From Planctomycetota bacterium (GTDB taxonomy: Bacteria > Planctomycetota > Phycisphaerae > FEN-1346): 64,000 nt of DNA. Where the stretch lies: the NCBI GenBank assembly GCA_030602705.1, contig JAUVZF010000005.1:2663-66662 (forward strand), written 5' to 3'. The notes beneath the pieces are model-generated. The model saw nothing but the letters and a program-made list of their open reading frames with translations. It had not been told where the DNA came from and searched no databases. The translations under genes were made by a program, and so were the position numbers. This document shows positions 1 to 64,000 of this stretch, one piece after another (position 1 is the stretch's first letter; every line of letters starts with the position of its first letter).

Positions 1-233
1 GCATCAGCGTCAGCGTCCACGAGACGCGGCCGGGCCACCGCTGGTCGATCATCCAACCCAGGAGGATGCCCAGCACGGTCGGCACGGCCACCGACCAGCC
101 GACGATGCCGAACATGCCGGCGTAGAACAAGGGGCTCCGGCGCCGCTGGCGTCGGCCCTTGATCTTGCGTTTCTCCTTCGTACCGACCTCGCGGGCGAAC
201 TGTGCCCGCTCGGCCCGTCCGCGTTCGGCGGTT

Positions 234-250
<17 letters not shown>
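1..250 (-). CDS. AtpZ/AtpI-like small membrane protein (ATPase_gene1 family; N-ATPase AtpQ-like). Partial: C-terminus runs off the window start.
   Basis: Reverse-complement translation from ATG at 250: MARTDKTAERGRAERAQFAREVGTKEKRKIKGRRQRRRSPLFYAGMFGIVGWSVAVPTVLGILLGWMIDQRWP..., a basic N-terminus followed by a TM helix. Lies 15 nt downstream of atpC on the same strand. It is absent from the supplied ORF track because no stop codon falls inside the window. Confidence 0.55.
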
Positions 251-2149
<1,899 letters not shown>

Positions 2150-2265
2150 TCAGTGACGTTTTGGGAACTGAATCGCTGAACTCGGCAGCGCTATGCGTGT
2201 CGCGCCGAGGAACACGCGGTCACGCTGCGCGTGGCCGTGTAAACAGGTGCCACCCCAAGAGGGCC

Positions 2266-3387
2266 TCACGGGCACCACGGCAGTCTCATGGCCCAGCGCC
2301 TCCAGGCGGGCGAAAATATGACGCGGGCCTTGATAAACTTCCGTGCCACACGCCGGGCCAGCCTTCGAAACGTCCGGCCGTAGGCGACCTCCGGCGACGG
2401 TTCCCCGGCGGCGCGACCGGCGGCGGCGCCGCTTGCGATGGCGAAGGAGAGTCCCTCGCCGCTCGACGGGCTTACGAGCCCGGCCGCCTCCCCCGCAAGG
2501 AGCACCCGTCCTGAGCCGGCCAACAGGTCATGGCCGGCTCGCGGCCGCGTGAGCCGCCGCGCCGAGTTCTCGAGCACCTCACCGTCCAGGCCGAACGTCT
2601 CGCGGTACCACGCGAGGATTTGCTGAAATCGCTCGCGTGCCCCGCGCGGCCGCCCGAACGCGCTGCCCACCAGCACGGCACCCGGCTTCGGGATGGACCA
2701 CGCGTAGAAGTCCGTCATGCGGCTGGCGAACAGGACCTCGTGAACGGGCGTCGGCTCGGCGGCCGCCAGCCGTACCTGGATCGCCAGCATGGTTGGGGGG
2801 GCCGGTGCGAGCGGCAGCGCCGCCCGGCGCACGGCCGACGCCGCACCGTCGGCGCCGACGAGCAACCGTGCCCGCACGTTCTCCTCGATGCCGGCCGACG
2901 CGATGCGCGCTGCCACGCCTTCGCCCTGTATATCCAGGCCGACGAGCCGCGTATGCGGACGAAACTGGGCCCGCGCCGCCGCAAGACCCAGCAGCCACGC
3001 GTCGAACCGCCTGCGGTCAAGGTTCAGGTAGTCTCGGCGATAGACCTGGTCTCGCCCGGAATCGAGATCGTGGACGTGGACGGCCTGCGGCTCCGGACGG
3101 ACGCGTACGTCCTGCGGCAGCGTAAGGCCAAGCCGTGCGATCACGCGCTGCGCATCCGGCGCCAACAGCCCGCCGCAGCAGCGACCGTCGGACGGCTGGC
3201 CGCGATCCACAAGCAGCGCTCTCACGCCCCGTGGCAGATTCATGGCGGCGGCACAACCGGCTGCGCCGGCCCCAACGATCAGAACATCGTAGGTCCGCTC
3301 GCTCAAGCGCCACCCCGCAAACGGCGTCCTCGGGCCACGCACGAAGTCTAGGGCCGGTCCAGCCGCGTGCAAGCGGATTATCCGCAC
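2266..3387 (-). CDS. FAD/NAD(P)-binding oxidoreductase (geranylgeranyl-reductase-like family).
   Basis: YDVLIVGAGAAGCAAA Rossmann GxGxxG near the N-terminus, GGLLAP, and the overall ~370-aa flavoprotein layout. The start codon is uncertain and may lie downstream of the listed M1. Confidence 0.65.
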   Translation of the reverse strand: MRIIRLHAAGPALDFVRGPRTPFAGWRLSERTYDVLIVGAGAAGCAAAMNLPRGVRALLVDRGQPSDGRCCGGLLAPDAQRVIARLGLTLPQDVRVRPEPQAVHVHDLDSGRDQVYRRDYLNLDRRRFDAWLLGLAAARAQFRPHTRLVGLDIQGEGVAARIASAGIEENVRARLLVGADGAASAVRRAALPLAPAPPTMLAIQVRLAAAEPTPVHEVLFASRMTDFYAWSIPKPGAVLVGSAFGRPRGARERFQQILAWYRETFGLDGEVLENSARRLTRPRAGHDLLAGSGRVLLAGEAAGLVSPSSGEGLSFAIASGAAAGRAAGEPSPEVAYGRTFRRLARRVARKFIKARVIFSPAWRRWAMRLPWCP

Positions 3388-3449
3388 GCGCCGTTACGCG
3401 GCCGTTACCGACGCTGCGGCCCCCTGCGCGTCTATGAGCAGGTAGGAAC

Positions 3450-5114
3450 GTGGTCTGGAACGAACCGCACGAAAGGAGGTGTCTTATGAGAGGCTCACAT
3501 GGAAGATGCCGGCTGAAGCATCCGGCGACCGTCGCGCTTGCCGTGTTGCTGGTGTTCGTTGCCGCCGCATGCGCGGCCGCGCCCGCACGCGCTGCTGCGC
3601 CCCCGGCGGCGGACGGGGACGAGAACCCCTATCTCTGGGAACCGCGCGTCACGAGCGTCGCGGTCTTCAAGAACGGCCTGGGGTTCTTCGTGCGGGAAGG
3701 GGAGGTAGGCCTGCGCGACGGCTGGTGCGTCGCACGGGAGGTCCCGCCCGCAACGTTCGGCACGCTGGCCATCTACTCGCACTCGCTCCAGGAGACGGTG
3801 GACGTCGTCGGCTCCGGGCCGGGCGAAGTCGTCGAGTTCGATGGCATCGACGCCCCGAAGGACCTGGAAACCAAGCGGGCGCGCCTGAGGTCCTGCCTGC
3901 ACCTGAAGGTTCAACTGACCTACACCCACAAAGGCGGCGAGCGGACGGCGGCGGGACGGCTCGTGTCGGTCGAACGCGATTACGCCGCACTCGAAACCGG
4001 CACCAACACCTTCGCCGTGCCGGTCGAAGGGGTCAAGCGGCTGGTAGTTCTCGAACTGCCGGTCCGCGTCCACCTTACGGGCCGCGACGAGGAGCCGCCG
4101 AAACGGGCGAAGATCGGCATGGCGTACCTCAGGAAGGGCATCACGTGGATCCCCGAATACACGCTCAAGGTCATCGACGAGGAGACGGCGGAACTCGTGC
4201 TCCGCGGCACGCTCGTCAACATGGCCGAGGACCTGATCCACGCCGACGTCAACTTCGTCGTCGGCGTGCCGCACTTCGTGCACACCGATTACCTGGCGCC
4301 CGTCGCGGTGGGTCAGATCATCCGGACGATCGGCGCAGCGGTCGCACCGGCGCAGGTTCGGACGCAGATCGCCAGCCGCGCCGCCATCACGTCAAACCTC
4401 CAGCGGGCGAACCAGTTCGGCGTGGGCCCGAACGTGGTCGATCGGCCCGTGGCCGGCGGCGGCGACGTGAAGGCGGCCGTCGGAAACCTGCCGCAAATGG
4501 CGACCGTCGCCGGAACCGATTTCACCGTCTACACGAAGAAGAACCTGACCGTCCGCCGGGGCGAGAAGGCCATCGTCACGCTTTTCACGAAACGGATCAA
4601 ATACGCGCACCTGTACCGTTGGACGCCGCCCGAGCGGATGAAACATTTCCTCGTGCTGCACAACGCGACCGACACCGCCTGGACGACCGGCCCGTGCCTG
4701 GCCGTCAGCGGCGCCAGCCCCTTGAGCGAGGACCTCTTGAAGTACACGCCGCGCGGCGGCAAGGTCGAGATTCCCGTGACGGCGGCCGTCAACGTCGCCC
4801 ACGACCAGACCGAGAAGGAGGCCGACCGCAAACTCCGGGCCTACTCGCCGGCGCACAACTACTGGCTCGACCTCGTGACGATCGACGGCCGCCTCAAGGT
4901 CCGAAACTATGAGAAGAAAACCGTGGACATCATCATCGAGCCGGCCATCATCGGCAAACCGACCGATGCGTCCGACCGCGGGGCCATCTGGCTCGATACA
5001 TCCAAACTCAAACTGCTGGAGCGGCGCGGCCGGATTCGCTGGCGCGTCACGCTTGAGCCGAGCGAGACACGCGAGTTCACCTACACCTACGAGCGCTACG
5101 TCCCGTCGCGGTAG
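3450..5114 (+). CDS. Secreted hypothetical protein (possibly DUF4139-like). The start is probably at M13, near 3486.
   Basis: Signal-peptide-like N-terminus MRGSHGRCRLKHPATVALAVLLVFVAAACAAAPARA, no TM segments afterwards, and high GC3. I cannot assign a function from sequence alone. Confidence 0.55.
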   Translation: MVWNEPHERRCLMRGSHGRCRLKHPATVALAVLLVFVAAACAAAPARAAAPPAADGDENPYLWEPRVTSVAVFKNGLGFFVREGEVGLRDGWCVAREVPPATFGTLAIYSHSLQETVDVVGSGPGEVVEFDGIDAPKDLETKRARLRSCLHLKVQLTYTHKGGERTAAGRLVSVERDYAALETGTNTFAVPVEGVKRLVVLELPVRVHLTGRDEEPPKRAKIGMAYLRKGITWIPEYTLKVIDEETAELVLRGTLVNMAEDLIHADVNFVVGVPHFVHTDYLAPVAVGQIIRTIGAAVAPAQVRTQIASRAAITSNLQRANQFGVGPNVVDRPVAGGGDVKAAVGNLPQMATVAGTDFTVYTKKNLTVRRGEKAIVTLFTKRIKYAHLYRWTPPERMKHFLVLHNATDTAWTTGPCLAVSGASPLSEDLLKYTPRGGKVEIPVTAAVNVAHDQTEKEADRKLRAYSPAHNYWLDLVTIDGRLKVRNYEKKTVDIIIEPAIIGKPTDASDRGAIWLDTSKLKLLERRGRIRWRVTLEPSETREFTYTYERYVPSR

Positions 5115-5377
5115 AGTTACCCGCGGGGCTTGTCCCGCCGGGTCGAAACAGAGAACAGGGAGCAAGTCGATGCGCGGCCCGTACGGGCCGCGCTCGGCCC
5201 TCACGTTGTTACAAAGTCGTTACCCGCGCGGCGGGCGTCGTGTACGATACTGCTTGTGGAGAGCGACGTTGCGAGCCGGTGCGCGGGCAGTGTGTTGTGT
5301 GGTGGCGTTGAAGAAGTAGAATGGATTGATGCAGGCGCACGGGCATCCGCGCCAATTGCGTCCGGGGAGCCTGAAAC

Positions 5378-6085
5378 ATGCAGCAGCGGACCGTCCTGGT
5401 TATCGAAGACGACGACGCCATCCGCACCGGCATCGTCGATACCCTCTCCTACGCCGGCTACACGCCGCTTGAGGCCGCAGACGGCGATGACGGTCTGCGG
5501 CTGGCGCGGGAGGCCGAGTGCGACCTCATTCTGCTCGACCTGGTGCTGCCCGGCCCCGACGGCCTGGAGATCCTGAAGGCGGTTCGGACGGAGCGGCCGA
5601 CGCTTCCGGTCATCATCCTGACTGCCCTCGGCTCGGAGGACGACCGCGTCCAGGGCCTGCGCCTGGGCGCCGACGACTACGTCGTCAAACCGTTCAGCGT
5701 GAAGGAACTCCTGGCCCGGGTCGAGGCCGTCCTTCGCCGCAGCCCCGAGCGGCCGGCCGACGTTACGGTGGTCAAGATTCCGGGCGGGGAGGCCGACCTC
5801 GCTCGCCGCGAGGTCCGCTTCGACGGCGGCGCGCGCGAGGAACTCTCGGAAAGGGAAGCGGCGCTCCTGGAGTACCTGGCCGCCAACGCCGGACGGGCCA
5901 TCTCGCGCGATGAGATCCTGACGCGGGTCTGGCGGCTCGACCCGCGGGGCCTTGCGACCCGCACCATCGACATGCACGTGGCCCGCCTGCGCGAAAAACT
6001 CCACGACGACCCGTCCGAGCCGTCCGTCATCCTGACCGTCCGCGGCACCGGCTACATGTTCGCCGAGCGGAGGGCGAGCGGATGA
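5378..6085 (+). CDS. OmpR-family two-component response regulator.
   Basis: Receiver domain (VLVIEDDDAIR...DLILLDLVLPGPDG...DDYVVKPF) plus a winged-helix trans_reg_C domain (LTVRGTGYMF). Confidence 0.9.
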   Translation: MQQRTVLVIEDDDAIRTGIVDTLSYAGYTPLEAADGDDGLRLAREAECDLILLDLVLPGPDGLEILKAVRTERPTLPVIILTALGSEDDRVQGLRLGADDYVVKPFSVKELLARVEAVLRRSPERPADVTVVKIPGGEADLARREVRFDGGAREELSEREAALLEYLAANAGRAISRDEILTRVWRLDPRGLATRTIDMHVARLREKLHDDPSEPSVILTVRGTGYMFAERRASG

Positions 6086-7884
6086 AACGCCCGTGGCAGA
6101 TCGCACTGGCCTTTGCCCTGGCGCTGGCCGTTCTCCTGGCCGCCATGGGATGGATCAGCCGCGAGGTCCTGCGCCTGGACCGGGCCCAGGCCGAGGCGAA
6201 GCGTCTCGCGCTTCGGGAAGAGAACGTGCGCCTGGCGCTGTGGCGGATGGACTCGGCCGTGGCGCCGCTCTTGGCACGGGAGAACGCGCGCCCGTACTTT
6301 GTGTACGCCTCCTTCTACCTGCCCGAACTCCCATACGCTGAGATGCTCAAGGACGTCTCGACGCATCAGCGGGTGTATGCCCATCTGCCGTCGCCGATCC
6401 TCGTCCAGACGTCGCCGTACATCCGGCTGCATTTTCAGATCGGGCCCGATGGGCGCCTCACCTCGCCGCAGGTCCCGCCTCCATCGGAGGCTGCCGGCGG
6501 ATATGCTCTGCCGAAGTACGTGAGTGCGAAGACCATCGCTGCTGCCAGGGCTCGGCTCGCGCGACTTGAGAAAATCGTCGGCCGCGAGGCGCTCGAGACG
6601 GCGCTCGCCGTGCGCCCCGAGCCGATGCCTCCGATGGCGGCTGCCGCGCAGGCCGATCTGCAACAGGAGATCCAGGACCCGTCCCAGGCTCCTCAGCAGG
6701 AACGGCCGCAGACCCAGGCCCGACGCAACGTTCAGGAATGGCAAGCCAGGTACCAGCAAATGACCATGATGCACCGTGACATCAACGACCAGATCGCCGG
6801 CAACCTGTACGCCTTCGGCGCCGTCGGGGCTAGCGTGATGCGGCCGGTTTGGGTTGGCGGCGAACTGCTCCTGGTGCGTTGGGCACGGATCGACGGCGCG
6901 GATCATATGCAGGGCGTGTGGCTTGCCTGGCCCGCGATTCGCCGGTGGCTCCTCGACGGTGCGGCCGACCTCGTGCCGCAGGCAGACCTGGCGCCCATCA
7001 CCGATGGTCCGGGCGAAGCCCATGCGCGGCGGCTGGCGGCGCTGCCCGTACGACTCGTGCCGGGCAAGGTGCCGGCCGACGCCGTGGACGGCCTCTCGCC
7101 GGTCGTCCTGTCGCTGGTCGTGGCGTGGGCGTGTGTGCTGGCGGGGGCGGCGGCGGTCGGCGTGCTGCTGATGGGGGCCGTTGCCTTGAGCGAGCGCCGC
7201 GGCGATTTCGTCTCGGCCGTCACGCACGAACTGCGCACCCCCCTGACCACGTTCCGCATGTACTCCGAGATGCTCGCCGAAGACATGGTTGCCGACCCAG
7301 ACAAGCGCCGCCGCTACCTTACCACCCTGTGCGCCGAGGCCGAACGCCTGACCCACATGGTCGAGAACGTCCTGGCCTACGCGCGCCTGGAGCGAGGCCG
7401 GGCAAGCGACGAGGCCGAGCGTCTGACGCTCGCGGACCTGGTGGGCCGGGTTCGCGATCGTCTCGAACACCGCGCCAGCGGGACCGGCATGGAACTGGTT
7501 GTCGAGGTGCCCGAAGAGGCCGGCTCCGTCGCCGTATGGGCACGCGTCTCGGCCGTCGAACAGATCCTCTATAACCTGGTGGACAACGCGTGCAAGTATG
7601 CCGCCTCGGCCTCCGACAGGCGCATCCATCTGACGGCGTCTCTCGCCGCCGGCGGCACCGTCCTCACGGTCCGCGACTACGGGCGGGGTATCTCGCGGGC
7701 CGAGGCCCGGCGCCTGTTCCGTCCGTTCTCGAAATCGGCCCGCGAGGCGGCGACCAGTGCACCCGGCGTGGGCCTGGGCTTGGCGCTGGCGCGGCGGCTG
7801 GCGCGCGACATGGGCGGCGACCTGGTCTTTGATCGCTTGGACGCCGAGGGCGCGTCTTTCACCCTCCAACTGCTGTCCGCGTGA
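6082..7884 (+). CDS. Sensor histidine kinase.
   Basis: N-terminal TM segment and a second TM around residues 330-360, a HisKA H-box (VSAVTHELRTPLTT) and an HATPase_c region (NLVDNACKYA...DYGRGIS...GVGLGLALARRLA). Its start overlaps the response-regulator stop (ATGA). Confidence 0.85.
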   Translation: MKRPWQIALAFALALAVLLAAMGWISREVLRLDRAQAEAKRLALREENVRLALWRMDSAVAPLLARENARPYFVYASFYLPELPYAEMLKDVSTHQRVYAHLPSPILVQTSPYIRLHFQIGPDGRLTSPQVPPPSEAAGGYALPKYVSAKTIAAARARLARLEKIVGREALETALAVRPEPMPPMAAAAQADLQQEIQDPSQAPQQERPQTQARRNVQEWQARYQQMTMMHRDINDQIAGNLYAFGAVGASVMRPVWVGGELLLVRWARIDGADHMQGVWLAWPAIRRWLLDGAADLVPQADLAPITDGPGEAHARRLAALPVRLVPGKVPADAVDGLSPVVLSLVVAWACVLAGAAAVGVLLMGAVALSERRGDFVSAVTHELRTPLTTFRMYSEMLAEDMVADPDKRRRYLTTLCAEAERLTHMVENVLAYARLERGRASDEAERLTLADLVGRVRDRLEHRASGTGMELVVEVPEEAGSVAVWARVSAVEQILYNLVDNACKYAASASDRRIHLTASLAAGGTVLTVRDYGRGISRAEARRLFRPFSKSAREAATSAPGVGLGLALARRLARDMGGDLVFDRLDAEGASFTLQLLSA

Positions 7885-7896
7885 CCGGCCGCTGCC

Positions 7897-7980
7897 GCGG
7901 CCGGCTCGAACGGCTCGCGCGGTGGGCAATCTTGCCCACCGCGCCCAAGGCCAACCCTGCGCGCGGCCGGCTCGAACGGC
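7897..7980. repeat. Perfect palindrome CGGTGGGCAA-TC-TTGCCCACCG (7920-7941) flanked by two 18-bp direct repeats GCGGCCGGCTCGAACGGC (7897-7914 and 7963-7980). Hairpin or protein-binding site just after the kinase stop.
   Basis: Read directly from the sequence. GC-rich 10-bp stem with no U-tract, so not a canonical intrinsic terminator. Confidence 0.35.
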
Positions 7981-8434
7981 AATCCGAAATCGTTTTGCTG
8001 CTCCATCCGCTTGCTTTGGCGTCCGATTCTGGTATACTTTGGGTGTGTGGCGAAGTCGCACTGTGGTACGCGATTTGCACACGCTTTCTGGAGAGGGAAA
8101 AATGGCCGTGCTAGGCGGGGGGTCAGGCGCGGCTTCCTCTTTATCTGCTTTGCCCTTCCACATCCGCTGAAGACTGAACCAGTTCATGGCGCGGGACCAT
8201 GAAGTATAGAACTGGATTAGCCAAGGGGGTGTTCCGCGTGGCGGGTTAGCGAACTGGACCTTTTCGGCCGTCACGCACACCCCCCTTGCCCGGAAGGAAA
8301 AGCACATGGGCACACGGCATAAGCCACCGTGTTGGACCGCCTAAAGGCGTCCAATGCTGCTGCGGGGCGCTTCGGTGCGTTCCCGCCTCGCAGCGGCTGC
8401 CCCTTATTGGCCAGGAACGCAAAAAGAAAGTGCC

Positions 8435-9346
8435 ATGAAGAAGCTAGGTTACGAGTATCTTGATGAAGCCCCCTATGTCAGCATCCCCCTTCCCCTTCTT
8501 TGGCATACAAGGTTGAGTGCCACCGACAGGGAAGTTCTTTGCTACATCAGGGGTCGGCAGGGAGCCCAAAGTTTCATCTCTTTGGGCCAACGGCTCATAG
8601 CGAAAGAATTGGGCCACAATCGAACTACGGTCACGCGTTGCATCCGGGTATTAGAGGCAGAGGGTTTGTTGGTGACAAAAGGCGAGGAGAAACGGCGACT
8701 CGACTATGATGCACGTCCGTTGGATCGGTGGCTCAAGAAATGGGCGCCCAGGTGGTTGAAGAAAACCAATCATCAAAACTGGTCGCGTAACGCGACCAGC
8801 GCATGTAGCCAAAAGCGACCAGCGCATGTGGCCAAAAGCAACCAGATTCGCCCAAACTGGTCGCATGCTTCAACCACGGTAAGAAAAGGGAAGAAGGGGA
8901 AGAAGGGGAAGAAGGCGAAAACGGCCCCCTTTGCTTCGCATCCCTCAAAACGGCCATCTTCCCTGGTAGGACGACGTCTGGTTCGACGGATTGAATCTGC
9001 CCTGGGTTCGGACTTCTGTCTGGAACGGAAAGATCGGCAAGCGCGGCTGGATCACTTAGCGCAGCGGTTGGATTATGTCAACCGAAGAGAGGCCGGTGCC
9101 CTGGAGGAGTTGTTGGAAGAAGCTCGGCGGTTTGCCGCCCGCCCTGGCTTTGATCCGCCCATGCGGGTTTCGACCCTGCTAAGCGCCCGGCTTTGGAAGC
9201 CGCTGCTAACGCGCCGAGGGTTTGCAATGGAAGAATTCTTTCCCAAACAGGACAAGGGGATAATAGATTACAACCACCCCGAAGACGACGGAGATGATCT
9301 GGATCGCAGGAACATCAGGAATCCGTATGAAGGGCTGCTTGATTGA
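8435..9346 (+). CDS. Winged-helix DNA-binding protein, replication-initiator (Rep)-like, with a poly-Lys/Gly linker.
   Basis: The N-terminal wHTH (LGQRLIAKELGHNRTTVTRCIRVLEAEGLL) resembles the helix-turn-helix of plasmid or phage Rep/O proteins. Start taken at MKKLGYEY (ATG 8435). The gene contains direct and inverted repeats at about 8776-8868. Confidence 0.5.
   Translation: MKKLGYEYLDEAPYVSIPLPLLWHTRLSATDREVLCYIRGRQGAQSFISLGQRLIAKELGHNRTTVTRCIRVLEAEGLLVTKGEEKRRLDYDARPLDRWLKKWAPRWLKKTNHQNWSRNATSACSQKRPAHVAKSNQIRPNWSHASTTVRKGKKGKKGKKAKTAPFASHPSKRPSSLVGRRLVRRIESALGSDFCLERKDRQARLDHLAQRLDYVNRREAGALEELLEEARRFAARPGFDPPMRVSTLLSARLWKPLLTRRGFAMEEFFPKQDKGIIDYNHPEDDGDDLDRRNIRNPYEGLLD
8776..8868. repeat. 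Iteron-like repeats inside the Rep-like gene.
   Basis: AACTGGTCGCGTAACGCGACCAG is an inverted repeat. CGACCAGCGCATGT(A/G)GCCAAAAG occurs twice in tandem, and the ..CAAACTGGTCGCATGC element recurs. Confidence 0.4.
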
Positions 9347-9504
9347 ACCCCCCGCTGCGGCGAAGGCGCAGGACAAGCAGCAGGAGGCCCGGACGTATCG
9401 AAGTGCCCCGATGTCTAAAATGTCATCATCCGCTGGCCCGCTTCCGATATCGCACAGGGAAGCGGGCTCGCCACTTTGAGCCGGTTCTAAAGACCCAATT
9501 TTAG

Positions 9505-9533
9505 TTGACTTTTGAATATCTAACCCCTACACT
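9505..9533 (+). promoter_or_regulatory. Sigma-70-like promoter for the serine recombinase gene.
   Basis: -35 TTGACT (9505-9510), 17-nt spacer, -10 TACACT (9528-9533). The SD GGGGGAAAGGAA precedes the ATG at 9568. Confidence 0.4.
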
Positions 9534-9567
9534 CATCGGGGCACGTGAGGGGGAAAGGAAATTGACG

Positions 9568-10173
9568 ATGGAACGGCACACCGCGATTTACGTAAGGGTT
9601 TCAACGCGGCAGCAGAGGGACCGCAGCCAGCGGGATGCGCTGGAGCGGTGGATTGCCGCTCAGAACGGCATCGGGCCGGTCAAGTGGTACGCCGACGAGT
9701 TCACGGGCAAGACCATGAAGCGGCCCGGATGGGCAAGGCTTGAAGCCGCGATGCGTAAGGGACTCGTGACGCGCCTTGTAGTGTACCGGCTGGACCGCCT
9801 GGGCAGGACGCTCTCAGGCTTGGCCGCGCTGTTCGATGAGTTGCAGGAACGCGGCGTTGGGTTTGCATCCTTGACCGAGGGCCTTGATCTGGGCACGCCA
9901 GCAGGACGGCTCGTGGCGGGTGTCCTGGCGAGCGCGGCCCAGTACGAGACGGAGATACGGGCCGAGCGTGTCAAGGCGGGCCAACAAGCCGCCCGCGAGA
10001 GGGGCAAGCGCTGGGGCGGCAGCAAGAAGGGGCGCATCTTGAAACTGACGCCGCAGGTGTTGGACGCGATCAAGGACGGCAGGCAGCGGGGTGAAAGCAA
10101 GACCGCGCTTGCTCGGTTGCTAGGGCTATCGTGGCCGACCGTGCACGAGGCCTGCCGACGGCTGGGGGTGTGA
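9568..10173 (+). CDS. Small serine recombinase (resolvase/invertase family) with a C-terminal HTH.
   Basis: AIYVRVSTRQQ (catalytic Ser), LVVYRLDRLGR, and C-terminal HTH ALARLLGLSWPTVHEA. Start at MERHT with a strong SD. Confidence 0.85.
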   Translation: MERHTAIYVRVSTRQQRDRSQRDALERWIAAQNGIGPVKWYADEFTGKTMKRPGWARLEAAMRKGLVTRLVVYRLDRLGRTLSGLAALFDELQERGVGFASLTEGLDLGTPAGRLVAGVLASAAQYETEIRAERVKAGQQAARERGKRWGGSKKGRILKLTPQVLDAIKDGRQRGESKTALARLLGLSWPTVHEACRRLGV

Positions 10174-10350
10174 GACTTGCTGTGAGGCGTTGACTCAGGG
10201 CGCCTCAAGGGCGCTGGCGGTGGGATAAGGGTTTGACGTACCCTTAGCGGCACAAGCCCACCAGCAAAAGGTTTCAAGGAGCCACGAAGCAGGCTTGCGA
10301 CGTTTGCGCCTGGCAGGAAGTGGCAGCCTTCCATGCAGCCAAACTCAATG

Positions 10351-10599
10351 TCAACGGGAAGGATGTTCAATAAGTCGCATACGAATTCTGGGCATGAGAC
10401 GGCCAGGCTGGACCCCCAGCGCAACGGCAAGTCTCTCAACGGTTTCCAGGCGTACGGATCGCTTGCCGCGCTCGATCAGGCTGATATGCGTCCGGTGTAA
10501 CCCCGCAGCGTCTGCAAGCGCCTCTTGTGACATGCCTCTGGCCCCCCTGAAGGCTCGGACCCTTCCGCCGAACTCTTGTGCAAACCGGTCGCCTTTCAT
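10351..10599 (-). CDS. XRE-family HTH transcriptional regulator (~82 aa).
   Basis: MKGDRFAQEFGGRVRAFRGARGMSQEALADAAGLHRTHISLIERGKRSVRLETVERLAVALGV is a canonical Cro/C1-type HTH. The upstream part of the listed ORF is probably non-coding. Confidence 0.75.
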   Translation of the reverse strand: MKGDRFAQEFGGRVRAFRGARGMSQEALADAAGLHRTHISLIERGKRSVRLETVERLAVALGVQPGRLMPRIRMRLIEHPSR

Positions 10600-10842
10600 G
10601 CTTGACAAGCATCCGGTTTTATAGACAATCAAGCCACAGACAATGCGCAACACAAAGAGGAAGAAAAAACATCTGCCCCCGGAAAACCATCCGGCCAAAA
10701 GGCCGTGAACGGTTACGGTTTTTGTCTTGCACTTTGCGGGCGGAGTATGCTCTTGGTTATCAGGCTCATCGGGATCCTGAACGACTGTAGAACCGTGAAC
10801 GGTTACGAGTCTGGGCTGTCGCATGGACACAAGGACCGATTG

Positions 10843-11175
10843 ATGCGAACTGCCGACCTGATCCGCCCATACAAACCGGCGATCCTCGACTTGTTGTCCG
10901 TGCGCACTCTCATGCTTCCCGCGCTCGTTGCCTATGGATTCCTGGTGAATCCGCTCACCGGTCACGGAGGACTACCGTGCATTTGGCGAGTGTGCTTTGG
11001 ATTTGAATGCCCTGGTTGTGGCCTCTCCCGGGCTGATGCGCTCCTTGTGCGTGGCTCTTTCCGGGATGCAGTGGCCTTGAATTGGCTCATCGTTCCGGTG
11101 TGGCTGGTCGCCATTAAGTCATTTGTGTCCCAAGTGCTCACCCTCATCAAGAAAGGCGGGGAGACCCATGGCTGA
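10843..11175 (+). CDS. DUF2752-family membrane protein.
   Basis: ECPGCGLSRA motif plus flanking hydrophobic helices. Start taken at MRTADLIRPY. Confidence 0.55.
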   Translation: MRTADLIRPYKPAILDLLSVRTLMLPALVAYGFLVNPLTGHGGLPCIWRVCFGFECPGCGLSRADALLVRGSFRDAVALNWLIVPVWLVAIKSFVSQVLTLIKKGGETHG

Positions 11176-11470
11176 ACTAGGCGCTGCAGAAATCGCACAA
11201 CTCACGAAAGGCTTTGACGACTCGAAGAAAATGATCTTCCAGTCGCAATTCGCTTCCGAGAAGAAGGACCGCGGAACGGCGACGATCCTGGCGCTGTTTC
11301 TCTACGACCGCATCTGGCTGGGTGATATCGGCCTCGGCATCGTGAAGATGATTACCTTCGGTGGTTGCGGCATTTGGGGGTTGATCGATATCTTCACCGC
11401 CGGCTCTCGGTGCGACAAGTACAACCGGCGGAAATCTCAGGAAATCATCGCGGCCTTGAAGGCATCCTGA
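11168..11470 (+). CDS. TM2-domain membrane protein.
   Basis: TATILALFLYDRIWLGDIGLGIVKMITFGGCGIWGLIDIF is the TM2 two-helix signature. DUF2752 and TM2 proteins commonly co-occur. Start MAELGAAE has an SD. Confidence 0.65.
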   Translation: MAELGAAEIAQLTKGFDDSKKMIFQSQFASEKKDRGTATILALFLYDRIWLGDIGLGIVKMITFGGCGIWGLIDIFTAGSRCDKYNRRKSQEIIAALKAS

Positions 11471-11499
11471 GCAGCGCGAGTGCCGCGCGACCGAGTTCC

Positions 11500-11578
11500 G
11501 GGGACACCCATAACCGTACCCGTCAAGGCCCTGGCCACAGGGGTCCAGAGTTTTTTTCCCACAGCATGGGGTGTCCCC
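11500..11578. repeat. Inverted repeat GGGGACACCC ... GGGTGTCCCC (about 58 nt apart) containing CCACAGGGGT twice and a T7 run. Possible structured RNA or regulatory element.
   Basis: Read from the sequence in the non-coding gap between the TM2 gene and the methyltransferase 3' end. Confidence 0.25.
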
Positions 11579-11769
11579 AAGAAATAGGCACGACCAGATT
11601 CGTGCCAGGTAGCATTGAGGACGTATCCCACAGGGGTATGGCGCGCCGACGCCCTCGGCGCTTGGCGCTCAGTTTGGCGCTCGGCGCGCCCGGGACCGAC
11701 GCTGAGAGCCACAAAAGCGCTGGCCGGAATATGCCTGCTCTCCGACTTGCGACGGCATCCTCAGTTTGG

Positions 11770-14604
11770 CTACGCCTCGGTGTCATACACCCTCAACACC
11801 TCATCCCCGTAGTGGTTGATGACCTTGATGGCGATCTTGCCGGTTTCGGGCGGGTCGAAGGGGCGGCTCACGGTCGAGTAGAGGGCCGACCACGCGCCCT
11901 CGTCGATCTCGGCGCGGAGGGCACGCTTCAGTTTGTCGTAGGGCTCGTCGCCGCCGGTGAAGTAGGCGTGGCGGACGAAGAATGACTCGCCGTTGTAGTT
12001 CGTGTCAATGAACCAGCACGCGATGTCGTCGGTCGAGTTCGAGCGGATCTCGCCCGTCGTCGGGTCGTAGATGTCCACGCCCTTGATCTCGACCGTCAGT
12101 TTCCCGTCCTTGGCCTTTTTGACCTCCAGGTCCGGCTCGCCGAAGACCATGAACAGGTTCCCGGCCCCGGTACGCTTGAGGAACTCATCGCCCATCGCCA
12201 GGTCAGCGTTCATACGGCAGGGAAGGACCACAAGTTCCCCGTACCGCTTCGCCTCCTCCGAGACGTGCGGATCGAAGGCGAGGCCGCAGACGATGAGCAC
12301 GTCGAACCCGACGCCCTGCACAGCCTCCTTGGCCGCCTCCTTGATGAGTTCCGGCCCGACCGTGCCGTATTCGGGGCCAATCGAAATGGCCGCGCGCCGC
12401 TCCGTGCCGTCTTTCTCGGTGTAGCGGCCCTCGCCGTGAATCCACACGCCGGGGTACGGGTCGAGTGTGTCAAACTTCAGGCGTTCGTTCTTGATCGTGT
12501 TCTGGACGCCGGCCTTCTTGAGGTTCTCAAGGATGATGTTGCCGAACTCGTTGGGTCCGCGCGTATCGACGGTGACGCCGATCTCCGGCATGCCCTTCTC
12601 GGCCCGCTCCTTCTTCTCTTGGGCGCTGATGGTGCGGTGGGGCGAGAGGCTTTCGACGGTCAACGGCCCGCTCACGCGCACGCGCTTCGTGTCCTCATAG
12701 GGCTGGTCGTAGAGGATCTCGGTGTCACTGGCGCGGGCGATGGAGGCGTCGATCTCGTCCTGGCGTTTCCGCCGCAGCCGCCACCACTCGGCCAGGAGGT
12801 CCTTGGCCTTCTTGGGCCACTCCTTGTCCGCCGTGCGCGGCACCTCCCATTCCTGCCACTTCTTTTTGAGCAGGCTATTGAGTTCCTTTCTGAGTGGTTC
12901 CAGGCGCTCCTCGTACCTGGCGTGGATATCGTTGATCTCCTCGTTGTTGGCGATGGACTTGAGCGTGACGTGCGGCACGCGCTTGTAAACAAAGCCCATC
13001 TTGATGTCGCCTTGGGGCGTTGCCATCGAGGGCGGGCGGCCGGTGACTTCGGCCTCCTTCTTGATGCCTTCGGGCGAGTCGGCGAGGAGATAGTACGGAT
13101 ACCGTGCGGCCATCAGGCGCGTCCGCGCCAGAGCCAGGGCCACGCGGCTCGTGTCGATGGTGATCCAGCGCCGGCCCCACTGTTCGGCAACGTAGGCCGT
13201 CGTTCCACTGCCGCATGTGGGATCGAGAACCAAGTCGCCTGGGTCTGTCGTCATGAGCACGCACCGCTCGATAACCCGGCGTGCCGTTTGCACCACGTAG
13301 ACCTTCCCAGAGGCCGGGGCTGTGTACGCCCATATGTTGTGAATGGGCGAGACGGGGTAGTCAGAGAGTTTCAGCACGTAGCGAACGGTGTTCCCGCCCG
13401 CGTAGGGTTCGAGCCGCTCTGCCCAGTCAAGCCTCCTCATCCCCTCTATGGGGCTCTTCCACGAGCGTCCGGTGGGGGGCCTGTAAGTCCTGCCTCGGCA
13501 GTCGAAGGCGTAGATCCCCGTGTCAAACGGCCCGGCCGGATATAGAGAAGCCAACTGGTAGATCTCCGCCTCGGCTGGGATTTTCTTGGGATCGTTGATC
13601 TGCTCGCGGGCCAGGGCGTGTCTGGTTCCGTCCGGGAGCATGTACTTGTTCCAATGGGAGTCGCCAGCCGTCTCCGTCTGCTCATACAGCCGCCTGAACT
13701 TGGCTGCTCCCTTGTCCTTCGCGTACCAGACGATATAGTCGCAGACGCCCTCAAGCATCGTCCCCCCAAGCGTCATGCTCTTGGTACGGTAGGCGATGAG
13801 TTCCACGAAGTTCTCGCAGCCAAAGACCTCATCCATCAGGCAGCGAACCAAGTGGACATTCTCGGTACCGATCTGAACGAAGACGGAGCCCGTTTCCGTC
13901 AGGAGTTCGCGTGCCGTGACCAGCCGGTCACGCCAGTAGGACAAATAGGAGTGGATGCCGAGTTTCCAGGTGTCGCGAAAGGCCCGGATCTGTTCCGGCT
14001 GACGGGTCGCGTCCTCTACCTTGCCGTCCGTCACCCTTCTCTTACGCGTGGAGACCTGCCAGTTCGACTTGAACTGGATGCCGTAGGGCGGGTCGATGTA
14101 GATCATCTGGACCTGCCCTTTGAGACCCTCCTTCTCGACGAGGCTGGTCATCACGAGGAGCGAGTCGCCCAGGATCATCCGGTTCGACCAGTTCGCCTCG
14201 TGCTGGTAGAACTCGATGAGTTGCTCGAAGTCGATGCCGTTGAAATCGGCAAAGAGTTCCAGTTGCTCCTCGGCCGGCTCTCTCTTCGCCTGGGCCCGCA
14301 CGTCCTCGATGATGGCCTGGGGATGAATCTTCTCCTGGATGTAGATCGGGACCGACGGGGCCGTCAGTTCTTCCTGGTCCTGCTCGTCCTTCCCTTTCCA
14401 CACGAGTTGCGGATCGAGCGACGGATCCCGCGCATAGAGGAGGCCGGGGTAGGTGATCTCCTCCGGCCGCGCCTCGTCCTCGGCCACGAAATCCCGCAGT
14501 TCCTCGGTGGGGATGTTCCTGCGCTTGTCCTTGTGCCGGACAGACTCCACCTTCTTCTTCGATCCGGCGCTTCGCTTCCGTCCGCGTGTGCTCTTTTTGG
14601 CCAT
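11770..14604 (-). CDS. N6-adenine-specific DNA methyltransferase, beta-class (Type III Mod-like order), 944 aa, with a ~450-aa C-terminal extension of unknown function.
   Basis: Motif IV IYIDPPYG lies upstream of motif I LDPTCGSGTTAYVAEQ, about 300 aa apart, which is the TRD position in the beta-class arrangement. Basic N-terminus MAKKSTRGRKRSAGSKKK. Confidence 0.8.
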   Translation of the reverse strand: MAKKSTRGRKRSAGSKKKVESVRHKDKRRNIPTEELRDFVAEDEARPEEITYPGLLYARDPSLDPQLVWKGKDEQDQEELTAPSVPIYIQEKIHPQAIIEDVRAQAKREPAEEQLELFADFNGIDFEQLIEFYQHEANWSNRMILGDSLLVMTSLVEKEGLKGQVQMIYIDPPYGIQFKSNWQVSTRKRRVTDGKVEDATRQPEQIRAFRDTWKLGIHSYLSYWRDRLVTARELLTETGSVFVQIGTENVHLVRCLMDEVFGCENFVELIAYRTKSMTLGGTMLEGVCDYIVWYAKDKGAAKFRRLYEQTETAGDSHWNKYMLPDGTRHALAREQINDPKKIPAEAEIYQLASLYPAGPFDTGIYAFDCRGRTYRPPTGRSWKSPIEGMRRLDWAERLEPYAGGNTVRYVLKLSDYPVSPIHNIWAYTAPASGKVYVVQTARRVIERCVLMTTDPGDLVLDPTCGSGTTAYVAEQWGRRWITIDTSRVALALARTRLMAARYPYYLLADSPEGIKKEAEVTGRPPSMATPQGDIKMGFVYKRVPHVTLKSIANNEEINDIHARYEERLEPLRKELNSLLKKKWQEWEVPRTADKEWPKKAKDLLAEWWRLRRKRQDEIDASIARASDTEILYDQPYEDTKRVRVSGPLTVESLSPHRTISAQEKKERAEKGMPEIGVTVDTRGPNEFGNIILENLKKAGVQNTIKNERLKFDTLDPYPGVWIHGEGRYTEKDGTERRAAISIGPEYGTVGPELIKEAAKEAVQGVGFDVLIVCGLAFDPHVSEEAKRYGELVVLPCRMNADLAMGDEFLKRTGAGNLFMVFGEPDLEVKKAKDGKLTVEIKGVDIYDPTTGEIRSNSTDDIACWFIDTNYNGESFFVRHAYFTGGDEPYDKLKRALRAEIDEGAWSALYSTVSRPFDPPETGKIAIKVINHYGDEVLRVYDTEA

Positions 14605-14606
14605 GT

Positions 14607-15149
14607 TTATGCCGCCTCGTTACTCGGTGTCTTGTCAGCCCAGGGAACCTCCACCACAGCACCCAAGCCTCTGCTGACCAGCCTGTTTCCGTAATCCCCG
14701 TGATGATCGAACAGACGCAGAAGGACCATCTCCAAGTACCACAGGCCTAGATTCCAGGCTTCGTAAAACGCCTTCTCGTACTTGCCATACTGCTTGTGTT
14801 CTGGGTGAACGATGGAGTTGCGCACCTCAGTGAGCCCGTCCATCGCATCTCTCCAGTTCCAGCCCTTCTGCAACGCGGTCAATTTGGCCAGGCTCGCAGG
14901 AATGACAGACGGGATATCCAGCGAAGCGAATAACAACCTGAGCCTGTCCGACGCAGTGAGCCTTTTGAACCCGTCCTTCGTGATTAGCCCTCTGTCCTCA
15001 ACGGTGTACGTCCATGACAGGAGCTCCAGGGCCGTCTGAGTTAGGACGATGCCCCCATCGACACCGCGGCGACCGCTGTTGCTCGAAAGATACCAGTAGA
15101 TCGCGGTTTGAGTGGGCCTCCTCCAGACTTCGCTGTTCCACCGAACCAT
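14607..15149 (-). CDS. Hypothetical protein (~180 aa) with an R-x4-H HEPN-like motif, 3 nt upstream of and co-oriented with the methyltransferase.
   Basis: Start taken at MVRWNSEVW; the listed ORF's N-terminal 180 aa look like a non-coding extension. Motif EVRNSIVHPEH. Function not established. Confidence 0.4.
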   Translation of the reverse strand: MVRWNSEVWRRPTQTAIYWYLSSNSGRRGVDGGIVLTQTALELLSWTYTVEDRGLITKDGFKRLTASDRLRLLFASLDIPSVIPASLAKLTALQKGWNWRDAMDGLTEVRNSIVHPEHKQYGKYEKAFYEAWNLGLWYLEMVLLRLFDHHGDYGNRLVSRGLGAVVEVPWADKTPSNEAA

Positions 15150-15310
15150 GAAGCCAGGAAACACTTCCTCGCCTACGTTCACTCGTCTGATAGGCGTGCG
15201 GTTCGCCTGGACGCCGCGGCAGACGTGTGAGAGCAAACCGTATGCGGTCGTCGGCTTGGAGTGATCAGAGGCTTGGGGGGGCGTTCGCCGTCGAGTCCCC
15301 AAGTGCCCGT

Positions 15311-15907
15311 CTATGCGTCCGGAGGGGAACCGCCGGGCAGGCGGGATACGGCGATGTCTTCGGGAAGGCCCTCGTGGACCCGGTGGACGAGTCCGATGAG
15401 CAGGAGGCCCGTCCCGTCGTCCGGCAGCGTCGCGTCGATCCTCTTGCGTATGTATGCATCGCGCCGCTTCAGCAGGTCGTCGGCCTCCTTCTGACAGGCC
15501 TTGCCGGCGGCCCGTTCCTGAGCGGCTGCGGCGAAGACGTTCCGCATGAGTTCGTATTCTTCGAGGAGGAGTTTCGGCGCCTCGGTTCCGACGAGGGTGG
15601 CTCCCTGGTCGACGAGCCAGAGGATCAACTGGTGGTTCCGGCTGTCGCGGCGCGCCAGGTCGGTGACGATCTGGAGTTCTTTGCCACACACAGGGAGACC
15701 GTCCTGGTAAACGTAGGTGCGCGCGTAATCCAGACCGAAGCCGTCAATGCGTTCCCGCAGGTTGCGCCAGAACTGTTCGATGGTCTCGATGTGTTCTTGC
15801 CACTCGCGCTGAGTGTACCTGGAAAGGAACTCAGCCTTGGCCCCCGGCAGGAGCGAACCCATATCGGCCCCCGTGTGGACGATCGGGACGTGGATCAGTC
15901 TTCTCAC
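15311..15907 (-). CDS. Hypothetical protein (198 aa).
   Basis: ORF with high GC3 and no recognisable motifs. Confidence 0.45.
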   Translation of the reverse strand: MRRLIHVPIVHTGADMGSLLPGAKAEFLSRYTQREWQEHIETIEQFWRNLRERIDGFGLDYARTYVYQDGLPVCGKELQIVTDLARRDSRNHQLILWLVDQGATLVGTEAPKLLLEEYELMRNVFAAAAQERAAGKACQKEADDLLKRRDAYIRKRIDATLPDDGTGLLLIGLVHRVHEGLPEDIAVSRLPGGSPPDA

Positions 15908-15929
15908 GGCTCCTCTTTCGAGGGTGGGT

Positions 15930-16595
15930 TCAGGAAGAGACTTCCACCACCTGGCGCCAGCGGTCGCGCACCCTGCTGCGCACTTCCTCCAACTGCTCGA
16001 CGACGTGGAAGATATCCTTCTCTCTAGTCACCCAGCGTGTCGTCAGCGTCTTGACCGCGCTGCGTAGATGTGTAACGGTGGCCTTCTCTCCTTTATCGAG
16101 CAGCCACCGTAACGAAGTCAGCAGTTCGTGCTCCTGGATTTCGAACTTGCGCAAGACGGCGATGACTTCTCGCTCGCGTTGTTTCTGGCGCGTGAGGATA
16201 TCCTCCCGTATCTTACGCAGGTCGGCAAGGTCGCTCGCCTTGCCGCCGGCAAGAATGCGGCGCAGCCGCATGATCACATCTTCGTCTTCCGCGGCGAAGG
16301 CGTCAAGACGTTCCGAGACCTGCTGTTGGCAACGGGCGCGGGTGTCGGCCAGGTCGCGGATGATGCTGTCGAAGTCGCAGCGGCGCAAACTCTGGCCTTT
16401 GGCCATGTTGCGCTGCAGGAGAGCCAACATGTTCTCCACGTCCTGCTGGTACGATCCGACCAGTTCATAGGCCTGCTTCATCATTTGCGAGATCGTCCTG
16501 ACGCGGACCTCGTAGGCGTCAATGACGCTTTCGGCCAAGTCGCGCAGCATCTGGCCCTTCTCCGCGAGGGGACTGGTTCTGTCGTCCGGCATCAC
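15930..16595 (-). CDS. Hypothetical coiled-coil protein (~221 aa).
   Basis: Start at MPDDRTSPL. The ATGA overlap with the upstream gene's stop suggests translational coupling. Heptad-rich and charged throughout. Confidence 0.5.
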   Translation of the reverse strand: MMPDDRTSPLAEKGQMLRDLAESVIDAYEVRVRTISQMMKQAYELVGSYQQDVENMLALLQRNMAKGQSLRRCDFDSIIRDLADTRARCQQQVSERLDAFAAEDEDVIMRLRRILAGGKASDLADLRKIREDILTRQKQREREVIAVLRKFEIQEHELLTSLRWLLDKGEKATVTHLRSAVKTLTTRWVTREKDIFHVVEQLEEVRSRVRDRWRQVVEVSS

Positions 16596-17554
16596 CGTTT
16601 CCCCTGTTCCACAGCCGGGGCCGACCGATCCGGGCCGCCCCAGCACAGTTCAAGGATTCCATTGCGAAACGTCTGCCGGCAGTTCTCCGGCTCCAGGCCG
16701 GGCGGCAGCGGGACCCTTGCGGGCTTTCCGCCACCGTCGGAGGAGATCTCGACCGCTCCCCCGCAAAACGAGACGCTCACGTCGCGTGCCTCGCCACACG
16801 GCAGGCACGCGAGGATTCGGAAGCCATCCGCCTCATGGAAGGTATCGACCGTGACCTCGGGACGCCGCTGTTCCTGGGTGCGCCGGGCTCCGACGAGCCA
16901 CCAACTGTTGGGGACGTTCCGGCCGGTAAGCGCGTCGGTCCGCGCCGGCACAAAAGTGAGCAGGGGGAAGCCGAGCACGTCCTCCGCGACCGGATTGATG
17001 ACCTCCCTGATCTTCAACAGGACGTCCATCTGCGAGGGTATCCGGGCGTGCTGGGCCAGTTCTCCGACGGTTGCGTGGCGTTGCTGCCAGAGGAACCAGA
17101 CGATGCTCTCGGCGTCGGCATCGAGGTGGGAGGCCAGACGTTCGAGAGCGGCCAGGTCGATCGGCGCTGCCAGGTCGGCCAGTCGTTCCCGCACGGCGTG
17201 CAGGTTGGGCGCTGTCAGCCAAAGGCGCGAACGCTTGTGCTTGGCGTGGCCCGAGCGGTAGTCCAGGCACAGGGCTTCTTTCTTTCGGCCCAGAACGGAG
17301 CGGACGCCCTCAATGCGGAGTCCGGCGATGCGATCGGCGGTCAGGTCGAAGACGGGGCGCCCTCCCTGCGTCAGCGTGATCCCGTTCGGCGTCAGGCGGA
17401 TGCGACACGGCCGCCACCCGGAACGCAGCACGGTTTTGAAGGTTGCCCTGGTCTCGAGGACGGCCTCGCGCGCATCGCAAGCCGCTGCGCGGTCGGTGGC
17501 GACCTTCCGCCTCAGCGGCGCGACGGGCGTTTGGATTCCTGATGCCCTCGTCAT
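16592..17554 (-). CDS. Hypothetical protein with a C-terminal Hsp20/alpha-crystallin-like segment.
   Basis: C-terminus ...FHEADGFRILACLPCGEARDVSVSFCGGAVEISSDG...FRNGILELCW resembles the ACD beta-sandwich ending. The N-terminal domain is unknown. Confidence 0.45.
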   Translation of the reverse strand: MTRASGIQTPVAPLRRKVATDRAAACDAREAVLETRATFKTVLRSGWRPCRIRLTPNGITLTQGGRPVFDLTADRIAGLRIEGVRSVLGRKKEALCLDYRSGHAKHKRSRLWLTAPNLHAVRERLADLAAPIDLAALERLASHLDADAESIVWFLWQQRHATVGELAQHARIPSQMDVLLKIREVINPVAEDVLGFPLLTFVPARTDALTGRNVPNSWWLVGARRTQEQRRPEVTVDTFHEADGFRILACLPCGEARDVSVSFCGGAVEISSDGGGKPARVPLPPGLEPENCRQTFRNGILELCWGGPDRSAPAVEQGKR

Positions 17555-17570
17555 GGCAACGGCCCTCTAC

Positions 17571-17822
17571 CTAGAGTTGATCTTTCTGTGGCGCACGAAT
17601 TAAATACAGATCCATCTGGCGCGAGTATTCGAGGAGCCCGTCGTTCTGCATTCTGGTCAAGTGTTTCTCGAGGCGGTCGCGGGCGGCCAGGATTCTCCCT
17701 CCCCGGATGCCTGCTGCCAGGAGCAGGTCCGCCTCGCGAATCCTCAGTTTGCCGCCGGCACGGTGGACCTGTTCATAGATTCCGCGAGCCACCGGCGGCA
17801 AAGCGGATTTGATTCCGGACAT
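17571..17822 (-). CDS. Small hypothetical protein, possibly wHTH-like. It may be the C-terminal part of a longer gene interrupted by an in-frame TAG at 18012-18014.
   Basis: It is in the same frame as the 18012..18311 ORF. The 190-nt gap between them is open in that frame. Confidence 0.3.
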   Translation of the reverse strand: MSGIKSALPPVARGIYEQVHRAGGKLRIREADLLLAAGIRGGRILAARDRLEKHLTRMQNDGLLEYSRQMDLYLIRAPQKDQL

Positions 17823-18011
17823 CTCATACCCGCCAAGTAGTTTCAGAACCTTCAGGGCATCCGCGTCCTGCTCATCGACCTCGCATTGTTGAGCGGCCTG
17901 CTCCTTGTTCCCGGCAATGGCTTTCGCGTAGAGGTCTCGGTCATGTGGGCGCGAATCGAGGAACTGCGATTCGGCCGACCGGATGGTGGAGTTCAGTTCG
18001 GTGATCTCGTC

Positions 18012-18311
18012 CTACATGGCGCAGATTCTGACGGCCTCCTTGCGTGCTCGCGCAATCCAGGTATTCATGGCTGAGGCGAGTTTGGCCTGGCGGCGTCGTT
18101 CTTCAATGTACATTGGGCCCAGTTCCCGTTGGACGGCCTGCATCGCTTCTTGCCAAGTCGCTTCACGGAGCGCCTTCTCCGCCTCCACGATTTGCGCGTC
18201 CAATTGTGCGAGGGTTTGCTTCATATCGACAGATGTGCTCTCTTTTTGCCCTCTCAGCCTCTCGAACTGCGATTTGCGGTCTGCGACCATGTTAGCGGCT
18301 GTTTTCATCAT
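18012..18311 (-). CDS. Small coiled-coil protein (99 aa).
   Basis: ORF only; lower GC3 than the surrounding cluster. Confidence 0.35.
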   Translation of the reverse strand: MMKTAANMVADRKSQFERLRGQKESTSVDMKQTLAQLDAQIVEAEKALREATWQEAMQAVQRELGPMYIEERRRQAKLASAMNTWIARARKEAVRICAM

Positions 18312-18348
18312 GCGCTCCTTTCGTGGTTGATCATGTCTCAGGTCGGCC

Positions 18349-18930
18349 TCAGCGAATTGAGCCGGAGGTCCTATTCTTGAGTTTCCTCATTGCCCTCTGT
18401 CCTTTGGCAGTCAGGCGACAAGCCCCATCGGCCGCCACGTCGATGAAGTCCTGCCGTCCCAAGGAATTGCAGAGCATCCTGGCATAAGCATTGCTGAGGC
18501 CCATTTTCATTCGAACGGTTCCCACCCTGCCGTGGTCGGCGGCGTCGATGATGATCTCGAGCGCCTCCAGTTCGCTTCCGCCAGGGAGGGCTACGCCGCC
18601 CTGGCGGTCGTGTATGTCGCCGATTTCCCATCCGAAGTCGAAGACCCTGGACTGCTCGTGCTTAAGATCCGCCCGGAGTTCGTTGGCCCCCTCAACCGCG
18701 ACGTTCAGTTCCTCGCGGACCGCCGCGATACTGTCCAGTTGACTGTCTATTTCGTCGGCCAGTCTCCGGCACCCGATGTCCGACGCTTCCAAACCCAAGG
18801 CGTCCAGCCTGGCCTGAAGTTTGCGGACCCTCTCTTGCCCGTATCGGATCGTACTTTGGAGGCCCTCTGCGCGAGTGAGAGCATCTTGCAGTTCGTGCCT
18901 CAACCGAGCAATCCTGTCTTGGGTCTGCAT
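18349..18930 (-). CDS. Coiled-coil protein with a C-terminal wHTH of the cluster-specific family.
   Basis: C-terminal LSNAYARMLCNSLGRQDFIDV matches the recurring x-YA(R/E)-x-(I/L)-C-R-x-L motif. Confidence 0.5.
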   Translation of the reverse strand: MQTQDRIARLRHELQDALTRAEGLQSTIRYGQERVRKLQARLDALGLEASDIGCRRLADEIDSQLDSIAAVREELNVAVEGANELRADLKHEQSRVFDFGWEIGDIHDRQGGVALPGGSELEALEIIIDAADHGRVGTVRMKMGLSNAYARMLCNSLGRQDFIDVAADGACRLTAKGQRAMRKLKNRTSGSIR

Positions 18931-18977
18931 GCAGGGCGACTCCTTTGATCAGGCTGAGTGCAAACTTGGTGCCACAC

Positions 18978-19682
18978 TCACACCTTGCTCACCGAAGAGG
19001 CCACGACTCCCTGGCCGTTGCACGTGAGGCAGTGTTGGCGCATGCGGCGTTTGCCGCGGGCCGTTTTCAGCGTATGCCGCCCCGTGCCATCGCAGTCTTG
19101 ACACATCGCGGGGTTCTTGATCGCCGGGACCTCCCCCGTGCCGCCGCAGGCGAGGCAACTCAGGTTGTCCGTATTGTCCGGCTGTATACCTGTCCCCTTG
19201 CAGAAGGCACACTGTGTCATGCCCCGGCGTTTGGTTTTGCGCATGACTGCGGCACGCGCCCTGGCTATCAGACGTTGGCCGTTGCAGACGAGGCAGCGCT
19301 GCCGCACGGGCCTCTTGCCCTTGGCAGTTCGCTTCATCTGATGCCCGGTTCCATCGCACGCCGGACACTTCACCGGGTCCTCGATCACGGGAACCACGCC
19401 TGTGCCACGACAGGCCAGGCAATGGAGGCGGTCCGTCGTGTTGGGTTGGACGCCGGTTCCGTTGCAGAACACGCAGGGCAGGACAGGCTGGTTCGCGTGG
19501 ATTTCTCCGGTTCCGCCGCACACCTGGCAGTTCGACAGAGCGGAAAGGCAGCCGAAAGGATCTTTGCCGGTGCCCCGGCAGAAAGCGCACTTAATCGTGC
19601 CGGTCGTCGGCTTGGGTTTGGCACGGGTTGCAGTTGCGGGGGTTCGTTTGATCTTCTTCCTTTGCAACTTGGCTTTTCCCAT
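18978..19682 (-). CDS. DnaJ-type zinc-finger repeat protein, with about eight CxxCxGxG units.
   Basis: CAFCRGTGKD...CQVCGGTGE...CVFCNGTGV...CLACRGTGV...CPACDGTGH...CLVCNGQ...CAFCKGTGI...CLACGGTGE...CQDCDGTGR. Basic N-terminus. Confidence 0.7.
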   Translation of the reverse strand: MGKAKLQRKKIKRTPATATRAKPKPTTGTIKCAFCRGTGKDPFGCLSALSNCQVCGGTGEIHANQPVLPCVFCNGTGVQPNTTDRLHCLACRGTGVVPVIEDPVKCPACDGTGHQMKRTAKGKRPVRQRCLVCNGQRLIARARAAVMRKTKRRGMTQCAFCKGTGIQPDNTDNLSCLACGGTGEVPAIKNPAMCQDCDGTGRHTLKTARGKRRMRQHCLTCNGQGVVASSVSKV

Positions 19683-19850
19683 CTTGTTTTCCCCTAACTA
19701 TGGGCAGCGCGCCGGCGGATATCTCTGCGAGTCTGCCGCATCGGCGGCGCAATTGATGCTTGAGTCCTGAATTTGGTCTCCGTCGGGCTATGGGGTCCGC
19801 ACCGTTCGCTTTTCAGTCCGCGTGTGCCATCAGTCAGACAACTTGCTCCT

Positions 19851-20303
19851 CTAGCCCGCCACAACTCCCTGGCCTTTGCAGGTGAGGCAGTACTGACGCA
19901 TGCGTCGCTTGCCACGGAACGTCCGCAATGTATGCCGGCCGGTGCCATCGCAATCCGGGCACTTGACCGAGTCCTTGATGGCGGCGACTTCCCCCGCGCC
20001 GCCACAGACCAGACAGTGAAGGCGGTCTGTGGTGTTGGGCTGCACGCCCGTTCCCTTGCAGAATGCACACATGCGCGTGGGCCCCTTGACAGGGCTCTTT
20101 CCGGTTCCGCCGCAGACCTGACAGTTCGACAGGCGGGAAAGCGAACCGAAACGATCCTTGCCCGTGCCCTCGCAAAAAGCGCACACGCCGTTGCCGACCT
20201 TGCGCTTCGGGGCAACAGTGGTTTTGGGTTCAACCCTTGGGTTGCCCTTCTTCCCCTTCGGTGAACTACCCCCTGCGGTCACTTTTGACTTGGCTCTTGG
20301 CAT
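19851..20303 (-). CDS. DnaJ-type zinc-finger repeat protein, paralog of 18978..19682.
   Basis: CAFCEGTGKD, CQVCGGTGKS, CAFCKGTGVQ, CLVCGGAGE, CPDCDGTGRH. About 70% identical to its neighbour over the repeats. Confidence 0.65.
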   Translation of the reverse strand: MPRAKSKVTAGGSSPKGKKGNPRVEPKTTVAPKRKVGNGVCAFCEGTGKDRFGSLSRLSNCQVCGGTGKSPVKGPTRMCAFCKGTGVQPNTTDRLHCLVCGGAGEVAAIKDSVKCPDCDGTGRHTLRTFRGKRRMRQYCLTCKGQGVVAG

Positions 20304-20494
20304 CTATCGGCCTCCTGTTCTGTTGAGCCCAAATTGCCGGCTATCACAAACAACCAATCCGCCGCGCGCCGCTGCAATTCACGTAAGCGCCGGTTCTCGC
20401 AAGAAGGTGCCCCACCCCTCCTGCAGTGGGCTTTTCGTCAGGCTCCGGACGGTCGGCTCCGGCGCTTCAACCTTCTTTCCCAGAGTGCTGCTGT

Positions 20495-21901
20495 TCAACC
20501 GCCTTCGACGGACAACGGCGCAAACATCTCGTCCATCTCTCCTGCCAAATCGTCCTTGAGACTGCCGAGAACGGTCATGGAATGCGCCTTCCGATACAGG
20601 GAAACCAATTCAAGGTCGTCGTTGATGTTCGGCAGATTGATTATTCCGTGGTCCGGATGGAAGTAACTGTATTCTTCCCAGTTATCCGATCGGAGCCAGC
20701 CATTGCGCTTGCATTTGTCGTACAGATCGGTGCCTGGAAACGGGACGACAATGGAGGCAGTGCTGAACTCGAGGCCGAGGGTCTCGATCAGGTCAATGGT
20801 GGCCTCGATGTCCGCTCTCGTCTCTGTGGGGTAGCCGATCATGAAATTCCCCGTCGGCGTTATTCCAGCGTCGTTTGTCATCTGGACGGCCTTCTTTATC
20901 TGGGAAGGTTTGGTCCTCTTGCCACACTCATCCAGTATTCTCTGGCTGCCGAATTCAATTCCGTAGAATATGACTTGGCAGCCGGCTGCCTTCATTTCTT
21001 CAAGAATATCCTCCGAAACTGTGTCCACGCGGCTATCACAGTTCCAGGCAACCTTCCGGCTCAGGCCTCTTTCGATCATGCCCCGGCAAAGCGAGACGAG
21101 CCACTTCTTGTTCGCCGTGATCAGTTCATCGGTGAAGCGCACGATCCTGATCCCGTACACGTCGGCGATCTCGGCCAGTTCGTCGAGCACATTCTGCACG
21201 GACCTTCGCCGCAGGACCGGCCAGAATCGCGGAACGGAGCAGTAGTCGCAGTGGAAGGGACAACCTCTGCTGGCTGAGACCGCTGTGAACCGCCCCCGGC
21301 TCTTTCCCAACCTGGTCACGTAGAGGTGATTCGGCAACAGATCTCTTGCCGGGAAAGGCAGCGAGTCAAGGTCCTCGATAAACGGACGAGCTGGCGTAAC
21401 CACGACGTGGTCTCCGTCCTTGAACGTGAGTCCTTTCACCTTCTCGAGACTCCCGTCGCCGGAGAGCGCCCGAGCCAGTTCGACGATGGTGATCTCGCCC
21501 TCTCCCCTGACGCAGAAGTCAATGAACGGCTTCTCAATGAGTTCCCTGTGGCAGGGATGGACGTGCGCCCCTCCAAGAACGATCTTTGCTGGAGGATAGG
21601 CCGCCCTTATCTGCCTACAGGCGTCCAGGGCGCTCTTCAAGTTCGAGGTGAAAACGGTAAGGCCGACGAGGTCCGGCTGTGCCTCCGCCACCTGCTGGGC
21701 AAGTCTGTCATGGGGCATCCCGATTGATTTTGCATCCACGATCTCAACCCCGGCCCCCTGTGCCCTCAGTGCCGAGGCGAGATAAGCCAGCCCGATGGGC
21801 GGGAACTTCGAGCCGGTCCGGACCGCTTGCCGGATCACCTTTTCTTTGGTGATGTTGACCGAACGTCGTAGCGGGTCAACAAGAACGCACTTGAGGGTCA
21901 T
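20495..21901 (-). CDS. B12-binding-domain radical SAM protein.
   Basis: N-terminal cobalamin-binding Rossmann region (IGLAYLASALRAQGAGVEIVD...LVGLTVFT) followed by the radical-SAM cysteine triad SRGCPFHCDYCSVP. Confidence 0.85.
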   Translation of the reverse strand: MTLKCVLVDPLRRSVNITKEKVIRQAVRTGSKFPPIGLAYLASALRAQGAGVEIVDAKSIGMPHDRLAQQVAEAQPDLVGLTVFTSNLKSALDACRQIRAAYPPAKIVLGGAHVHPCHRELIEKPFIDFCVRGEGEITIVELARALSGDGSLEKVKGLTFKDGDHVVVTPARPFIEDLDSLPFPARDLLPNHLYVTRLGKSRGRFTAVSASRGCPFHCDYCSVPRFWPVLRRRSVQNVLDELAEIADVYGIRIVRFTDELITANKKWLVSLCRGMIERGLSRKVAWNCDSRVDTVSEDILEEMKAAGCQVIFYGIEFGSQRILDECGKRTKPSQIKKAVQMTNDAGITPTGNFMIGYPTETRADIEATIDLIETLGLEFSTASIVVPFPGTDLYDKCKRNGWLRSDNWEEYSYFHPDHGIINLPNINDDLELVSLYRKAHSMTVLGSLKDDLAGEMDEMFAPLSVEGG

Positions 21902-22080
21902 GTAGTAGTTTCCCCTTCTTCGTTCTCGGTTTCGCCTTTTTCGCCCTGCTCCTCCGGACTCGGTTCACGCTCGTCGCCGCGCGTTTCCTTGGACCCACCA
22001 AACATGCCGCCCACCATGTCGGTGATCTTGTTTGCCGTGTCGCTAACGACTCTGACCACACGCGTAACTGTGTCCATCAT
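21898..22080 (-). CDS. 60-aa peptide with a hydrophobic N-terminal half and a highly acidic C-terminal half, start-overlapping the downstream radical-SAM gene. Candidate substrate or partner peptide.
   Basis: MMDTVTRVVRVVSDTANKITDMVGGMFGGSKETRGDEREPSPEEQGEKGETENEEGETTT. Its stop overlaps the radical-SAM start. Confidence 0.35.
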   Translation of the reverse strand: MMDTVTRVVRVVSDTANKITDMVGGMFGGSKETRGDEREPSPEEQGEKGETENEEGETTT

Positions 22081-22092
22081 TGGTTCACTCCT

Positions 22093-22374
22093 TTACTGTT
22101 GTGATCGCTCCAGTTCCAACAAGAACTGCTCACCCTTCTCGGTAATCTCGTAGCCGGTTACGGTCGTTCCCCTTATATAGTCGCCCCTCCATAAAGACCG
22201 GCAAAGGATGGCGGCATACTTCGTTGAGAACCCCATCTCGGTGCCCACGGCCTCGGCCTTCACCTTTCCCAACTCATCCGCTTTCCCCAGTTCACGGATC
22301 AGTTTGAGCGCCTCTCGTTCGCTGGCCACGATTGATGCCATGTTCATGCCCTCCGAGGCCTTGGGGGCAGACAC
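22093..22374 (-). CDS. Small wHTH protein of the cluster family. Start is probably an internal Met near 22341.
   Basis: MGFSTKYAAILCRSLWRGDYIRG motif. Confidence 0.5.
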   Translation of the reverse strand: MSAPKASEGMNMASIVASEREALKLIRELGKADELGKVKAEAVGTEMGFSTKYAAILCRSLWRGDYIRGTTVTGYEITEKGEQFLLELERSQQ

Positions 22375-22408
22375 GCGAGAAACCGATTCCCGGCCGCGTC
22401 GATCAGGT

Positions 22409-22669
22409 TCATGATGCCGGCCCCGCTGTTCCAGAGAGAAGACGGTATTGGCATTTTTTTCTTTGCTTCACCGCGTCGTCTACCAGTTTGAGTATCGCAT
22501 CCTCATCTCGGCGGCGCCCCTCCTGTGCAATCCGGTTATACTTGGCGAGGGCTTCTCTGGCGCGGCCGGCCACAAGCAGTCTGCCCGCCTCCGAATAGAG
22601 CCCGACCATTCGAGCCCAGATTTCGGCAGCCGTCTCGGTCCGTCCTTCTTCAGCACCCTTCACGGTCAT
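22409..22669 (-). CDS. Small hypothetical, helical or TPR-like protein (86 aa).
   Basis: ORF only. Confidence 0.3.
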   Translation of the reverse strand: MTVKGAEEGRTETAAEIWARMVGLYSEAGRLLVAGRAREALAKYNRIAQEGRRRDEDAILKLVDDAVKQRKKCQYRLLSGTAGPAS

Positions 22670-23487
22670 GGTGCTCCCTGGTTCGCCTTATCGCCAAGCG
22701 TTTGACGTTCGTGCTGCGTTTGCGGCGCGCATGGGACAGGCTTGCACTGTTGGCTCAGCAGGTCCCGCCACAGGCCGGTTGTTTCCGGCGGAACCTCGTG
22801 CCGCGGTGATGGGTCCGCGGCCGCTGCCGGCTGCTGCTCGTGCTGCGTTTGCGGCGCGCGTGGGACAGGCTGTTGGCTCAGCAGGTCCCGCCACGGTCCG
22901 GTTGTTATTTCCGGCGGAACCTCGCGCCCCGGTGATGGGCCCGCGGCTGCTGCCGGCGTCTGCTCCTCGCCTATTCCACGAAGATGTCGCACGAACCCCC
23001 TCATCTGCTCCCTGCGCCTGGCCGACTGCTCCCGCCAGGCCTCTCGCTGCTTCGCGGTCTCTTCCTTATGCTTTCTAATGAGCGCGCGCATATCTTGCCG
23101 CCTAGTCGTCCCCTTTCCCGAAGGCGGCGGCTGGTGCTTGGGGCGAGAGGGCCGCGCCACCACCTTGTCCGGCCCAACCTCGGGCTGTTTATTGGCAGCC
23201 GCGGATATCCATTTCGCGTATTTTTCATCCGCCGACAAACGAGGCCCCTGCCGTTGTTCTTCGCGCTGCTTCTTGCCGATCGCTCCCATTCCTAAGTCCG
23301 TGATCCTGACCCTTCCCGCGGCGGACACGTCAAGGAAACCCCTCCTGCCCACTGAGGCCAGCACCGTTCTGGCATAATCGACGCGCCATCCCATGTGGTT
23401 GGCGATCCGCACCTCGTGAAGTTCGCCGTCGCCCTCTTCCAGCAGAAACTCCATGATCTCCTTCTCATCAGGAGTAGGCATGCTCAC
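22666..23487 (-). CDS. N-terminal wHTH protein with a long disordered tail containing a ~125-bp tandem duplication.
   Basis: N-terminus ...HMGWRVDYARTVLASVGRRGFLDV. The repeated peptide PSPxxEVPPExTTGxWRDLLSQQ occurs twice, and the DNA repeat lies at about 22680-22930. Confidence 0.5.
   Translation of the reverse strand: MSMPTPDEKEIMEFLLEEGDGELHEVRIANHMGWRVDYARTVLASVGRRGFLDVSAAGRVRITDLGMGAIGKKQREEQRQGPRLSADEKYAKWISAAANKQPEVGPDKVVARPSRPKHQPPPSGKGTTRRQDMRALIRKHKEETAKQREAWREQSARRREQMRGFVRHLRGIGEEQTPAAAAGPSPGREVPPEITTGPWRDLLSQQPVPRAPQTQHEQQPAAAADPSPRHEVPPETTGLWRDLLSQQCKPVPCAPQTQHERQTLGDKANQGAP
22680..22930. repeat. Tandem direct repeat (2 units, ~125 bp, ~90% identical) within the coding sequence.
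   Basis: gttcgtgctgcgtttgcggcgcgc(a/g)tgggacaggc...ccggcggaacctcg is repeated. Confidence 0.6.
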
Positions 23488-23867
23488 GCTCCGTCTGCCG
23501 ACGGGGCGTTACGCTCTCCCCGCCTTGGGTTCCTCTTGCGAAGATGCGCGACAAGGTCCCTCCCCTCCCGGCGAATCCACTTGATTTCCGACCTGGACCT
23601 GCCTCGTATCTCATGGATGTCGTCCTTGCATCGTGCGCGGAGTTCCTTTACGGCTTCTCGTCTCTGTTGCTTGTTCACCTCGCACAGCGCCTTACGTGCC
23701 TCACGGCCCGCTTGCCAGTCCTGCATCCAGGTCGCGACGTCGCCACGACGGTACCGGCGTTCATCCGCCGCGGTCCGTCGGGTCTTGCGGTTTGACTCAC
23801 TGAGTCGCTGGCGTAACTCTTGGCAGTCGTGCCGCCGGGCGCCCGCATTGAAAGCGCTTACCCCCAT
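23484..23867 (-). CDS. Hypothetical basic protein (127 aa).
   Basis: ORF only; highly Arg-rich. Confidence 0.35.
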   Translation of the reverse strand: MGVSAFNAGARRHDCQELRQRLSESNRKTRRTAADERRYRRGDVATWMQDWQAGREARKALCEVNKQQRREAVKELRARCKDDIHEIRGRSRSEIKWIRREGRDLVAHLRKRNPRRGERNAPSADGA

Positions 23868-23875
23868 GGATCACT

Positions 23876-24301
23876 TCACCCCCTTTTCACGGAGCGCTGG
23901 GGGGCTACTTGCTGTTGGTTTCGCCTAACCCCGCGCCTGCTCTTCTCCGTTTTCGATTTCGTCTGCCGCCTCTTGTCCTTGACCTTCCGGGGGACGAAGC
24001 CTTCGCCCTGACAGTGCAGGCAAACAAGATTCTTATCAGTGCCGGCGCCTGTCCCGCCACAGACCTGACAGGTGTCGTAAGGCTTGTCCACGTACACGCT
24101 CTTACGGCCGTGGCAAACCGGGCATTCCGCCAAAGACGGCACGCCGTAGAAGTGCCCCAATCCGGTGCCTTTGCAGAATGCGCAAGGAAGTTTTGCCAGT
24201 TCCCGCACGGCTTCATGAGCGCCCCGCTTTCTCCCCTTCCCAGGCGCCTCGTTCGCAGCATTCTTTCGGACGTGTTTCGTTTTCACTGCTGTTCTTGCCA
24301 T
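23876..24301 (-). CDS. DnaJ-type zinc-finger repeat protein (paralog).
   Basis: Start at MARTAVKTKH. Repeats CAFCKGTGLG, CPVCHGRKS, CQVCGGTGAG, CLHCQGEGF, with a basic C-terminal tail. Confidence 0.6.
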   Translation of the reverse strand: MARTAVKTKHVRKNAANEAPGKGRKRGAHEAVRELAKLPCAFCKGTGLGHFYGVPSLAECPVCHGRKSVYVDKPYDTCQVCGGTGAGTDKNLVCLHCQGEGFVPRKVKDKRRQTKSKTEKSRRGVRRNQQQVAPQRSVKRG

Positions 24302-24459
24302 TTGCGTGATTTCCTCTCGCTCATTGAGCCGGACACTTGACGGGCATCCCATGCCGCATGCCCCGCCATGTAAGGGACACGCCACGCCTTGGCGCGCCCG
24401 ATGCCGAAGCCCTCAGGCTCGGCGACTGCACCGGTTCGCCGATAACCTCCCTCGCCGTC

Positions 24460-24684
24460 TCACTTGCGGAACTTGCCCGCCACGTCTTTCCCCGTGGGAG
24501 TCAAGCCGAATCGGTGCGACTCCGGCTGTTGTGCTATACAACCGGTTCGGAGCAGCCTCCGACAAATGAGTCGCGCATAACGAGGCTCGATATTCAGCCT
24601 CTTGGCCAGCGCAAATGCGGTGCAGTCGCCTGCATCGGCAATACTCTGGAGTACTTCCCGTTCAACCCCAACGACGCTAACCAT
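24460..24684 (-). CDS. Small wHTH protein of the cluster family.
   Basis: LAKRLNIEPRYARLICRRLLRTGCI. Confidence 0.5.
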   Translation of the reverse strand: MVSVVGVEREVLQSIADAGDCTAFALAKRLNIEPRYARLICRRLLRTGCIAQQPESHRFGLTPTGKDVAGKFRK

Positions 24685-24736
24685 ATTTTCACCCTCCTCC
24701 CTTCAGCCCAGGGCGTCCCCCGACGCGTCGCCGCTC

Positions 24737-24946
24737 CTACTCGCTGCCGGAGAACACGTGCTCAGCCTTGCTCAAAGGTACGTAGTGATAGCCAACCTTG
24801 CGCAGTTTTTTCTTGCGGATGAGGATGTTGCACAGTTGTTCGGCGTAACCGCTGGTTAGGCTTAGCAACTGACCGATTTTCCGCGGCGTTGCTTTCTCGC
24901 CCAAGGTTGCAACAGCATCCATCACGTCCTTCTCCCTTCCGGTCAT
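24737..24946 (-). CDS. Small wHTH protein of the cluster family.
   Basis: Start at MTGREKDV, preceded by AAGGAGGTG. Motif LTSGYAEQLCNILIRKKKL. Confidence 0.55.
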   Translation of the reverse strand: MTGREKDVMDAVATLGEKATPRKIGQLLSLTSGYAEQLCNILIRKKKLRKVGYHYVPLSKAEHVFSGSE

Positions 24947-25018
24947 CGCAGCCACCTCCTTATCTGTAGCCTGTCTGCTCTTGTCCGACAACGCGCCGGG
25001 CAGAACTCCGAGGCCAAT

Positions 25019-25933
25019 CTACTGCCTTCCCATATCCTTCGCGAACACTCCGCGGCAGCACGGGGCGCCGTCGGGGACGGTTGCGCTGAACGAGAAACCG
25101 ATCGCCGGGTTGATGGCGCGTGCGGCGCAGTCCATGTGTTCGGCACATGAGACCGAACACGGTATCCACCCCGGCGAGGCGTCCAAGCCCATGCTTCGTA
25201 TGACGCTGTGCCGCCAGCAGGCGAGGACTTGTATGGTGCAGCGGTCGGCGGTTTGCTCGCCGAGCGTCACTTGCTGTGCGCCGGTAACGGCGGCCATGGC
25301 GCCAACGGTTCTGGCGATGGCAGAGGGTCCATCTCCGTGGATGCCGACTTTTTGCTTGAACCGCCGATAATTCGCTGCGACATCCTGGAGTGCCCCCTGC
25401 CGGATTTCGTGGAGGAAGTGCCAGGAAACGCCCTTCTGGACGTAACCCAGTTCCACCTTGCAGGTTTCGACGAGCGACTTGACCACGTAAATGACCCTGA
25501 TCCACTCCTTGCCGGCCAGTTCGAACTTGGCCCTGGTTGAGAGCCTCTTGACCAGCCGCTCGATTGAGTCGAAGGTTATGCCCTCGAACTCCGGCACAAG
25601 CCTTTCGAGTTTGTGTTGCGCCTGAAGGACGCGGGCCACGGCCTCCTTGTGCTTTCCCTGACCCTGGAGGACCTGCCCAAGCGTAACGTCGGGAAACGCG
25701 TCATCCGGCGCCGCTTCGACGGCCCTGTTCGCGTAGGAGGCGGCCCGGTCGATCCGGCCGCCCTTAAGGCATGCGTCCGCCAGATTGTTGAGCAGGGCCA
25801 CGTCGTTCGGGTTCTGCGCGAGGCCCTTCTTGTAGAAAGAGATCGCCTCCGCATAGAGCCCCTTCGTAGCGCTTCGGCGTCCTATGCGGAGCGCTTCGCT
25901 GGAACGGATTGCCTGTGCGCTATGGACGGTCAT
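25019..25933 (-). CDS. TPR-repeat protein with a C-terminal cysteine-containing domain of unknown function.
   Basis: N-terminal TPR-like repeats (YAEAISFYKKGLAQNPNDVALLNNLADACLKGGRIDRAASYANRAVEAAP). Confidence 0.55.
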   Translation of the reverse strand: MTVHSAQAIRSSEALRIGRRSATKGLYAEAISFYKKGLAQNPNDVALLNNLADACLKGGRIDRAASYANRAVEAAPDDAFPDVTLGQVLQGQGKHKEAVARVLQAQHKLERLVPEFEGITFDSIERLVKRLSTRAKFELAGKEWIRVIYVVKSLVETCKVELGYVQKGVSWHFLHEIRQGALQDVAANYRRFKQKVGIHGDGPSAIARTVGAMAAVTGAQQVTLGEQTADRCTIQVLACWRHSVIRSMGLDASPGWIPCSVSCAEHMDCAARAINPAIGFSFSATVPDGAPCCRGVFAKDMGRQ

Positions 25934-25949
25934 CGATCCATCTCCTCGG

Positions 25950-27308
25950 TCAAGCGAACTGCCGCAGTTGCTCCCTGAACTGGAATTCCAGGCCGGCCCT
26001 CTCGTATAGTTCGCGCAGTTGGGTATCCGTAATATGTTCGAGTTTGATAACGCCCTGCTTCAACTGGTAAGAGTAATACCGCCAGTCCGAGGTCCTCAGC
26101 AGGTTGTGCTCTTTGCAGTAATCGTAGAGCGGGGTGCCGGGGAAAGGAGTTACGATCGAGAAGCCGGCACTATCCAGACCGTGATCGATGGCAAGTTCCT
26201 TGGCGAAGTTGATGGTGTCCTCGACCGTTTCGACGGTTTCGGTCGGATACCCCATCATGAAGTAGCCGTAGGAGGAGATGCCGCTCTTTGCAGTCATTTC
26301 TACGGTCCGGCGAACCTGCTCTGTCGTGAACCCCTTCTTGCAAAGGTCCAGTATCCTCTGATTTCCGAACTCAATCCCGTAGAAGACCACCCGACAGTTG
26401 GCCTGGCTCATGGCGGCCAAGAGTTCCTCCGACATCAGGCCGACCCTGCCGTCGCAGGCCCAGGCGAGGTCCTGGAGGCCCCTGCGGACCATTCCCTCGC
26501 ACAGCGCCATTGCCCACCGGCGGTTCGCAAGGAGGAGGTCATCGAGGAAGCGGACATACGTAACGCCAAGGTTGTTGCGGATCTGTTCGAGTTCATCGAG
26601 CACGTCGTCCACCGACCGTCTCCGTTGCCGTCTGCCCCAAATGGCCGGCGCGTCGCAGAACGCGCAGCAATACGGACAGCCCCGAGACGCGAGCACCGGG
26701 CTGAAGGGGACGCCACCGGTCCACGAGCCTGTGTAGGCGGGATGCCGCAACAGATCGCGAGCCGGAAGCGGCAACGTATCCAAGTCCTGAACGAACGGCC
26801 TGTCGGGCGTTACATGGACCTGGCCGTCGCGCCTAAAAGTGATACCTGCCACATCGGCCGGGTTTGTGCCGTCCCGCAGCGCTCTGAGCAACTCGACGGC
26901 TGTCAGTTCGCCCTCGCCTCTTACGCAGAAGTCGACCGCGTCGTGCTCAATAACCGCCCGATGCTCAAAATGGACGTGCGGCCCCCCAAGGATCACCGTC
27001 GTTTCGGGGTCGAGGCGCTTTACTGCGGCCGCGATACGCACAGCACTGTGGATTCTGGCGGTGATCGCCGTTATACCGACGACTTCGGGGCGTTCTCTCT
27101 CCACCTCAGCCAGCACGTCGTCGCTTGACAGGCGCAGGGCTCTGGACTCGACTATTCCAGAATCGACACCGTGGGCCCGCAGTGCTGCGGCGATGTACAG
27201 AAGGCCGAGAGGCGGATATGCCTCGTGCATTTCGGTGGCGATCTCCTGATCGCCCCCGCAGGAGCCAGCGAACAACTCGTCCGGCGGGTCTATAAGGAGG
27301 CATTTCAT
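25950..27308 (-). CDS. B12-binding-domain radical SAM protein (second paralog).
   Basis: Cobalamin-binding N-terminal region plus radical-SAM cysteine triad SRGCPYCCAFCDAP. Same overall layout as 20495..21901. Confidence 0.85.
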   Translation of the reverse strand: MKCLLIDPPDELFAGSCGGDQEIATEMHEAYPPLGLLYIAAALRAHGVDSGIVESRALRLSSDDVLAEVERERPEVVGITAITARIHSAVRIAAAVKRLDPETTVILGGPHVHFEHRAVIEHDAVDFCVRGEGELTAVELLRALRDGTNPADVAGITFRRDGQVHVTPDRPFVQDLDTLPLPARDLLRHPAYTGSWTGGVPFSPVLASRGCPYCCAFCDAPAIWGRRQRRRSVDDVLDELEQIRNNLGVTYVRFLDDLLLANRRWAMALCEGMVRRGLQDLAWACDGRVGLMSEELLAAMSQANCRVVFYGIEFGNQRILDLCKKGFTTEQVRRTVEMTAKSGISSYGYFMMGYPTETVETVEDTINFAKELAIDHGLDSAGFSIVTPFPGTPLYDYCKEHNLLRTSDWRYYSYQLKQGVIKLEHITDTQLRELYERAGLEFQFREQLRQFA

Positions 27309-27778
27309 GTGGTCAGTCGCTTCCTCGGTGGTGTCCGTGCAGGGCGAGGGCCGGGCTTCGGCTGAAGTTCTCCGCCGCCAGGCTCCGCCTCGGCGCCGTC
27401 CACCGTCCGAATGAGGGCCTGCAACCGGTCCCGCCAGGACTCGAGGTCATCGATGCGCAGGTGGATGGTGCTTTCGCCGTGTGCGGTTGCCCGCCGCACG
27501 GCCAGTTGCGGGCACGTCTTCTTGGAGATCCAGCGGCGCTCGACGATCTCGACGCCGAGAACGGCTTCGGCCGGCAGTTCCCACAACTTGTTCGGGCCCT
27601 GGTAGAACAACAGGCGCGTCGGAGCCTGGTAGAGATACCCGGGTTTCCAGGACGGAAACATCTTGTTGCCGCCGTCCCACGAGGCCTGCTCGCGCCGGGT
27701 GTACCTCTCGCCGTCTATCACCGGCGGGCCGAGCGACTCGCGGTGCCTTTCCAGGGCGCTTTTGAGAATGCCGCGCAT
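27305..27778 (-). CDS. Hypothetical protein (157 aa), start-coupled to the radical-SAM gene.
   Basis: Its stop overlaps the radical-SAM start (ATGA). No recognisable motif. Confidence 0.45.
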   Translation of the reverse strand: MRGILKSALERHRESLGPPVIDGERYTRREQASWDGGNKMFPSWKPGYLYQAPTRLLFYQGPNKLWELPAEAVLGVEIVERRWISKKTCPQLAVRRATAHGESTIHLRIDDLESWRDRLQALIRTVDGAEAEPGGGELQPKPGPRPARTPPRKRLTT

Positions 27779-27851
27779 CAGCCGCGTTCCTTCACACGTC
27801 TTGCCCAGTCAGCGCGTACGGCTCTACGCCCAAGGTGTCCTTGAGCGGGTC

Positions 27852-29627
27852 TCATTGCGCGCTCTCGACACTTTCGGGAATGCCGGCTCGCCGCGCGCCG
27901 GCTCCCGCACGTTCGGCGGCCTGGATTGCTGCCACCGCCTTGTCGGTCTCGGCTGCGAGGCGTTCGATGTCGCCGTCCGCGAGCAGCGTTTCGAGTGTAG
28001 CGTGTGCCTGTTGGATATCGGCCACACGCTCGTCCGGCAACTGCTCGCCGGCGTCGCCGGTTCCCGCCAGGATGGCGGCGCTTTCGCTGAGCGCGTTGCG
28101 CGCACGGGTGCGTGCCTCGAATTCGCGACGGCGCCGCCTGTCTTCGGCGTAGAACGCCTCGGCTTCTCTGAGCCGCGCCCGCACGTCCGCCTCTCCAAGG
28201 AGGGCGTCGCTGCGGATCTCGATGCTGCTGCACTCGTCGGTCCGCAGGTCTTCCGCCTCGACCCGAACAACGCCGTCGGCATCGACGAAGAACGTCACTT
28301 CGACGCGGCCTCGCCCGCGTTCGAGCGGGTGGATGTCGAGGTTGAAACTACCGAGCGAGACGTTCTCGCCGGCCACCTCGCGTTCGCCCTGAAGCACCTC
28401 GATGTTCATCGATTGCTGTCCGTCGGCGGCGTTGGTGAACAACCGGTTTGCGGAACAGGGAATCGTAGTATTGCGGCGGATGAGCCGCGAGAACAGCCTG
28501 CCCTCGGTCTTGATTCCCAGCGACAGTGGAATGACATCGACCAGGACGGCCCTTCGCGGCAGCCCCGACAGCATGCCCGCCTGCACCGCGGCCCCGATTG
28601 CCACAACCTCGTCGGGGTTGACCTTTGTGTAGGGTTCCTGTCGAAACATCTCCCGGACCAGCGCCCGCACGGCGGGCATGCGCGTTGAGCCGCCGACCAA
28701 CACCACGCGGTCGATCTGATCGACCTCCAGGCGAGCGTCCTTGAGGGCTTGGCGGGTCGGCCCGACCATGCGGCCGAGGAGGTGCCTGGTGGCCGCCTCG
28801 AATTCAGCGCGCCTCACGCGCGATTGCAGTTCGTGATGCCGGTCCGTCTCGGCGGAGGCGACCGTCAGAGAGACGAATGCCTCGGCGTGGTCGGAGAGGT
28901 CGCGTTTGGCCTTCTCGGCGGCGTCCAGGGCTCGGCGCCTCAGTCTCCGGTCTGCCAAGACATCAAAGCCGGACTGCCGGCGGAACCGTTCCGCCAGGAG
29001 CATGAGCATGACCTCATCCCAATCATCTCCGCCCAGATGGTTGTCGCCGTTGACCGCCTTGACCTCGAACAGGCCGTCACCGAGTTCCAGGATCGAGACG
29101 TCGAACGTGCCGCCGCCCAGGTCCCAGATCAAGACGGTTTGGAGGTCCTCCCGGTCGAGGCCGTAAGCCAGTGCTGCGGCCGTAGGCTCGTTGATGACGC
29201 GCAGGACCTGGAGTCCGGCCAGCCGCCCCGCCTCGAGAGTTGCCTGACGCTGCGTATGGGTGAAGTACGCGGGTACGGTGATGACGGCGCGGCGGATTTC
29301 GGTGCCGAGCCGGGCGGCGGCCCGGGCCTTGACACCTTCCAGTATGCGGGCAGAGACTTCCTGGGGTGTCATCCGGCGTCCGCCCAGAGAGACGACATGG
29401 GCCGTGCCCATGCGTCTCTTGATCGAGAAGACGGCGTCGTCCGGCTCCGCTTCGGCGCGGGCGCGGGCCGGGGCGCCGGCGAGCACTCTGCCGCCGGCAT
29501 CGACTGCGACGACGGACGGCAACAGCCGCTCGCCGGCAGCGTCTGTGATGACCTCCGCGCGCCGGCCGTCGTAGAGTGCCGCGACGGAGAACGTTGTCCC
29601 CAGGTCGATGCCGATGGCCTCATGCAC
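27852..29627 (-). CDS. Hsp70-family chaperone (DnaK-like), about 590 aa.
   Basis: IGIDLGTTFSVAAL, AVITVPAYFTHTQRQAT, VLIWDLGGGTFDVSIL. Start taken at the GTG (VHEAIGIDLG) at 29627, 6 nt after a perfect AAGGAGG; the listed upstream extension overlaps gvpJ. Confidence 0.85.
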   Translation of the reverse strand: MHEAIGIDLGTTFSVAALYDGRRAEVITDAAGERLLPSVVAVDAGGRVLAGAPARARAEAEPDDAVFSIKRRMGTAHVVSLGGRRMTPQEVSARILEGVKARAAARLGTEIRRAVITVPAYFTHTQRQATLEAGRLAGLQVLRVINEPTAAALAYGLDREDLQTVLIWDLGGGTFDVSILELGDGLFEVKAVNGDNHLGGDDWDEVMLMLLAERFRRQSGFDVLADRRLRRRALDAAEKAKRDLSDHAEAFVSLTVASAETDRHHELQSRVRRAEFEAATRHLLGRMVGPTRQALKDARLEVDQIDRVVLVGGSTRMPAVRALVREMFRQEPYTKVNPDEVVAIGAAVQAGMLSGLPRRAVLVDVIPLSLGIKTEGRLFSRLIRRNTTIPCSANRLFTNAADGQQSMNIEVLQGEREVAGENVSLGSFNLDIHPLERGRGRVEVTFFVDADGVVRVEAEDLRTDECSSIEIRSDALLGEADVRARLREAEAFYAEDRRRRREFEARTRARNALSESAAILAGTGDAGEQLPDERVADIQQAHATLETLLADGDIERLAAETDKAVAAIQAAERAGAGARRAGIPESVESAQ

Positions 29628-29880
29628 GGATGGCCTCCTTCGGCTCCGGTGTTCTGCGGGCGCGTTCCCATGCGCGGATGTTCTCATCCCACTGGGTGAA
29701 TATGCCGTAGTTGAGCATGGTTTCCATGCCGGCCAGGGCCGCCCGCAGTTTCACGCCCAGCAGCGGAATGCCCGCCACCGAAATGACGACGTCGGCGTCG
29801 ATGATCAGTCCCTTTTCCAGGACGCGATCCAGCAGATCGACGAGTGTCGCTTTCGCCGCGAATTCGGGAACGTCGTTCAT
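29620..29880 (-). CDS. Gas vesicle protein of the GvpA/J/M family (GvpJ-like).
   Basis: ATLVDLLDRVLEKGLIIDADVVISVAGIPLLGVKLRAALAGMETMLNYG matches the GvpA-family core LxDxLDRxLDKGxVIxAD...GIELL. Confidence 0.8.
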   Translation of the reverse strand: MNDVPEFAAKATLVDLLDRVLEKGLIIDADVVISVAGIPLLGVKLRAALAGMETMLNYGIFTQWDENIRAWERARRTPEPKEAIRA

Positions 29881-29896
29881 CTCGAATTACCCCAGG

Positions 29897-30895
29897 CTAT
29901 GTAAAACTGTAAGGCGGCCACGGGCCCGTCACGCGGACCGAGAGGCCCTTGCCGGTGCAGTAATCCGTGAAGGCCGCCCTCAACGCCTCATCCGTGCCGT
30001 TCTCGACCAGGCAGGAGAGGTTCGCCACCATGCGCAGGTTGTCTTCGCCTGTCTTGAGTTTGCCGACCGACACCTCGACCGCGTGTCGGCCGGCCAGATC
30101 GAACGCCTCGCGGAAAACGGTCTCGGCACGTTTCAGGATCTGTTCCCTCACCCGCTTCTCCAACTCCTGCCTCTGGAAGTAGAGGGCGCCCTCGGATTTG
30201 CCGGTCAGGCCCTTTTTGAGTTCGACAACCTCCGGGCAGGTCGCCATCACGTCGGGCGTGGCCGATTCCACGTCCAGAAAGACCTGGACGCCGTACTCCT
30301 GCCGGCGTCGCACCCGGTCGGCTTTCTGGAGCAGTACGTCGCCCTCATCGTGGAGCCACCTTCGGAGGTGATCCGCGGCATCCGCACGGTCCTTTCCGGA
30401 GACCATCGTGTCGAACGCCATCGGCAGGACGGCCGCATAGCGCTGGCATGCTTCCGCCACCACCGCCTGATGGCGGATGACCCACTTCTCAACGGTTTCC
30501 TTGTCTTTCGAGGCATACGGCTTCGCCGCGCACTCATGGACAACGGCCACCAGGCCATTCCCAGGAACGGCAAACACTTCGGCGTCGTCGATGCCGGCGG
30601 TTTCAAACGGGATGGGCTCTCCCACCGTCACGGCATAGACGTAGAGGGCCCGCTGATGGGTGTCCTGGGCGTTTTCCGTTCTCGGCCGTGGGGATGCCTG
30701 TCTCGCCGGCCGCCCTTGGGGACCCGTTGCCGGCCCGCCCTCGACGAGGGAAAGCAGGGCGTCGACCTCGGCCGGGTCCGTCTGGACGCCGGCCGCGCCC
30801 AGCAGCGTGCTCAGGTTCTCACGTGTCACCGGTTTACCGGCCGATCTCAGCGTTGCTGCCGCATAGATCAGGCTCGCGTCGTCTCTTTTGTTCAT
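29897..30895 (-). CDS. GvpF/L-family gas vesicle protein with an N-terminal extension resembling the ribosomal P-stalk (aL12/P1/P2) N-terminal domain.
   Basis: The C-terminal two-thirds is GvpF/L-like (ALYVYAVTVG..., ending VTGPWPPYSFT). N-terminus LIYAAATLRSAGKPVTRENLSTLLGAAGVQTDPAEVDALLSLVEGG versus archaeal P1 [47 protein letters not shown]. Start overlaps the gvpK 3' end by ~60 nt, so the start is uncertain. Confidence 0.7.
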   Translation of the reverse strand: MNKRDDASLIYAAATLRSAGKPVTRENLSTLLGAAGVQTDPAEVDALLSLVEGGPATGPQGRPARQASPRPRTENAQDTHQRALYVYAVTVGEPIPFETAGIDDAEVFAVPGNGLVAVVHECAAKPYASKDKETVEKWVIRHQAVVAEACQRYAAVLPMAFDTMVSGKDRADAADHLRRWLHDEGDVLLQKADRVRRRQEYGVQVFLDVESATPDVMATCPEVVELKKGLTGKSEGALYFQRQELEKRVREQILKRAETVFREAFDLAGRHAVEVSVGKLKTGEDNLRMVANLSCLVENGTDEALRAAFTDYCTGKGLSVRVTGPWPPYSFT

Positions 30896-31214
30896 CGTTC
30901 ACCGCTCTGTTGGCCGCCTCCGTCACGCCCGGCGCGACGAGGGTCCGCAGGGCGTCGTCCACCAGGTCGTCGAGGCCTTCGCGGACGTTGGCGACCGCTT
31001 CTGAAATGCCCTGCTCCCGTTTGATCTGCTCGATGGCCTTGTCGAGTTCGATAAACGCGTTGCCGAGCCGCTCGACCTCCTCTTCGGTAAGGCTGCCGCC
31101 TTCCACACGGCGCATGGCCTGGAGGCGCAGGGCGTCTCGAATGATCTCGATAAGCGCGAGGACGAGCCCCAACAGGCCGGCCTTGAGTTTTTTCTCGTCG
31201 ATATTGATTGCCAC
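30834..31214 (-). CDS. gvpK: Gas vesicle protein GvpK.
   Basis: LLGLVLALIEIIRDALRLQAMRRVEGGSLTEEEVERLGNAF is the GvpK signature. Confidence 0.8.
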   Translation of the reverse strand: MAINIDEKKLKAGLLGLVLALIEIIRDALRLQAMRRVEGGSLTEEEVERLGNAFIELDKAIEQIKREQGISEAVANVREGLDDLVDDALRTLVAPGVTEAANRAVNDEQKRRREPDLCGSNAEIGR

Positions 31215-31241
31215 GATAGATACACTCCCGGCTTTGAGCCT

Positions 31242-31634
31242 TTAGGCCTTCATCGCCTCCGCGCTGATCCAACCGCACCACGGGCAGCCCTGCTCGATCA
31301 ATTCCGTACGCGCCATGCGCTTGCCGCACTGCGGGCAGGTGTCCTTGGCCTCCATTGCGTCCTTCCATGCTGGCGTCTGGAGGTTGGTGCCGGAGGGGAA
31401 CTCAAGGCCGTACTGGGCGGCGGTCTCAAACGATGCCAGCGCCGCCCGGATCCTGATGCCCAGCAGTTCCACGCCGACAAGGTCAATCGTGATATCGGCG
31501 TTGATCACGAGGCCCTTGTCGAGGATACGGTCAACGAGATCGACAAGGGTGCCGCCCTGTCGCTGGGGGGCCTGTTGCTGGAGGGCCTGTTCAGGAGCCA
31601 CGAATTCTCCTTCCCTTCGCCTTGGCAAGCGCAA
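31242..31634 (-). CDS. GvpA/J-family gas vesicle protein fused to a C-terminal C4 zinc ribbon.
   Basis: GvpA-family core [48 protein letters not shown], then ...CPQCGKRM...CPWCGW at the C-terminus. Confidence 0.7.
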   Translation of the reverse strand: MRLPRRREGEFVAPEQALQQQAPQRQGGTLVDLVDRILDKGLVINADITIDLVGVELLGIRIRAALASFETAAQYGLEFPSGTNLQTPAWKDAMEAKDTCPQCGKRMARTELIEQGCPWCGWISAEAMKA

Positions 31635-32625
31635 CCATTTCCCTGCCGAGATCGGTGGTGTGGTATCGGCGTCCCCCTAGCGCGGCCAGAAGCCCCTTGT
31701 CGCACAGTTTCTTGCGCAGCATTTGCACGTAGCCGTCGGTCAGACGGGTACGGTACGGGACATTGGGGGCCTGGCCGGCGTCTTCCGCCTCACAGTAGGC
31801 TCGGAGGACCTGTAGTTCCGTGGCGGTGGGTGACGCCCGCGTTTGAGGGGCCCCGCCGGTGTCCGAACGGTGTGGAGTGACCACGCCCTTGCCTTTGCAC
31901 CCCTTACAGTACAAGTTAGTACCGGGCTCTTTGCCCCTTCCCCGACAGGTGGCGCACGTGATCGCCCCCTCATCAACCTCGACGTATCCGCGCCCTCGGC
32001 AGACCAGACAGGTCACATAGTTCCTGGCCTCTTTCGAACCGCGGCCCTTGCAGAAAGCGCACACGACCACAGGCGGCTTAAGCACGATCGCTCCCGTGCC
32101 GTGACAGACGGGACACCTGGTGCCGGCCGGGCGTTCGCCCTTGCCCTTGCAGAAGGAGCAAAGCAGGTGGCTCTCGTACAAGAGTTCAGCCGGCCCCGAA
32201 GTCCACTTCTTGACAGTGCCCTTTGGGCTGGACCCGCCACTGCCGGCCACCCTGATCGCATTCCACAGATCAGGTTCTTGGCCCGGCTTTGCAAAGGACC
32301 TGGCTTGCGGCGAGCGACGAACGCCACGGCCCATAACCTTCCAGGGCTCGCCTTCCCGGAAGGAGACGGGCTGGGCCCCTGTGTCACCGCCGGCGGGCGC
32401 CAGCACATCCCCATTGCCGCCAACCGCCTGTTTACCTTTTTGGGTGACACAGAATCCCCGATTGGGCTTGAAAGCCACATAATCGGCCTTGACGAGGTCG
32501 ATGCACAGCCCGAGGGCCTCTTCGACGGTCGTACCGATTCTCTCGCTGACAGCGCCCGTGGATGCATGTCCATCCAACGCAGCCACGGCCTCCAGTGCTT
32601 GTTGTTCGATCGTGCTCGCACTCAT
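31591..32625 (-). CDS. wHTH, DnaJ-type zinc-finger repeats, wHTH three-part protein.
   Basis: N-terminal wHTH, central CSFCKGKGE/CPVCHGTGA/CAFCKGRGS/CLVCRGRGY/CATCRGRGK/CKGCKGKGV, and C-terminal ...TDGYVQMLRKKLCDKGLL. Start probably at MSASTIEQ with SD GGGAGA. Confidence 0.6.
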   Translation of the reverse strand: MSASTIEQQALEAVAALDGHASTGAVSERIGTTVEEALGLCIDLVKADYVAFKPNRGFCVTQKGKQAVGGNGDVLAPAGGDTGAQPVSFREGEPWKVMGRGVRRSPQARSFAKPGQEPDLWNAIRVAGSGGSSPKGTVKKWTSGPAELLYESHLLCSFCKGKGERPAGTRCPVCHGTGAIVLKPPVVVCAFCKGRGSKEARNYVTCLVCRGRGYVEVDEGAITCATCRGRGKEPGTNLYCKGCKGKGVVTPHRSDTGGAPQTRASPTATELQVLRAYCEAEDAGQAPNVPYRTRLTDGYVQMLRKKLCDKGLLAALGGRRYHTTDLGREMVALAKAKGRRIRGS

Positions 32626-32739
32626 GTTTACCGTCTCCCTTGCCATGAGGTGTTGGCTCAGTTCCAGGCTGACTTGGGCCGGTTTTCATCGGCGCCGCGA
32701 GGCTGCAACGGCCCGCGTGCCGCGTTCGGCCGCGGCGGT

Positions 32740-33018
32740 TTATTCTGCGGCAGCCTCGTCTGCCCGCGCGCGCCTTGCCCTTTGTTCTGCTTGCAGTTCT
32801 CGGACCTTCGACCGCCAGGTTTCGCGAGGGACGTCCGGTTCGTCGTCCGTCTCCTTTCCGGTCCGTGTGCCCGTAAAATGCTCTATAGGCGACTCGCGCC
32901 CTGTTGAATAGCGGATCCTGCCGTAGCGCCTGTTTTTCCGCTGATACCGCCTCAGTTCGTCCCAGTCCATGCCCGTGGACTTCTTGACCTTTGACTTTCT
33001 ACCGATCGAGTACCTCAT
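32740..33018 (-). CDS. Small 'YSTG'-motif protein (92 aa), paralog of 34305..34556.
   Basis: MRYSIGRKSKVKKSTGMDWDEL...RIRYSTGRESPIEHFTGTRTG aligns with MKYSTGKSGRVLHSTGTEWDEV...RVRYSTGRDSRMLHFTGTMTG. Confidence 0.5.
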   Translation of the reverse strand: MRYSIGRKSKVKKSTGMDWDELRRYQRKNRRYGRIRYSTGRESPIEHFTGTRTGKETDDEPDVPRETWRSKVRELQAEQRARRARADEAAAE

Positions 33019-33060
33019 CTTCCGTCCTCCGATCGTGCCCGCGGTTGCAAAGAAGAGCGC

Positions 33061-33753
33061 CTACTCGTCAGGCACATACTGAATCTTGGTTCCACAGTTG
33101 TGACACGCTACTTTCTTCCCGCTGAGAGGAAGTGAAACGATCTCGTCACATGTGGGACAGTATTCCCAAGACTTGCCTTCAACGGGCTCTCGATCGATTG
33201 GTTTGCCAGCCTTCAAACCTCGTCTTCCCCGCACCGGGACAGGCCTGTAGGGCTTGATGGGGACAGGGGTGTAAGGCTTGATGGGGACCGGCGTGTAGTC
33301 CTTGATGGGCACCGGCTTGTAGGGTTTGAGCGGCGCCGGCGTATAGTCCTTGAGGGGGGCCGGCCTATAGTCCTTGAGCGGCGCCGGCCTATAGGGCTTG
33401 AGCGGCGCCGGGGTGTAGGCCTTGGGAGGGACAGGCTTGTAGGGCTTAGGCGGCACCGGCGTGTAGTCCTTGACAGGGACAGGCTCGTAAGGCTTAAGCG
33501 GCACCGGTGTATAGTCCTTTAGCGGGGCTGGCGTGTAGTCCTTCAGAGGGGCGGGCTTGTAAGGCTTAAGCGGCACTGGCGTGTAGTCTTTGAGTGGGAC
33601 CGGCTTGTAAGGTTTAGGCGGCACTGGCCTGTAGGGCTTTAACGCCACCGGCCTGTAGGGTTTGGACGAACCCGGCGACGGTGTCCGCTTTGTAGTTGAA
33701 GGTTGATGACGGCTGTCGGTCCGCATGTTAATCTGCTTTCCTGTGAGGGGCAA
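33061..33753 (-). CDS. Proline-rich octapeptide-repeat protein (about 25 copies of KPYxPVPLK/DYTPxPLK) with a C-terminal zinc ribbon.
   Basis: The protein is dominated by P-x-P-L-K-(D/P)-Y-(T/K) octads. The DNA shows the matching 24-bp periodicity at 33200-33700. C-terminus CPTCDEIV...CHNCGTK. Confidence 0.6.
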   Translation of the reverse strand: MPLTGKQINMRTDSRHQPSTTKRTPSPGSSKPYRPVALKPYRPVPPKPYKPVPLKDYTPVPLKPYKPAPLKDYTPAPLKDYTPVPLKPYEPVPVKDYTPVPPKPYKPVPPKAYTPAPLKPYRPAPLKDYRPAPLKDYTPAPLKPYKPVPIKDYTPVPIKPYTPVPIKPYRPVPVRGRRGLKAGKPIDREPVEGKSWEYCPTCDEIVSLPLSGKKVACHNCGTKIQYVPDE

Positions 33754-34039
33754 CTCCTTCCGCGATTTCGTTTCGATCCAGGTACGACTTCAGAATCCAG
33801 AGTTGCCGATAGCCCATGATTCGGCGGAACCTTTTTTCGGCGTCCCGTCCCGATCCCGAGGCCTCGGAAAGACCGGGGCGGCCCGGTGAAGCACCATCGC
33901 TCCAGCCTGCCACCGGCTCACGCCGCGCGTCCGCCGCTCAGCGGAACCTCTGGAAGCATCGAGGCGGCCCATAGCCGCGCCACCGGCCGCTGGACCACCC
34001 GTTCCGTAAGCGAGCCATCTTGTCCGTAGGCCCGGACCG

Positions 34040-34175
34040 CCTCGGCCTCGACCACATGGACGGTTTTTCGGGCTTTGAAAACCGCGAGCGTTTTTCGGGC
34101 GGCCCGGAGAACACAGAGGGACGTTCGGGCCGCTCGGAAAACACGGAGGGACGTTCTGGCGGCTCCGACCAGCGC
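34040..34175. repeat. Three to four tandem ~30-bp repeats, TTYKGGCBGCYCGGARAACACRGAGGGACG, in an apparently non-coding gap.
   Basis: Read from the sequence. The overlapping ORF 33938..34399 has GC3 near 65%, against 85-90% in the neighbouring genes. Confidence 0.4.
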
Positions 34176-34304
34176 GATGATTCCCTGTGCCGTCGTCTTG
34201 GCGCGACTATCCAGTTTTCCATTCTGTTTTGCTCCCGGCTATGCGCTATCTCGGGCCGGCTGACCTGCCCGGCAAGGACTGCCGGCACAGGTTGACCTGG
34301 CCAT

Positions 34305-34556
34305 TCACCAAGGGAACCGCTCTTGCCGACTTTCGTTTTCATCCCTGACGTCGGGCTTGGGCCGGGGCTCAGGTTCGTCCTCGTCCTCAGGGGGCTCATA
34401 GCCCGTCATTGTGCCCGTGAAATGCAGCATGCGCGAGTCGCGGCCCGTTGAATAGCGGACCCTGCTATTGCGCTTCTTCTTTTGTCGTTCCACTTCATCC
34501 CATTCGGTACCCGTTGAATGGAGTACTCGTCCGCTTTTTCCGGTGGAGTATTTCAT
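34305..34556 (-). CDS. Small 'YSTG'-motif protein (83 aa), paralog of 32740..33018.
   Basis: See the paralog alignment above; acidic C-terminal tail. Confidence 0.5.
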   Translation of the reverse strand: MKYSTGKSGRVLHSTGTEWDEVERQKKKRNSRVRYSTGRDSRMLHFTGTMTGYEPPEDEDEPEPRPKPDVRDENESRQERFPW

Positions 34557-34645
34557 GCCACACTGCTCCTCGTGATTGCGAGTTTCCGGCGCTTGTCCTT
34601 TTCCTGTTTCGCCTGCTCAGTCGGTCGGTGCGCTTGTATCCTTCA

Positions 34646-35101
34646 TCAGTACTCCATTGGCATTCGCTGCCATTTGCCGCGCTTGCCCTTCCGCGTTCTC
34701 GGAAATCCGCGAACGTTCATGCGCTCCTGGAGCGTCGAGACGATCACGGGGCCTCGCCAGCGGATCGCCAGCCATCGCAGCGTGCCGGTGCCTGCAAGTT
34801 TAATCGCCACGTGGCTGTTGGGGGCAAAGCACGTGTCCGTAAGGAGTTTGTCCCCAAGGCAGATACAACCGTCCTCGATCGCGAACCGACCGGTCGCCAA
34901 AACACACTCGAATATGCTCAATGCCGGCACGAAGCCGATTCGAAAAACAAAAAGGTACTCCTTGCGGCTGCCGCAATTCTTCAGACCCACGAGAATATAC
35001 GCCGCTTCGGTGGCATCGAGCATGCGGCAGTGTCTCCAGAGATTGCGTCCGACGTGGATACGTCCGTCGTCGTCCACCTTACTGAAGGCGCGCATCAACA
35101 T
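34646..35101 (-). CDS. Hypothetical protein with an N-terminal AbrB/SpoVT/MazE-like swapped-hairpin motif.
   Basis: MLMRAFSKVDDDGRIHVGRNLWRHC resembles the AbrB-N fold (KVDxxGRIxIP). Noticeably lower GC. Confidence 0.4.
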   Translation of the reverse strand: MLMRAFSKVDDDGRIHVGRNLWRHCRMLDATEAAYILVGLKNCGSRKEYLFVFRIGFVPALSIFECVLATGRFAIEDGCICLGDKLLTDTCFAPNSHVAIKLAGTGTLRWLAIRWRGPVIVSTLQERMNVRGFPRTRKGKRGKWQRMPMEY

Positions 35102-35109
35102 TCCGATGG

Positions 35110-35880
35110 TTACCCCTTACGCCGTTTTCTCTTGGCAGGCGATTTTTTCTTCGCCGGCTTGGCAGTTTTCGCGGCAGGTTCTTCGCCGGCGGCCTCGATC
35201 TGCGCTTTCAGGCGGCGGAACTCGGCCTGGGTGATGTCGCCGGTCTCCAGTTTCATCCGCATGGCGAGCAGTTGCTCGGCCGCGCTCCGTTTCTGTCTTG
35301 ATGCGGCATCGCGAACGCCCTTGGCGATTCGATGCACTAAGCGCGGCCCGCCCAGCACCGGCTGGCTCAGGAACCAGGCCAGCGCGCTGATCAGGCCTAT
35401 CTCTTTGGGTCGGCCGGGGCGGAAAGGCGTGTCCCGGAACTCGGCCGGCCAGTTCGCGCCCCGGGTCCCGAAGTGCCGCGCAAGCGTAATCCGGCCTGTA
35501 ACATTCGCCGGCGACGGGAGACGCCTGCTGATCGATGCGGCGGGAAACTGGCCGGCACCCGGCAGATACCGGCAGGTACGAACCTTCGACACTGCGGCCG
35601 TGGGAGGCAAGGCCGCTGCGGCGATCGTGGGTTCGGCCTTCTTCGCGGCCGCGCGGGGTGCCGCGGCTCTGCGCGCCCCCTCGCCGTCGCCTCCGGAGGG
35701 TCTTTTCTTCGCGCGCGCGGCCTTCTTCGCGGCCGCGCGGGGGTCCACGGCGCTGCGTGCCCCTTCGCCGTCGCCTCTGGGAGGCTTCTTCTTCGCACGC
35801 GCGGTCCGCCTCGCCGCCGTGCGGGTCTTGACGTTCCTGCGGGCGGTCTTGGCGCGGTCTGTGGAAATCTTTCTGATCAT
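35110..35880 (-). CDS. Basic, low-complexity N-terminus joined to a GvpG-like C-terminal domain.
   Basis: C-terminus LISALAWFLSQPVLGGPRLVHRIAKGVRDAASRQKRSAAEQLLAMRMKLETGDITQAEFRRLKAQIEAA parallels GvpG (LLLxPVxG...W...I......LL.LQ...GEISEEEF). N-terminus is a KKA/RAA-rich repeat. Confidence 0.5.
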   Translation of the reverse strand: MIRKISTDRAKTARRNVKTRTAARRTARAKKKPPRGDGEGARSAVDPRAAAKKAARAKKRPSGGDGEGARRAAAPRAAAKKAEPTIAAAALPPTAAVSKVRTCRYLPGAGQFPAASISRRLPSPANVTGRITLARHFGTRGANWPAEFRDTPFRPGRPKEIGLISALAWFLSQPVLGGPRLVHRIAKGVRDAASRQKRSAAEQLLAMRMKLETGDITQAEFRRLKAQIEAAGEEPAAKTAKPAKKKSPAKRKRRKG

Positions 35881-37928
35881 CCTTTTCTCCCCACGTCAAA
35901 CAAGATCGACTCGATGTCCCTGAGGGCGTCCAGCCCTGCAATCGGCTGGGGCAACAGGGGCACCGAGACGACGCGCAGACCGGGATGTGCCTTGCGAAAC
36001 CTGGCCCGGTGCTGCTCCTGTACCTTTCTGGTGCGTCGGCAGAAGGCGCACCGGTTCTTGGGGATCATCTTGTTGAAGACGACCGAATGGACACCGACGC
36101 CCAGTCCGGAGAGCCGTTCGATGAGGCGCTGCGACTCGCGGACGGCCATCTTCTCGGCGACCGTCACAACGACCGATTCGGCCTGCGCGGGGTCCGTCAG
36201 GATGGCCTGAAAACGGCGCAGGCCGCGGGCCAGATCGACCATCTCCTCGCCGGCGGTGTGCCCGTACTTGAGCAATACTTTGAAGATGGCTCGCAGCCAG
36301 GCATGGGCCAGTTCAGGCAGTTCGAGAAACCGCAGCGCATGGCCGGTAGGCGCCATGTCGAAAACGAACAAGTCGTACTGCCCGCCGTCGGCCAGGTCCA
36401 TCACGCTCTTGAGGAACATGATCTCATCGACGCCGGGAGGAGAAAGCGACGCGAACTGCTGCATCGATTCCTTTTCGAACCGGACTTGCACTCCGCTGGA
36501 GGTGAGATTGTCGAAGATGCCGGTAATCGAATCGCCGTAACGCTGCCGGAAACGCTCGAACATCACCTCCGGATCCTGCTCGCAGGCGAAGAGGTTCTCG
36601 GCCGCCACGGACACGATCTCAGGACCGACGGGCGAACCGAGGCAATCGGCCAGGGAATGGGCCGGGTCCGCCGAGAACACGAGGACCCGCTTGTCGGGGT
36701 GGGCACCGGCCAGGCGCAGGCCCGTGGCGGCGGCCAGCGATGTCTTGCCCACGCCGCCCTTGCCCGCGAAGAACGTGAAACGAACGCCCTCGGTGAGCAC
36801 CAGTGGTTCGCCCGGCTTGCACCGGACGGGACGCGTCTCCTTCCCTTGCTTTGGCACCGATCGGACGAACGGATTGACCGAGGTAGGTTCGTCGGCGAGG
36901 CCCTCCAGCACGCCCACAACGCGGTTCAGGCCCTCTTTGCCGTGCACCTCGCCGGCAAACAAGGGGACAGGCAGCAATTTCCGGGGTGACAGCGCCGTCG
37001 TAGCGGCGAGCACCGATGATTGCCAGTGATTTCTGGCGGCACAGAACGCACACTTGGCCGGCTCGACCAACTGATTCACGATCAGTCGTTTTACATGGAT
37101 TCCCAGAGCGGCCAGTTCTTGCAGAAGGCGCTCTGTCTCGGCAAGGGCCATCGGCTCGGCGATCGTCACCGGAACGAATTCCGCCCGGTCACGCGCCGTG
37201 AACATTTGCCTGGCCCTCTCAATCCTCCGATCAAAGTTGATCAGGAACCGCTCCGCGGCGTCAACCGGCGGACGCTTCCGACCGCGGAAATGACGTTTCA
37301 GATAGCGGAACTTGCGCTGCATGATGTCCAGGGCCTTCAGCCAGCGCTTCATCTCCCCCGGCATGGTCAGGAAGCACAGCGCGTGCCCGGTCGGCGCGGT
37401 GTCCACCAGGATTAAACCCCATTGGCCCTCGTCCAGCAGGCGTGCGATCTCCACGACCGCCATCACCTCGTCCACGCCCGGAAGCGTCAGGTCGAAGAAG
37501 CCATCGATGTCGGAGCGGTCCAGGAGCGTCCCCCGATCGAGCAGGGTGCGCAAGGCTTCGCCGTTCTCCCTGGCAAAGGCGTCCGCCAGGCTCGCCGCGT
37601 CGAGTTCCATCGCCCACAGGCCGTCGGCGCCCCGGACGGGAACCGCCTCCGCGCCGACGGTCTGGCCGAGGCTGTCGGCCAGCGAGTGGGCCGGGTCGAC
37701 AGACAGGACGAGAATCCTGCGACCGTCGCGCGAGGGGCGGCGGGCGATGGCGAGTGCGGCGGCGGCTGCCAGCGTCGTCTTGCCCACACCGCCCTTGCCG
37801 CCGAAGAACACGAGTTGTGCCCCGGCCCATTCGTCGAGAAACCCCTTCGGCGGGGCGACCTGCGGCCGCGCTGCCGGCGGCCGCGCCGGCGGCGCCGTCG
37901 GGATCGCTTGTGCCATGGACACAGCCAA
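35877..37928 (-). CDS. ArsA/Get3-family ATPase, internally duplicated into two halves.
   Basis: Two P-loops (FFGGKGGVGKTTLAAAAALA and FFAGKGGVGKTSLAAATGLRLA), two DPAHSLAD(S/C)LG motifs, and two A-loops (VDTAPTGHALCFL, FDMAPTGHALRFL). Confidence 0.8.
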   Translation of the reverse strand: MAVSMAQAIPTAPPARPPAARPQVAPPKGFLDEWAGAQLVFFGGKGGVGKTTLAAAAALAIARRPSRDGRRILVLSVDPAHSLADSLGQTVGAEAVPVRGADGLWAMELDAASLADAFARENGEALRTLLDRGTLLDRSDIDGFFDLTLPGVDEVMAVVEIARLLDEGQWGLILVDTAPTGHALCFLTMPGEMKRWLKALDIMQRKFRYLKRHFRGRKRPPVDAAERFLINFDRRIERARQMFTARDRAEFVPVTIAEPMALAETERLLQELAALGIHVKRLIVNQLVEPAKCAFCAARNHWQSSVLAATTALSPRKLLPVPLFAGEVHGKEGLNRVVGVLEGLADEPTSVNPFVRSVPKQGKETRPVRCKPGEPLVLTEGVRFTFFAGKGGVGKTSLAAATGLRLAGAHPDKRVLVFSADPAHSLADCLGSPVGPEIVSVAAENLFACEQDPEVMFERFRQRYGDSITGIFDNLTSSGVQVRFEKESMQQFASLSPPGVDEIMFLKSVMDLADGGQYDLFVFDMAPTGHALRFLELPELAHAWLRAIFKVLLKYGHTAGEEMVDLARGLRRFQAILTDPAQAESVVVTVAEKMAVRESQRLIERLSGLGVGVHSVVFNKMIPKNRCAFCRRTRKVQEQHRARFRKAHPGLRVVSVPLLPQPIAGLDALRDIESILFDVGRKG

Positions 37929-37932
37929 GGGA

Positions 37933-38262
37933 TCAGCCTCCCCCTTTGAGGACGGGGATGAAGCCGCGCGAAACGGTCCTGGACACGGCCCTGAGGCCGG
38001 CCTCGGAAAGCACGTAGGTCTTTACCTTTGGAAGGGTCTTTATGGGCGAGGGGCCGCGGCCAGGGGCTGCTTCAGAGCCGCCCCTGATGTGGGCTCCGGT
38101 GTTCGCCTGTTTATGGCACCGGAGATAGCCGTCCTCGACCAGGACCTGGCACGCGGCCTCTACCTTGGAGGCTTGCATGCAGATTCGCCGGGCGATACTG
38201 ACCGCCCTGGCCTTTCGGAGTTCGCGCACGACGCTGAGTATCTGTTTCTCAATGCCTTTCAA
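37933..38262 (-). CDS. Small wHTH protein of the cluster family.
   Basis: ARRICMQASKVEAACQVLVEDGYL. Weaker match to the family motif. Confidence 0.45.
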   Translation of the reverse strand: MKGIEKQILSVVRELRKARAVSIARRICMQASKVEAACQVLVEDGYLRCHKQANTGAHIRGGSEAAPGRGPSPIKTLPKVKTYVLSEAGLRAVSRTVSRGFIPVLKGGG

Positions 38263-38687
38263 GGGACTACCCTCCCTCCGTCTCCGATTGCGCCCGCAAC
38301 CGCCCGGGCGTCGGCCTGGGGCGGCTCTGCTGAACCCGTGGTCCAGAGGCGGTATTTCTCTTGTGGGGAAAGCGGCTTCTGATCATCGCTCCGGCTGTCG
38401 GCATCTTGGGATCCGCCGTGGCCGGGCTTCCCGGCGTCGGCCCCTTCGGAAGCCTCCGGCGGCACTGCGGGTTCGGGCGCGGCTTTGCGCAGAGCGGCCA
38501 TGCCCTTTTCGGTGAGCCTGACCCGGCCGTTTCTGAACACGTCCACGTAGTCGCTCATTCCCAGGCCGCGGCAGACAATTCGGGCATAGTCGGAACTCAT
38601 CTTGATCTGGGCGGCGATGGCCGAGACCGACGCTTCGCCGCCTTTTTTTCGCACGGCTTTCAGGACTTCAAGTTCGGTTCCTCCCAC
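38259..38687 (-). CDS. wHTH protein of the cluster family with an acidic disordered tail.
   Basis: VSAIAAQIKMSSDYARIVCRGLGMSDYVDV. Confidence 0.5.
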   Translation of the reverse strand: MGGTELEVLKAVRKKGGEASVSAIAAQIKMSSDYARIVCRGLGMSDYVDVFRNGRVRLTEKGMAALRKAAPEPAVPPEASEGADAGKPGHGGSQDADSRSDDQKPLSPQEKYRLWTTGSAEPPQADARAVAGAIGDGGRVVP

Positions 38688-38696
38688 GACAGCCTC

Positions 38697-38882
38697 CTAC
38701 TTGGTTGTCCTGGTGGTGAAGTGACGGCCCTTGCGGAAAAGTTTCTTGTGCCATACCAGGTCGCGGCAGATCTGTTCGGCGTAGTCCGGTGAGATTCCCA
38801 TCTGACGTCCGATCGTCGCGGGGGATGCGCTTCCGCCCCCTTTGTTAATCGCCTTGAGTACTTCCTGTTCTCGACTGGTCAT
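38697..38882 (-). CDS. Small wHTH protein of the cluster family.
   Basis: Start at MTSREQEVL after GGAGAAGGGAGG. Motif PATIGRQMGISPDYAEQICRDLVWHKKL. Confidence 0.55.
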   Translation of the reverse strand: MTSREQEVLKAINKGGGSASPATIGRQMGISPDYAEQICRDLVWHKKLFRKGRHFTTRTTK

Positions 38883-38981
38883 CTCAGTCCTCCCTTCTCC
38901 TCGTTCTTGCGGCGCGATGGCGTGCTCGCAGCGACTGGAATCGTGTGCGAGCACGCCTGGCGCCTGTTCGCCACTTGCGGA

Positions 38982-39152
38982 CTACCGCACGTCTAGTGGC
39001 TGGTACTTGCCCAGGGTCTTTTCGTACCCGGCGTGCGTGGCCAGGCAGGCCTTGCGCCGTTCCTTGAAGACGCCGGCATCGGCCTTTAGCCGAGCCTTCG
39101 ACTTCGCGGCGTACTCCCTGGACGTGGCCCTCTGCTTGTCCATGTAAGCCAT
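38982..39152 (-). CDS. Unlisted small basic ORF (56 aa), MAYMDKQRATSREYAAKSKARLKADAGVFKERRKACLATHAGYEKTLGKYQPLDVR.
   Basis: Preceded by GGAGGTGAGGAAC. Hand-translated; falls below the ORF-track length cut-off. Confidence 0.3.
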   Translation of the reverse strand: MAYMDKQRATSREYAAKSKARLKADAGVFKERRKACLATHAGYEKTLGKYQPLDVR

Positions 39153-39168
39153 GTTCCTCACCTCCTTT

Positions 39169-39238
39169 CTTTGGGCCCAAAGTGTTCTCTATCTCAAACA
39201 GTCGGGCTGGGCGTGGCCTAACCGGTGTTGCCACGCCC
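39169..39238. promoter_or_regulatory. Perfect 14-bp palindrome CTTTGGGCCCAAAG (39169-39182) followed by an inverted repeat GGGCGTGGC-N12-GCCACGCCC (39209-39238). Possible operator or terminator-like structure between ArsA-like gene 2 and the small ORF.
   Basis: Read from the sequence. Confidence 0.3.
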
Positions 39239-39262
39239 TTTGCGGGCAACGGCCTTTCCCGG

Positions 39263-41560
39263 TCACCGATTCTCCTCTTCCAGCAGGACTTCCTCCCGTG
39301 GTGCGTCTGACAGACCGTGTCTGAACCGTCGTGGCGGCGGCTTTCTTGGCGGATGCGCCTCAAGAACCGGACGTTGCCATGCACGCTCGTGATGATGGCC
39401 GGCGTGAGTCGGGCAAGGCGGGGCATCGGCCGCGCCGCCGCCGTAGAGTTCGGCGCCCATGCGGTCGAGGGCGTCCGGTCCCCGCACCTCTTGAGGAAAC
39501 TGGCGGACCGCCGTTACGACGCAGCCGATGGACGAGGCGAAGTCGGCGATCTCATCGACGCAAGCGAGTTGCTGGCACCGTTTGGCGGCGCAGAACGCGC
39601 AGTCCGTCGCGGGCGCCAGGAAGTTGCAGACGATGCGTGCTACGGGGATTCCGGCCGCCGTCACCGTCTCGAGCATCCGCTGCATCTCGAGTTTGCCCAT
39701 GGCCTCGGCGATCGTGACGGCGACCAGTTCCGTTTGGGCCGGGTCGGTCAGGGCGGCGTGCATCGTCTTGACGGCGTTGGTTGAGCGCACCATTCGCTCC
39801 GCAAGCGTGGCCAGGTGCTCGACGGGGCGCCTCTGTTGGTACTTGAGGATGGCCCGGTAGGTTACACGGAGCCAATCCTTGATTAGTTCCGGGAAGGCCA
39901 GGAGTTTGAGCATGTGCCCGGTGGGCGCCGGGTCGAGCACGTAGAGGTCGAACCGGTCGGCCTCGGTGAAGTCAAAGAGACGCTCCATCACGAGCACTTC
40001 CTCGACGCCCGGCGGGTAACTCTTGACGTACTCGAGCAGGGTGCCGCGGTCGAACTTGATCCGGTCCAGGTTCATGACGCCGATTTCGTGGCTTTCCCAG
40101 GCCTCGAAGGCGGCGTTGATGTTCTCGACGTACTCGGCACGGAACTTCTCGTAGAGCGCCGCGGCGTCCAGTTCCAGCGCGGTCAGGTTGTCGCGGCCGG
40201 GAACCGCGGTCAGGGAGTCGCCGATCTCCAGGTCGAGCGAGTCTCCGAGCGAATGCGCCGGGTCGGTCGAGACCACGAGAACTCGCTTCTCGGGGTAACG
40301 CCGCGCCAGGCGCAGCGCGGTGCTTGCCGACACGGACGTCTTGCCGACGCCGCCCTTGCCGGCGAAGATGAGGAACCGTTTGCCCGCTTCCACGGCCAGT
40401 TCGCTGGGAGGGGCGATTGAGCCGGACACGCTCACGCGGTTCGGCCCGGCCGGCTGCGGGGGCATCGGCTGCACGGAATCATTCTCGCCGGCCAGGACCT
40501 GGCCGTAGCGCACCAGGGCTTCCTGTCCGCGTATCTCTTCGGGGGAAAGTGGAACCTGGAGGATGCGGCGGGGAGCGAACTGCTCCTGAATCTGCTTCAG
40601 ATACGGCGTTTGCCCTTCCGCCTGCGACCGGCAGAAGGGGCAGTCCGGGTCGGCACGTCGCACGCGGTTGACGATCACGTTGCCGGCGGCAATGCCCTGG
40701 CGGTCGAGCGCCCGGGCGAGGCGCACCGTCTCGGCGACGCCCATCTCCTCGGGGATGGTCACCATGACGAACTCGCATCGCGCGGGGTCGGTGAGGAGTT
40801 TCCCGACAAACTCCATGTGCTTAATCAATTTGCTCAGGAACTGCGGCACTCCCCGTCCGCCCCTTTCCTGGCCGGGAATATTGAACAGACCCAGGCCCTG
40901 CAGGCCGGCCGAGGTCCGGTGATACTTGTTGAACGACCTCTTGAAGAGCGTGACCCAGCGAGCGTATTTTTCGGGCATCGTCAGCAGCCGCAGAGTGTGG
41001 CCCGTCGGCGCGGTGTCGATGACCACCAGGTCGCAGCGTGTGGAGGGGAGCGGATCGTGCGGGATGCCGCGCTGCAAGTACTCCGCCACGGCGGCGAAGA
41101 TCATCAGGTCTTCCATGCCGGGCAGACGGAAGGCGAGGAAATCGCGGATATCCGCCTGGTTGGAGAAGACGGTGCCGCGGGCCATTTGCTTGAGGTGCTT
41201 GCCGTACCTGCGTTTGAAGGTCGCCAGCAGGGAGGGCGGATCGACCTCGACCGCCGAGAGGTTGGGGACACCGCGCACGCGAACGATCTTCGGCCCCACG
41301 GACTGGTCAAGACTGTCGCCGAGCGAGTGGGCCGGATCGGTCGACATGATCAGCACCTGGCGGTCGGGCATGGCTTGGACCAGGCGCAGAGCGGTGGCGG
41401 CCGACGAGGTCGTCTTGCCGGTTCCACCCTTGCCGCCGAAGAACAGCAGTTGCAGAGAAGACGGGGCGCTCAGGAAACTCGGCGCCGCCTGCTTGCCGCC
41501 GCTATCCTGCTGGACAGCCTGTTGCTGTGTGGCTTCGGCTAGTAACGCTTGCGCGCTCAT
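39263..41560 (-). CDS. ArsA/Get3-family ATPase, internally duplicated (second paralog, 765 aa).
   Basis: FFGGKGGTGKTTSSAATALRL / STDPAHSLGDSL / IDTAPTGHTLRLL in half 1, and FAGKGGVGKTSVSASTALRLA / STDPAHSLGDSL / LDPAPTGHMLKLL in half 2. Confidence 0.8.
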   Translation of the reverse strand: MSAQALLAEATQQQAVQQDSGGKQAAPSFLSAPSSLQLLFFGGKGGTGKTTSSAATALRLVQAMPDRQVLIMSTDPAHSLGDSLDQSVGPKIVRVRGVPNLSAVEVDPPSLLATFKRRYGKHLKQMARGTVFSNQADIRDFLAFRLPGMEDLMIFAAVAEYLQRGIPHDPLPSTRCDLVVIDTAPTGHTLRLLTMPEKYARWVTLFKRSFNKYHRTSAGLQGLGLFNIPGQERGGRGVPQFLSKLIKHMEFVGKLLTDPARCEFVMVTIPEEMGVAETVRLARALDRQGIAAGNVIVNRVRRADPDCPFCRSQAEGQTPYLKQIQEQFAPRRILQVPLSPEEIRGQEALVRYGQVLAGENDSVQPMPPQPAGPNRVSVSGSIAPPSELAVEAGKRFLIFAGKGGVGKTSVSASTALRLARRYPEKRVLVVSTDPAHSLGDSLDLEIGDSLTAVPGRDNLTALELDAAALYEKFRAEYVENINAAFEAWESHEIGVMNLDRIKFDRGTLLEYVKSYPPGVEEVLVMERLFDFTEADRFDLYVLDPAPTGHMLKLLAFPELIKDWLRVTYRAILKYQQRRPVEHLATLAERMVRSTNAVKTMHAALTDPAQTELVAVTIAEAMGKLEMQRMLETVTAAGIPVARIVCNFLAPATDCAFCAAKRCQQLACVDEIADFASSIGCVVTAVRQFPQEVRGPDALDRMGAELYGGGAADAPPCPTHAGHHHERAWQRPVLEAHPPRKPPPRRFRHGLSDAPREEVLLEEENR

Positions 41561-41578
41561 GTAGGCTCCGTTGTTCCG

Positions 41579-42484
41579 CTATGCGCCACGCAGGGCCGTC
41601 CACCGCAGGCCGTTCTCCCAAGCGTCTGACGGCACCGGAGCGGAGGCGGTGGCCGGCGGCCGGTCCACCTGGTTCTGTTCGAGGGCTTCAGGTCCGGCAG
41701 TACGGTCATCTTTCTCTACAGTCTCGATCCCGCCCCGCTTGCGAACTACCTGCAAGCCGGTGTCGGTGATCTGACATCTGCGGGAGCCGGCTCCGCGCAA
41801 CAACCCCTTCTTGATGAGCGACTTCTGGAGCAGGTTGACGTACGCTGGTGTGTGGCGGGCTTCCCTGGACAGAACAATCCGTTCGCCGAGAGACGCACGG
41901 GCGTAAAGTCGCAGGATCTCCAGTTCGCTCGCGAGGACGGCCGGGAGGTGGGCGGCAGTCGAACCCGCCGCGACCCTTCTGGCCGCCGCGCTCGCGGTGG
42001 CCGCTCTACGGTTGCCGGTTGAAGGCTGCTCGCCTATGCGGAAGGTAAAGGCAGGCCGCGGCACCCGTCCCCCGACCGACACGGCTTTTGTCTCTTCGCC
42101 CCGCGGCTTCACGCTCACGACGCCGGCGCCGCGGCAGGCGATGCACGTCAGGCGCGAGCCTTGCTGTCGGCCCGTGCCGCGGCAAGATGCACACTTCTCC
42201 ACGGGCGGCTTAACCGTGACGTAACCTTTGCCGCGGCAGGCGTTGCAGGTGACGTTGCCTCGGGGTCGTTCTTCGCCTCGGCCCTTGCAGAGGGCACACC
42301 TGACGGCCGGCGGACGGATCTCGACCGTGCCTTTGCCCCGGCACACCGAGCACTTCGAGCCGGCCGGCTTCTCGCCCTTGCCCCGGCAGAAGGCGCAGGC
42401 CTGAACGGGGTCCTCGATGATCGCATAGGCCGCGCCGGTTCCCCGGCTGCTGTCTTTGTCGTCCTTCACTGGACGCCATTGCAT
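41579..42484 (-). CDS. DnaJ-type zinc-finger repeat protein with a C-terminal wHTH.
   Basis: CAFCRGKGE/CSVCRGKGT/CALCKGRGE/CNACRGKGY/CASCRGTGR/CIACRGAGV, then ...PAYVNLLQKSLIKKGLL. Start at MQWRPV after GGAGG. Confidence 0.6.
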   Translation of the reverse strand: MQWRPVKDDKDSSRGTGAAYAIIEDPVQACAFCRGKGEKPAGSKCSVCRGKGTVEIRPPAVRCALCKGRGEERPRGNVTCNACRGKGYVTVKPPVEKCASCRGTGRQQGSRLTCIACRGAGVVSVKPRGEETKAVSVGGRVPRPAFTFRIGEQPSTGNRRAATASAAARRVAAGSTAAHLPAVLASELEILRLYARASLGERIVLSREARHTPAYVNLLQKSLIKKGLLRGAGSRRCQITDTGLQVVRKRGGIETVEKDDRTAGPEALEQNQVDRPPATASAPVPSDAWENGLRWTALRGA

Positions 42485-42619
42485 GATGTGGCCTCCGCAC
42501 AATCCGGCGATCCTCTCCGGCGGGGCATGGCAGGTCCGGCACAGGCCGGTTGGTCAGGCCTGGAGCGGTCCCGCCGTCACGGCCTGTCCGCGCTATGCCA
42601 ACCATCCAGCCGGAGGCGG

Positions 42620-42895
42620 CTACTCTTCGACGAGGGCAACCGCGGTGTCGATGCGCTTCCGCAGTCCGGTCCGCTTGAATCCCGCGACGTTGCCATTGTC
42701 GTCGAGGACGACGTCGTAGGTGGCGAGGATGTCCATGCCGTCGGGCAGTGAGTGCTTCTCGACCACGTCGATCGAGACGCGCCATCCTTCGCCTTCGCGG
42801 TTGGCGGAGAGCGTGCTTCCGAGTTCCAGCCCCGTCAACGAGGCCAACTCGCTACGGGCGGCCTCAACGATGTCAGCCATTCCCATTCCTGCCAT
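42620..42895 (-). CDS. gvpO: Gas vesicle protein GvpO.
   Basis: GEGWRVSIDVVEKHSLPDGMDILATYDVVLDDNGNVAGFKRTGLRKRID matches the GvpO core (..GW.a.vEvvE...vPDtqDilg.Y.v.lDd.G.v.gy.R...Y.R.D). Confidence 0.7.
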   Translation of the reverse strand: MAGMGMADIVEAARSELASLTGLELGSTLSANREGEGWRVSIDVVEKHSLPDGMDILATYDVVLDDNGNVAGFKRTGLRKRIDTAVALVEE

Positions 42896-42936
42896 TGCGA
42901 TTCACTCCTTTCGTTGGATTGCTGTCGGTGCGGCCC

Positions 42937-43152
42937 TTAGCGGACCGTTTGCTCCTGCTCGATGCGCGTCTCGATGCGCGTCCCGCACTTGGGGCAGAAC
43001 GCGTAGTCCGCCTCCCAGTACCGCCATTCTTGGCCACACTCGGGGCACCCGACGTGCAGGCTGAGGCCGCACTCGGGGCAGTTGTCAAAATTGCCTATTG
43101 TCGTGGCCCCGCACCGGGGACATTTGAACGCTCCTGTCGCTTGGTTACCCAT
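42937..43152 (-). CDS. Small double zinc-ribbon protein (71 aa).
   Basis: CPRCG...CPECG...CPECG...CPKCG. Confidence 0.5.
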   Translation of the reverse strand: MGNQATGAFKCPRCGATTIGNFDNCPECGLSLHVGCPECGQEWRYWEADYAFCPKCGTRIETRIEQEQTVR

Positions 43153-43190
43153 TTCGATAGACTCCTTGTGTTTGGTGCCCGCCCGGCCCC

Positions 43191-43439
43191 CTAAACGGGG
43201 GCGCCTTCTTCCTTGAGTTTTCGGATGCGTTCGATCTCCTCGAGCAGGTCGGCCTCTCGCCGCTCGTACTCCTCCTCGGAGACCTCGCCTAGTTCGAGGC
43301 GCATCTGGAGTTCGAGCAGTTGCTGTCGGACCGAGTTTTCGTCGGTCATCTCCGCGTACGCGGCTTCCCCGAGCTTCTTGGAGACCCAGACCGGGACCCT
43401 GATTGGCGCGAGCAAGATGTCGTCTAGCACGAAAGCCAT
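43191..43439 (-). CDS. gvpG: Gas vesicle protein GvpG.
   Basis: MAFVLDDILLAPIRVPVWVSKKL...QLLELQMRLELGEVSEEEYERREADLLEEIERIR is the GvpG pattern. Confidence 0.75.
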   Translation of the reverse strand: MAFVLDDILLAPIRVPVWVSKKLGEAAYAEMTDENSVRQQLLELQMRLELGEVSEEEYERREADLLEEIERIRKLKEEGAPV

Positions 43440-43452
43440 AGGTCCTCTCGCA

Positions 43453-44205
43453 TCATTCCCAGGTCACCACGACCTCAACGAAGTTCAGGGGGGGAATCGG
43501 GCCGACGTACTTGAGGCGCACCCGGCCGTTCGTTTCGCCCTCCAGCGCCTCGACGCACCCGTCGAACTCCTGCTCGTGCCTGCGTTCCACGAGGAACGAC
43601 GCGTTGAGGATCATGGGGTCGCCGAAGACGTCGTTCACTTTGCGGTCGAACCAATGGCCGTCGAAGCGGCGGAGGATGTGCCTGGCTTCCCTGGCTTTCT
43701 TGCGCTCGAGGGCGTTCTTGACCATCTCTCCAAGGCGGACGCCGTCGGCCGGCGTGACGGCTGTGCGGCTGCTGGCGTGGGCGCGGGCGGCCTTGATGCG
43801 GGGGTTTTCGTCGACGATTTCGGCGAAGATGGCCGGCATGTCGGTCCACAGGACTTTGAGGCCCAGTTCGGCCTTGTCCGCCACCATTTCGAGCAGATCG
43901 CACAACTCGTCGTGTCGGGCGAGCAGGACTTTCTCAACGATCTGGTCCCGATGGTTGGCAATGCAGCCAAAGCGGACCGGCAGCATCGGCCAGCGCGCCA
44001 TCGCCGCCTCCATGACGCGCTGGTGCGCGATCACGCTGGCGCGGGCCACGTCGTAGCGGTCGGCCTTGCAGCGGCTGACAACGGCGGCGATATCGCCGTG
44101 CGGCAGCATCTCGACCGGCTCGCCGTTTCCATCGATGCCGGGCACGTCCAGGACGGCCGGTTCGGCTGTGCCGACGATGGCGTAGATGTAGAATCCCCCT
44201 TCCAT
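43453..44205 (-). CDS. gvpF: Gas vesicle protein GvpF/L family.
   Basis: FYIYAIVGTAEP...AAVVS..., VLPVRFG, and C-terminal YVGPIPPLNF. Confidence 0.8.
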   Translation of the reverse strand: MEGGFYIYAIVGTAEPAVLDVPGIDGNGEPVEMLPHGDIAAVVSRCKADRYDVARASVIAHQRVMEAAMARWPMLPVRFGCIANHRDQIVEKVLLARHDELCDLLEMVADKAELGLKVLWTDMPAIFAEIVDENPRIKAARAHASSRTAVTPADGVRLGEMVKNALERKKAREARHILRRFDGHWFDRKVNDVFGDPMILNASFLVERRHEQEFDGCVEALEGETNGRVRLKYVGPIPPLNFVEVVVTWE

Positions 44206-44207
44206 CG

Positions 44208-45227
44208 CTAGGGCGCCTCCACCGGTTCGACGAGCAGGACCTCGGGGCGGTCGGTGTCGCGAAGGTCGAGTCCTTGCGGCGGGCAGAAACGCTTGAGGAG
44301 GTCCGCCGCCGCCTTGACGCGTTCGAACTTCTGCGGGAGGTTAGGGTCTGCGGGATCGGTGTCCGGATGAAAGCGGCGCATGGCGGACCGGGCGGCATCC
44401 GCCACCATCTGCGGGGTGATGCGTTCCGCCAAGTCGATCTCGCGCCGGGCCGCATCCAGGTCAGCCACCCGCGCACGATGCAACTGGACCGTGGTGAAAC
44501 TGTACGGCGGCAGTGGGCCGACGATGCGGAAGTTCAGGGCGCCCTGTTCCTGCCGGTCGGCTTCTGCGACCCGGGCTTCGAGCCGGTCACGCCCCTCGGC
44601 ATTAACCAGGAAGGCCGCGTTGATGATCATGGCCTCGTGGCGGGTCTGGTGCCGGACGGTCCGGCGCGCCACCTGTTCCCACTGCGGCAGGATGCGGTCT
44701 TCGAGGGCACGCTTCCTGTCATCGAGGCGGTCCTTGACGAGTTTGCCCAGGCCCAACCGTTCGGCCATCGACCGGCCGGGCGGGAGTTCGGCAATCCGGT
44801 TCTTGTGTTCCACGATGTCTTCTTCGCGGCCTATCTCCCGGAACACCTGCTGGATGTCCGGCCACATGGCCACCACGTCGATTTCGATCAGGCCGTCGAC
44901 TTCGGCGAGCAAAGCCTGCAGGTTGTCGCGGTTGGTCCGGAGCATCTCGGCCACCTGGACCTCGCTGTCAAGCACGGTTCCGAACTTCATAGGCAAGACG
45001 GTATGGCCGGCGTTCATAACCGTCTCAGAAACGAACTGGTGCTGGGCCAGGTGCCTGGCCAGTTCCTCCTTCGGCACCGAGGTGACGTCGCCGTTGCCGG
45101 TGTCGCTGACGACGGCGGCAATGCTGCCGTAGGCGATGCTATGGACGCTGGTCGCCTCGCCACCGACGCCGATCGGCCCGAAATCGGCGGATGCGCCGTC
45201 CGCGATGAATCCGTAGGTGTACTTCAT
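44208..45227 (-). CDS. GvpF/L-family protein fused to a C-terminal J-domain (Hsp70 co-chaperone module).
   Basis: GvpL core (YTYGFIADGA...IAAVVSD...LPMKFGTV...IVGPLPPYSF) followed by RREIDLAERITPQMVADAARSAMRRFHPDTDPADPNLPQKFERVKAAADLLKRF, which contains the J-domain HPD motif. Compare ...AYRKLAMKYHPDRN...KFKEIKEAYEVL. Confidence 0.75.
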   Translation of the reverse strand: MKYTYGFIADGASADFGPIGVGGEATSVHSIAYGSIAAVVSDTGNGDVTSVPKEELARHLAQHQFVSETVMNAGHTVLPMKFGTVLDSEVQVAEMLRTNRDNLQALLAEVDGLIEIDVVAMWPDIQQVFREIGREEDIVEHKNRIAELPPGRSMAERLGLGKLVKDRLDDRKRALEDRILPQWEQVARRTVRHQTRHEAMIINAAFLVNAEGRDRLEARVAEADRQEQGALNFRIVGPLPPYSFTTVQLHRARVADLDAARREIDLAERITPQMVADAARSAMRRFHPDTDPADPNLPQKFERVKAAADLLKRFCPPQGLDLRDTDRPEVLLVEPVEAP

Positions 45228-47419
45228 CAGGGGGCGTCTCCTTTTGCCGGCGGCTCGGCCGATTCGCCGATGACCTCACGCACCGCGGCATCCATATCGG
45301 CCGCCGTAAGGGCCATCTTCGAGAGCGGCAATTCCTTCTTCTCGGCAAGGTGGATGAACCGCCGGATGGCGTTAAGCGCGGCACAGCGGCAGATAGCGGC
45401 AATCCGGGCGCCGCTGGCGTGACCGCAGGCTTTTGCGATCCGCTTCAGGTCCACGTCGTCGGCCAGCGGCTTGCCGCGCATGTGCACCTTGAAGATCTCC
45501 AGTTTCGCGTCCTCGTCCGGAAACGGCAGTTCGATGATGAGGTCGAAACGGCCTTCTCGCAGGAGTGCGGGGTCGAGCATGTCCATGCGGTTCGTGGCCG
45601 CCAGGACAATGACGTCTTTGAGTTCTTCGATGCCGTCCATTTCGCTGAGGAACTGGCTGATGACGCGGTCTGCGGCGCCCTGGGCGGTGCCCCGCCTGGG
45701 CACCAGGGCGTCGATTTCGTCGAAGAACACGATGCAGGGCGCCGCCTGCTTGGCCTTGTGGAAGACCTCTCGCACGCCGCGCTCGCTCTCGCCCACCCAC
45801 TTGGACATAAGTTCCGGCCCTTTGACGGGGATGAAGTTGAGGCTGCTCTCCTTGGCCAGCGCTTTCGCCGCCAGCGTCTTTCCGGTGCCGGGGGCGCCGT
45901 GCATGAGGATGCCCTTGGCTGGCCGGGTCTTGGCGTGCTCGAAGAGTTTGCGGTGCTTGAGCGGCCACTCGACGGCTTCGCGGAGCGACTGCTTGACCTC
46001 CTGGAGGCCGCCGACGTCCGCCCAACCGACGTTGGGCACTTCGACGAAGACCTCGCGCATGACGGACGGCTCGACCTCGCACAGGGCTTCGCGGAAGTTG
46101 TCCATGGTGACCTCAAGCGTCTCGAGCGTCTCGTAGGGTATCTCTTTGAGTTCGAAGTCGATGTCGGGGAAGATGCCGCGCAGCGCTGCCATGGCGGCTT
46201 CGCGGCCGAGGGCCTCGAGGTCGGCGCCGACGTAGCCGTGTGTGATCTCGGCGATCTTGTCGAGGTCAACGTCTTCGGCCAGGGGCATGCCGCGGGTATG
46301 GATCTGGAGGATGTCGGCCCGGCCGTTGCGGTCCGGAATGCCGATCTCGAGTTCCCGGTCGAACCGCCCCGGCCGCCGCAGGGCGGGGTCGACCAGGTTG
46401 GGCAGGTTCGTGGCGCCGATGACGATGATCTGGCCGCGGCTCTTCAGGCCGTCCATCAGGGCGAGCAACTGGGAGACGACGCGTTTTTCGAGTTGCTTCT
46501 CGCCGCCCAACTCCGCGCGCTTCGGCGCGATGGCGTCGATCTCGTCGAGGAACACAATCGCCGGGGCGTGCGCGGAGGCGTCCTCGAAGATCTGGCGCAG
46601 GTGAGCCTCGCTCTCTCCGTAGTACTTGTGCATGATCTCCGGGCCGCTCAGGTGGGTGAAATAGGCGTCGGTCTCGTTGGCCACCGCCCGCGCGATCAGC
46701 GTCTTGCCGCATCCCGGAGGACCGTGAAGAAAGACCCCTTTCGGCGGTTCAATGCCAAGCCGCTCGAAGACCTCGGGGTACTTCAGCGGCAGTTCGATCA
46801 TCTCGCGTACCCGCTGGGTCTCACGCGCCAGCCCTCCGATGTCCTCATAGGTGACCCTTGCGCGAGCCGCGGGTTCGCCGGCCTTGGCTTCGCCGCGCAT
46901 CTCAATCGTGGTGGTCGATTGAATGAGCACGGCGCCCTTGGGCACGGTGGTAACGACCTCGAAATCCTGTGTCCGCGAGCCGAACATCGTCGCGCGCACG
47001 GAATCCCCCGCCGTAAGCGGCAGGCTCTCCAAAAGCGTTCCGATGTAACGCATGTCCCGCTTGCCGCGCAGGCCGCGCATCTCTGTCAGCGGCGCCAGGA
47101 CGATCTTCCTGGCGGGGGCGGCGTCGGCCTTCTCGATCTGGACGTGCTCGTCGATCCCGGCGCCCGCATTGCCGCGAAGGATGCCGTCGATGCGGATCAT
47201 GTCGGTGCCGCGATCCTCGACGTACGTCGGCATGACCTTCGCCGGCGTCGCACGCTTGCCGCGCACCCAGACAACGTCGCCGACCTTCACACCGAGCGGA
47301 TCGAACAGTTTCGGGTCGAACCGTGCGAGGCCGCGGCCGACGTCCTTGGACGCGGCTTCGGCCACCTTCAGCGAGAGCGTTGGGGCCTTCTTCTCTTTCT
47401 TCTTCGCGCTCGGAGTCAT
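45227..47419 (-). CDS. Cdc48/VCP-like AAA+ ATPase (N-domain, D1 and D2).
   Basis: Cdc48-type N-domain ([22 protein letters not shown]...[12 protein letters not shown]), two Walker A sites ([15 protein letters not shown]; [15 protein letters not shown]), and second-region-of-homology motifs. Start taken at MTPSAKKK. Confidence 0.85.
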
Positions 47420-47535
47420 GACGACTTTCCTGTTGCTCTCCCGCCGCTCGCCCGGTAGGCGCACGCCGCGGATGGGTATGCCGGCGCCGTCGCTTGCGTT
47501 CCTCGAGCCCGCCGCCTCAGGAGACCGGCAGTAAC

Positions 47536-48126
47536 CTATTCGCCTTTCTTCTTGAGGACGATCTCGAGGATGCCGTTCTCGTAGGAGGAGGTGACGTTCT
47601 CCTCGTCGACGACTGCGGGGAGCAGGACTTCCTTCTGGTACTTCCTCTTGCCCTCGGCCGAGAGCGTGAGCATGTCGCCCTTGACCTCCACGTGGATGTC
47701 GGCTTCCTGGATTCCCGGCAGTTCCGCGATGGCCCGGATGGTGTCGCCTTCCTCGAAGACGTCGACGATCGGCTCGCGCATTTCCTCGACGACCGGCCCC
47801 TTGGGGGTCTTCTTGATGTTGCCGAACGTCTCGACCTTCGGCTTGCCTCCGGCCATGGTGCGGACCGTGAAGCCGTAAACGCCTTTGATGTCCCTTCCGC
47901 GCCGCACGCCGGGAGGGATACCCCCGACGCGGAACTCGCCGGTCTTGCTCAGTTCCTCGCCCTTCTCGGCGAGTTCGGTGGCCTTGTCCACGAGGCTGCT
48001 GAGACCATTGATGAGCCCGCCAAGGCCAAGGCCCTTGAAGATGCCGCCAAGGTCAACCACGGGCGTGGCATCTTCCTCTGCGGCTTCCTCTTTCTTGTCC
48101 TGGTCTTTCTCTTCTTTTTTCGCCAT
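47536..48126 (-). CDS. Hsp20/alpha-crystallin-family small heat-shock protein (GvpH-like position).
   Basis: Start at [11 protein letters not shown] segment ...[34 protein letters not shown]...[13 protein letters not shown]. Confidence 0.75.
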
Positions 48127-48200
48127 GGTTCGATTCCTCTCTCGGTTTGTCGGCCCGGCGCCGCTTCCGATTGCGGAGGGTCTGCCCCGCGGCGCCTTGT

Positions 48201-48551
48201 TCACTCGTCGGACACGTTGGCGGCGGTCGCCATTTCCTCGATCCGGTCGGCCCGCTCCTCGACGATGGCGGTGATGCGGCGTGCTCTGGCAACCCGGCCT
48301 CTCAGGTTCTTCACCACTCCGCGCCACATGTCCGCCAGGATCGCTTGCGACTTCGGTGTCAACCGGTAAGCGCGCCTGGGCCTTTTGCCCGAATCGTCCA
48401 CGCATTCGGTCAGAAGGTCGCGGTTGACCATCCCCGCGCAGAGGTACTTCGTGTACTCAACGGAGTTCTCCAGGTGTTTGGCAACCTGGCGGAGGGTGAC
48501 CGTGTCGGTGTCGTCGAACAGGAGCAGGATGTGGTATTCGTTGGGCGTCAT
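48201..48551 (-). CDS. Small wHTH protein of the cluster family.
   Basis: LRQVAKHLENSVEYTKYLCAGMVNRDLL. Confidence 0.5.
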   Translation of the reverse strand: MTPNEYHILLLFDDTDTVTLRQVAKHLENSVEYTKYLCAGMVNRDLLTECVDDSGKRPRRAYRLTPKSQAILADMWRGVVKNLRGRVARARRITAIVEERADRIEEMATAANVSDE

Positions 48552-48563
48552 CCAGGCGGCCCC

Positions 48564-49469
48564 TTAACAATGCTTCTCGATCAGTGTGATGAGCCCTTTT
48601 TCCAGGCCGGGATCGGCATCTCCGTCCCCCCCGCCCGCGAGCACGTCGAGACACGTTTGCCGGAATGCCACGTCGGAAGCCGACATTCTCATGCCGTTCG
48701 TGCTCACGAGTCTGGCGATCATGATGCTGGCCCGGACGGTGGGAACCGTGCCGGTGTCCGTTTCCCTGGCGCCGCGCACAACGTCCACGATGGCGCGGGC
48801 CGTCTCGTTCGCCACGCCGCCCTTGGCGGCGGCGATGGCGATCTCGCTGTCGCGATCGTAGTGGCCGAGCCGGATGGTGATCATGCGGTCCAGCAGCGCA
48901 TCCTGTGCCCTGTGGATCCCGGCGTACTCCTCGGGGTTGCTGGTGAAGATGGCGCAGAACTCCGGTGCCACGCGCAGGTACCCGTCCTCTCCCCGGGCGG
49001 CCGGCAGGTCGAGAATCTTCTCCTCCAGGATGGGCAGCAGGACGTTGTTGGCCTCGGCCTTCGAGCGTGTGAACTCGTCGTAGAGCAGCGTGTAGCCGTT
49101 TTTGCAGGCCGCGGTCACGCGGTTGTCGACCCATTCGGGCGAGACGCTCTCTTCCGACTTGAGGACCGTGTGGATGAAGTTATCGACGAGTTTCTTTCGC
49201 CGGTATCCGTACTGGCCGCCGATCAGGTCCGAGGTGCCGAACTCCTCGTCGCCGTGGATCAGCATCACGGGGCGGCCGATCTGGCCCGCGACGTACATGG
49301 CGATCGTCGTTTTGCCCGTGCCGGCCGGCCCGCTCAGATGGACGGGGAAGCCTGCCGCCAAGTACCTCATGGCCCGTTCCACCACGTTCTGCACCGCGGG
49401 CGTGACGACGAAGCCGGGCTGCTCCTTGTCGATGAGGATCGGTGAGACCTCTGAATGTGTTGCGGTCAT
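48564..49469 (-). CDS. gvpN: Gas vesicle AAA+ ATPase GvpN (CbbQ/NirQ/MoxR-like).
   Basis: FPVHLSGPAGTGKTTIAMYVAGQIGRPVMLIHGDEEF...LLYDEFTRS...AIFTSNPEEY. Start at MTATHSEV after GGAGG. Confidence 0.85.
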   Translation of the reverse strand: MTATHSEVSPILIDKEQPGFVVTPAVQNVVERAMRYLAAGFPVHLSGPAGTGKTTIAMYVAGQIGRPVMLIHGDEEFGTSDLIGGQYGYRRKKLVDNFIHTVLKSEESVSPEWVDNRVTAACKNGYTLLYDEFTRSKAEANNVLLPILEEKILDLPAARGEDGYLRVAPEFCAIFTSNPEEYAGIHRAQDALLDRMITIRLGHYDRDSEIAIAAAKGGVANETARAIVDVVRGARETDTGTVPTVRASIMIARLVSTNGMRMSASDVAFRQTCLDVLAGGGDGDADPGLEKGLITLIEKHC

Positions 49470-49594
49470 GGTCTGCCTCCGGGTCTGGAGAGGCGCCTTC
49501 CTCGGGAAGCCAGGCGAACCGCCGGTGCCATCTCTATGGTTTTGATGGGGCACATGTGCGGGTCCCCGAACGGCTTCCGAGGAAGGCTCCCTCT

Positions 49595-50515
49595 CTAATG
49601 ACAGGGCTCACAACGGATGTTCTCCAGTGCAGGGTCGGCGCTGACCATGTACACGATGGCCGGCGCCTGCCCGGTTCGTTCCAGCCTGCGTCGTCTGACC
49701 TCTTCCCAGGGCTCGACGCCCGTGGCGATGCCGCCGTCGCTCATGTCTCTGTGGCCGACGACGCGGCCGACCCGGCGGAGCGCATTGTGCAAGGCCTGGG
49801 GTGTGCGGCCGTGGGTGCGCAGGGCTGCCTGGAGGCGGTCCACAATGGATTCGCGTCGCGATGCCTCGTAGCGCGCACCCTCCAGCGGCACGCAGTCCGT
49901 CAGGTGGAGGCCGGCGTCCACGCTGGCCCGGAACAGGACCGGGCGTCCAGCCCGGTTCTTGCGTCTCAGCCGCCTTTCGTCCCAAGGCTCGAATACGATG
50001 TGACACCCGTCCGAGTCCCAGTGGACGTGGTCGACCTCGCCCACAGGGCGTATCGACTCGGCGAGGAGGTCCGCGGCACGGGCGGGGCGTTCTTCGGGCG
50101 GCAGTTCGCTAAGACGGGGCCCGAAGGCGGACAGCGCCTCCTGAAGCGAACCGCTCAGGCGCGCCGCCCGCCCCAGCGCAAGGGCCCTCATTCTCTTCTT
50201 CCTCTCGTTTCCCTGCTGGTACTCGGCCGCCTCTCGTTCAAGCCGGGCCACCCGCTGTCTTGCGAGCCTTGTCCCGAGCGTTCCCCTGGCCCTCGCCCAT
50301 TCCCGCGCCATGATCTTTCGGGCAAGGCGGTTCAGGCCGGATGCGGAAAGGCTCTTCGGCTTTTTCTTCTTGCGGAAGGCGGCGCCGGCGGGCGTTGCGG
50401 GCAGTTCCCTCCACCCGGCGGAATCCGGCTCGGAGGGCCACAAAGGGGCCAATTTCTTCGCAGGATCGCCGCCCTTCTTGAAGGCAATCGTGGAACCCGA
50501 CGGTCCATCGGTCAT
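49595..50515 (-). CDS. Hypothetical protein (306 aa).
   Basis: ORF with high GC3 and no recognisable motif. Confidence 0.45.
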   Translation of the reverse strand: MTDGPSGSTIAFKKGGDPAKKLAPLWPSEPDSAGWRELPATPAGAAFRKKKKPKSLSASGLNRLARKIMAREWARARGTLGTRLARQRVARLEREAAEYQQGNERKKRMRALALGRAARLSGSLQEALSAFGPRLSELPPEERPARAADLLAESIRPVGEVDHVHWDSDGCHIVFEPWDERRLRRKNRAGRPVLFRASVDAGLHLTDCVPLEGARYEASRRESIVDRLQAALRTHGRTPQALHNALRRVGRVVGHRDMSDGGIATGVEPWEEVRRRRLERTGQAPAIVYMVSADPALENIRCEPCH

Positions 50516-50529
50516 GCCAGGTCCTTTCC

Positions 50530-50868
50530 TCAGTATGGCAGGTCCATCTTCTTCATGGATCGGGGGAGTTTCTTGGCTTTGCCGGCACCCGGCTTAGGCG
50601 TCCCATGCGCGTTTGCGGGCAATTGGGCCTCGAGCACCTGGCCCAGTTTTTGCTGGATCCTCTGCATGTCTTTCAGCATAAGTTTTTGATCCAGGGCGAC
50701 GAACTCCTTGCGGGTCTCCATGTTTTCACATTCGCGTTCGTGGCGTTCCTGCCTCTTCTGCTGAAGGTACATGTCGAGGAACTCTTGCCCGACTTGCTTG
50801 GGCATAGCCCGCAGTCGCATCTTCTGCGAGGTCCTCAGGTTGTTGATCCCCGTCATTTTCTGTTGCAC
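50530..50868 (-). CDS. Hypothetical coiled-coil protein (112 aa).
   Basis: ORF only. Confidence 0.4.
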   Translation of the reverse strand: MQQKMTGINNLRTSQKMRLRAMPKQVGQEFLDMYLQQKRQERHERECENMETRKEFVALDQKLMLKDMQRIQQKLGQVLEAQLPANAHGTPKPGAGKAKKLPRSMKKMDLPY

Positions 50869-50882
50869 GAGGGGCCTCCCTT

Positions 50883-51059
50883 CTATCTCAGCCGGCCCTT
50901 CTTGCGTGCGTGAACGGTGATGAACCGGCCCGGCCCGGGGCCGCAGGCCTTGATCTCGACGGTGGCTCCGGGCTTGAGGCCCGTCTCGCGCGCGATGTTC
51001 TTGGCGATTCGGATCTTGCCTTCTTCGTCCACCTTCGCGAACGCTCTCATCAGCGCCAT
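50883..51059 (-). CDS. Unlisted small AbrB/SpoVT/MazE-like protein (58 aa), MALMRAFAKVDEEGKIRIAKNIARETGLKPGATVEIKACGPGPGRFITVHARKKGRLR.
   Basis: Hand-translated. The KVDEEGKIRI swapped-hairpin motif is paralogous to the N-terminus of 34646..35101. Sits 3 nt downstream of gvpN-2. Confidence 0.45.
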   Translation of the reverse strand: MALMRAFAKVDEEGKIRIAKNIARETGLKPGATVEIKACGPGPGRFITVHARKKGRLR

Positions 51060-51062
51060 GGT

Positions 51063-52088
51063 TTACTCTCCTTCCGTTGCGCCCGCCATTTCGAGGACAG
51101 GCTGCTCAGACTCAGGCCCGAGGCCGGGCTGTTGCGGCTCGGGCGGCCCTTCGGCCGGCATCGGCCGCGAGGCGCAGTGCTTGTCGATCAGATTCGAGAT
51201 CACCTCCGCCGCCCTGGAGTGGTGCGCGCGGTCGCCCACGCGGCTGGTCTCGGAGGACAGGATGTCGATGCAGGTCTGCCTGAAGACGGTGTTGTCGCGG
51301 GCGACGACGCCCTTGCGAATCCTGAGCGTCTTGGCAATCATCATGGCGCCGCGCACCGTCGGGGCGAACTCGATCGCGTCGGACTCGCGCAGGGCGCGCA
51401 CGATCCGCACGATGCTCGTGGCGTCGGCCTCGGACAGGCCCGACTTGGCCACCGTAATCTGGATCTCGGTCTCCTCGTCGTAGTGGTCCAGGTCGAGGGT
51501 GATCATGCGGTCCCTGAGGGCGTCCTGGCTGCGGTGGACGCCGGCGTATTCCTCCGGGTTGCTGGTGAAGATGGCGGTGAAGTCCGGGTCGACCCGCAGG
51601 TAGTTCCCGTCACCCTCGCGTGCGGCGGGCAGGTCCATCATGCGTTCCTGGAGGACCGAGAGCAGGACGTTGTTGGCTTCGGGCCGCGAGCGCGTGAACT
51701 CGTCGTAGATGAGCGTAAAGCCGTGCTTGCAGGCGACCGTCAGGCGGTTGTCCACCCAGCGGCGCTGCATGTCCTCTTCGGTCTTCAGGACCGAGTGGAT
51801 GAAGTTGTCCACGACCTTTCGGATGCGGTACCCGTACTCGCCGCCCACCAGGTCGGAGGTCGAGAACTCCTCGTCGCCGTGGATCATCACGACCGGCCGG
51901 CCGATCTTGGCCGCAACGTGCATCGCCAGCGTGGTCTTGCCGGTGCCGGAGACGCCCCGGAAGTGAATGGGGAACCCGGCAGCGACGTACCCGAGTGCCC
52001 GCGCCGTGATGTCCTTGACCGCCTTGGTCTCGACGAAGTTCGGCAAGGGGCGCGGTTCCAGAACCGTCGTCATCTCCTCGATTGGCAT
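51063..52088 (-). CDS. gvpN: Gas vesicle AAA+ ATPase GvpN (second paralog).
   Basis: FPIHFRGVSGTGKTTLAMHVAAKIGRPVVMIHGDEEF...LIYDEFTRS...AIFTSNPEEY. Confidence 0.85.
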   Translation of the reverse strand: MPIEEMTTVLEPRPLPNFVETKAVKDITARALGYVAAGFPIHFRGVSGTGKTTLAMHVAAKIGRPVVMIHGDEEFSTSDLVGGEYGYRIRKVVDNFIHSVLKTEEDMQRRWVDNRLTVACKHGFTLIYDEFTRSRPEANNVLLSVLQERMMDLPAAREGDGNYLRVDPDFTAIFTSNPEEYAGVHRSQDALRDRMITLDLDHYDEETEIQITVAKSGLSEADATSIVRIVRALRESDAIEFAPTVRGAMMIAKTLRIRKGVVARDNTVFRQTCIDILSSETSRVGDRAHHSRAAEVISNLIDKHCASRPMPAEGPPEPQQPGLGPESEQPVLEMAGATEGE

Positions 52089-52200
52089 GAGTCTTCTCCC
52101 TCCCTTTAGTAAGGATCCCGGTGCAGCCCTCGCGCTGCCGGTCGGACCGTTCCCACCCTCGCACGGAGCCTGGAGGCCGGAGACGACGAGATCACAAACG

Positions 52201-52788
52201 TCACTCGTTCGCCTTGGCCTTTTTCTTCTTCTTCGCCCTCTTGTTTTTGTTCGCCTTCTTGTTCCTATTCGCTTTCTTGCGGGCCGCTGCTTTGGGGGCA
52301 GCGACCGTCGTCTTCCGGTCGGCTGAGGACGTCCAACGCATCGAGGTCGAACTGGGAGCGGCGGCCGTCGTCTTAGGCCTGGGTACGTCTCGCGGGGCCC
52401 CTTGCTCGATGCCCTCCGGGTGCAGCGCTGCGTGCTCCTTGCTCACAACGCCCGTGCCGCCACAGTCGGTGCAGGTCAGGTAGTACCCGTGCACGTGGCC
52501 TTTGCCGTCACAGGAAGGACACTTGACGGCGTCCTTGGGCACCGTGACCATGCCCTTGCCCCTGCATACCATGCAGGTGATGCGTTTGTTTCGTTCGACG
52601 CCCGTGCCGCCGCAGAAGGCGCACTCGATGGCCGGCTTGGTGAGGCTCACCTTGCCGCGCCCGCCGCACACCTGGCACTTCGAGAGTTTTGACATTATTT
52701 CAAAGGGGTCCTTCCCGGTTCCTCCGCAGAAGGCACACGTCGTGGTCAACCTTCCGGCGGTCCTGGTTAACACTTTTATCTGTGCCAT
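52201..52788 (-). CDS. DnaJ-type zinc-finger repeat protein with a Lys/Ala-rich basic tail.
   Basis: CAFCGGTGKD/CQVCGGRGK/CAFCGGTGV/CMVCRGKGM/CPSCDGKGH/CTDCGGTGV, and C-terminus ...KKANRNKKANKNKRAKKKKKAKANE. Confidence 0.65.
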   Translation of the reverse strand: MAQIKVLTRTAGRLTTTCAFCGGTGKDPFEIMSKLSKCQVCGGRGKVSLTKPAIECAFCGGTGVERNKRITCMVCRGKGMVTVPKDAVKCPSCDGKGHVHGYYLTCTDCGGTGVVSKEHAALHPEGIEQGAPRDVPRPKTTAAAPSSTSMRWTSSADRKTTVAAPKAAARKKANRNKKANKNKRAKKKKKAKANE

Positions 52789-52891
52789 TGGTTATCTCCT
52801 CATCCGTTGCCCGCAGGTCCGGGCCGTCAGGCGCGCCTGGCGGCGTGCCGGCGTCCGGCCGCTCGGGCGGCCGGCGGTTACCGAAGGCTCG

Positions 52892-54088
52892 CTACGCGAA
52901 ATAGACCGAACCTTCCTTCTCCACCTTGCCTTCCTCAACCAGTTCCCGGGCAACGGGAAGGAGGTCGCGCCAACTCTCGAAGCCCAACCGCTCGGCCACG
53001 GCGGCCAGTTTCATGCCGTCTTCGCTCCCGGCGATCAGGGCCAGGACCTTCCGTTTCAACTCAGCGGGTGAAGGCCCTTCCTTGGCGCCTTTGGCAGGCT
53101 TGGGCTTCGCGGGCGCCGGCCTGCCGTCGCCGCCGTGGACATGTCTCATCTTCGCGAGCAGGTCCTGCCACGCCGCCGCCGTCTCGGCACGGTCCGCAGC
53201 AGCCTCTGCCTTGAGTTCGACGTTCTCTTTGTGGAATTGGTCCAGAAGGCCCGCCACCTCCTGTGCACGCGCCTTGTCCTGTTCGGCCGCCTCGGCGATC
53301 AGTGCGGTGTTCTGCTGCGCGAGATCCTTGACCGTGGCGTCAGCCTCCGCCCTGATATCAAGATTCTCCTGATGGAACTGGGTGACCAGTTCCGTCATCT
53401 CCTGGGCCCTGGCCTTGTCCTCCTCGGCGGCCTCAGCCTTCAGGGCGACGTTCTGCTGCGCGAGGTCCTTGACGGTCGCGTCAGCCTCCGCCTTCAGGTC
53501 CACGTTCTCTTTGTGGAATTGGGTGACCAGTTCCGTCATCTCTTGTGCCCGCGCCTTGTCCCCCTCGGCGGCCTCAGCCTTCAGGGCGACGTTCTGTTGG
53601 GCGAGGTCCTTGACCGTGGCGTCAGCCTCCGCCTTCAGGTCCACGTTCTCTTTGTGGAATTGGTCCACAAGACCCGCCATCTCCTGTGCCCGCGCCTTGT
53701 CCTCTTCGGCGGCCTCGGCGATCAGGGCGGCGTTCTGCTGCGCGAGATCCTTGACCGTGGTGTCAGCCTCCGCCCTGATATCAAGATTCTCCTGATGGAA
53801 CTGGGTGACCAGTTCCGCCATCTCCTGCGTCCGCGCCTTGTCTTCCTCGGCGGCCTCGGCGATCAAGGCGACGTTCTGCTGCGCGAGATCCTTGACCGTG
53901 GCGTCAGCCTCCGCCTTCAGGTCGACGTTCTCTTTGTGGAATTGGTTCAGAAGGTCCGCCACCTCCTGCCTCCTGGCCTTGCTCTCCTCGGCGGCTTCGG
54001 CGATAATGCGCGGCACGTCCTGCTTGCGCTGCGTGTGACAGGCAGCCATCTCCTCGGCCAGGCTCTTTAGATCCGTTGCGTTCGACAT
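52892..54088 (-). CDS. GvpC-like repeat protein (about seven 45-aa repeats) with a C-terminal wHTH-like domain, directly downstream of gvpA.
   Basis: Repeats of AEAAEEDKARAQEM(A/T)ELVTQFH(K/Q)ENVDLKAEADATVKDLAQQNVAL(I/K), with matching 135-bp DNA periodicity at 53150-54050. Start taken at MSNATDL after GGAGGA. Confidence 0.6.
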   Translation of the reverse strand: MSNATDLKSLAEEMAACHTQRKQDVPRIIAEAAEESKARRQEVADLLNQFHKENVDLKAEADATVKDLAQQNVALIAEAAEEDKARTQEMAELVTQFHQENLDIRAEADTTVKDLAQQNAALIAEAAEEDKARAQEMAGLVDQFHKENVDLKAEADATVKDLAQQNVALKAEAAEGDKARAQEMTELVTQFHKENVDLKAEADATVKDLAQQNVALKAEAAEEDKARAQEMTELVTQFHQENLDIRAEADATVKDLAQQNTALIAEAAEQDKARAQEVAGLLDQFHKENVELKAEAAADRAETAAAWQDLLAKMRHVHGGDGRPAPAKPKPAKGAKEGPSPAELKRKVLALIAGSEDGMKLAAVAERLGFESWRDLLPVARELVEEGKVEKEGSVYFA

Positions 54089-54254
54089 TGCCTGTTCCTC
54101 CATCCTGCATCGACTTGACGTTACTGACTCAGGAGAGGGGTGCCCGTTACACGCCTCTTCGCAAAGACTCCAGGCTGCGCCCGAACCGCCTGCCTTGCAT
54201 CGGCCGGTGCAGGAGGGCCCGTGTCGGACGCTCCTACCGCTCGGGGGCAACCCA

Positions 54255-54281
54255 GCGTCCTGTCCGACTCAGAGCCGGACG
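54255..54281 (-). terminator. Stem-loop immediately 3' of the gvpA stop (between gvpA and the gvpC-like gene). Possible attenuator or partial terminator, or an mRNA-stabilising hairpin.
   Basis: Minus-strand RNA ACGUCCGGCUCUGAGUCGGACAGGACGC forms a 5-6 bp outer stem plus a 5 bp inner stem. No U-tract. Confidence 0.25.
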
Positions 54282-54488
54282 TTACGCCTCTTCGGGAAGA
54301 AGCCCCACGGCCTCGGCGTACTTCAGGAACGTCTCGACGCCGGCGATGACGATCCGCGCCTCGATGGCCAGGAGTTCGATCCCGACGAGCGACACCCGCA
54401 CCCAGGCATCGATGACGATGCCCTTGTCGAGGATGCGGTCCACGACTTCGACCAGACTGGAACTCGCGATTGCTTTCTCGACAGCCAT
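54282..54488 (-). CDS. gvpA: Major gas vesicle structural protein GvpA.
   Basis: [63 protein letters not shown] is near-identical to the GvpA consensus. Start at MAVEK. Confidence 0.92.
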
Positions 54489-54924
54489 TTCCGTCTCCCT
54501 TCCTAAGAACGTGTGCGTACATAGCGATACGGCGAGCCTGCACCGAGCAGGCTCCACCTCCGGAGGTTATCAGGTAAGATCCGACGTGCCGGCGGCGCGC
54601 GGCGGCGGCGCTTATCGCCTCGGCGCCGCCTCGAGAGCGTTTGGGAACGAGGAAGAAGGGAATAAGCCGCCCCGGCCCGGCCGCATCGGACGGCCGGCGG
54701 GGCGGGCGACTGATCACCGCGACTTTACTCCTACGCATCTCCATCCCAGCGTTCCCAGCGCTTACGGCATCGAGACGTGCATCCTTGCAACCACTAATTG
54801 ACGGGTTGCGGGTGCAACTTAAAGGTTTTTCTGCTTTTCATCAAAAATTCCGGCCGAGCCAATCACGCATGCACAATCGTCGTACCCGCCCGTCCTCGCC
54901 GGCGTCCTTCCGCGGCCGCCGGTG

Positions 54925-54950
54925 CCTTCTGTGTGTGTGTGGGGGGGTGT
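54925..54950. repeat. (GT)5 followed by a G7 homopolymer, CTGTGTGTGTGTGGGGGGGTG, in the gvpA leader.
   Basis: Read from the sequence. A simple-sequence tract with slipped-strand potential. Confidence 0.5.
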
Positions 54951-55059
54951 GCGTCGCGGCCGCGCGTGGGGGACGCGGCCGCGACGACGTGGGGTCCAAC
55001 GCGTGCAGGCCGTTGGTCATGTCGATGCGGGCTCCAGTGCTCATTGCTGATTCCAGAAG

Positions 55060-55078
55060 GGGCAAACGCCGTGCCATC
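55060..55078 (-). promoter_or_regulatory. Consensus sigma-54 (-24/-12) promoter, TGGCAC-GGCGT-TTGC, oriented toward gvpA.
   Basis: Plus-strand GCAAACGCCGTGCCA at 55062-55076 is the reverse complement of TGGCACGGCGTTTGC. A sigma-54 activator gene sits immediately upstream. Confidence 0.5.
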
Positions 55079-55247
55079 GGGAGCGAGCGCGTCGCGGCGC
55101 CAAGCATGCGGCCATATCAGTATTGGCAGAGGCGATGCGCGACGATGGCCGTTCGCGCGGCAGGAGCGGAAGCACCTGCGGTTGTGGAGAGCGTTCCCCA
55201 TAGTTGCGGAATCCATTCCATAGGCGGCAGGGGCTGCCCATCCGGCG

Positions 55248-56291
55248 TTATGCCCGAGAGATGCCGTAATCCCTTGCCTTGGTGAGGAGGGTTTTGTAGT
55301 CGATCCGGAGGAGCCGAGCGGCCTTGGCCTTGTTTCCGCCGGTCCGCCTGAGGACCTCGGCGAGGATCTGCCGTTCGACGCGGGCCACGACTCGCCGCAC
55401 GACTTCCTTGAAGGAAGCGCTGCCCCCGATCACCTCGTTGATGTCGGGCGGCGCGGCATCGGCCTCCAGGGGCGCCCCGGAGATGTCCAGGTGGTCGGGT
55501 TCGATGCGGGTATCGGCCATGAGGACGCCCCGGCGGACGACGTTGCGGAGTTCGCGGACGTTGCCCGGCCACGGGTAGTTCAGGAGCCGCTCGATGGCGG
55601 CCTCGGAGAGCCCGCGGACGTCCTTTTCGAGTTCGCGGTTCGTCAGTTCGACAAACCGGTTCGCTAGTGGGATGATGTCGGCCCGGCGCCGGCGCAGCGG
55701 CGGCACCTCGATGTGGAACTCGTTCAGGCGGTGATACAGGTCGCGGCGAAAGCCGTCGGCCCGAACGAGCGAGCCGACATCGCGATTGGTGGCGGCGATG
55801 ACGCGGATGTCCACCTCGATGCCGTCTGTGCTGCCGACGCGCCAGATGCGCCTCTCCTGGAGCGCGCGGAGGAGCCTTGGCTGGAGGTCAAGGGGCAGGT
55901 TCGAGACCTCATCGAGGAAGAGCGTCCCGCCGGAGGCCAGTTCGAACTTGCCCGGCCGTGCCCGGTCCGCCCCCGTAAAGGCGCCCTTCTCGTGCCCGAA
56001 CAGTTCGCTCTCGATGAGGGTCTCGGGTATCGAGCCGCAGTCCACCGCGATGAACGGCGCCGAGGCGCGGCGGCTGATGCGGTGAATCGCCCGGGCGACG
56101 ACTTCCTTTCCGGCGCCGGTCTCGCCGGTGATGAGCACCGTAAAGGACGTGGGGGCCACCCGCTCGACGGTCGCGAAGACCGCCTGCATCGCCTCGCTTG
56201 ATCCGATGACGTCGCGCGTGGAGATGCCGCTGTCCAGGCAGGGGGCTTCTGCGACGTTCTCCTGGATGGTGCCGCTCGTTGCCGTAGTCAT
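55248..56291 (-). CDS. Sigma-54-dependent transcriptional activator, PspF-like (AAA+ domain plus C-terminal HTH, no receiver or sensor domain).
   Basis: [33 protein letters not shown] (GAFTGA motif), and C-terminal [22 protein letters not shown]. Start taken at MTTATSGT; the upstream part of the listed ORF is probably non-coding. Confidence 0.85.
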
Positions 56292-57010
56292 GAGGAGCCC
56301 TTTCCGTTGCTCGCCATGAGATTGTGGCCGGCTCTCGACGTACGCAATCTGCCGTGGGAGCAGGCGACGAACACGGGACAGGCGCGGCGTGAGGGCGGAC
56401 AGAGCACCACCGCTGAAGAACGGCCGGACCTCTGGTCCAGGCATGCGCTCAACATTCTCTCCCATCCCAGCAGCGCCAACTAGGACGGTTATCGGACGTT
56501 CTCCGCCGACGGCTTGAGGAATTCTTGCACGGATTCGGAGTCTGTGAGACGGAGCCGCACCAGGCGTCTTGGGGAAGACGAATCAGGGCGGGCACGTTCT
56601 TCGCATCTCCGGCGGCGCTGCCGACGAGACACACGAACTCTCTCGCCCCGGCGCCGGAGGCGTCTGTTCCAACAAGGACCGAACGCGAGAACCTAGCACA
56701 CGCCCTGCCCGCCTGTCCGAAGTCCGGACCCGTTCCGGGGAAGACCGCCGGGTGGATGGACTCCAGGAAGATAGAGTGGTGGTATCGGCGGGCGAGGCGC
56801 CTCGCCCGGGCCTGCCGACGGCCAGATACCCCAGGACGCCCAGCACGAGGACGGCACGATGTGGGTCTGGGACTTCGAGGTCACGCTGCTGTAGCCGCAT
56901 CACACATCTGCCTTCGCCCCGGTCATAGCCATGGCTGGGGCGCTCTCCGGGCCTTCGGGCCAGCCTTGACCGTTGCAGCAGAGAATCGGCCAACGACTTC
57001 CATCTGAGGC

Positions 57011-58081
57011 TTGGCGCGCCGCCCGGCGCCGGTTAGACTCCGCCATCACAGTCCAGGCGATGGGAATGGCACACGTCTGGCGAGGGGCCCTGCGTTGGCA
57101 GACGACTTCTCCGACACGATCATTGACGCCATCGACCGCGAGGTGCTCTCGCTTCTGCGCACGGCGTCGCCGGACTGGAGCCCGGCAGACGTCGACCGGA
57201 TGCCACACAACCGTGCCGTGGCCTTGGCCTTGCTGGTCCAAAGCCACCTCGTTGAAATGCGTTTGCACGTCCGGGCGTGGGGAGAAGGGACGCCGCGGGT
57301 CGTCCACGCCGACTGCATTGTCTCCGGCCGCTGGCGCGACGTCCTGCCCGAGGAGGTGCGCCGCGCGATTCCGGATTTCCCAGGCCATGTCATGGTCCAG
57401 CCGGAGCCGCAGTTTGAGTACCGCCTGACGCTCGAGGGCCAGGAGGCCCAGCGGGACGCCACGAGGGCACAGGGCCCCGACCTCATCGGCTTCCTCATCG
57501 CCATCAAACGGGTGCTTCCGGGCCGGGTGCAGGTCCGTATCACAGGCTTTGGCGAGGAGACACATGAGCAGATCCCGACGGCAGTCGCCTCGTCGCAGGC
57601 GAGTGCGAGTGTGGGGGATGTTGACATTAGCCTCGCGCCGGTCTTCAACATCGACGTCTCGAAGGTCGTCCATCCCCAGGAGCAGACGGGGCACGGCAGA
57701 GCCGAGGCGCCGGAAGAAAGCCATCCTGCTCCGGAAGCCACTGATGGCACGAAAGGGCGGCCGCTGGAATCTGAGGAGTCCGACGATCCCGTGGACAGGC
57801 TGCCGAACCGGGTGCGTCGGGCCTATGCTCAGTATCTGCTCGCCGCGGAGCAGTACGAGGGCAACGCAGGCGGACCACCAACGGACCGCCAGTTGCACGC
57901 TTGGCTGAAGCGCCACTCCGAGGAGCGTCTGCCAGCCTTCGAGACGTGGGCGAGATACCTCCGGGATGCTCGACAGGCCTTGGGTACGCAGAAGAACTCC
58001 CCGCTCGCGGGCCGCGAACACGGCCGGTCCGTTGTTTCCTGCCACGACGTTGAGCCGCTCCGCCGACACGAGGTGGACTAA
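57011..58081 (+). CDS. Hypothetical protein (356 aa; start uncertain).
   Basis: High GC3 in this frame. The antisense ORF 56900..58069 was judged spurious. Confidence 0.4.
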   Translation: MARRPAPVRLRHHSPGDGNGTRLARGPALADDFSDTIIDAIDREVLSLLRTASPDWSPADVDRMPHNRAVALALLVQSHLVEMRLHVRAWGEGTPRVVHADCIVSGRWRDVLPEEVRRAIPDFPGHVMVQPEPQFEYRLTLEGQEAQRDATRAQGPDLIGFLIAIKRVLPGRVQVRITGFGEETHEQIPTAVASSQASASVGDVDISLAPVFNIDVSKVVHPQEQTGHGRAEAPEESHPAPEATDGTKGRPLESEESDDPVDRLPNRVRRAYAQYLLAAEQYEGNAGGPPTDRQLHAWLKRHSEERLPAFETWARYLRDARQALGTQKNSPLAGREHGRSVVSCHDVEPLRRHEVD

Positions 58082-58267
58082 AGCGGACCCCTCCGCAGAA
58101 ATCCCCCCTCCTTCCCGCCTGACCGAAGTGCCTTAGCATCAGCAGCTTACTGTTCCCTGGTGCGGATTCCGCGCCGGCATCCGCCCCCCATCCGCCCATC
58201 CGTTTTATGGACTGTGGAATCGCGCGTGCGGAATCACACACGGATGGTTCCGAAAGGAGAAGCGGCC

Positions 58268-58474
58268 ATGATCGGCACGAAGCAGGCGGCGGCCATCCTG
58301 GGTGTCCGGCCGGGGACGCTGACCCGAGCGATATGGGAAGGGCGCATCCCTGCACCCGCGAAGGGGCCCGGCGGGGCCTACGTCTGGAGCCGCCGGGACA
58401 TCGAGCGCGCCAGTTGGGTGCTACGGCACTGCAGCGCCGCCAATGTCCTGCCCGAGGAACGGGGTGACCGGTGA
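58268..58474 (+). CDS. Excisionase/AlpA-like HTH DNA-binding protein (~68 aa).
   Basis: MIGTKQAAAILGVRPGTLTRAIWEGRIPAPAKGPGGAYVWSRRDIE is the HTH_17/Xis-like pattern. Confidence 0.5.
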   Translation: MIGTKQAAAILGVRPGTLTRAIWEGRIPAPAKGPGGAYVWSRRDIERASWVLRHCSAANVLPEERGDR

Positions 58475-58734
58475 AAACGGACACCTCCAAGACCAAACCC
58501 GTCGGCCGGTTTACGGTCTGGGTCGAGCGCGCCGAACCGTCCCCTGAAAGCCAGGAGCGCTGGTCCCGTCGCGCCGAGGCGTTGTGCGCATGGCTTGTGC
58601 GCCGGTGGGAGGAGAAGCGATCAGAAAGGGAATGCGCATGAGACAGGTGGAACGCGCCTGGTCTGGTTTGAGGGGTGGATCTCGCTTGTGCAGCGGGCGG
58701 CCACGGCTGCGGTGTGGATGATCGAGGGGGCGCG

Positions 58735-59382
58735 ATGAGCATCCTGGAGACGGCCACGTCGTATCGCCGCACCGGCCTGTGCGTCCTGCCGGCCATTGCG
58801 ACCGAAAAACGGCCGGCCCTCTCCTCCTGGAAGCCGTACCAGACCCGTCTGCCGACCGACGACGAACTGCGCGCCTGGTTCACGGACAGCCAGGTCATGT
58901 GCCTAGTTACCGGGGCCGTCAGCGGCAACCTCGAGATGCTCGACTTCGATGGCGGCGGTGCACTGTACGGTCCGTGGGCCGAACTCGTCATGAGTGAAGC
59001 CCCGGGGCTTCTGGAGCGGCTCGTCATTGAGCGCTCGCCGTCGGGTGGTTGCCACGTCGTTTACCGGTCCGAAGTGGCCGTGTCCGGCAACCAGAAACTT
59101 GCCCAGCAGCTCGTCGACGGGCGGCCGGTCACGCTCATCGAAACGCGTGGTGAAGGTGGCCTCTTCCTGTGCGACCCGACTCCCGGCTACGAACTCAAGC
59201 AAAGCCGGTTCGAGGACATGCCAACCCTCTCGGCCGTTGAGCGCGACGTCCTGATCAAGGCGGCCGGGGCGCTGAACGAGGTTATCCCCGGGCCCGACTC
59301 GCCTCGTGTGCCATCCGAGCCATGCGGTCGGCCCGGCGGGAGAGTGCCGTCTGAGTCCGCCGGTCGTGCCGTTGACCTGTGA
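58735..59382 (+). CDS. Bifunctional primase-polymerase (Prim-Pol) N-terminal-domain protein.
   Basis: GLCVLPAIATEKRPALSSWKPYQT...NLEMLDFDGGG...LIETRGEGGLFLCDPTPG matches the Prim-Pol motif pattern. Start MSILETAT after GAGGGGG. Confidence 0.65.
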   Translation: MSILETATSYRRTGLCVLPAIATEKRPALSSWKPYQTRLPTDDELRAWFTDSQVMCLVTGAVSGNLEMLDFDGGGALYGPWAELVMSEAPGLLERLVIERSPSGGCHVVYRSEVAVSGNQKLAQQLVDGRPVTLIETRGEGGLFLCDPTPGYELKQSRFEDMPTLSAVERDVLIKAAGALNEVIPGPDSPRVPSEPCGRPGGRVPSESAGRAVDL

Positions 59383-59851
59383 GGGCCAGCACCGCGACGA
59401 TACGCCCGGCCACTGGCCCATCGTGTTCGCGTCGGGCTGGTGCGGCCAGTATCGACCGCGGGAATCGCCGGAGGCGAGGCCGGCCGAGCCCGAACCTGAG
59501 AAAACCGGGGCACGGGAGCGGTTGTGCAGACCTGTAAGGCGGTCGGGAAGGCACCGAGAGGACGATCAGGAAGACGCTGAAGGCGAACCGACGCTCATCA
59601 TCGACGGCAACGCCCTGACGATCCGCTGGAACAACTTGGCCGCAGGCGGCATCTGCCCCGTCTGTGGCGGACCGACGGACCCGCAGGAGGGACCGGAACT
59701 GTGCATTCGTGGAACGTGGAAGGTCGTCTGCCACGAGTGCGGCAAACGGCTGAATCCTGAGCTGATGGCAACACTCCAGGAGATGTGGGACGATCCGGCA
59801 TGGCCGCACCATGCGTACCTGTTCGGCCGGGCCGAGACGCCTTCGCGCTGA
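59306..59851 (+). CDS. Hypothetical Zn-finger protein (CPVCGG...CHECG). It overlaps the Prim-Pol 3' end in another frame, so the start is uncertain.
   Basis: ORF with a C4 motif. It may be a frameshifted continuation of the Prim-Pol gene or a separate gene. Confidence 0.35.
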   Translation: MCHPSHAVGPAGECRLSPPVVPLTCEGQHRDDTPGHWPIVFASGWCGQYRPRESPEARPAEPEPEKTGARERLCRPVRRSGRHREDDQEDAEGEPTLIIDGNALTIRWNNLAAGGICPVCGGPTDPQEGPELCIRGTWKVVCHECGKRLNPELMATLQEMWDDPAWPHHAYLFGRAETPSR

Positions 59852-60052
59852 GGTGGGACCCTGATGGGCGGCGTTGCCGGCCACGAGGGCCCGTCCGCTC
59901 CAGGAGTTCCGACAGCGATGATGGATATGTGGGGAATAGGTACTTCGCCGCCGGCGGTCCGTTCTCGATGGCCGCGGGAACAATCGCAGGCCATCTTTTA
60001 GTTTGTTTGTTAGCGCGCGAAAACGCCGCGATGTTAGCGCAGGAGGCCAGAC

Positions 60053-60514
60053 ATGGCATTGACGCCGCACATGGAGACCATCCTGACGGCCGTGCTGCAC
60101 GACATGCGCCGGATCGAAGCCGTCCCGGACCGCCCCCTGCCCAGCATGGACCGGGACACATGGCGTACGCTCTGCCAGGAGAAGCAGGAACTCAGCCTCC
60201 ACGGCGTGCGCTACGACTTGGCTCGGTGGCTCGGCTATCCGCCCACGCGGTCCGACTCGGCAGTCTTCTCCCGGGCGCTTCGGCGCATGGAGGACCTGGG
60301 CCTCCTGGTCCGTGTGAACTACTGGGGCGGCCGACGGACAACGCACCTACGGCTCACGCCCCTGGGGAGGCGCGTCGTGGAGCAGTTCATGGCTGCGGAC
60401 AACGCAGCGGAGGGGGCCGGCACAGAGGTGAACAACGGCGTGCCCATCGACTGGGCCCACCCCGACCTCTTGCCCCTGGAGCCGCCGCCGGAAGACGGGT
60501 TGGCCGACAATTAA
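60053..60514 (+). CDS. Hypothetical wHTH-like protein (153 aa).
   Basis: ...RALRRMEDLGLLVRV... helix-wing pattern. Preceded by an AT-richer region with duplicated GTTAGCGC. Confidence 0.45.
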   Translation: MALTPHMETILTAVLHDMRRIEAVPDRPLPSMDRDTWRTLCQEKQELSLHGVRYDLARWLGYPPTRSDSAVFSRALRRMEDLGLLVRVNYWGGRRTTHLRLTPLGRRVVEQFMAADNAAEGAGTEVNNGVPIDWAHPDLLPLEPPPEDGLADN

Positions 60515-60588
60515 GTGGATTCCCCCGGCCCCGTGAGTAAAGGTCCAGGTGCGGCCGGGTCGGCCGGCACGGGACAAGGAGAAGCGAC

Positions 60589-62379
60589 ATGGCAGCCAAG
60601 CGCAAGGTCAGGGCGGTCGGATATGCCCGACGCTCGACGGACATGCAAGAGCGGTCCATCCCGGACCAGAAGGCCTACGTCCAGCGCTGGGCCGAGGAAC
60701 ATGGCTACACGATCCGCCGGTGGTTCACGGACGACGCCGTCTCGGGCACGTCCACCAAAGGCCGCGAGGCCTTCGAACGATTCATCCACGACGCCGAGAA
60801 CAGCCGCGACTTCGACGCGGTGCTTTGCTACGACATTTCCCGCTTCTCCCGCGGCGGTACGAACGAGATTGGCTACTACCTGTATCGCCTTGAGCAGGCC
60901 GGCGTCCGGGTCATCTTTTGTGCGGAGGCCCTTCCCGATGACGACGGCGGCGAACTCCTGTTGGGCGTCAAGTCGTGGCAGGCTCATCAGTACAGCGTGA
61001 AGTTGTCGCGCGACTGCATCCGAGGGGCCGTCTCCAGCATCACGGTCAAACGCAGCGCCCCCGGCGGCCGGGCGCCCTACGGCTACGACAAGCGGTTCCT
61101 GACGGCCGACGGCCAGGTCCTTCGGACCATCCGGTACCTGCCCGACGGGCGCAAACGGGAGTTCGACGCCCAGGGCCGCCACGTCCGGTTCATCCCGGGC
61201 TCGGAGGGGGTCGGTAAGGTGAAGTCCGACGTCGTTCGCTACGTGCCCGGCGATCCGCAGTACGTGAAGACCGTCCGCCGCATCTTCGAGATGTGCTGCC
61301 AGGGCTACGGGTTCCGCTGCACCGCCATCGCCCTGAATGACGACGGTATCCCGAGCCCGACCGGTGGCCGCTGGAACCACAGGCAGGTCAAACTGATGCT
61401 CACCAACCCCGTCTACCGCGGCGCGCTCTGCTACAACAAAACAAGCCAGGCGAAGATACACGGAATCGCGGCCGACGGTCGGCCCCGCACGAGGCAGGGC
61501 AAGGGCACGGAACGAAACAGCCGCGACCGCTGGCTCGTCGTCGAGGATGTGCACGAGCCGCTCGTGAGCAAGGAGGTCTTCGAGAAGGCCCGGGCCGAGA
61601 TGGCCTGCCGACGCGACGCCAAGGGTGAGGCGCGGCCGACGCACCGATACCTCTTGTCGGGCCTGCTCAAGTGCACCCACTGCCGTCTGAACTTCTGGGG
61701 CGCCATCCTGACGCTGTACCCCAAGAACGCTCGCCGCCGCTATTATGTGGACGCCGGGTACAGGAAGTACGGGCCGAAGGTGTGCAAGTCGACCAGCATC
61801 CAGGCCGAGCCGCTGGACCGCTGGGTGCTGGGCAAGGTCCGCGAGGTCATCCTGGCCGACGCCGAGGGGACTCAGGCGGCGGTGGACGCGTTCGTCAAGG
61901 CCGTCATGGCCAAGCAGAAACGCGGTGCGGATACGTCGGCCATCGAGAAGGAATTGGCGGCCGTGAACAGGCGCATCAAGACCACGGTCGCCATGCTGGC
62001 CGACCACGACTTGGCGGACATGGACGAACTCAAGGTGGCGCTGGTGGACCTGAAGCGTCAGCGCGAACTGCTGGAGGCCAGGAAGGAGAAGGCGGCGGGC
62101 AAGAAGGGCGAACGGCTTGACGAGGCCGCGCTGCGGAAGTGGGCGATGGAAAAACTCGACCGGCTGGGCGAGGCCCTGGACGGGAACCTCTCGCCGCTGG
62201 AGACGCGGCGGCTGGTCCACAGTTACGTGAGCCACATCGACATCGACCCGTACGCCTGCACCGGCACCATGTTCATGGTGCCCGACGCCCTGGCCGCCCT
62301 CGAGGCCGAATCTATCAGACGAGTGAACGTATCCTCAAGAAGATTGCCGTGGTGTGTGTCGAACCAACTCGGGACATAG
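60589..62379 (+). CDS. Large serine recombinase (integrase).
   Basis: N-terminal resolvase domain (AVGYARRSTDMQ with catalytic Ser, VLCYDISRFSR), recombinase domain, zinc ribbon (CTHCRLNFWG...C), and C-terminal coiled coil. Confidence 0.85.
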   Translation: MAAKRKVRAVGYARRSTDMQERSIPDQKAYVQRWAEEHGYTIRRWFTDDAVSGTSTKGREAFERFIHDAENSRDFDAVLCYDISRFSRGGTNEIGYYLYRLEQAGVRVIFCAEALPDDDGGELLLGVKSWQAHQYSVKLSRDCIRGAVSSITVKRSAPGGRAPYGYDKRFLTADGQVLRTIRYLPDGRKREFDAQGRHVRFIPGSEGVGKVKSDVVRYVPGDPQYVKTVRRIFEMCCQGYGFRCTAIALNDDGIPSPTGGRWNHRQVKLMLTNPVYRGALCYNKTSQAKIHGIAADGRPRTRQGKGTERNSRDRWLVVEDVHEPLVSKEVFEKARAEMACRRDAKGEARPTHRYLLSGLLKCTHCRLNFWGAILTLYPKNARRRYYVDAGYRKYGPKVCKSTSIQAEPLDRWVLGKVREVILADAEGTQAAVDAFVKAVMAKQKRGADTSAIEKELAAVNRRIKTTVAMLADHDLADMDELKVALVDLKRQRELLEARKEKAAGKKGERLDEAALRKWAMEKLDRLGEALDGNLSPLETRRLVHSYVSHIDIDPYACTGTMFMVPDALAALEAESIRRVNVSSRRLPWCVSNQLGT

Positions 62380-63125
62380 CGCCACGAGTCACATGAACCG
62401 CTGCCCCACATCTCCCAGGCACAAACGCTGTCCCGGTCAAAACCCACGGGAAGGATCGGAGCCGCCCAACCACCCTTTGCGAAGGACAGGAAGTAGTGCA
62501 GCGCGGTTAGGATTTCCTCTGCGTCACGTTGGCCAATTGCCTGCTCGTCGTCGCGCTCAACCAGCCCTACTTGCGTAATCGCAAATCCCCCGGACTCCTT
62601 CAGGAGTTTGACGTGCTCCCGCGTCGTAACGAGGAGGGACAGGGCGATTCTCCAACCATCCGCCGATAGGGTGACCCGATCAATCCGGTGCTGCTTCTTT
62701 CCTTCCCCTGCGGTTGCAGCGGCTGTACCTGTGAATGCGGGAAAGTTCACGAGATGGAAAACCACGTGCGTGATATTCTTCGCGCCTGGCCTGAGGGCAG
62801 TAATCGGCTCGCATGTTGGCGTCAGCACAAGGTGCTTGCCCTCGGCCCGCACGCACAATGTGGGAACAACAATCTCGCGCTCCGTGAAGGTCAGTTCCGA
62901 ACCCACTTCATCGATGAGTATGAAGGGGGAACCGTTCTCGACTTCTACTTCGAAGACAAGGCGTGGCGCGGGGAGAAATCGCACGGACACCTGGGCGGTT
63001 CCCGTCACTTGCTCTCCACGAATTTCGAGGCTGACTGCTTCCCGGGCTAGGGAAATGGTCTCGTTGGGCGAAGGGGTCGTGTAAATGGGCGTGATTCCCT
63101 GCGACACGTTGTCGTTCGAGCCCAT
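62223..63125 (-). CDS. Hypothetical protein (300 aa). Its 3' end overlaps the recombinase 3' end convergently by ~150 nt.
   Basis: ORF with no motif. The overlap suggests one of the two C-termini is an artefactual extension or an insertion junction. Confidence 0.4.
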   Translation of the reverse strand: MGSNDNVSQGITPIYTTPSPNETISLAREAVSLEIRGEQVTGTAQVSVRFLPAPRLVFEVEVENGSPFILIDEVGSELTFTEREIVVPTLCVRAEGKHLVLTPTCEPITALRPGAKNITHVVFHLVNFPAFTGTAAATAGEGKKQHRIDRVTLSADGWRIALSLLVTTREHVKLLKESGGFAITQVGLVERDDEQAIGQRDAEEILTALHYFLSFAKGGWAAPILPVGFDRDSVCAWEMWGSGSCDSWRYVPSWFDTHHGNLLEDTFTRLIDSASRAARASGTMNMVPVQAYGSMSMWLT

Positions 63126-63190
63126 GGCTAATCGATCCTGACGACCGCCTCCGCGGTGGTATCATCGCAAAGGCTGCTGCACTTTATGCC

Positions 63191-63730
63191 CTAGCGAGCC
63201 TTGCCGCTCCCGTCTTGCGTCATTGCCATCGAGAACAGGTGCAGCGTTCTCATCGTATCATCATCGTGGTAGGGCCGTTCGCCAATGACGGTCTGTGCAA
63301 TCTCTCTCATGAGGTCCCGGAAGTCCCACAGGACAATGCTATGTCGCCGGGCCTCTTCGGCTACGCCCTGCTCCCATCCCCACGAAACGATTACCTTGGT
63401 GTAGTTGCCGTTGCGGAAGCCAAACTTCGCCAAGGTTTCCAAAACGCTAGGGTTTCCGAACTTGCGCTCGACGAAATAGCCCAGTGTTCGTCTCTGGCCA
63501 GCAGCCTTGACGCGCTGTTTCAGATCCTCGCTGCTGAAGGGCTTGGTCGTCAACTTGCTGTATGCGCCGGAGATGGAGACGCCGCTCTCGATGTGGTAGC
63601 GCTCAAGATTGACCGGATCCACGGCCAACAGATCGATTTCAAGTTGGCCCTTGCACTTGATGTTGGGGATCGTGGCCCAGCCCTTGACGTAGCGGACGTA
63701 GGCTTCAACTACCTTCTCGGTCGTTTCCAT
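63191..63730 (-). CDS. Hypothetical protein (179 aa), possibly nuclease-fold; lower GC.
   Basis: ORF. Segment ...GQLEIDLLAVDP...YHIESGV... weakly resembles a PD-(D/E)xK nuclease. Confidence 0.4.
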   Translation of the reverse strand: METTEKVVEAYVRYVKGWATIPNIKCKGQLEIDLLAVDPVNLERYHIESGVSISGAYSKLTTKPFSSEDLKQRVKAAGQRRTLGYFVERKFGNPSVLETLAKFGFRNGNYTKVIVSWGWEQGVAEEARRHSIVLWDFRDLMREIAQTVIGERPYHDDDTMRTLHLFSMAMTQDGSGKAR

Positions 63731-63732
63731 CG

Positions 63733-64000
63733 CTATCGGGTTTCCTTAGCCCCAAGCCCCTCCAGCCTCGGTCGGATCAGGTTCTTAGCATCCCAGGGAT
63801 CGGCGATCTCGATGAACGCCCACCGCCCGAAGCCGCCGTGGTTGTTGACGGCGGGGACCCAGAGGTCGCGCGCCGTGGCGACCTTGGCCTCCTTGTCCTT
63901 CCTGCGCTCGCCCGTCACTTCGACGATGAGATTCAGTGGCTCCTCGGGGCCGCGGCCGTCGTCGAGGCGAACGATGAAGTCGGGGACGTAGTTTCGCTGC
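63733..64000 (-). CDS. C-terminal tail of a restriction-endonuclease-like protein (Type III Res-like nuclease-domain end); partial, the N-terminus runs off the window end.
   Basis: The frame is open to the window edge: ...QRNYVPDFIVRLDDGRGPEEPLNLIVEVTGERRKDKEAKVATARDLWVPAVNNHGGFGRWAFIEIADPWDAKNLIRPRLEGL. The YxPDF...(I/L)xVE(V)(K/T)G...AVNNxGxFGRWAF pattern is what I recall from Res-subunit C-termini. The ORF track lists only the last 61 aa from an internal GTG. Confidence 0.45.
   Translation of the reverse strand, partial: QRNYVPDFIVRLDDGRGPEEPLNLIVEVTGERRKDKEAKVATARDLWVPAVNNHGGFGRWAFIEIADPWDAKNLIRPRLEGLGAKETR

Follow-up and report, generated by a model that had tools for sequence, protein, structure and literature searches.

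The window, a stretch of 64,000 nucleotides from a Planctomycetota bacterium (contig JAUVZF010000005.1), carries on its minus strand a ~37-kb gas-vesicle (gvp) cluster, the features of which are listed in Table 1. The gvp complement consists of gvpA, two GvpN, three GvpF/L, GvpG, GvpO, GvpK, and GvpJ/S proteins. The first gene of the cluster encodes a sigma-54 activator, and winged-helix-like proteins are numerous in it. The genes of an Hsp70, of a GvpL protein with a J-domain (GvpL-J) and of six zinc-finger proteins were all found where a preliminary description had placed them. The Hsp70 is one member of a larger set of chaperones encoded by the cluster, which also includes a CDC48-type AAA+ ATPase, an Hsp20, and two Get3/ArsA ATPases. 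The CDC48-type gene is translationally coupled to GvpL-J, its stop codon overlapping the GvpL-J start (TGATG, read at the junction), and a CDC48-type gene lies directly upstream of GvpL-J in 45 of 54 loci.

Table 1. Features of the gvp cluster, in the order of transcription (positions in the window).
Feature	Coordinates	Strand	Basis
gvpA, major shell protein, presumed main client	54282..54488	(-)	84% identity to Anabaena GvpA; ORF coordinates
GvpC-like repeat protein, 47-aa repeats, about 5 copies	52892..54250	(-)	141-bp tandem repeat; position immediately after gvpA
Zinc-finger protein, 6 units, between gvpC-like gene and gvpN	52201..52788	(-)	PF00684 42.5 bits; motif count
GvpN-type AAA ATPase, copy 1	51063..52088	(-)	PF07728; 51-79% identity to counterparts in related loci
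GvpN-type AAA ATPase, copy 2	48564..49553	(-)	PF07728
Hsp20/alpha-crystallin protein	47536..48126	(-)	PF00011, PF17886; start inferred from translation
CDC48-type double-ring AAA+ ATPase	45227..47464	(-)	TIGR01243 950 bits; CDC48_N, CDC48_2
GvpL/GvpF-family protein with C-terminal J-domain (GvpL-J)	44208..45227	(-)	PF06386 186 bits; PF00226 19.1 bits
J-domain of GvpL-J, residues 254-314, helices I-III	44286..44468	(-)	Translation checked
GvpF without J-domain	43453..44205	(-)	PF06386 202 bits
GvpG	43191..43439	(-)	PF05120
GvpO	42620..42895	(-)	PF05800
Zinc-finger protein, 6 units, C-terminal winged-helix-like region, downstream of gvpO	41579..42502	(-)	PF00684 41.9 bits
Two-domain Get3/ArsA-family ATPase, copy 1	39263..41560	(-)	PF02374 426 bits; TIGR00345 423 bits
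Two-domain Get3/ArsA-family ATPase, copy 2	35877..37928	(-)	PF02374 423 bits
Zinc-finger protein, 6 units, winged-helix-like regions on both sides	31591..32646	(-)	PF00684 47.9 bits; motif count, paralogy
GvpJ/S-like protein, C-terminal zinc ribbon, start codon uncertain	31242..31634	(-)	tblastn (GvpA, GvpJ queries); ORF coordinates
GvpK	30834..31214	(-)	tblastn with Halobacterium GvpK, E 3e-11; ORF coordinates
Third GvpF/L paralog, without J-domain	29897..30895	(-)	PF06386 184 bits
gvpJ, 86 aa, translationally coupled to the Hsp70 gene	29620..29880	(-)	PF00741 60.5 bits
Cluster-encoded Hsp70, 591 aa, divergent DnaK-like paralog, gvp-linked clade	27852..29627	(-)	PF00012 581 bits
Strain-variable module, 10.3-kb	17554..27883	(-)	Absent from ~92%-identical relative L092
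Small protein after Hsp70	27305..27778	(-)	blastp E 1e-6 to 5e-6 to GRAM/PH-like domains of long GvpJ proteins (weak)
Zinc-finger protein, 4 units, strain-variable module	23876..24385	(-)	PF00684 25.5 bits, below gathering score 32.7; paralogous to the other five
Zinc-finger protein, 6 units, strain-variable module	19851..20303	(-)	PF00684 41.5 bits; motif count
Zinc-finger protein, 10 units (6+4), strain-variable module	18978..19682	(-)	PF00684 66.7 bits; motif count

The HPD motif of GvpL-J corresponds to residues 287-289 (codons 44361-44369), and helix I of the J-domain is degenerate. Taken alone, the J-like segment of the window falls below the PF00226 gathering score (19.1 and 21.7 bits vs. 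27.8), whereas at the family level the assignment made in the preliminary description stands: PF00226 was matched by all 62 family tails (best E 8e-19), and the family profile retrieved solved J-domains from E. coli DnaJ and from human (E about 6e-15). The AF2 model of GvpL-J (pLDDT 92) places the HPD between helices II and III; the predicted J-domain matches solved J-domains, including the DnaK-bound 5NRO_B, with an rmsd of 0.9-1.4 Å, and the core resembles the GvpF structures 6L5D and 4QSG. The HPD, for which poor conservation in orthologs would have counted against the preliminary description, was observed in 31 out of 31 homologs showing 29-91% identity and in all 79 complete tails from 80 genomes belonging to >15 phyla, where it lies 42-43 residues (50 in one case) past GPLPPYSF. 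These sequence and model data show the J-domain of GvpL to be genuine and its HPD loop to be intact, and GvpL-J is universal in one type of gvp cluster spread over >15 phyla.

With respect to transcription, gvpJ is immediately followed by the Hsp70 gene, which is thus located downstream of it and not directly upstream as first described. The overlap between its start and the gvpJ stop was correctly reported: the gene begins with a GTG at 29627, preceded by AAGGAGG at 29640-29634 with a 6-nt spacer, and this start overlaps the TGA of gvpJ (GTGCATGA). The overlap is retained in a 95%-identical relative, and the length of 591 aa was also called for a close homolog. Compared with the long GvpJ proteins preceding Hsp70 in four other loci (L001, L005, L006, and L007), the gvpJ product shows 61-68% identity to their N-terminal domain. 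Neither grpE nor dnaJ adjoins the Hsp70 gene, no hrcA-grpE-dnaJ context is present, and the window cluster has no gene for a nucleotide-exchange factor. The Hsp70 is ~48% identical to Firmicutes DnaKs and misses the equivalog cut-offs for DnaK (630 bits vs. 648) and HscA (TIGR01991, 524 vs. 709). The gvp-linked Hsp70s form a clade of their own (99% bootstrap) apart from Firmicutes and E. coli DnaK, the degree of separation being uncertain since the tree was built without the housekeeping DnaKs of the same phyla. The clade spans Planctomycetota, Desulfobacterota, Nitrospirota, Bipolaricaulia, and Chloroflexota, in which the gene has a common operon position. No variation is seen among 22 members of the clade at residues D8, K70, E171, D194, T199, D201, R167, N170, T173, L391, and D393 (numbered as in E. 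coli), of which R167/N170/T173 form the J-domain contact site of E. coli DnaK; the ATPase and J-domain docking residues are kept. The substrate-arch residue M404 is replaced by E in the window Hsp70 and by E or Q in the clade.

All four Hsp70 homologs looked up are located inside gvp clusters (P0199, P0215, P0168, and the 95%-identical P0121), and GvpL-J is visible near the first three. Downstream sequence of 9 kb or more is available for 34 GvpL-J loci, at least 15 of which carry an Hsp70 gene on the same strand. Since about half of the loci have no Hsp70 within 10 kb, this paralog is dispensable for the GvpL-J cluster type.

The six zinc-finger proteins are paralogs (pairwise E 1e-11 to 1e-54, and 9e-44 between those starting at 41579 and 31591), and as previously described none of them matches a J-domain, although the number of units ranges from 4 to 10 and not from 4 to 9. 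Five of them pass the PF00684 gathering score, which had been suggested as a check, and the protein at 23876 does not. Neither a G/F region nor a DnaJ C-terminal client-binding domain was found in the eight proteins scanned (these six, GvpL-J, and Hsp70). The gene at 41579..42502 matches in position the zinc-finger genes of L001, L006, and L092. The protein encoded at 52201..52788 has 98 homologs, and the three sampled all sit in gvp clusters, two of which (L090 and L091) carry this six-motif family and no J-domain GvpL or Hsp70 in the 16 kb inspected. The AF2 model of the same protein has a pLDDT >89 for residues 13-116. The only fold matches of the zinc-finger proteins, all of them weak (E 0.1-1), were with Anti-TRAP, BSD2, and the zinc-finger region of DnaJA2. 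Zinc-finger genes are present at 12/15 Hsp70-positive vs. 8/19 Hsp70-negative GvpL-J loci (Fisher p = 0.038, uncorrected for phylogeny). Three of the six genes belong to the strain-variable module, along with those of a GRAM-like protein and a TPR protein and two B12-radical SAM genes; in L092, the Hsp70 gene is kept and is directly followed by a homolog of window 15166-17553. The small protein encoded after Hsp70 matched no Pfam or NCBIfam entry.

The gvp clusters of Anabaena (gvpACNJKGFVW), B. megaterium (gvpA2RNFGLSKJTU), and Halobacterium (gvpACNO/DEFGHIJKLM) resemble that of the window in gvpA, gvpC-like, gvpN, gvpF/L, gvpG, gvpJ/S, gvpK, and gvpO; none of them is known to have a counterpart of the Hsp70, the J-domain, the CDC48-type AAA+ ATPase, or the DnaJ-type zinc-finger proteins. 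Two-domain ArsA/Get3 homologs and Hsp20, both encoded in the window cluster, have already been noted among the gvp genes of four phyla in a survey which contains the terms Hsp70, DnaK, and DnaJ nowhere and thus reports none of them for these operons (Castillo and Saier, 2010; PMC2963123). Our literature search yielded no account of an Hsp70 or a J-domain encoded in a gvp cluster, in line with the view that the involvement of Hsp70 in gas-vesicle assembly was undescribed. A parallel is offered by HscA/HscB, the pair dedicated to assembling Fe-S clusters on IscU. There too, a bacterial Hsp70 paralog with a specialised role is located among the genes of its own pathway and is paired with a J-domain protein targeting one kind of client or scaffold, without any GrpE alongside. 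In contrast to that system, the window Hsp70 is not an HscA according to its TIGR01991 score, the J-domain is fused to an assembly factor of the GvpF fold and not to the HscB client-binding domain, and the putative clients are the hydrophobic proteins of the shell. The Hsp70 fold, the ATPase residues, the interdomain linker, R167/N170/T173, the HPD, and the CxxCxGxG zinc fingers (PF00684) are shared with DnaK/DnaJ/GrpE, whereas the window Hsp70 differs in the DnaK cut-offs missed, the separate clade, and the M404 substitution; no two of the three, J-domain, zinc fingers, and client-binding domain (if present), share a protein, and the search for a G/F region and a DnaJ C-terminal domain in the eight proteins scanned, and for a GrpE, gave no match.

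In B. megaterium, GvpJ, GvpS, and GvpK are early binding partners of GvpL and GvpA is a later one (PMC11445434), and GvpA is a hydrophobic, aggregation-prone protein which is proteotoxic without assembly factors (PMC12848028). Assuming the window GvpL to be the same kind of seeding scaffold, GvpL-J would recruit Hsp70 to the gas-vesicle seeding complex, where the J-domain would stimulate ATP hydrolysis in Hsp70 molecules that have bound the alpha1-beta1-beta2 segments, which are hydrophobic, of GvpA, GvpJ, and GvpS. These three proteins would thus be kept soluble until they are passed on to shells being started or extended. The altered substrate arch might tune Hsp70 to these clients, and in clusters without an Hsp70 of their own, the J-domain of GvpL might recruit the housekeeping DnaK. 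The CDC48-type unfoldase, Hsp20, the two Get3/ArsA ATPases, and the zinc-finger proteins may be further holdases or unfoldases acting on the same clients; in this reading, the zinc-finger proteins would not be required as one half of an Hsp40. On the basis of comparative genomics and prediction, we favor the idea that this is an extended gvp operon which links the building of the shell directly to the Hsp70 cycle (with a probability of roughly 0.6), although the sequence fits assembly and disassembly or quality-control roles alike. Clusters with their own Hsp70 and GvpL-J are found again in many phyla among uncultured bacteria, and this arrangement suggests how cells may manage a very sticky shell protein.

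The Hsp70 might be an ordinary stress chaperone adjoining the gvp genes by chance, with the J-domain of GvpL serving the housekeeping DnaK only, which would suit the many GvpL-J clusters without their own Hsp70, the identity to Firmicutes DnaKs, and the score relative to the DnaK cut-off. This is made improbable by the single clade of gvp-linked Hsp70s over the groups named above with a common operon position, the conserved translational coupling to gvpJ, the clade-specific substitutions in the substrate cleft, and the absence of an hrcA-grpE-dnaJ context. That the pair titrates or folds a regulator of gvp expression and leaves the shell proteins untouched, in the way DnaK acts on sigma-32 or HspR, seems still more improbable: a histidine kinase and a response regulator do occur between the long gvpJ and Hsp70 in L005 and L006, and the sigma-54 activator and winged-helix-like proteins of the window would be compatible with such a role, but the kinase pair is missing from the window, L001, L007, and L092, and the fusion partner of the J-domain is not a regulator but a structural assembly factor with the GvpF fold. 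An alternative that is unlikely, but less so, is that GvpL-J, Hsp70, and the CDC48-type unfoldase work like DnaK-DnaJ-ClpB, pulling GvpA from collapsed vesicles or off-pathway aggregates for reuse or degradation and not for assembly. The position of the CDC48-type gene relative to GvpL-J would fit, as would the Hsp20 gene immediately upstream of it, small heat-shock proteins being holdases that prime aggregates. To our knowledge, however, CDC48 carries no ClpB-type M-domain of the kind known to dock Hsp70, which counts against this alternative. The CDC48-GvpL adjacency is also found in L091, where GvpL has no J-domain, and Hsp70 is coupled to gvpJ within a gvpS-K-F/L-J sub-operon, the products of which are thought to seed the vesicles (PMC11445434).

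In the split Hsp70/Hsp40 machine originally proposed, the dedicated Hsp70 with a J-domain delivered by GvpL is supported by the HPD invariance, the gvp-linked clade, and the retention of R167/N170/T173. The zinc-finger half in trans is not established, given the L090 and L091 clusters, the modest association with Hsp70, the absence of the module from L092, and the lack of a G/F region and a DnaJ C-terminal domain in the proteins scanned, and the zinc-finger proteins can be described only tentatively as a split-off half of an Hsp40. Whether they are instead Hsp70-independent assembly chaperones of gas vesicles, similar to BSD2 or to the zinc-centre holdase of DnaJ, is in our opinion an evenly balanced question, and one which bears on this sub-claim only. 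Their occurrence in gvp clusters without J-domain GvpL or Hsp70 and at Hsp70-negative GvpL-J loci, the nature of the fold matches, and the three copies in a module missing from a close relative that keeps Hsp70 point to independence; their enrichment at Hsp70-positive loci points the other way, and a housekeeping DnaK, presumably present in every such organism, could cooperate in trans. Like plant BSD2, an assembly chaperone of the oligomeric RuBisCO complex, and B. subtilis Anti-TRAP, these proteins are small and have CxxCxGxG zinc units and no J-domain; unlike them, the family has six units (4-10 in the window) instead of a smaller number, and it is tied to gvp clusters.

The gas-vesicle (gvp) genes form one long array on the minus strand of the window, the G+C content of which is about 65%, and the closest named relatives are 'Candidatus Brocadiae' and Planctomycetota MAGs. 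The array can be assigned to the gas-vesicle clusters, as gvpA and the gvpN, F/L, G, J, K, and O genes are all present in the window.

Gene organization of the gas-vesicle cluster, in the order of transcription
Feature	Window coordinates	Strand	Remarks
Sigma-54 activator	55248-56582	-	First gene of the cluster
gvpA	54282-54488	-	Second gene; 84% identity to Anabaena GvpA
GvpC-like protein	52892-54250	-	47-aa repeats; directly 3' of gvpA
Zinc-finger protein	52201-52788	-	After the GvpC-like gene
Two GvpN ATPases		-	After zinc-finger gene 52201; two genes without known function between them
Hsp20, then CDC48-type AAA+ ATPase		-	After the second GvpN
GvpL with C-terminal extension (GvpL-J)	44208-45227	-	After CDC48
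GvpF, GvpG, double zinc ribbon, GvpO		-	In that order after GvpL-J
Zinc-finger protein	41579	-	After GvpO
Two two-domain Get3/ArsA ATPases, then a lineage-specific stretch		-	After zinc-finger gene 41579
Zinc-finger protein	31591-32646	-	After the lineage-specific stretch
GvpJ/S-like protein, GvpK, third GvpF/L, GvpJ	GvpJ, 29620-29880	-	After zinc-finger gene 31591
Hsp70	27852-29627	-	After GvpJ
GRAM-like small protein, two B12-radical SAM enzymes, TPR protein, three zinc-finger proteins	to 18978	-	After Hsp70

The GvpL-J protein scored 186 bits with PF06386, which is above the cut-off, and its model matches the GvpF structures 6L5D and 4QSG (Foldseek, E ~1e-14, target TM-score 0.80). The tail of this protein carries the motif RRFHPDTDP. 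The preliminary description of the locus had identified this tail as a J-domain: the window segment taken alone does not reach the PF00226 gathering threshold of 27.8 bits (19.1 bits with the full protein, 21.7 bits with the tail alone), a score which, by the standard set in that description, would formally count against a J-domain, but the assignment was confirmed at the family level and by the predicted fold. More than 100 GvpL-J homologs were obtained in a protein search, most of them with a precomputed PF06386+PF00226 architecture, and 344 relatives were found upon scanning one genome per species. The best 80 of these 344 relatives, all of which are MAGs or SAGs, belong to more than 15 phyla, among which are Planctomycetota, Desulfobacterota, Nitrospirota, Chloroflexota, Omnitrophota, Aerophobetes, Actinomycetota, Bacillota, Verrucomicrobiota, Ignavibacteriales, Acidobacteria, Nitrospinae, Elusimicrobia, and Bipolaricaulia. 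The HPD motif is strictly conserved: residues H287, P288, and D289 are invariant in the alignment of 31 homologs (29-91% identity), and HPD occurs 42-43 residues (50 in one case) after GPLPPYSF in all the 79 complete tails. The 62 non-redundant tails all match PF00226 at E <= 0.01 (best E 8e-19), and the tail profile matches the solved J-domains of E. coli DnaJ, CSP, and Tid1 (E ~6e-15). In the AF2 model of the window protein, which was built with the full-length alignment (pLDDT 92), the GvpF core is followed by three helices, and the HPD loop connects the second (272-285) with the third (297-314), and the predicted J helices superpose on those of known J-domains, including the DnaK-bound 5NRO_B, at 0.9-1.4 Å over 53 columns (Foldseek probability 1.00). 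A last beta-strand (residues 329-335) is located C-terminal to the J-domain in this model, and helix I of the J-domain is degenerate in the window's lineage. Judging from these profiles and predicted folds, the J-domain of GvpL is real at the family level.

The gene located after gvpJ unambiguously encodes an Hsp70: residues 24-589 of the long ORF scored 581.5 bits with PF00012 (gathering threshold 20.6), and the alignment with the solved Geobacillus DnaK 2V7Y gave 520 bits. The scores obtained with the DnaK equivalogs NF001413 (630 vs. a cut-off of 648) and TIGR02350 (606.5 vs. 822.55) and with the HscA equivalog TIGR01991 (523.8 vs. 708.55) all lie below the respective cut-offs. The GTG start codon of the gene is preceded by AAGGAGG with a spacing of 6 nt, and the junction GTGCATGA overlaps the gvpJ stop, exactly as previously described; only the position of Hsp70, which had been said to be upstream of gvpJ, was wrong in the direction of transcription, where Hsp70 is 3' of gvpJ. 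The N-terminus read from the GTG, M-H-E-A-IGIDLGTT, is canonical. An upstream ATG (29687) was rejected as the start, since it is the GTG that gives the canonical N-terminus, the Shine-Dalgarno sequence, and the 591-aa length of a close homolog.

The idea that this Hsp70 is dedicated to the gvp cluster is suggested by several lines of sequence evidence. The window Hsp70 is 55% identical to the Hsp70 occupying the same position after gvpJ in the related cluster L001, whereas the GvpL-J proteins of the two clusters are only 37% identical. Three further homologs recovered with Hsp70 as the query, from a Thermodesulfovibrionales MAG, a Deltaproteobacteria-labelled MAG, and a JGI metagenome contig, are all located inside gvp clusters along with GvpL-J, CDC48, ArsA, and zinc-finger genes. 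Of the 34 GvpL-J loci for which 9 kb or more of downstream sequence is available, 15 contain a same-strand Hsp70 at a distance of 4-9.6 kb; this count is a minimum, as the Hsp70 of the window lies 15 kb from GvpL-J. The gvp-linked Hsp70s form a single clade (99% bootstrap) apart from the Firmicutes DnaKs in a neighbour-joining tree with E. coli DnaK as the outgroup, a fast distance method in which these DnaKs were the only housekeeping references and none was from the same phyla. The gvpJ/Hsp70 overlap is kept in L092, a relative of the window cluster showing about 92% identity and originating from another metagenome, in which the conserved core ends with the Hsp70 gene. Neither grpE nor dnaJ was found near Hsp70, and the search for GrpE and other nucleotide-exchange factors was negative both for the called genes of four related clusters with their own Hsp70 (L001, L005-L007) and for the window ORFs scanned within and around the cluster, a set which comprised those other than ORFs 20495, 22666, 23484, 32740, 34305, 34646, and 35110 and several flanking stretches.

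At the residue level (E. coli numbering), D8, K70, E171, D194, T199, D201, R167, N170, T173, L391, and D393 are identical in the window Hsp70 and in all 22 clade members; the catalytic residues, interdomain linker, and J-domain docking residues are thus conserved, R167, N170, and T173 being those in contact with the J-domain in the 5NRO DnaK-DnaJ complex. The substrate-arch residue M404 is replaced by E or Q in 20 of the 22 clade members, whereas L, M, or A is present in the housekeeping proteins. Other substitutions characterizing the clade are V436 to M, N13 to Y/F, and L392 to V. Two other GvpL-J clusters (L003 and L004) clearly end without any Hsp70, and the J-domain is therefore the universal element and the Hsp70 paralog an optional addition; the clusters devoid of an Hsp70 of their own presumably use the housekeeping DnaK.

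The surroundings of the Hsp70 gene also show a recurrent pattern. The related clusters encode a long GvpJ (364-372 aa in L001, L005, and L007; 248 aa in L006), the N-terminal domain of which corresponds to the window GvpJ (86 aa) and which contains in addition a zinc ribbon at its C-terminus and GRAM/PH-like domains, two in number except in L006, where there is one. In the window, the ORF next to Hsp70 on its 3' side, 27305-27778 (-), is weakly similar to the GRAM-like domain of the long GvpJ, and the same weak similarity was observed in the ORFs directly following Hsp70 in L001, L005, and L006. Based on these similarities, GvpJ(-GRAM), Hsp70, and the putative GRAM-like protein form a recurrent triad, to which the L001 coordinates 17419-18513 and 20286-21035 belong. 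A histidine kinase and response regulator pair lies between the long gvpJ and Hsp70 in L005 (8627-10004) and L006 (8649-10004), one of these two clusters being from a Deltaproteobacteria-labelled MAG and the other from a metagenome contig.

The six zinc-finger proteins 18978, 19851, 23876, 31591, 41579, and 52201 carry 10, 6, 4, 6, 6, and 6 CxxCxGxG units, respectively. They are true paralogs of the DnaJ type, as initially proposed, and five of the six pass the PF00684 gathering threshold of 32.7 (66.7, 41.5, 47.9, 41.9, and 42.5 bits), 23876 scoring only 25.5 bits. The AF2 model of a zinc-finger protein is confident across the zinc region, and the family assignment rests on the HMMs since the only Foldseek matches (Anti-TRAP, BSD2, and the DnaJA2 zinc-finger region) are weak and non-significant. 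No polypeptide combines the J-domain with zinc fingers, and neither PF01556 (DnaJ_C) nor a G/F region was found in GvpL-J or in any of the zinc-finger proteins, which differ in this respect from the type I/II DnaJ architecture. The six-unit family (~117 aa) has 98 detectable relatives, all metagenomic; the three relatives sampled (47-52% identity) are all inside gvp clusters, two of which lack both the J-domain GvpL and Hsp70 in the 16 kb inspected. At least one such zinc-finger ORF is present in 24 of the 33 long GvpL-J loci, and these ORFs are commoner in the presence of Hsp70 (12/15 vs. 8/19 loci, p = 0.038, uncorrected for relatedness). Three of the six window copies lie within a 10.3-kb segment (17554-27883) which is absent from L092, where Hsp70 is directly followed by a homolog of window 15166-17553. 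The proposal that the zinc fingers provide in trans the client-binding half of a split Hsp40 was not established; in view of the relatives in Hsp70-less clusters, the modest enrichment, and the copies absent from L092, we treat these proteins as a gas-vesicle accessory family of putative DnaJ-type zinc-finger holdases.

What was observed here is a set of domain identities, their conservation, their genomic linkage, and the translational coupling of the genes. In Bacillus megaterium, GvpL first binds GvpJ, GvpS, and GvpK and subsequently GvpA, and has been proposed to be a seeding scaffold (PMC11445434); GvpA is hydrophobic, and proteotoxic when unchaperoned (PMC12848028). The most economical model we infer is that GvpL-J would trigger ATP hydrolysis in an Hsp70 loaded with the hydrophobic segments of GvpA-family proteins, and that client capture and release would thereby be coupled to the place where the shell is nucleated or grows. 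The main rival explanation involves the AAA+ protein encoded next to GvpL-J, which is of the CDC48 type (TIGR01243, 950 bits): the stop of its gene overlaps the GvpL-J start (TGATG, window 45225-45229) with AAAGGAG upstream, and CDC48 is directly upstream of GvpL-J in 45 of 54 related loci. GvpL-J and Hsp70 might work with this CDC48 in ClpB-like disaggregation or recycling, a role which we regard as less probable than the hydrolysis model, the sequence data being compatible with both. As a broader reading, to which we give a probability of roughly 0.45, these clusters would add to HscA/HscB and HscC/DjlC a third type of bacterial Hsp70 system dedicated to one pathway, in the form of a horizontally mobile gvp proteostasis toolkit (the GvpL-fused J-domain, an arch-retuned Hsp70, CDC48, Hsp20, Get3/ArsA, and the six-unit zinc-finger holdases) that would deliver the extremely hydrophobic GvpA-family proteins to the growing gas-filled shell and might be required for such clusters, including in heterologous hosts.

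The nucleation of gas vesicles and the way in which the very hydrophobic GvpA stays soluble and gets inserted are still open questions. The J-domain on GvpL provides a concrete and testable handle here: Hsp70 would be expected to act at the seeding complex of GvpL/J/S/K, and HPD is designated as the residues to be mutated. As GvpA expression is proteotoxic, gvp clusters are of limited use as acoustic reporter genes (PMC12848028), and co-expression of this natural co-chaperone set could improve heterologous vesicle production. If the Hsp70/J pair does function in this way, it would be a new example of a client-dedicated bacterial pair. The occurrence of Hsp20 and ArsA homologs among gvp operons was already noted by Castillo and Saier, who make no mention of Hsp70 or DnaJ (PMC2963123). 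The full-text literature searched, in which subscription papers are partially covered, yielded no account of an Hsp70 encoded by gvp clusters or of a GvpL bearing a J-domain, and the earlier statement that Hsp70 had not been described in gas-vesicle assembly holds for the literature searched. The database names are automatic ('GvpL/GvpF family gas vesicle protein', 'molecular chaperone DnaK', 'DnaJ-class molecular chaperone'). Each of the component families was known before; what is new is their combination and its breadth. In contrast to the four model gvp systems, which are not known to encode accessory machinery of this type, a large, so far uncultured, and mostly anaerobic gvp diversity (hundreds of species-level genomes, more than 15 phyla) carries it.

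Several other features of the region were observed. The 10.3-kb segment, the G+C content of which is slightly lower (58-62%), carries the GRAM-like protein, two radical SAM (rSAM) genes, a TPR gene, three zinc-finger genes, and basic or Q/P-rich ORFs. The B12-binding rSAM enzymes and the TPR protein 3' of Hsp70 are encoded at 25950-27308, 20495-21901, and 25019-25933 (-), and the same rSAM+TPR pair (61% and 41% identity) occurs inside the Thermodesulfovibrionales gvp cluster (L007, 14697-17068), which suggests a recurrent gvp-associated modification enzyme. The GvpC-like protein has about 5.3 copies of a 141-bp repeat and a winged-helix-like C-terminus; the repeats of cyanobacterial GvpC are 33 aa long, as compared with 47 aa here. 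The 306-aa protein encoded between the gvpN genes (49595-50515, -) has homologs (28-37% identity) occupying the corresponding position of many related clusters, and is a conserved but unnamed gvp accessory protein. In the protein encoded by ORF 33061-33753 (-), an 8-residue P-x-P-x-K-x-Y-T/K motif is repeated about 25 times (24-bp period) ahead of a zinc ribbon at the C-terminus; this protein matches no family, its gene lies in a stretch which differs from L092, and it is flanked on either side by small basic paralogs (32740-33018 and 34305-34556, -; E 1e-21).

Several otherwise unrelated proteins of the cluster have in common a winged-helix-like module with a length of about 70 aa (blastp E 3e-8 and 3e-5). 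It is present at 22666-23487, 38259-38687, and the N-terminus of 31591-32646, and possibly also at 37933-38262, 48201-48551, and the C-termini of 41579 and 52892. Its counterpart in a relative gives a weak HTH_24 match, and the module could either bind DNA or be a docking domain common to these proteins. Lastly, the cluster is flanked by a large serine recombinase (60541-62379, +) and a DNA methylase (11770-14619, -), and the G+C content drops to 58-59% at 8-12 kb, which hints that the region may be mobile.

Follow-up and report, generated by a model that had tools for sequence, protein, structure and literature searches.

What is a domain resembling the dimerisation domain of the archaeal and eukaryotic ribosomal P-stalk doing at the N-terminus of a gas vesicle protein? 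The question arises from a gene in the window (the whole 64,000-nucleotide stretch of DNA analysed here), which we identified as the GvpL orthologue of a gvpJ-K-L-M module (Table 1). GvpL is the proposed hub of the gas-vesicle seeding complex.

Table 1. Coordinates in the window of the gvpL orthologue, its parts and the neighbouring gas vesicle genes.
Feature	Position	Strand	Details	Basis
gvpL orthologue	29897..30895	(-)	332 aa + stop; P1-like N-terminal domain, disordered linker, GvpF/L body	ORF list
N-terminal leader MNKRDDA	30875..30895	(-)	7 residues ahead of helix 1	alignment, pLDDT
P1-stalk-like three-helix domain	30740..30874	(-)	residues 8-52; equivalent to helices 1-3 of the aP1 N-terminal domain	
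Disordered Pro/Gln/Arg/Ala-rich linker	30650..30739	(-)	residues 53-82, ~30 residues	pLDDT, alignment indels
GvpF/L body	29900..30649	(-)	residues 83-332, C-terminus GPWPPYSFT	PF06386, Foldseek
Overlap of gvpK 3' end and gvpL 5' end	30834..30895	(-)	62 nt, different frames	coordinates
gvpK	30834..31214	(-)	upstream neighbour	Pfam GvpK E 1.6e-19
gvpJ-like	31242..31634	(-)	GvpA-family core + C-terminal zinc ribbon	Pfam Gas_vesicle E 1.9e-15
gvpM/S-like	29620..29880	(-)	downstream neighbour	Pfam Gas_vesicle E 1.7e-16
GvpF paralogues	43453-44205 and 44208-45227		adjoin gvpG	
gvpG	43191-43439		adjoins GvpF paralogues	

Pfam PF06386 matches residues 83-331 (E 5e-54; 184.3 bits vs a cutoff of 23.6) over positions 1-243 of the 245 in the model. 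The best NCBIfam match is the GvpL model NF045778 (E 9.6e-43; 146.8 bits, with an equivalog cutoff of 200), and the two GvpF paralogues of the window score better on the GvpF model. The AF2 model of the full protein has a mean pLDDT of 84, with most of the body above 90 and values below 50 at residues 1-6 and 53-78. Foldseek places the full model with GvpF structures 6L5D_B (E 2.9e-14, TM 0.77 normalised to target) and 4QSG (E 6.4e-13), and the body has the two-domain alpha/beta fold of GvpF. Thus, the first-pass annotation was right to describe a flexible linker followed by a canonical GvpF/L body. The linker varies in length and sequence among homologues (large indels in alignment columns ~85-165).

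The body fold, the terminal motif GPWPPYSF and the slot between gvpK and gvpM/S are all shared with the GvpL/GvpF family (PF06386; e.g., 4QSG from Microcystis, GvpF 6L5D from Anabaena, and GvpL of H. salinarum and B. megaterium). The reference forms searched, however, show nothing that corresponds to the 82 additional residues at the N-terminus. Both the GvpL_GvpF model of Pfam and the GvpL model of NCBIfam cover just the body, beginning at residue 83 or 94, and GvpF chains of known structure have 237-244 residues.

Gene order in the window (J, K, L, M) puts the gene in the GvpL position, after gvpK and before gvpM/S. The best NCBIfam matches of the flanking GvpA-family genes are halo GvpJ (E 7e-27) for the gvpJ-like gene and halo GvpM (E 2e-28) for the gvpM/S-like gene. 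gvpK and gvpL are probably translationally coupled. The host cluster, at 24-52 kb of the window, is large, chaperone-rich and of planctomycete type, and a sigma-54 activator encoded in the window points to a bacterial host. The cluster also encodes Hsp70, and one of its GvpF paralogues has a J-domain-like C-terminus with an HPD motif.

The overlap with gvpK, previously put at about 60 nt and measured here as 62 nt, had raised the suspicion that the true start lies downstream of the region of similarity. Downstream of the ATG at 30895, no in-frame ATG, GTG or TTG occurs before helix 1, and the sole alternative in-frame start, a GTG at residue 23, would remove helix 1. The same ATG and the same 62-nt overlap are present in a syntenic contig (L001); the overlap is only 4 nt in L002, L005 and L006. 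More than 20 homologues, among them all the close ones, keep the N-terminal domain (NTD), and many begin precisely at MSLIYAAL, with the leader variable or absent. These include P0001-P0010 (57-85 % identity) and also P0030, P0138, P0159, P0181, P0187, P0196 and P0207, whose bodies are only ~30-40 % identical. The dN/dS of the NTD relative to L001 is ~0.33, equal to that of the body, a value that is informative only as 'coding' given the small counts. Because the NTD is conserved in distant homologues and the 62-nt overlap recurs in L001, sequence comparison supports the upstream ATG as the genuine start, and the suspicion of a downstream start is set aside.

The NTD consists of helices at about residues 9-18, 25-34 and 41-52; residues 9-54 read LIYAAATLRSAGKPVTRENLSTLLGAAGVQTDPAEVDALLSLVEGG, as quoted previously. 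Several profile comparisons connect it to archaeal P1 (aP1), at a level well above chance. The NCBIfam aP1 model TIGR03685 aligns residues 10-52 with model positions 4-46 (E 4.4e-7), at 27-30 bits, short of its curated threshold of 100. A phmmer search of the PDB with the single sequence found the P. horikoshii P1 NTD (3a1y_A, E 1.5e-6, 45 residues without gaps; the identity is 42 %). A profile of 12 family NTDs improved this match to 1.6e-11 and also reached eukaryotic P1 (6.5e-5 to 2e-4). With hhalign, 20 GvpL NTDs and 20 aP1 sequences match at a probability of 98.7 % (E 3.6e-16). Among 1.84 billion proteins searched exhaustively with an HMM, the best 150 matches are mostly proteins of ~100 aa, aligned 9-53 to 3-47, and those inspected are aP1. 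In fold searches with the NTD, P1/P2 rank first; since the alignment behind the NTD structure contained no P1 sequence, this match is the more independent.

The Pfam model PF00428, named in the first-pass annotation as a check, does not recover the domain above threshold (13.9-15.4 bits vs 28.1, for the full protein and for residues 1-80). The PF00428 match begins at query residue 23 and model position 2 and covers helices 2-3 only. In a genuine aP1 sequence, that model position falls on residue 17; thus the model omits helix 1, and in the alignment helix 1 (YAAL.L) is the best-conserved stretch common to GvpL NTDs and aP1. We conclude that helices 1-3 of the archaeal/eukaryotic P1 NTD have their homologue in residues 8-52, so that the resemblance reported earlier is borne out by both sequence and predicted fold.

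The homology stops there. The aligned region closes with ..LSLVEGG, and Pro/Gly-rich disorder comes next; helix 4 (the GVNIDEAI region) is missing, and only three NTD helices appear in the AF2 models. GvpL shares helices 1-3 with aP1 (3A1Y chain A) and eukaryotic P1/P2, but unlike these it lacks helix 4, the acidic hinge and the GLGALFG / DDMGFGLFD tail. Its working end is instead a 250-residue GvpF/L fold, and its host is bacterial. Since its scores lie under the curated thresholds of both PF00428 and TIGR03685, the protein is not ribosomal.

The sub-threshold PF00428 score and the start within gvpK could be read as signs of an artefact: a chance or EF-hand-like helix-loop-helix resemblance, or an NTD lying upstream of the true start. 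The NTD profile does weakly match eukaryotic EF-hand repeat proteins and calmodulin, over columns 20-53 only. We consider this explanation extremely improbable: the match to P1 is far stronger (1.6e-11 vs 3e-3 for calmodulin) and spans all three helices, even distant homologues keep the NTD and its ATG, and the GTG start would cost helix 1. An EF-hand or calmodulin identity for the domain was likewise rejected (calmodulin E 3e-3 to 0.4, no DxDxDG calcium-binding loop, Foldseek probability ≤0.25).

The same fusion occurs in several bacterial lineages and at least one archaeon. About ten clusters of GvpL proteins (at 50 % identity), one of them archaeal, bear the NTD, so the earlier statement that the domain is very rare in bacteria needs qualifying, and its occurrence among GvpL proteins is patchy. 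The fusion gene follows gvpK in L001, L002, L004, L005 and L006. Most carriers examined appear to be bacterial (e.g., L001 with a sigma-70 ECF factor and L005 with HisKA_3/GerE), and P0005 is an NCBI 'Candidatus Brocadiae bacterium' MAG protein with the fusion. P0207 (L004) lies on an archaeal contig with RadA, Hef, Sso10a and archaeal Hsp20. Besides the fusion, L007 encodes a stand-alone NTD protein. Heptad-like inserts that look like coiled coils in the sequence directly follow the NTD in P0207, P0098 and P0138. Scanning GTDB species genomes with the single protein and with the NTD alignment gave no confirmed relative, and the NTD profile, run through a word-indexed protein search, mainly brought up archaeal P1, together with the L007 stand-alone protein, but no further fusions. 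In the literature, we found no paper joining GvpL/GvpF to the ribosomal stalk or to acidic ribosomal proteins, and nothing relevant on PF00428 in bacteria.

In a neighbour-joining (NJ) tree of the bodies, built without bootstrap, NTD-bearing and NTD-less GvpL interleave; the tree settles neither a single origin nor the direction of transfer of the fusion. No separate NTD gene was found in the NTD-less loci L008 and L009. From these two observations, we infer that the NTD is dispensable for core GvpL function. As it is missing from close GvpL relatives, we regard it as an optional accessory.

GvpL is not the only protein in which the P1 NTD is reused N-terminally outside the ribosome. We identified tandem NTDs joined to a protein kinase (P0094, P0103) and to a zinc ribbon (P0118), in proteins that, to judge from their sequences, are probably archaeal (PF00428 scores of 49.6, 37.3 and 27.0 bits, respectively; cutoff 28.1). 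Unlike GvpL, these have tandem copies, keep helix 4 and carry other partner domains. The tandem pairs are a pointer to oligomerisation, as are the coiled-coil-looking inserts in P0207, P0098 and P0138 and the strong conservation of helix 1 between GvpL NTDs and aP1.

The first-pass annotation suggested that the domain could mimic the stalk and recruit translational GTPases, a reading whose sole support is that the NTD is homologous to P1. The factor-binding element of P1, according to two reports (PMC4267659, PMC5887453), is its conserved C-terminal tail and not the NTD. In GvpL the GLGALFG tail is absent, the linker is Pro/Gln/Arg-rich and the chain ends in GPWPPYSFT. In addition, EF-Tu and EF-G of bacteria work with L7/L12, whose structure differs from that of the P proteins (PMC3794596). 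L7/L12 offers a functional analogy only, in its N-terminal dimerisation domain, flexible hinge and C-terminal functional domain; it has an unrelated fold (PMC3794596), and no similarity in sequence was seen. Because both helix 4 and the GTPase-binding tail are missing, recruitment of GTPases by mimicry is highly improbable, and a translational role for the NTD of any kind appears very unlikely from the sequence. As far as we know, a P0 anchor is not to be expected in a bacterial host.

A connection to the ribosome might instead be sought in archaea, where P1 is native. The fusion would have originated in an archaeon, where the NTD would heterodimerise with native aP1 or bind aP0 and so hold GvpL at the ribosome to receive nascent hydrophobic Gvp proteins; the bacterial copies would be relics of transfer whose role has shrunk or changed. 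The archaeal contig of P0207 and the 42 % identity to P. horikoshii P1 speak for such a tether. However, helix 4 is missing, the NJ tree gives no direction of transfer, and most carriers look bacterial; the NTD is well conserved in these, which argues for a ribosome-independent function. We therefore regard the tether as very doubtful.

The most likely role of the NTD is that of a dimerisation or docking module that would make the GvpL hub bivalent. Haloarchaeal and B. megaterium GvpL are required for gas vesicles and bind GvpJ, K and M, and GvpL is described as a hub or scaffold binding GvpJ, K and M/S (PMC7688916, PMC11445434). In P1/P2, the dimer interface is formed by helices 1, 2 and 4, and helix 3 is not involved (PMC3794596). 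On balance, we favour the reading that the captured P1 NTD retains self-association and makes GvpL a flexibly tethered bivalent dimer, with a function that is non-translational and optional. The domain would keep its ancestral task, associating through helices 1 and 2, and GvpL would have a stalk-like layout of dimer head, flexible hinge and working end. The bivalent hub could have a raised avidity for GvpJ, GvpK and GvpM/S, and via these for GvpA, or alternatively bridge two nascent assemblies during gas-vesicle seeding.

Because helix 4 is part of the interface in free P1/P2 and is missing here, the stability of an NTD dimer is uncertain as far as monomer predictions go. The groove that helix 4 normally covers may accept another helix instead, and the NTD that L007 encodes as a separate protein might point to hetero-association in place of plain homodimerisation. 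A rival reading is a docking adaptor: a single or dimeric NTD would grip an amphipathic helix in a Gvp protein or cluster chaperone, as aP1 dimers do with the spine helices of aP0, and would thereby anchor one GvpL copy or more to a scaffold. P1 dimers do bind the P0 spine helices, and modelling of the P0 complex treats helix 4 apart from helices 1-3 (PMC3794596); its absence in the GvpL NTD could leave the groove open. Also consistent with an adaptor are the L007 protein and the adaptor-type, J-domain-like C-terminus of the GvpF paralogue alongside the cluster-encoded Hsp70. Yet no candidate spine-like partner was identified, and by eye no gene in seven loci co-occurs only with the NTD-bearing ones. 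We consider docking rather unlikely as the principal role; it is compatible with dimerisation and does not exclude it.

A more far-reaching scheme, which we rate as improbable, treats the P1 NTD as a portable stalk module that escaped from the ribosome. A partner Gvp protein or chaperone would supply a spine-like helix on which GvpL dimers are arrayed, so that several GvpL bodies on flexible tethers sit where nucleation takes place. In archaeal carriers, the module would dock GvpL on the ribosomal P-stalk, so that the extremely hydrophobic GvpA-family proteins are captured as they are translated; bacteria would have acquired their copies horizontally from an archaeal invention.

To our knowledge, the P1/P2 NTD is normally regarded as exclusive to the archaeal/eukaryotic stalk. 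Its presence in GvpL, protein kinases and zinc-ribbon proteins indicates that it has been reused outside the ribosome, and that it is also present in bacteria. Standard annotation has missed the domain in GvpL because the Pfam match is sub-threshold and the NCBI name is merely 'GvpL/GvpF family'. For gas vesicles, a natural GvpL with a detachable, putative dimerisation head on a flexible tether would provide a handle on whether GvpL valency matters for nucleation, as the head may be deleted, swapped for another dimeriser, or used as a tag.

The product of gvpL is a GvpL. The Pfam GvpL_GvpF domain is complete at residues 83-331 of 332 (E 5e-54), the top NCBIfam model is GvpL (E 9.6e-43, score under the equivalog cutoff), and Foldseek matches the body to 6L5D (E 2.9e-14) and 4QSG (E 6.4e-13). 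The flexible linker and canonical GvpF/L body described in the first-pass annotation are thus borne out; linker residues 53-78 have pLDDT <50, and linker length differs widely between homologues.

The resemblance of the N-terminal domain (NTD) to archaeal ribosomal stalk protein P1 is real, and the two domains are homologous, as first proposed from the sequence. With the single sequence, TIGR03685 (archaeal P1) positions 4-46 match residues 10-52 (NCBIfam, E 4.4e-7), and a phmmer search of all PDB sequences matched the Pyrococcus horikoshii P1 NTD (3a1y_A) over 45 residues without gaps (E 1.5e-6). PF00428, the model originally suggested for this check, gave only a sub-threshold match. That match begins at query residue 23, model position 2 (which aligns to residue 17 in a real archaeal P1), and therefore helices 2-3 alone can score. 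With a profile of 12 close-homologue NTDs, the E-value was 1.6e-11 for 3a1y_A and 6.5e-5 to 2e-4 for eukaryotic P1 chains. When 20 GvpL NTDs were compared with 20 archaeal P1 proteins, hhalign gave 98.7 % probability (E 3.6e-16, 46 columns). An HMM search covered 1.84 billion representative proteins; the majority of its best 150 matches were ~100-aa proteins (9-53 aligned to 3-47), and those inspected were P1 proteins with the C-terminal end GLGALFG. Matches in a word-indexed protein search included entries named '50S ribosomal protein P1'. AlphaFold, given an alignment of GvpL NTDs alone, modelled residues 1-60 as three helices (mean pLDDT 79), and P1/P2 chains took ranks 1 to 7 in Foldseek against the PDB (3a1y_A top, TM 0.71-0.74). 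An EF-hand reading was rejected: the NTD profile also touches EF-hand proteins, but over columns 20-53 only and with far weaker scores, and the domain has no calcium loop.

Several elements of P1 are missing from GvpL: helix 4 (GVNIDEAI region), the acidic hinge and the tail that binds factors at the C-terminus. GvpL is not a ribosomal P protein, because it falls below thresholds and has neither helix 4 nor the tail nor P-protein size.

The start codon had been questioned due to the overlap of gvpL with the gvpK 3' end, which measures 62 nt. Taking the first ATG/GTG/TTG past the upstream in-frame stop, the ORF begins with ATG at 30895. The sole other in-frame start within the NTD is GTG at residue 23, and its use would remove helix 1. 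The NTD is kept in all ten close homologues (57-85 % identity), seven of which start exactly MSLIYAAL (archaeal P1 starts MEYVYAAL), and also in homologues with only 30-40 % body identity. A syntenic JGI contig (L001) has the identical ATG and 62-nt overlap. These observations support the upstream start. As the overlap recurs in L001 and is of the usual 4-nt ATGA type at other loci, we consider it a local peculiarity of translational coupling and no ground for doubt. dN/dS against L001 is ~0.3 in NTD, linker and body alike, from small counts.

Features of GvpL, of the surrounding gas-vesicle cluster and of one compared locus
Feature	Position	Strand	Remarks
gvpL	29897..30895	-	ORF of 332 aa
GvpL variable leader	residues 1-7
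GvpL P1-like helices 1-3	residues 8-52
GvpL linker	residues 53-82		Pro/Gln/Arg/Ala-rich
GvpL body	residues 83-332		GvpF fold
GvpJ-like	31242-31634	-	zinc ribbon
GvpK	30834-31214	-
GvpM-like	29620-29880	-
Hsp70	27852-29687	-	in cluster with J-domain-like GvpF
GvpF paralogue	44208-45227	-	~95-aa C-terminal extension
DnaJ-type zinc-finger proteins	23876-24385, 31591-32646, 41579-42502	-	CXXCXGXG, no J domain
ArsA ATPases	35877-37928, 39263-41560	-	among zinc-finger genes
CDC48	45227-47464		interspersed with zinc-finger genes
Hsp20	47536-48405		interspersed with zinc-finger genes
Repeat protein	33061-33753	-	230 aa, inside gvp cluster
Small paralogous proteins	32740-33018, 34305-34556	-	92 and 83 aa
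ORF, 468 aa	20495-21901	-	Pfam B12-binding + Radical_SAM
ORF, 452 aa	25950-27308	-	radical SAM by its sequence, outside the Pfam scan
GvpN-like AAA_5 ATPase pair	48564-49553, 51063-52088	-
Stand-alone P1-NTD-like protein (P0126), 84 aa	L007 3109-3363	+	E 5e-17 to GvpL-NTD profile

Genes for GvpJ-like, GvpK, GvpL and GvpM-like proteins lie in this order on the same strand (J-K-L-M), an order known from haloarchaeal gvp operons. The module is within a minus-strand cluster of about 28 kb that includes two more GvpF/L paralogues (scoring best as GvpF), GvpG, GvpO, GvpN-like AAA_5 ATPases, CDC48, Hsp20, Hsp70, two ArsA ATPases, three DnaJ-type zinc-finger proteins and radical-SAM enzymes. With its zinc-finger proteins, ArsA, CDC48 and Hsp20, the cluster is unusually chaperone-rich. 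One GvpF paralogue carries a C-terminal extension with an HPD motif (..MRRFHPDTDPADP..; Pfam DnaJ E 1.8e-4, sub-threshold), and relatives on other contigs are annotated PF06386+PF00226 (GvpL_GvpF + DnaJ). Together with the Hsp70 gene in the cluster, this suggests a GvpF-J-domain/Hsp70 pairing for gas-vesicle protein handling. A sigma-54 activator in the window and homologue names ('Candidatus Brocadiae bacterium', 'Planctomycetota bacterium') indicate a bacterial, planctomycete-like host.

Several other features of the cluster were recorded. As listed, the Hsp70 ORF starts 68 nt inside the gvpM-like gene; its true start may be further downstream, as the Pfam domain starts only at residue 24 (..IGIDLGTT..). 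The zinc ribbon of the GvpJ-like protein is C-terminal (CxxC...CxxC, weak Pfam zinc-ribbon matches) and unusual for a GvpA-family protein. By eye, the N-terminal region of the 31591-32646 zinc-finger protein is winged-helix-like. The repeat protein, for which no family match was found, consists of some 20 Pro-rich units of 8 residues in tandem (P-x-P-[LVI]-K-[DP]-Y-[TKR]; period of 24 nt in the DNA), with a zinc ribbon at its C-terminal end. Its gene is flanked by those of the small paralogues, which have repeated 'YSTG' motifs in common; the one scanned (92 aa) had no Pfam match. The radical-SAM ORFs and the GvpN-like ATPases form two duplicated gene sets at the cluster edges.

The NTD-GvpL fusion is a family and not a one-off. 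A search for it elsewhere, as the first-pass annotation advised, found about ten clusters at 50 % identity (P0006, P0030, P0088, P0098, P0138, P0159, P0181, P0187, P0196 and P0207), and the fusion gene follows gvpK at five compared loci (L001, L002, L004, L005, L006). The contig of P0207 (L004) is archaeal (RadA over the equivalog cutoff, Hef, an Sso10a-family protein and archaeal Hsp20), and bacterial-type regulators occur in the window, L001 and L005. Thus, the fusion is present in both bacteria and archaea, which fits horizontal spread along with gvp clusters. NTD-bearing and NTD-less GvpL interleave in a distance tree of bodies (without support values), and no separate NTD gene was found at the NTD-less loci L008 and L009; the NTD is thus an optional accessory. 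The exception is L007, where a stand-alone NTD gene is immediately 3' of gvpK and a fusion is further downstream (4807-5787). This may be a split or duplicated module, or a rearrangement remnant. The domain of another homologue (P0064) is degenerate, matching the NTD profile at E 0.011. Among non-ribosomal proteins, tandem Ribosomal_60s-type NTDs occur with a protein-kinase domain (P0094, P0103) or a zinc ribbon (P0118); judging by sequence, these three are probably archaeal.

The J-K-L-M module encodes a P1-homologous NTD on a disordered tether, ahead of a GvpL body. P1/P2 are described as dimerising via their NTDs, where helices 1, 2 and 4 make up the interface (PMC3794596), and the C-terminal part of stalk proteins as binding translation factors (PMC4267659, PMC5887453). 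The first-pass idea that the NTD recruits translational GTPases by stalk mimicry fails because GvpL does not have the motif that binds the factors, and its host is a bacterium. GvpL is reported to attract all other accessory Gvp proteins in Halobacterium salinarum (PMC7688916), and to interact strongly with GvpS, K and J, as proposed gas-vesicle seeds, in Bacillus megaterium (PMC11445434). The NTD probably self-associates, which would make GvpL a flexibly tethered dimer, with higher valency as a hub. Four observations fit self-association: helix 1 is the segment best conserved between GvpL NTDs and archaeal P1, coiled-coil-like segments follow the NTD in several family members, tandem copies occur in other non-ribosomal carriers, and a GvpF paralogue of the cluster also has an adaptor-type add-on, its J-domain-like C-terminus. 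Alternatively, the NTD may be a docking adaptor whose groove, exposed by loss of helix 4, binds a partner helix.

In the literature searched, no paper was found that relates either GvpL or GvpF to stalk proteins. Precomputed Pfam annotation of all homologues is PF06386 only, and NCBI names one of them (P0005) no more specifically than 'GvpL/GvpF family gas vesicle protein'. The NTD is an accessory, dispensable in close relatives. As a domain fusion, NTD-GvpL is robust and conserved and had gone unremarked; its function is putative, and it is open to experiment. For stalk specialists, the surprise is a stalk domain outside the ribosome, in bacteria; for gas-vesicle specialists, it is a GvpL with what would be a built-in dimeriser.

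Follow-up and report, generated by a model that had tools for sequence, protein, structure and literature searches.

What does a block of short, repeat-rich open reading frames contribute to the gas vesicle (gvp) gene cluster in which it lies? Gas vesicles, to our knowledge the only protein shells that enclose gas, are under engineering as acoustic reporter genes, and we know of one kind of external shell-binding protein, the alpha-helical GvpC. The mechanism of shell nucleation is still open (PMC9994262). The block occupies positions 32740-34556 of a stretch of Planctomycetota DNA of 64,000 nt, referred to here as the window. We conclude with high confidence that the block carries four genuine genes for proteins, all on the minus strand (YSTG2, gene X, the octad/zinc-ribbon protein and YSTG1), and with equal confidence that each is an accessory component, specific to its lineage, of an expanded gvp cluster rich in chaperones. 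Their features are as follows.

34305..34556, minus strand: YSTG2, 83 aa, with a ~55-aa core and an acidic tail; GAGGAG Shine-Dalgarno-like motif 9 nt upstream
33938..34222, minus strand: gene X, a 94-aa ORF (MENWIV...) from ATG 34222 to TGA 33938, called from comparative conservation
34049..34177, minus strand: decapeptide-repeat region of gene X (codons 16-58), holding a ~30-bp tandem repeat
33727..33937, minus strand: spacer between gene X and the octad gene
33061..33726, minus strand: octad-repeat zinc-ribbon protein, 221 aa, from ORF calls, start ATG 33726
33232..33663, minus strand: octad array, 18 in-register units K-[P/D]-Y-[T/R/K]-P-[V/A]-P-[L/P/I/V], net charge +19
33082..33186, minus strand: C-terminal 4-Cys zinc ribbon (C190/C193/C208/C211, CPxCG...CxxC), from family conservation and model
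32740..33018, minus strand: YSTG1, 92 aa, a member of the YSTG family; GGAGGA Shine-Dalgarno motif upstream

The octad gene had been called in a preliminary description as ORF 33061-33753, i.e. from a TTG at 33753 that would yield 230 aa. The gene call holds, but the likely start is ATG 33726, with an AGGAAAG Shine-Dalgarno-like motif upstream of it. That description had also seen about 25 tandem octads making up about 80% of the protein; the octads are indeed tandem, but number 18 and cover residues 22-165 (144 of the 221 aa, or 65%). Proline accounts for 35 of these 144 residues. At the DNA level the array appears as a 24-bp tandem repeat at 33235-33668 (TRF score up to 406), the minus-strand octad ORF being the only long one across it, and codon-usage log-odds favour coding. 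The AlphaFold2 model shows no secondary structure for the array and no helix in residues 22-165 (pLDDT about 63-83). We also considered a 16-residue KPY/KDY super-repeat that would match the 48.8 Å rib pitch and rejected it: the alternation of P and D is irregular and TRF favours no higher period. A sigma-54 -24/-12 element was looked for by eye ahead of the octad gene, and none was seen.

Homologs of the octad protein fall into 13 clusters at 90% identity and preserve reading frame, period and zinc ribbon at 39-62% identity. The search for orthologs and for copy-number variation that had been suggested thus yielded both: arrays across the family comprise 8-19 units, strictly of 8 residues and almost free of indels, with net charges between +11 and +19. 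That the array might vary out of frame between relatives, as would be expected of non-coding DNA, is contradicted by the finding that copy number changes by whole 8-residue units with the ribbon kept in frame. Over 138 octads, near-invariant odd positions (entropy 0-0.74 bits) alternate with variable even ones (1.9-2.1 bits); the tyrosine is present in all 138 units. The features that define the family are all found in the window protein: at least eight in-register K-x-Y-x-P-x-P-x units, a tail of ~50 aa with CPxCG...CxxCxNK, and a location in a gvp cluster. Four octad sub-lineages can be told apart, all of them within gvp clusters at differing positions, and every context examined was a gvp cluster. 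Family members carry variable N-terminal regions along with the octads, and elsewhere octads are joined to winged-helix-like modules in place of the zinc ribbon (a 358-aa protein of locus L007, and P0061).

The C-terminal CPTC...CHNC ribbon proposed earlier is borne out by cysteine conservation and by the structure model. It reads C190-P-T-C193 ... C208-H-N-C211, with all four Cys invariant or nearly so across the family, and AlphaFold2 folds it into beta hairpins (pLDDT 79-89) that bear two CxxC knuckles, as expected of a zinc ribbon and retained in homologs. Pfam and PDB searches returned only sub-threshold matches to generic zinc ribbons, and Foldseek of the octad-protein model against the PDB gave nothing at E<=0.001, small zinc modules alone being matched. 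The ribbon resembles small zinc ribbons such as those of eS31/S27a, RpoP, LysW and the TMEM55B cytosolic domain in its CPxC...CxxC pattern, the 14 intervening residues and the two beta hairpins, but every profile or fold match to them is weak and below significance.

Upstream of the octad gene, the ~30-bp tandem repeat had been taken for part of a non-coding region of low GC3. The repeat is there (TRF core 34094-34163, period 30, 2.3 copies, 85% matches, with degenerate copies flanking the core), but forms part of a conserved ORF (gene X; GC3 of 0.72 in its frame) and encodes five S-x-[F/W]-S-x-x-P-E-[K/R]-x decapeptides. A repeat-pair search found only a weak 17-nt pair here, TRF and the codon register being more informative. 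Codon-usage log-odds do not support gene X, as an off-frame scores higher and the scoring is ambiguous; the coding call was therefore made from comparative evidence. The gene X frame is one of three that are open in all three loci compared (window, L001 and L003), and its conservation per position (BLOSUM) is the highest at 2.7-2.8, the other frames not exceeding 2.05. Of 24 invariant residues, nine are encoded by synonymous codons. Conservation extends to the ATG and to the Shine-Dalgarno motif, which reads AAGGAGG in L001, and the protein alignment is conserved to residue 93. In L002 and L003, from a related metagenome lineage, gene X continues in frame into the octad protein; the L002 array contains an assembly gap. 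A word-based search with gene X found no further homolog, so that the gene is seen in three lineages only.

In the spacer that follows, the gene X frame meets no stop until a TAA at 33728-33730, a single nucleotide ahead of the octad ATG. Readthrough of the TGA, or a nonsense mutation, was considered and rejected, as conservation with L001 and L003 stops at about the window's stop codon; beyond it, the spacer shows no clear conservation with either locus, no Rfam match and no promoter-like site. An Rfam scan of both strands of 32600-34700 gave nothing at E<=1, and a scan for sigma-70 promoters and terminators nothing exceeding shuffled expectation. The idea that the 30-bp repeat is transcribed as a small RNA is thus not supported, the region being coding and negative in Rfam.

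The two YSTG ORFs, described earlier as paralogs, are confirmed as such by 54% identity over 54 aa (E=6e-18). Both copies have the attributes of the family, namely an N-terminal core of ~55 aa in which four units of the form [K/R]-[Y/H]-[S/A]-T-[G/A] occur together with a central W-[D/E]-E...K-K-K segment; in the YSTG2 core all four units read [K/R]-[Y/H]-S-T-G. An exhaustive HMM search among 1.8 billion proteins retrieved 44 representatives, 14 of them below 1e-10. YSTG2 matched the profile with E=3.6e-26, and a local HMM gave E of about 1e-33 for each window copy. Codon-usage log-odds favour coding for both genes. YSTG1 orthologs are 82-88% identical in the core, and those of YSTG2 in L001 (4145-4471) and L003 (2243-2560) are 73-80% identical there. 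We can state with high confidence that the YSTG duplication predates the split of the window, L001 and L003 lineages, with gene X and the octad gene lying between the copies. AlphaFold2 assigns the YSTG1 core a low pLDDT of about 60, and a C-terminal helix (residues 68-91) one above 90. The C-terminal tails of YSTG and of the ~150-aa protein encoded before it have the form Phi-x-Phi-[D/E]-Y.

The octad, gene X and YSTG families have no match in Pfam, NCBIfam or the PDB, and PDB sequence searches with the octad and YSTG family profiles returned nothing significant; this agrees with the initial impression of a family not described before. All three have been found only in one expanded type of gvp cluster, which comprises GvpA/J/K/L/F/G/O, a GvpN-like AAA protein, two ArsA, Hsp70, Hsp20, a CDC48-like AAA protein, DnaJ-type zinc fingers and B12-radical-SAM proteins. 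The gas vesicle setting assumed for the block is correct, as the window contains the full gvp set. The order ArsA, GvpG-like protein, ~150-aa protein, YSTG, DnaJ-type zinc finger, GvpA/J, GvpK, GvpL/F is conserved, and synteny is kept in >10 loci. YSTG is placed in the gvp cluster after the ~150-aa protein, and the octad gene sits in the GvpJ/K/L/F-chaperone part. The following genes of the window bear on the function of the block.

54282-54557: gvpA, about 21 kb from the octad gene
52892-54250: 47-residue helical-repeat protein, directly downstream of gvpA
34646..35101, minus strand: 151-aa protein ending ...RMPMEY
31242..31634, minus strand: GvpJ-like protein, 1.1 kb downstream of the block, carrying a zinc ribbon at its C-terminus
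25950-27308 and 20495-21901: two B12-radical-SAM genes, 5-12 kb from the block

The octad protein had been likened to GvpC-type repeat proteins that bind the vesicle surface. As a functional analogy this is reasonable; membership of GvpC is not. Cyanobacterial GvpC (PF01304) is likewise a tandem-repeat protein of the gvp cluster, but has 33-residue alpha-helical repeats running along the GvpA ribs, whereas the octad protein is Pro-rich and extended with a period of 8, lacks helices and thus has none of the amphipathic alpha-helical repeats of GvpC, and matches no Pfam family at E<=0.01 (PF01304 included) and no NCBIfam model. Moreover, the octad gene belongs to the gvp cluster without being next to gvpA, and the 47-residue helical-repeat protein is by position the better GvpC candidate; a simple GvpC label for the octad protein is therefore weakened. 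What the two share is a period that fits a whole number of GvpA subunits. A polyproline-II helix rises by 3.1 Å per residue, so that an octad would measure 8 x ~3.1 Å, or ~25 Å, corresponding to two GvpA, just as a GvpC repeat of 33 x 1.5 Å corresponds to four. GvpA subunits are spaced 12.07-12.7 Å apart, four of them being covered by a single 33-residue GvpC repeat of 49.5 Å (PMC9994262). The octad array is basic, while GvpA is acidic where GvpC binds, namely above its negatively charged C-terminus (PMC10185304). Haloarchaeal GvpC, in Halobacterium salinarum, has seven repeats of 38-40 aa and then a globular C-terminal portion that contains a zinc-finger motif (PMC9372576). The octad protein resembles it in having a repeat array, then a C-terminal Cys-based zinc module, and a place in the gvp cluster; the resemblance is one of architecture only, repeat chemistry and length being entirely different.

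We propose, tentatively and at somewhat less than even confidence, that the octad protein docks on the GvpA lattice. It would be a non-globular, extended and strongly basic rod joined to a small zinc-ribbon module, and its 18 x 8 residues at about 3.1 Å each would extend over roughly 45 nm. Repeated docking on a periodic partner would keep the 8-residue register strict and K1, Y3, P5 and P7 invariant; the most likely such partner would be the rib lattice of the shell protein GvpA, where one octad (about 25 Å) would span two subunits (2 x 12.1-12.7 Å). In this way the rod could staple, space or template the shell in nucleation or growth. The gene X decapeptides and the YSTG proteins, as short, largely disordered arrays of aromatic-Ser motifs, would probably be co-assembling adaptors for the same machinery. 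Several observations speak against a shell binder. The canonical GvpC position is already filled by the 47-residue helical-repeat protein, and the octad gene lies 21 kb from gvpA among the GvpJ/K/L/F and chaperone genes. Since an ideal polyproline-II helix completes a turn every three residues, the 8-residue units would not be rotationally equivalent, and a reading with one conserved face therefore fits only a beta-like extended chain. Finally, the octads joined to winged-helix-like modules (the 358-aa protein of L007, P0061) would fit a generic linker as well as a lattice binder. The fuller proposal, namely a new class of shell-binding staple or template that reads GvpA pairs, with gene X and YSTG as adaptors and possibly modified by the radical SAM enzymes, in an ArsA/Hsp70/CDC48 chaperone-driven assembly unlike the canonical GvpN/GvpC route, is more doubtful.

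Whether the block could be non-coding tandem DNA with chance ORFs of a GC-rich genome had to be considered, given the many spurious ORFs at 60-65% GC, the poor codon score of gene X in its own frame and an exact-sequence look-up in the protein collection that found no record identical to the octad or gene X product. We regard this as effectively refuted by conservation at the protein level, with frame and period kept as described above, by synonymous variation at conserved residues, conserved Shine-Dalgarno motifs and start codons, the synteny and the negative Rfam search. A role in chaperone recruitment is unlikely. Here the Pro-rich, basic and hydrophobic octads (K-P-Y-x-P-V-P-L) would be multivalent extended-peptide ligands for the substrate-binding domain of the cluster's Hsp70 or for its TPR protein, concentrating chaperones where the hydrophobic GvpA/GvpJ assemble; the substrate cleft of DnaK does bind proline-rich antimicrobial peptides of the Y-L-P-R-P type, and extended peptides are also ligands of TPR domains. 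The gene content, with Hsp70, TPR, Hsp20, two ArsA, a CDC48-like AAA protein and many DnaJ-type zinc-finger proteins, would suit such a role, and in L014 and L017 the octad gene comes directly after Hsp70, B12-radical-SAM and TPR genes. This adjacency is limited to one sub-lineage, though; ligands of this kind would need no strict, indel-free 8-residue register across 8-19 units, and the octad protein is without a J-domain or EEVD-like motif.

Improbable to a like degree is a rigid spacer or tether comparable to that of TonB, a rod of set length with the aromatic/basic N-terminal region (gene X) at one end and a zinc-ribbon or winged-helix module at the other, which would space or bundle vesicles or keep an assembly factor at a fixed distance. 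With the TonB proline-rich spacer and other polyproline-II rods the array shares a long, charged, Pro-rich and non-globular segment that is probably a stiff extended rod. Such a role would accord with domain shuffling (octads with a zinc ribbon, with winged-helix-like repeats as in the L007 358-aa protein, P0061 and P0059, and with variable N-termini), with copy numbers of 8 to 19 that would give about 20-47 nm, and with fusion and fission with gene X. A pure spacer has no need, however, of an invariant Lys and Tyr in each unit (Y in 138/138), and TonB-type spacers are simple X-Pro dipeptide repeats, periplasmic, with no invariant Tyr and no zinc ribbon. Far less probable still is a role of octads, gene X and YSTG as substrates that the two B12-binding radical SAM enzymes would modify or cross-link into a cured material, in the manner of mussel-foot protein or extensin, or into a RiPP-like peptide. 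Two B12-radical-SAM genes occur in the window cluster and two in L014, one stands beside the octad gene in L017, and the three small proteins have repeated short motifs with invariant aromatic residues. Yet neither a leader/core organisation nor a protease or exporter was seen, the radical SAM genes of the window do not adjoin the block, some YSTG contigs show no such gene in view, and GvpA or lipid could equally be the target of the enzymes. Literature searches pairing "gas vesicle" with "radical SAM" or "proline-rich" found nothing.

With this cluster type, an assembly set heavy in chaperones gains three families of small proteins that are conserved and undescribed. Should the octad rod recognise the GvpA lattice by an 8-residue code that is not helical, vesicles would gain a second, orthogonal handle by which to be tuned or functionalised, and the rod could point to control of nucleation or width. 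If it does not bind the lattice, the proteins would be ordinary lineage-specific hypothetical proteins.

Two neighbours of the block deserve mention. The GvpJ-like protein is recognised by PF00741 (E=1.9e-15) and by the NCBIfam halo GvpJ model (E=7e-27). Its ribbon and that of the octad protein show no similarity (E=2.1), and the idea that both represent one docking module was therefore dropped. The 151-aa protein, without a match in Pfam or NCBIfam, looks AbrB/VatN-like by eye, and in this cluster type its gene always precedes the YSTG gene (synteny in L001, L002, L003, L006, L011 and L012).

On the minus strand, the block at 32740-34556 is part of a long co-directional gene array. Pfam and NCBIfam assignments identify the setting as an expanded gas-vesicle (gvp) cluster, comprising the following genes, all on the minus strand:

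54282-54557, GvpA, the shell protein (NF006874, 122 bits versus a cut-off of 100)
52201-52788, DnaJ-type CxxCxGxG zinc-finger protein
51063-52088 and 48564-49553, two GvpN-like AAA_5 proteins
47536-48405, Hsp20
45227-47464, CDC48-like double AAA protein
44208-45227 and 43453-44205, GvpL/F
43191-43439, GvpG
42620-42895, GvpO
41579-42502, DnaJ-type zinc-finger protein
39263-41560 and 35877-37928, two double-domain ArsA ATPases
35110-35880, GvpG-like protein
34646-35101, 151-aa protein without family
34305-34556, YSTG2 (83 aa)
33938-34222, decapeptide-repeat gene X
33061-33753, octad/zinc-ribbon ORF (230 aa from TTG, 221 aa from ATG 33726)
32740-33018, YSTG1 (92 aa)
31591-32646, DnaJ-type zinc finger with winged-helix-like ends
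31242-31634, GvpJ-like protein with its own zinc ribbon (halo GvpJ, E=7e-27)
30834-31214, GvpK
29897-30895, GvpL/F
27852-29687, Hsp70
25950-27308, B12-binding radical SAM
25019-25933, TPR protein
20495-21901, second B12-radical SAM

The four coding genes of the block are conserved and specific to this type of gvp cluster. ArsA homologs were known earlier from gvp operons (PMC2963123); our literature search found no description of the cluster's other additions.

Non-globular and basic, the octad protein shows strict periodicity and bears a zinc ribbon. Tandem Repeats Finder detected 24-bp-based repeats at 33235-33668, with the top score (406) at a 120-bp period. The repeat array reported in the preliminary description is thus genuine, but its figures of ~25 octads and ~80% of the protein were too high: exactly 18 units stand in register (residues 22-165, window 33232-33663), or 65% of 221 aa. 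Their composition is as follows (counts out of 18):

Position 1: K 18
Position 2: P 10, D 7, A 1
Position 3: Y 18
Position 4: T 8, R 5, K 4, E 1
Position 5: P 18
Position 6: V 12, A 6
Position 7: P 17
Position 8: L 10, P 3, I 3, V 2

The array has no predicted secondary structure (AlphaFold2, pLDDT about 63-83), and the ribbon (C190-x2-C193 ... C208-x2-C211, within the C-terminal 56 residues) is modelled as a small beta-hairpin structure (pLDDT 79-89). Fold and sequence comparisons of the protein returned generic zinc ribbons alone, all insignificant, and no relation to the ribbon of the GvpJ-like neighbour was detectable.

Octad/zinc-ribbon proteins are a real family, represented by 13 clusters at 90% identity (E from 1e-46 to 6e-19). 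All of them combine a variable N-terminal region with 8-19 octads, and 12 carry a ~50-residue tail, CPxCGExI-x-L-x3-G-x2-M-x-C-x2-C-x-N-K-V-x-Y; in the remaining one, P0061, a winged-helix-like module replaces the ribbon. Apart from one 7-residue unit in the homolog P0057, the 8-residue register is unbroken within the arrays, whose net charge ranges from +11 to +19. Across 138 octads from 11 proteins, entropy is 0.74, 0.00, 0.53 and 0.34 bits at positions 1, 3, 5 and 7, and 1.9-2.1 bits at positions 2, 4, 6 and 8. Copy number varies by whole units alone and the ribbon stays in frame throughout; out-of-frame variation, which would have spoken for a non-coding array, was not seen. Copy numbers, including the 18 of the window, are provisional because short-read assemblies struggle with the array: in the related locus L002 (4247-5041) a run of N, a scaffold gap, breaks it.

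The family falls into four sub-lineages, all within gvp-type clusters, at differing positions:

Window, L001 and L003: between the YSTG paralogs
L014 and L017: after Hsp70, B12-radical SAM and TPR
L015: between GvpL/F and a long GvpA-fusion protein
L016: after two ArsA genes, before a DnaJ-type zinc finger

In L007 (1632-2708), 4-5 octads precede four winged-helix-like repeats, and P0059 has a winged-helix-like module at its N-terminus. This module is cluster-specific and also occurs in DnaJ-type zinc-finger proteins (window 31591-32646) and at 37933-38687. The distribution of octads, zinc ribbon, CxxCxGxG, winged-helix and YSTG modules points to modular shuffling.

Between YSTG2 and the octad gene, the ~30-bp repeat (34094-34163; 2.3 copies, 85% matches in Tandem Repeats Finder) had been taken for non-coding DNA. 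This view has to be abandoned: it lies within gene X, an ORF kept in L001 and L003. X opens at ATG 34222 with M-E-N-W-I-V-A-P-R-R-R-H-R-E-S, continues with the repeats S-R-W-S-E-P-P-E-R-P, S-V-F-S-E-R-P-E-R-P, S-V-F-S-G-P-P-E-K-R, S-R-F-S-K-P-E-K-P and S-M-W-S-R-P..., and stops at TGA 33938, giving a 94-aa product; the L001 version (4495-4863) has 122 aa. Over the first 58 codons, three frames are free of stops in every one of the three loci, and that of X is clearly the best conserved at the amino-acid level (BLOSUM 2.7-2.8 per position versus <=2.05 in the other frames). Synonymous codons differ at 9 of 24 invariant residues, the start codon and a Shine-Dalgarno motif are kept (AAGGAGG in L001), and GC3 is 0.72, inside the range of the adjoining genes. 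On the other hand, codon usage scores poorly and differences affect all three codon positions almost equally, both as expected for a fast-evolving, compositionally odd repeat. In L003 and the independent assembly L002, a single 327-aa ORF starting M-E-S-W-I-V... comprises S-x-F-S-x-x-P-E-K-type decapeptides, a low-complexity linker, the octad array and the zinc ribbon. Since conservation stops near the stop codon of the window, we treat X as a separate gene there and as a fused N-terminal region in L002 and L003; fusion and fission connect X with the octad protein.

The flanking ORFs are indeed paralogs, as proposed, with 54% identity across their first 54 residues (E=6e-18). A word-indexed search returned three close homologs and no more; when 1.84 billion representatives were searched exhaustively with a profile, 44 proteins scored E<=1e-3, and 14 of these fell below 1e-10. 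The consensus, M-K-Y-S-T-G-R-G-T-R-V-K-H-S-T-x-M-E-W-D-E-L-E-K-x-K-K-K-Y-x-P-I-K-Y-S-T-G-E-x-x-x-I-R-H-x-T-G-T-E-F-D-Y, contains four [K/R]-[Y/H]-S-T-G units arranged as two halves of roughly 20 residues, followed by a variable charged tail; a few members have an additional CxxCxGxG or CxxC zinc module. Neither Pfam nor NCBIfam has a family that matches this core in any of 43 members, and a PDB search found no relatives, in line with the initial impression of novelty: YSTG is a real, undescribed, cluster-specific family. The gene order ArsA, GvpG-like, ~150-aa protein, YSTG, DnaJ-type zinc finger, GvpA/J, GvpK, GvpL/F is seen wherever the DNA suffices (L001-L003, L006, L009, L011, L012). L006, L011 and L012 have a single YSTG gene at the conserved position, without an octad gene there; in L006 YSTG stands immediately ahead of Hsp70. 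Independent tandem pairs occur in L009 and L014. L001 and L003 both carry orthologs of YSTG1, the downstream copy, and of YSTG2, the upstream copy, and core identity is higher within types (YSTG1 82-88%, YSTG2 73-80%) than between them (44-53%); the duplication is therefore older than the split of these three lineages. In the AlphaFold2 model of YSTG1 the conserved core is of low confidence (pLDDT about 60), with confident helices in the tail alone; we read the core as a peptide-like module that would fold upon a partner.

Strict periodicity without indels typifies proteins that bind a periodic lattice, and for this reason we tentatively regard the octad protein as a putative rod that binds or templates the vesicle shell. 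Extended or polyproline-II chains rise about 3.1 Å per residue, and an 8-residue unit of about 25 Å would match two GvpA subunits. GvpA is spaced 12.07-12.1 Å on the rib and about 12.7 Å at the outer surface, and the 33-residue helix of GvpC, the shell-binding repeat protein, covers four subunits with its 49.5 Å (PMC9994262, PMC10185304). The octad array is basic, and on GvpA the site for GvpC is located over the acidic C-terminus (PMC10185304). Against a lattice-bound rod, the gene belongs to the half of the cluster with GvpJ/K/L/F and chaperones, away from gvpA, and with three residues per turn in an ideal polyproline-II helix, successive octads would not be rotationally equivalent. A multivalent scaffold recruiting Hsp70/TPR is rather unlikely, and a TonB-like rigid spacer between docking modules is about equally so. 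That the protein is a substrate of the B12-radical-SAM enzymes seems improbable, and an artefact is hardly conceivable.

The suggested likeness to GvpC holds for haloarchaeal architecture only, in which repeats are followed by a C-terminal zinc-finger motif (PMC9372576), the ribbon here being of a generic type; by the measure of cyanobacterial-type GvpC, profile, helicity and adjacency to gvpA all fail. A better positional GvpC candidate, and a further point against the rod, is the protein at 52892-54250 (minus strand), directly downstream of gvpA, with about six tandem, helical-looking 47-residue repeats (AELVTQFHQENLDIRAEADTTVKDLAQQNAALIAEAAEEDKARAQEM) and a winged-helix-like C-terminus. Though without a match to PF01304, it is likely a GvpC-type shell protein of unusual repeat length. 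For YSTG, X and octad proteins, which lack counterparts in Pfam, NCBIfam, Rfam and PDB, we infer a role as accessory repeat proteins of gas-vesicle clusters; these genuine families are rare, and the nanostructure with which they are associated is under active study.

Some further features of the cluster type were observed. B12-binding radical SAM genes are conserved in it (window 25950-27308 and 20495-21901, both minus; L014 7670-8950 and 12362-13747; L017 1714-3156), and L014 and L017 share the order Hsp70, radical SAM, TPR, octad protein. Within the GvpG-like gene, an 84-bp tandem repeat (35634-35825, minus; 2.3 copies, 83% matches) encodes Lys/Ala/Arg-rich repeats of about 28 aa; the product has 256 aa versus 190 in L001 and 174 in L002, so the expansion is lineage-specific. 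GvpA/J-domain proteins are extended at the C-terminus: the window protein at 31242-31634 (minus) carries the ribbon CPQC...CPWCGW, and fusions of 367-384 aa occur in L006 (4184-5302), L014 (1578-2681) and L015 (2769-3923), of which at least that of L006 ends with a similar ribbon.

A C-terminal motif, Phi-x-Phi-[D/E/P]-Y-COOH, recurs in several cluster proteins that are otherwise unrelated (window 34646-35101 and 50530-50868, both minus; L006 5510-5974 and 5995-6399) and in many YSTG members (P0012, P0013, P0016, P0018, P0026, P0029, P0034, P0035, P0040); examples are ...RMPMEY, ...AMEINY, ...FKTISLDY, ...FKSMKAEY and ...KKMDLPY. The motif could serve as a docking tail, perhaps as an IxI-like ligand of Hsp20 or as one for the TPR or AAA proteins. 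The proteins at 34646-35101 and 50883-51059 (both minus) start M-[AL]-L-M-R-A-F-[SA]-K-V-D-[DE]-[DE]-G-[RK]-I, a sequence reminiscent of the AbrB/VatN-type swapped hairpin; Pfam gave sub-threshold matches alone (AbrB-like, E=0.021; CDC48_N, E=0.076). The gene after each of them encodes a small protein whose C-terminal tail is ...[D/E/P]-Y. GC content is 0.66-0.71 in window 1-8000, 0.56-0.63 over about 8-27 kb and about 0.63-0.67 thereafter.
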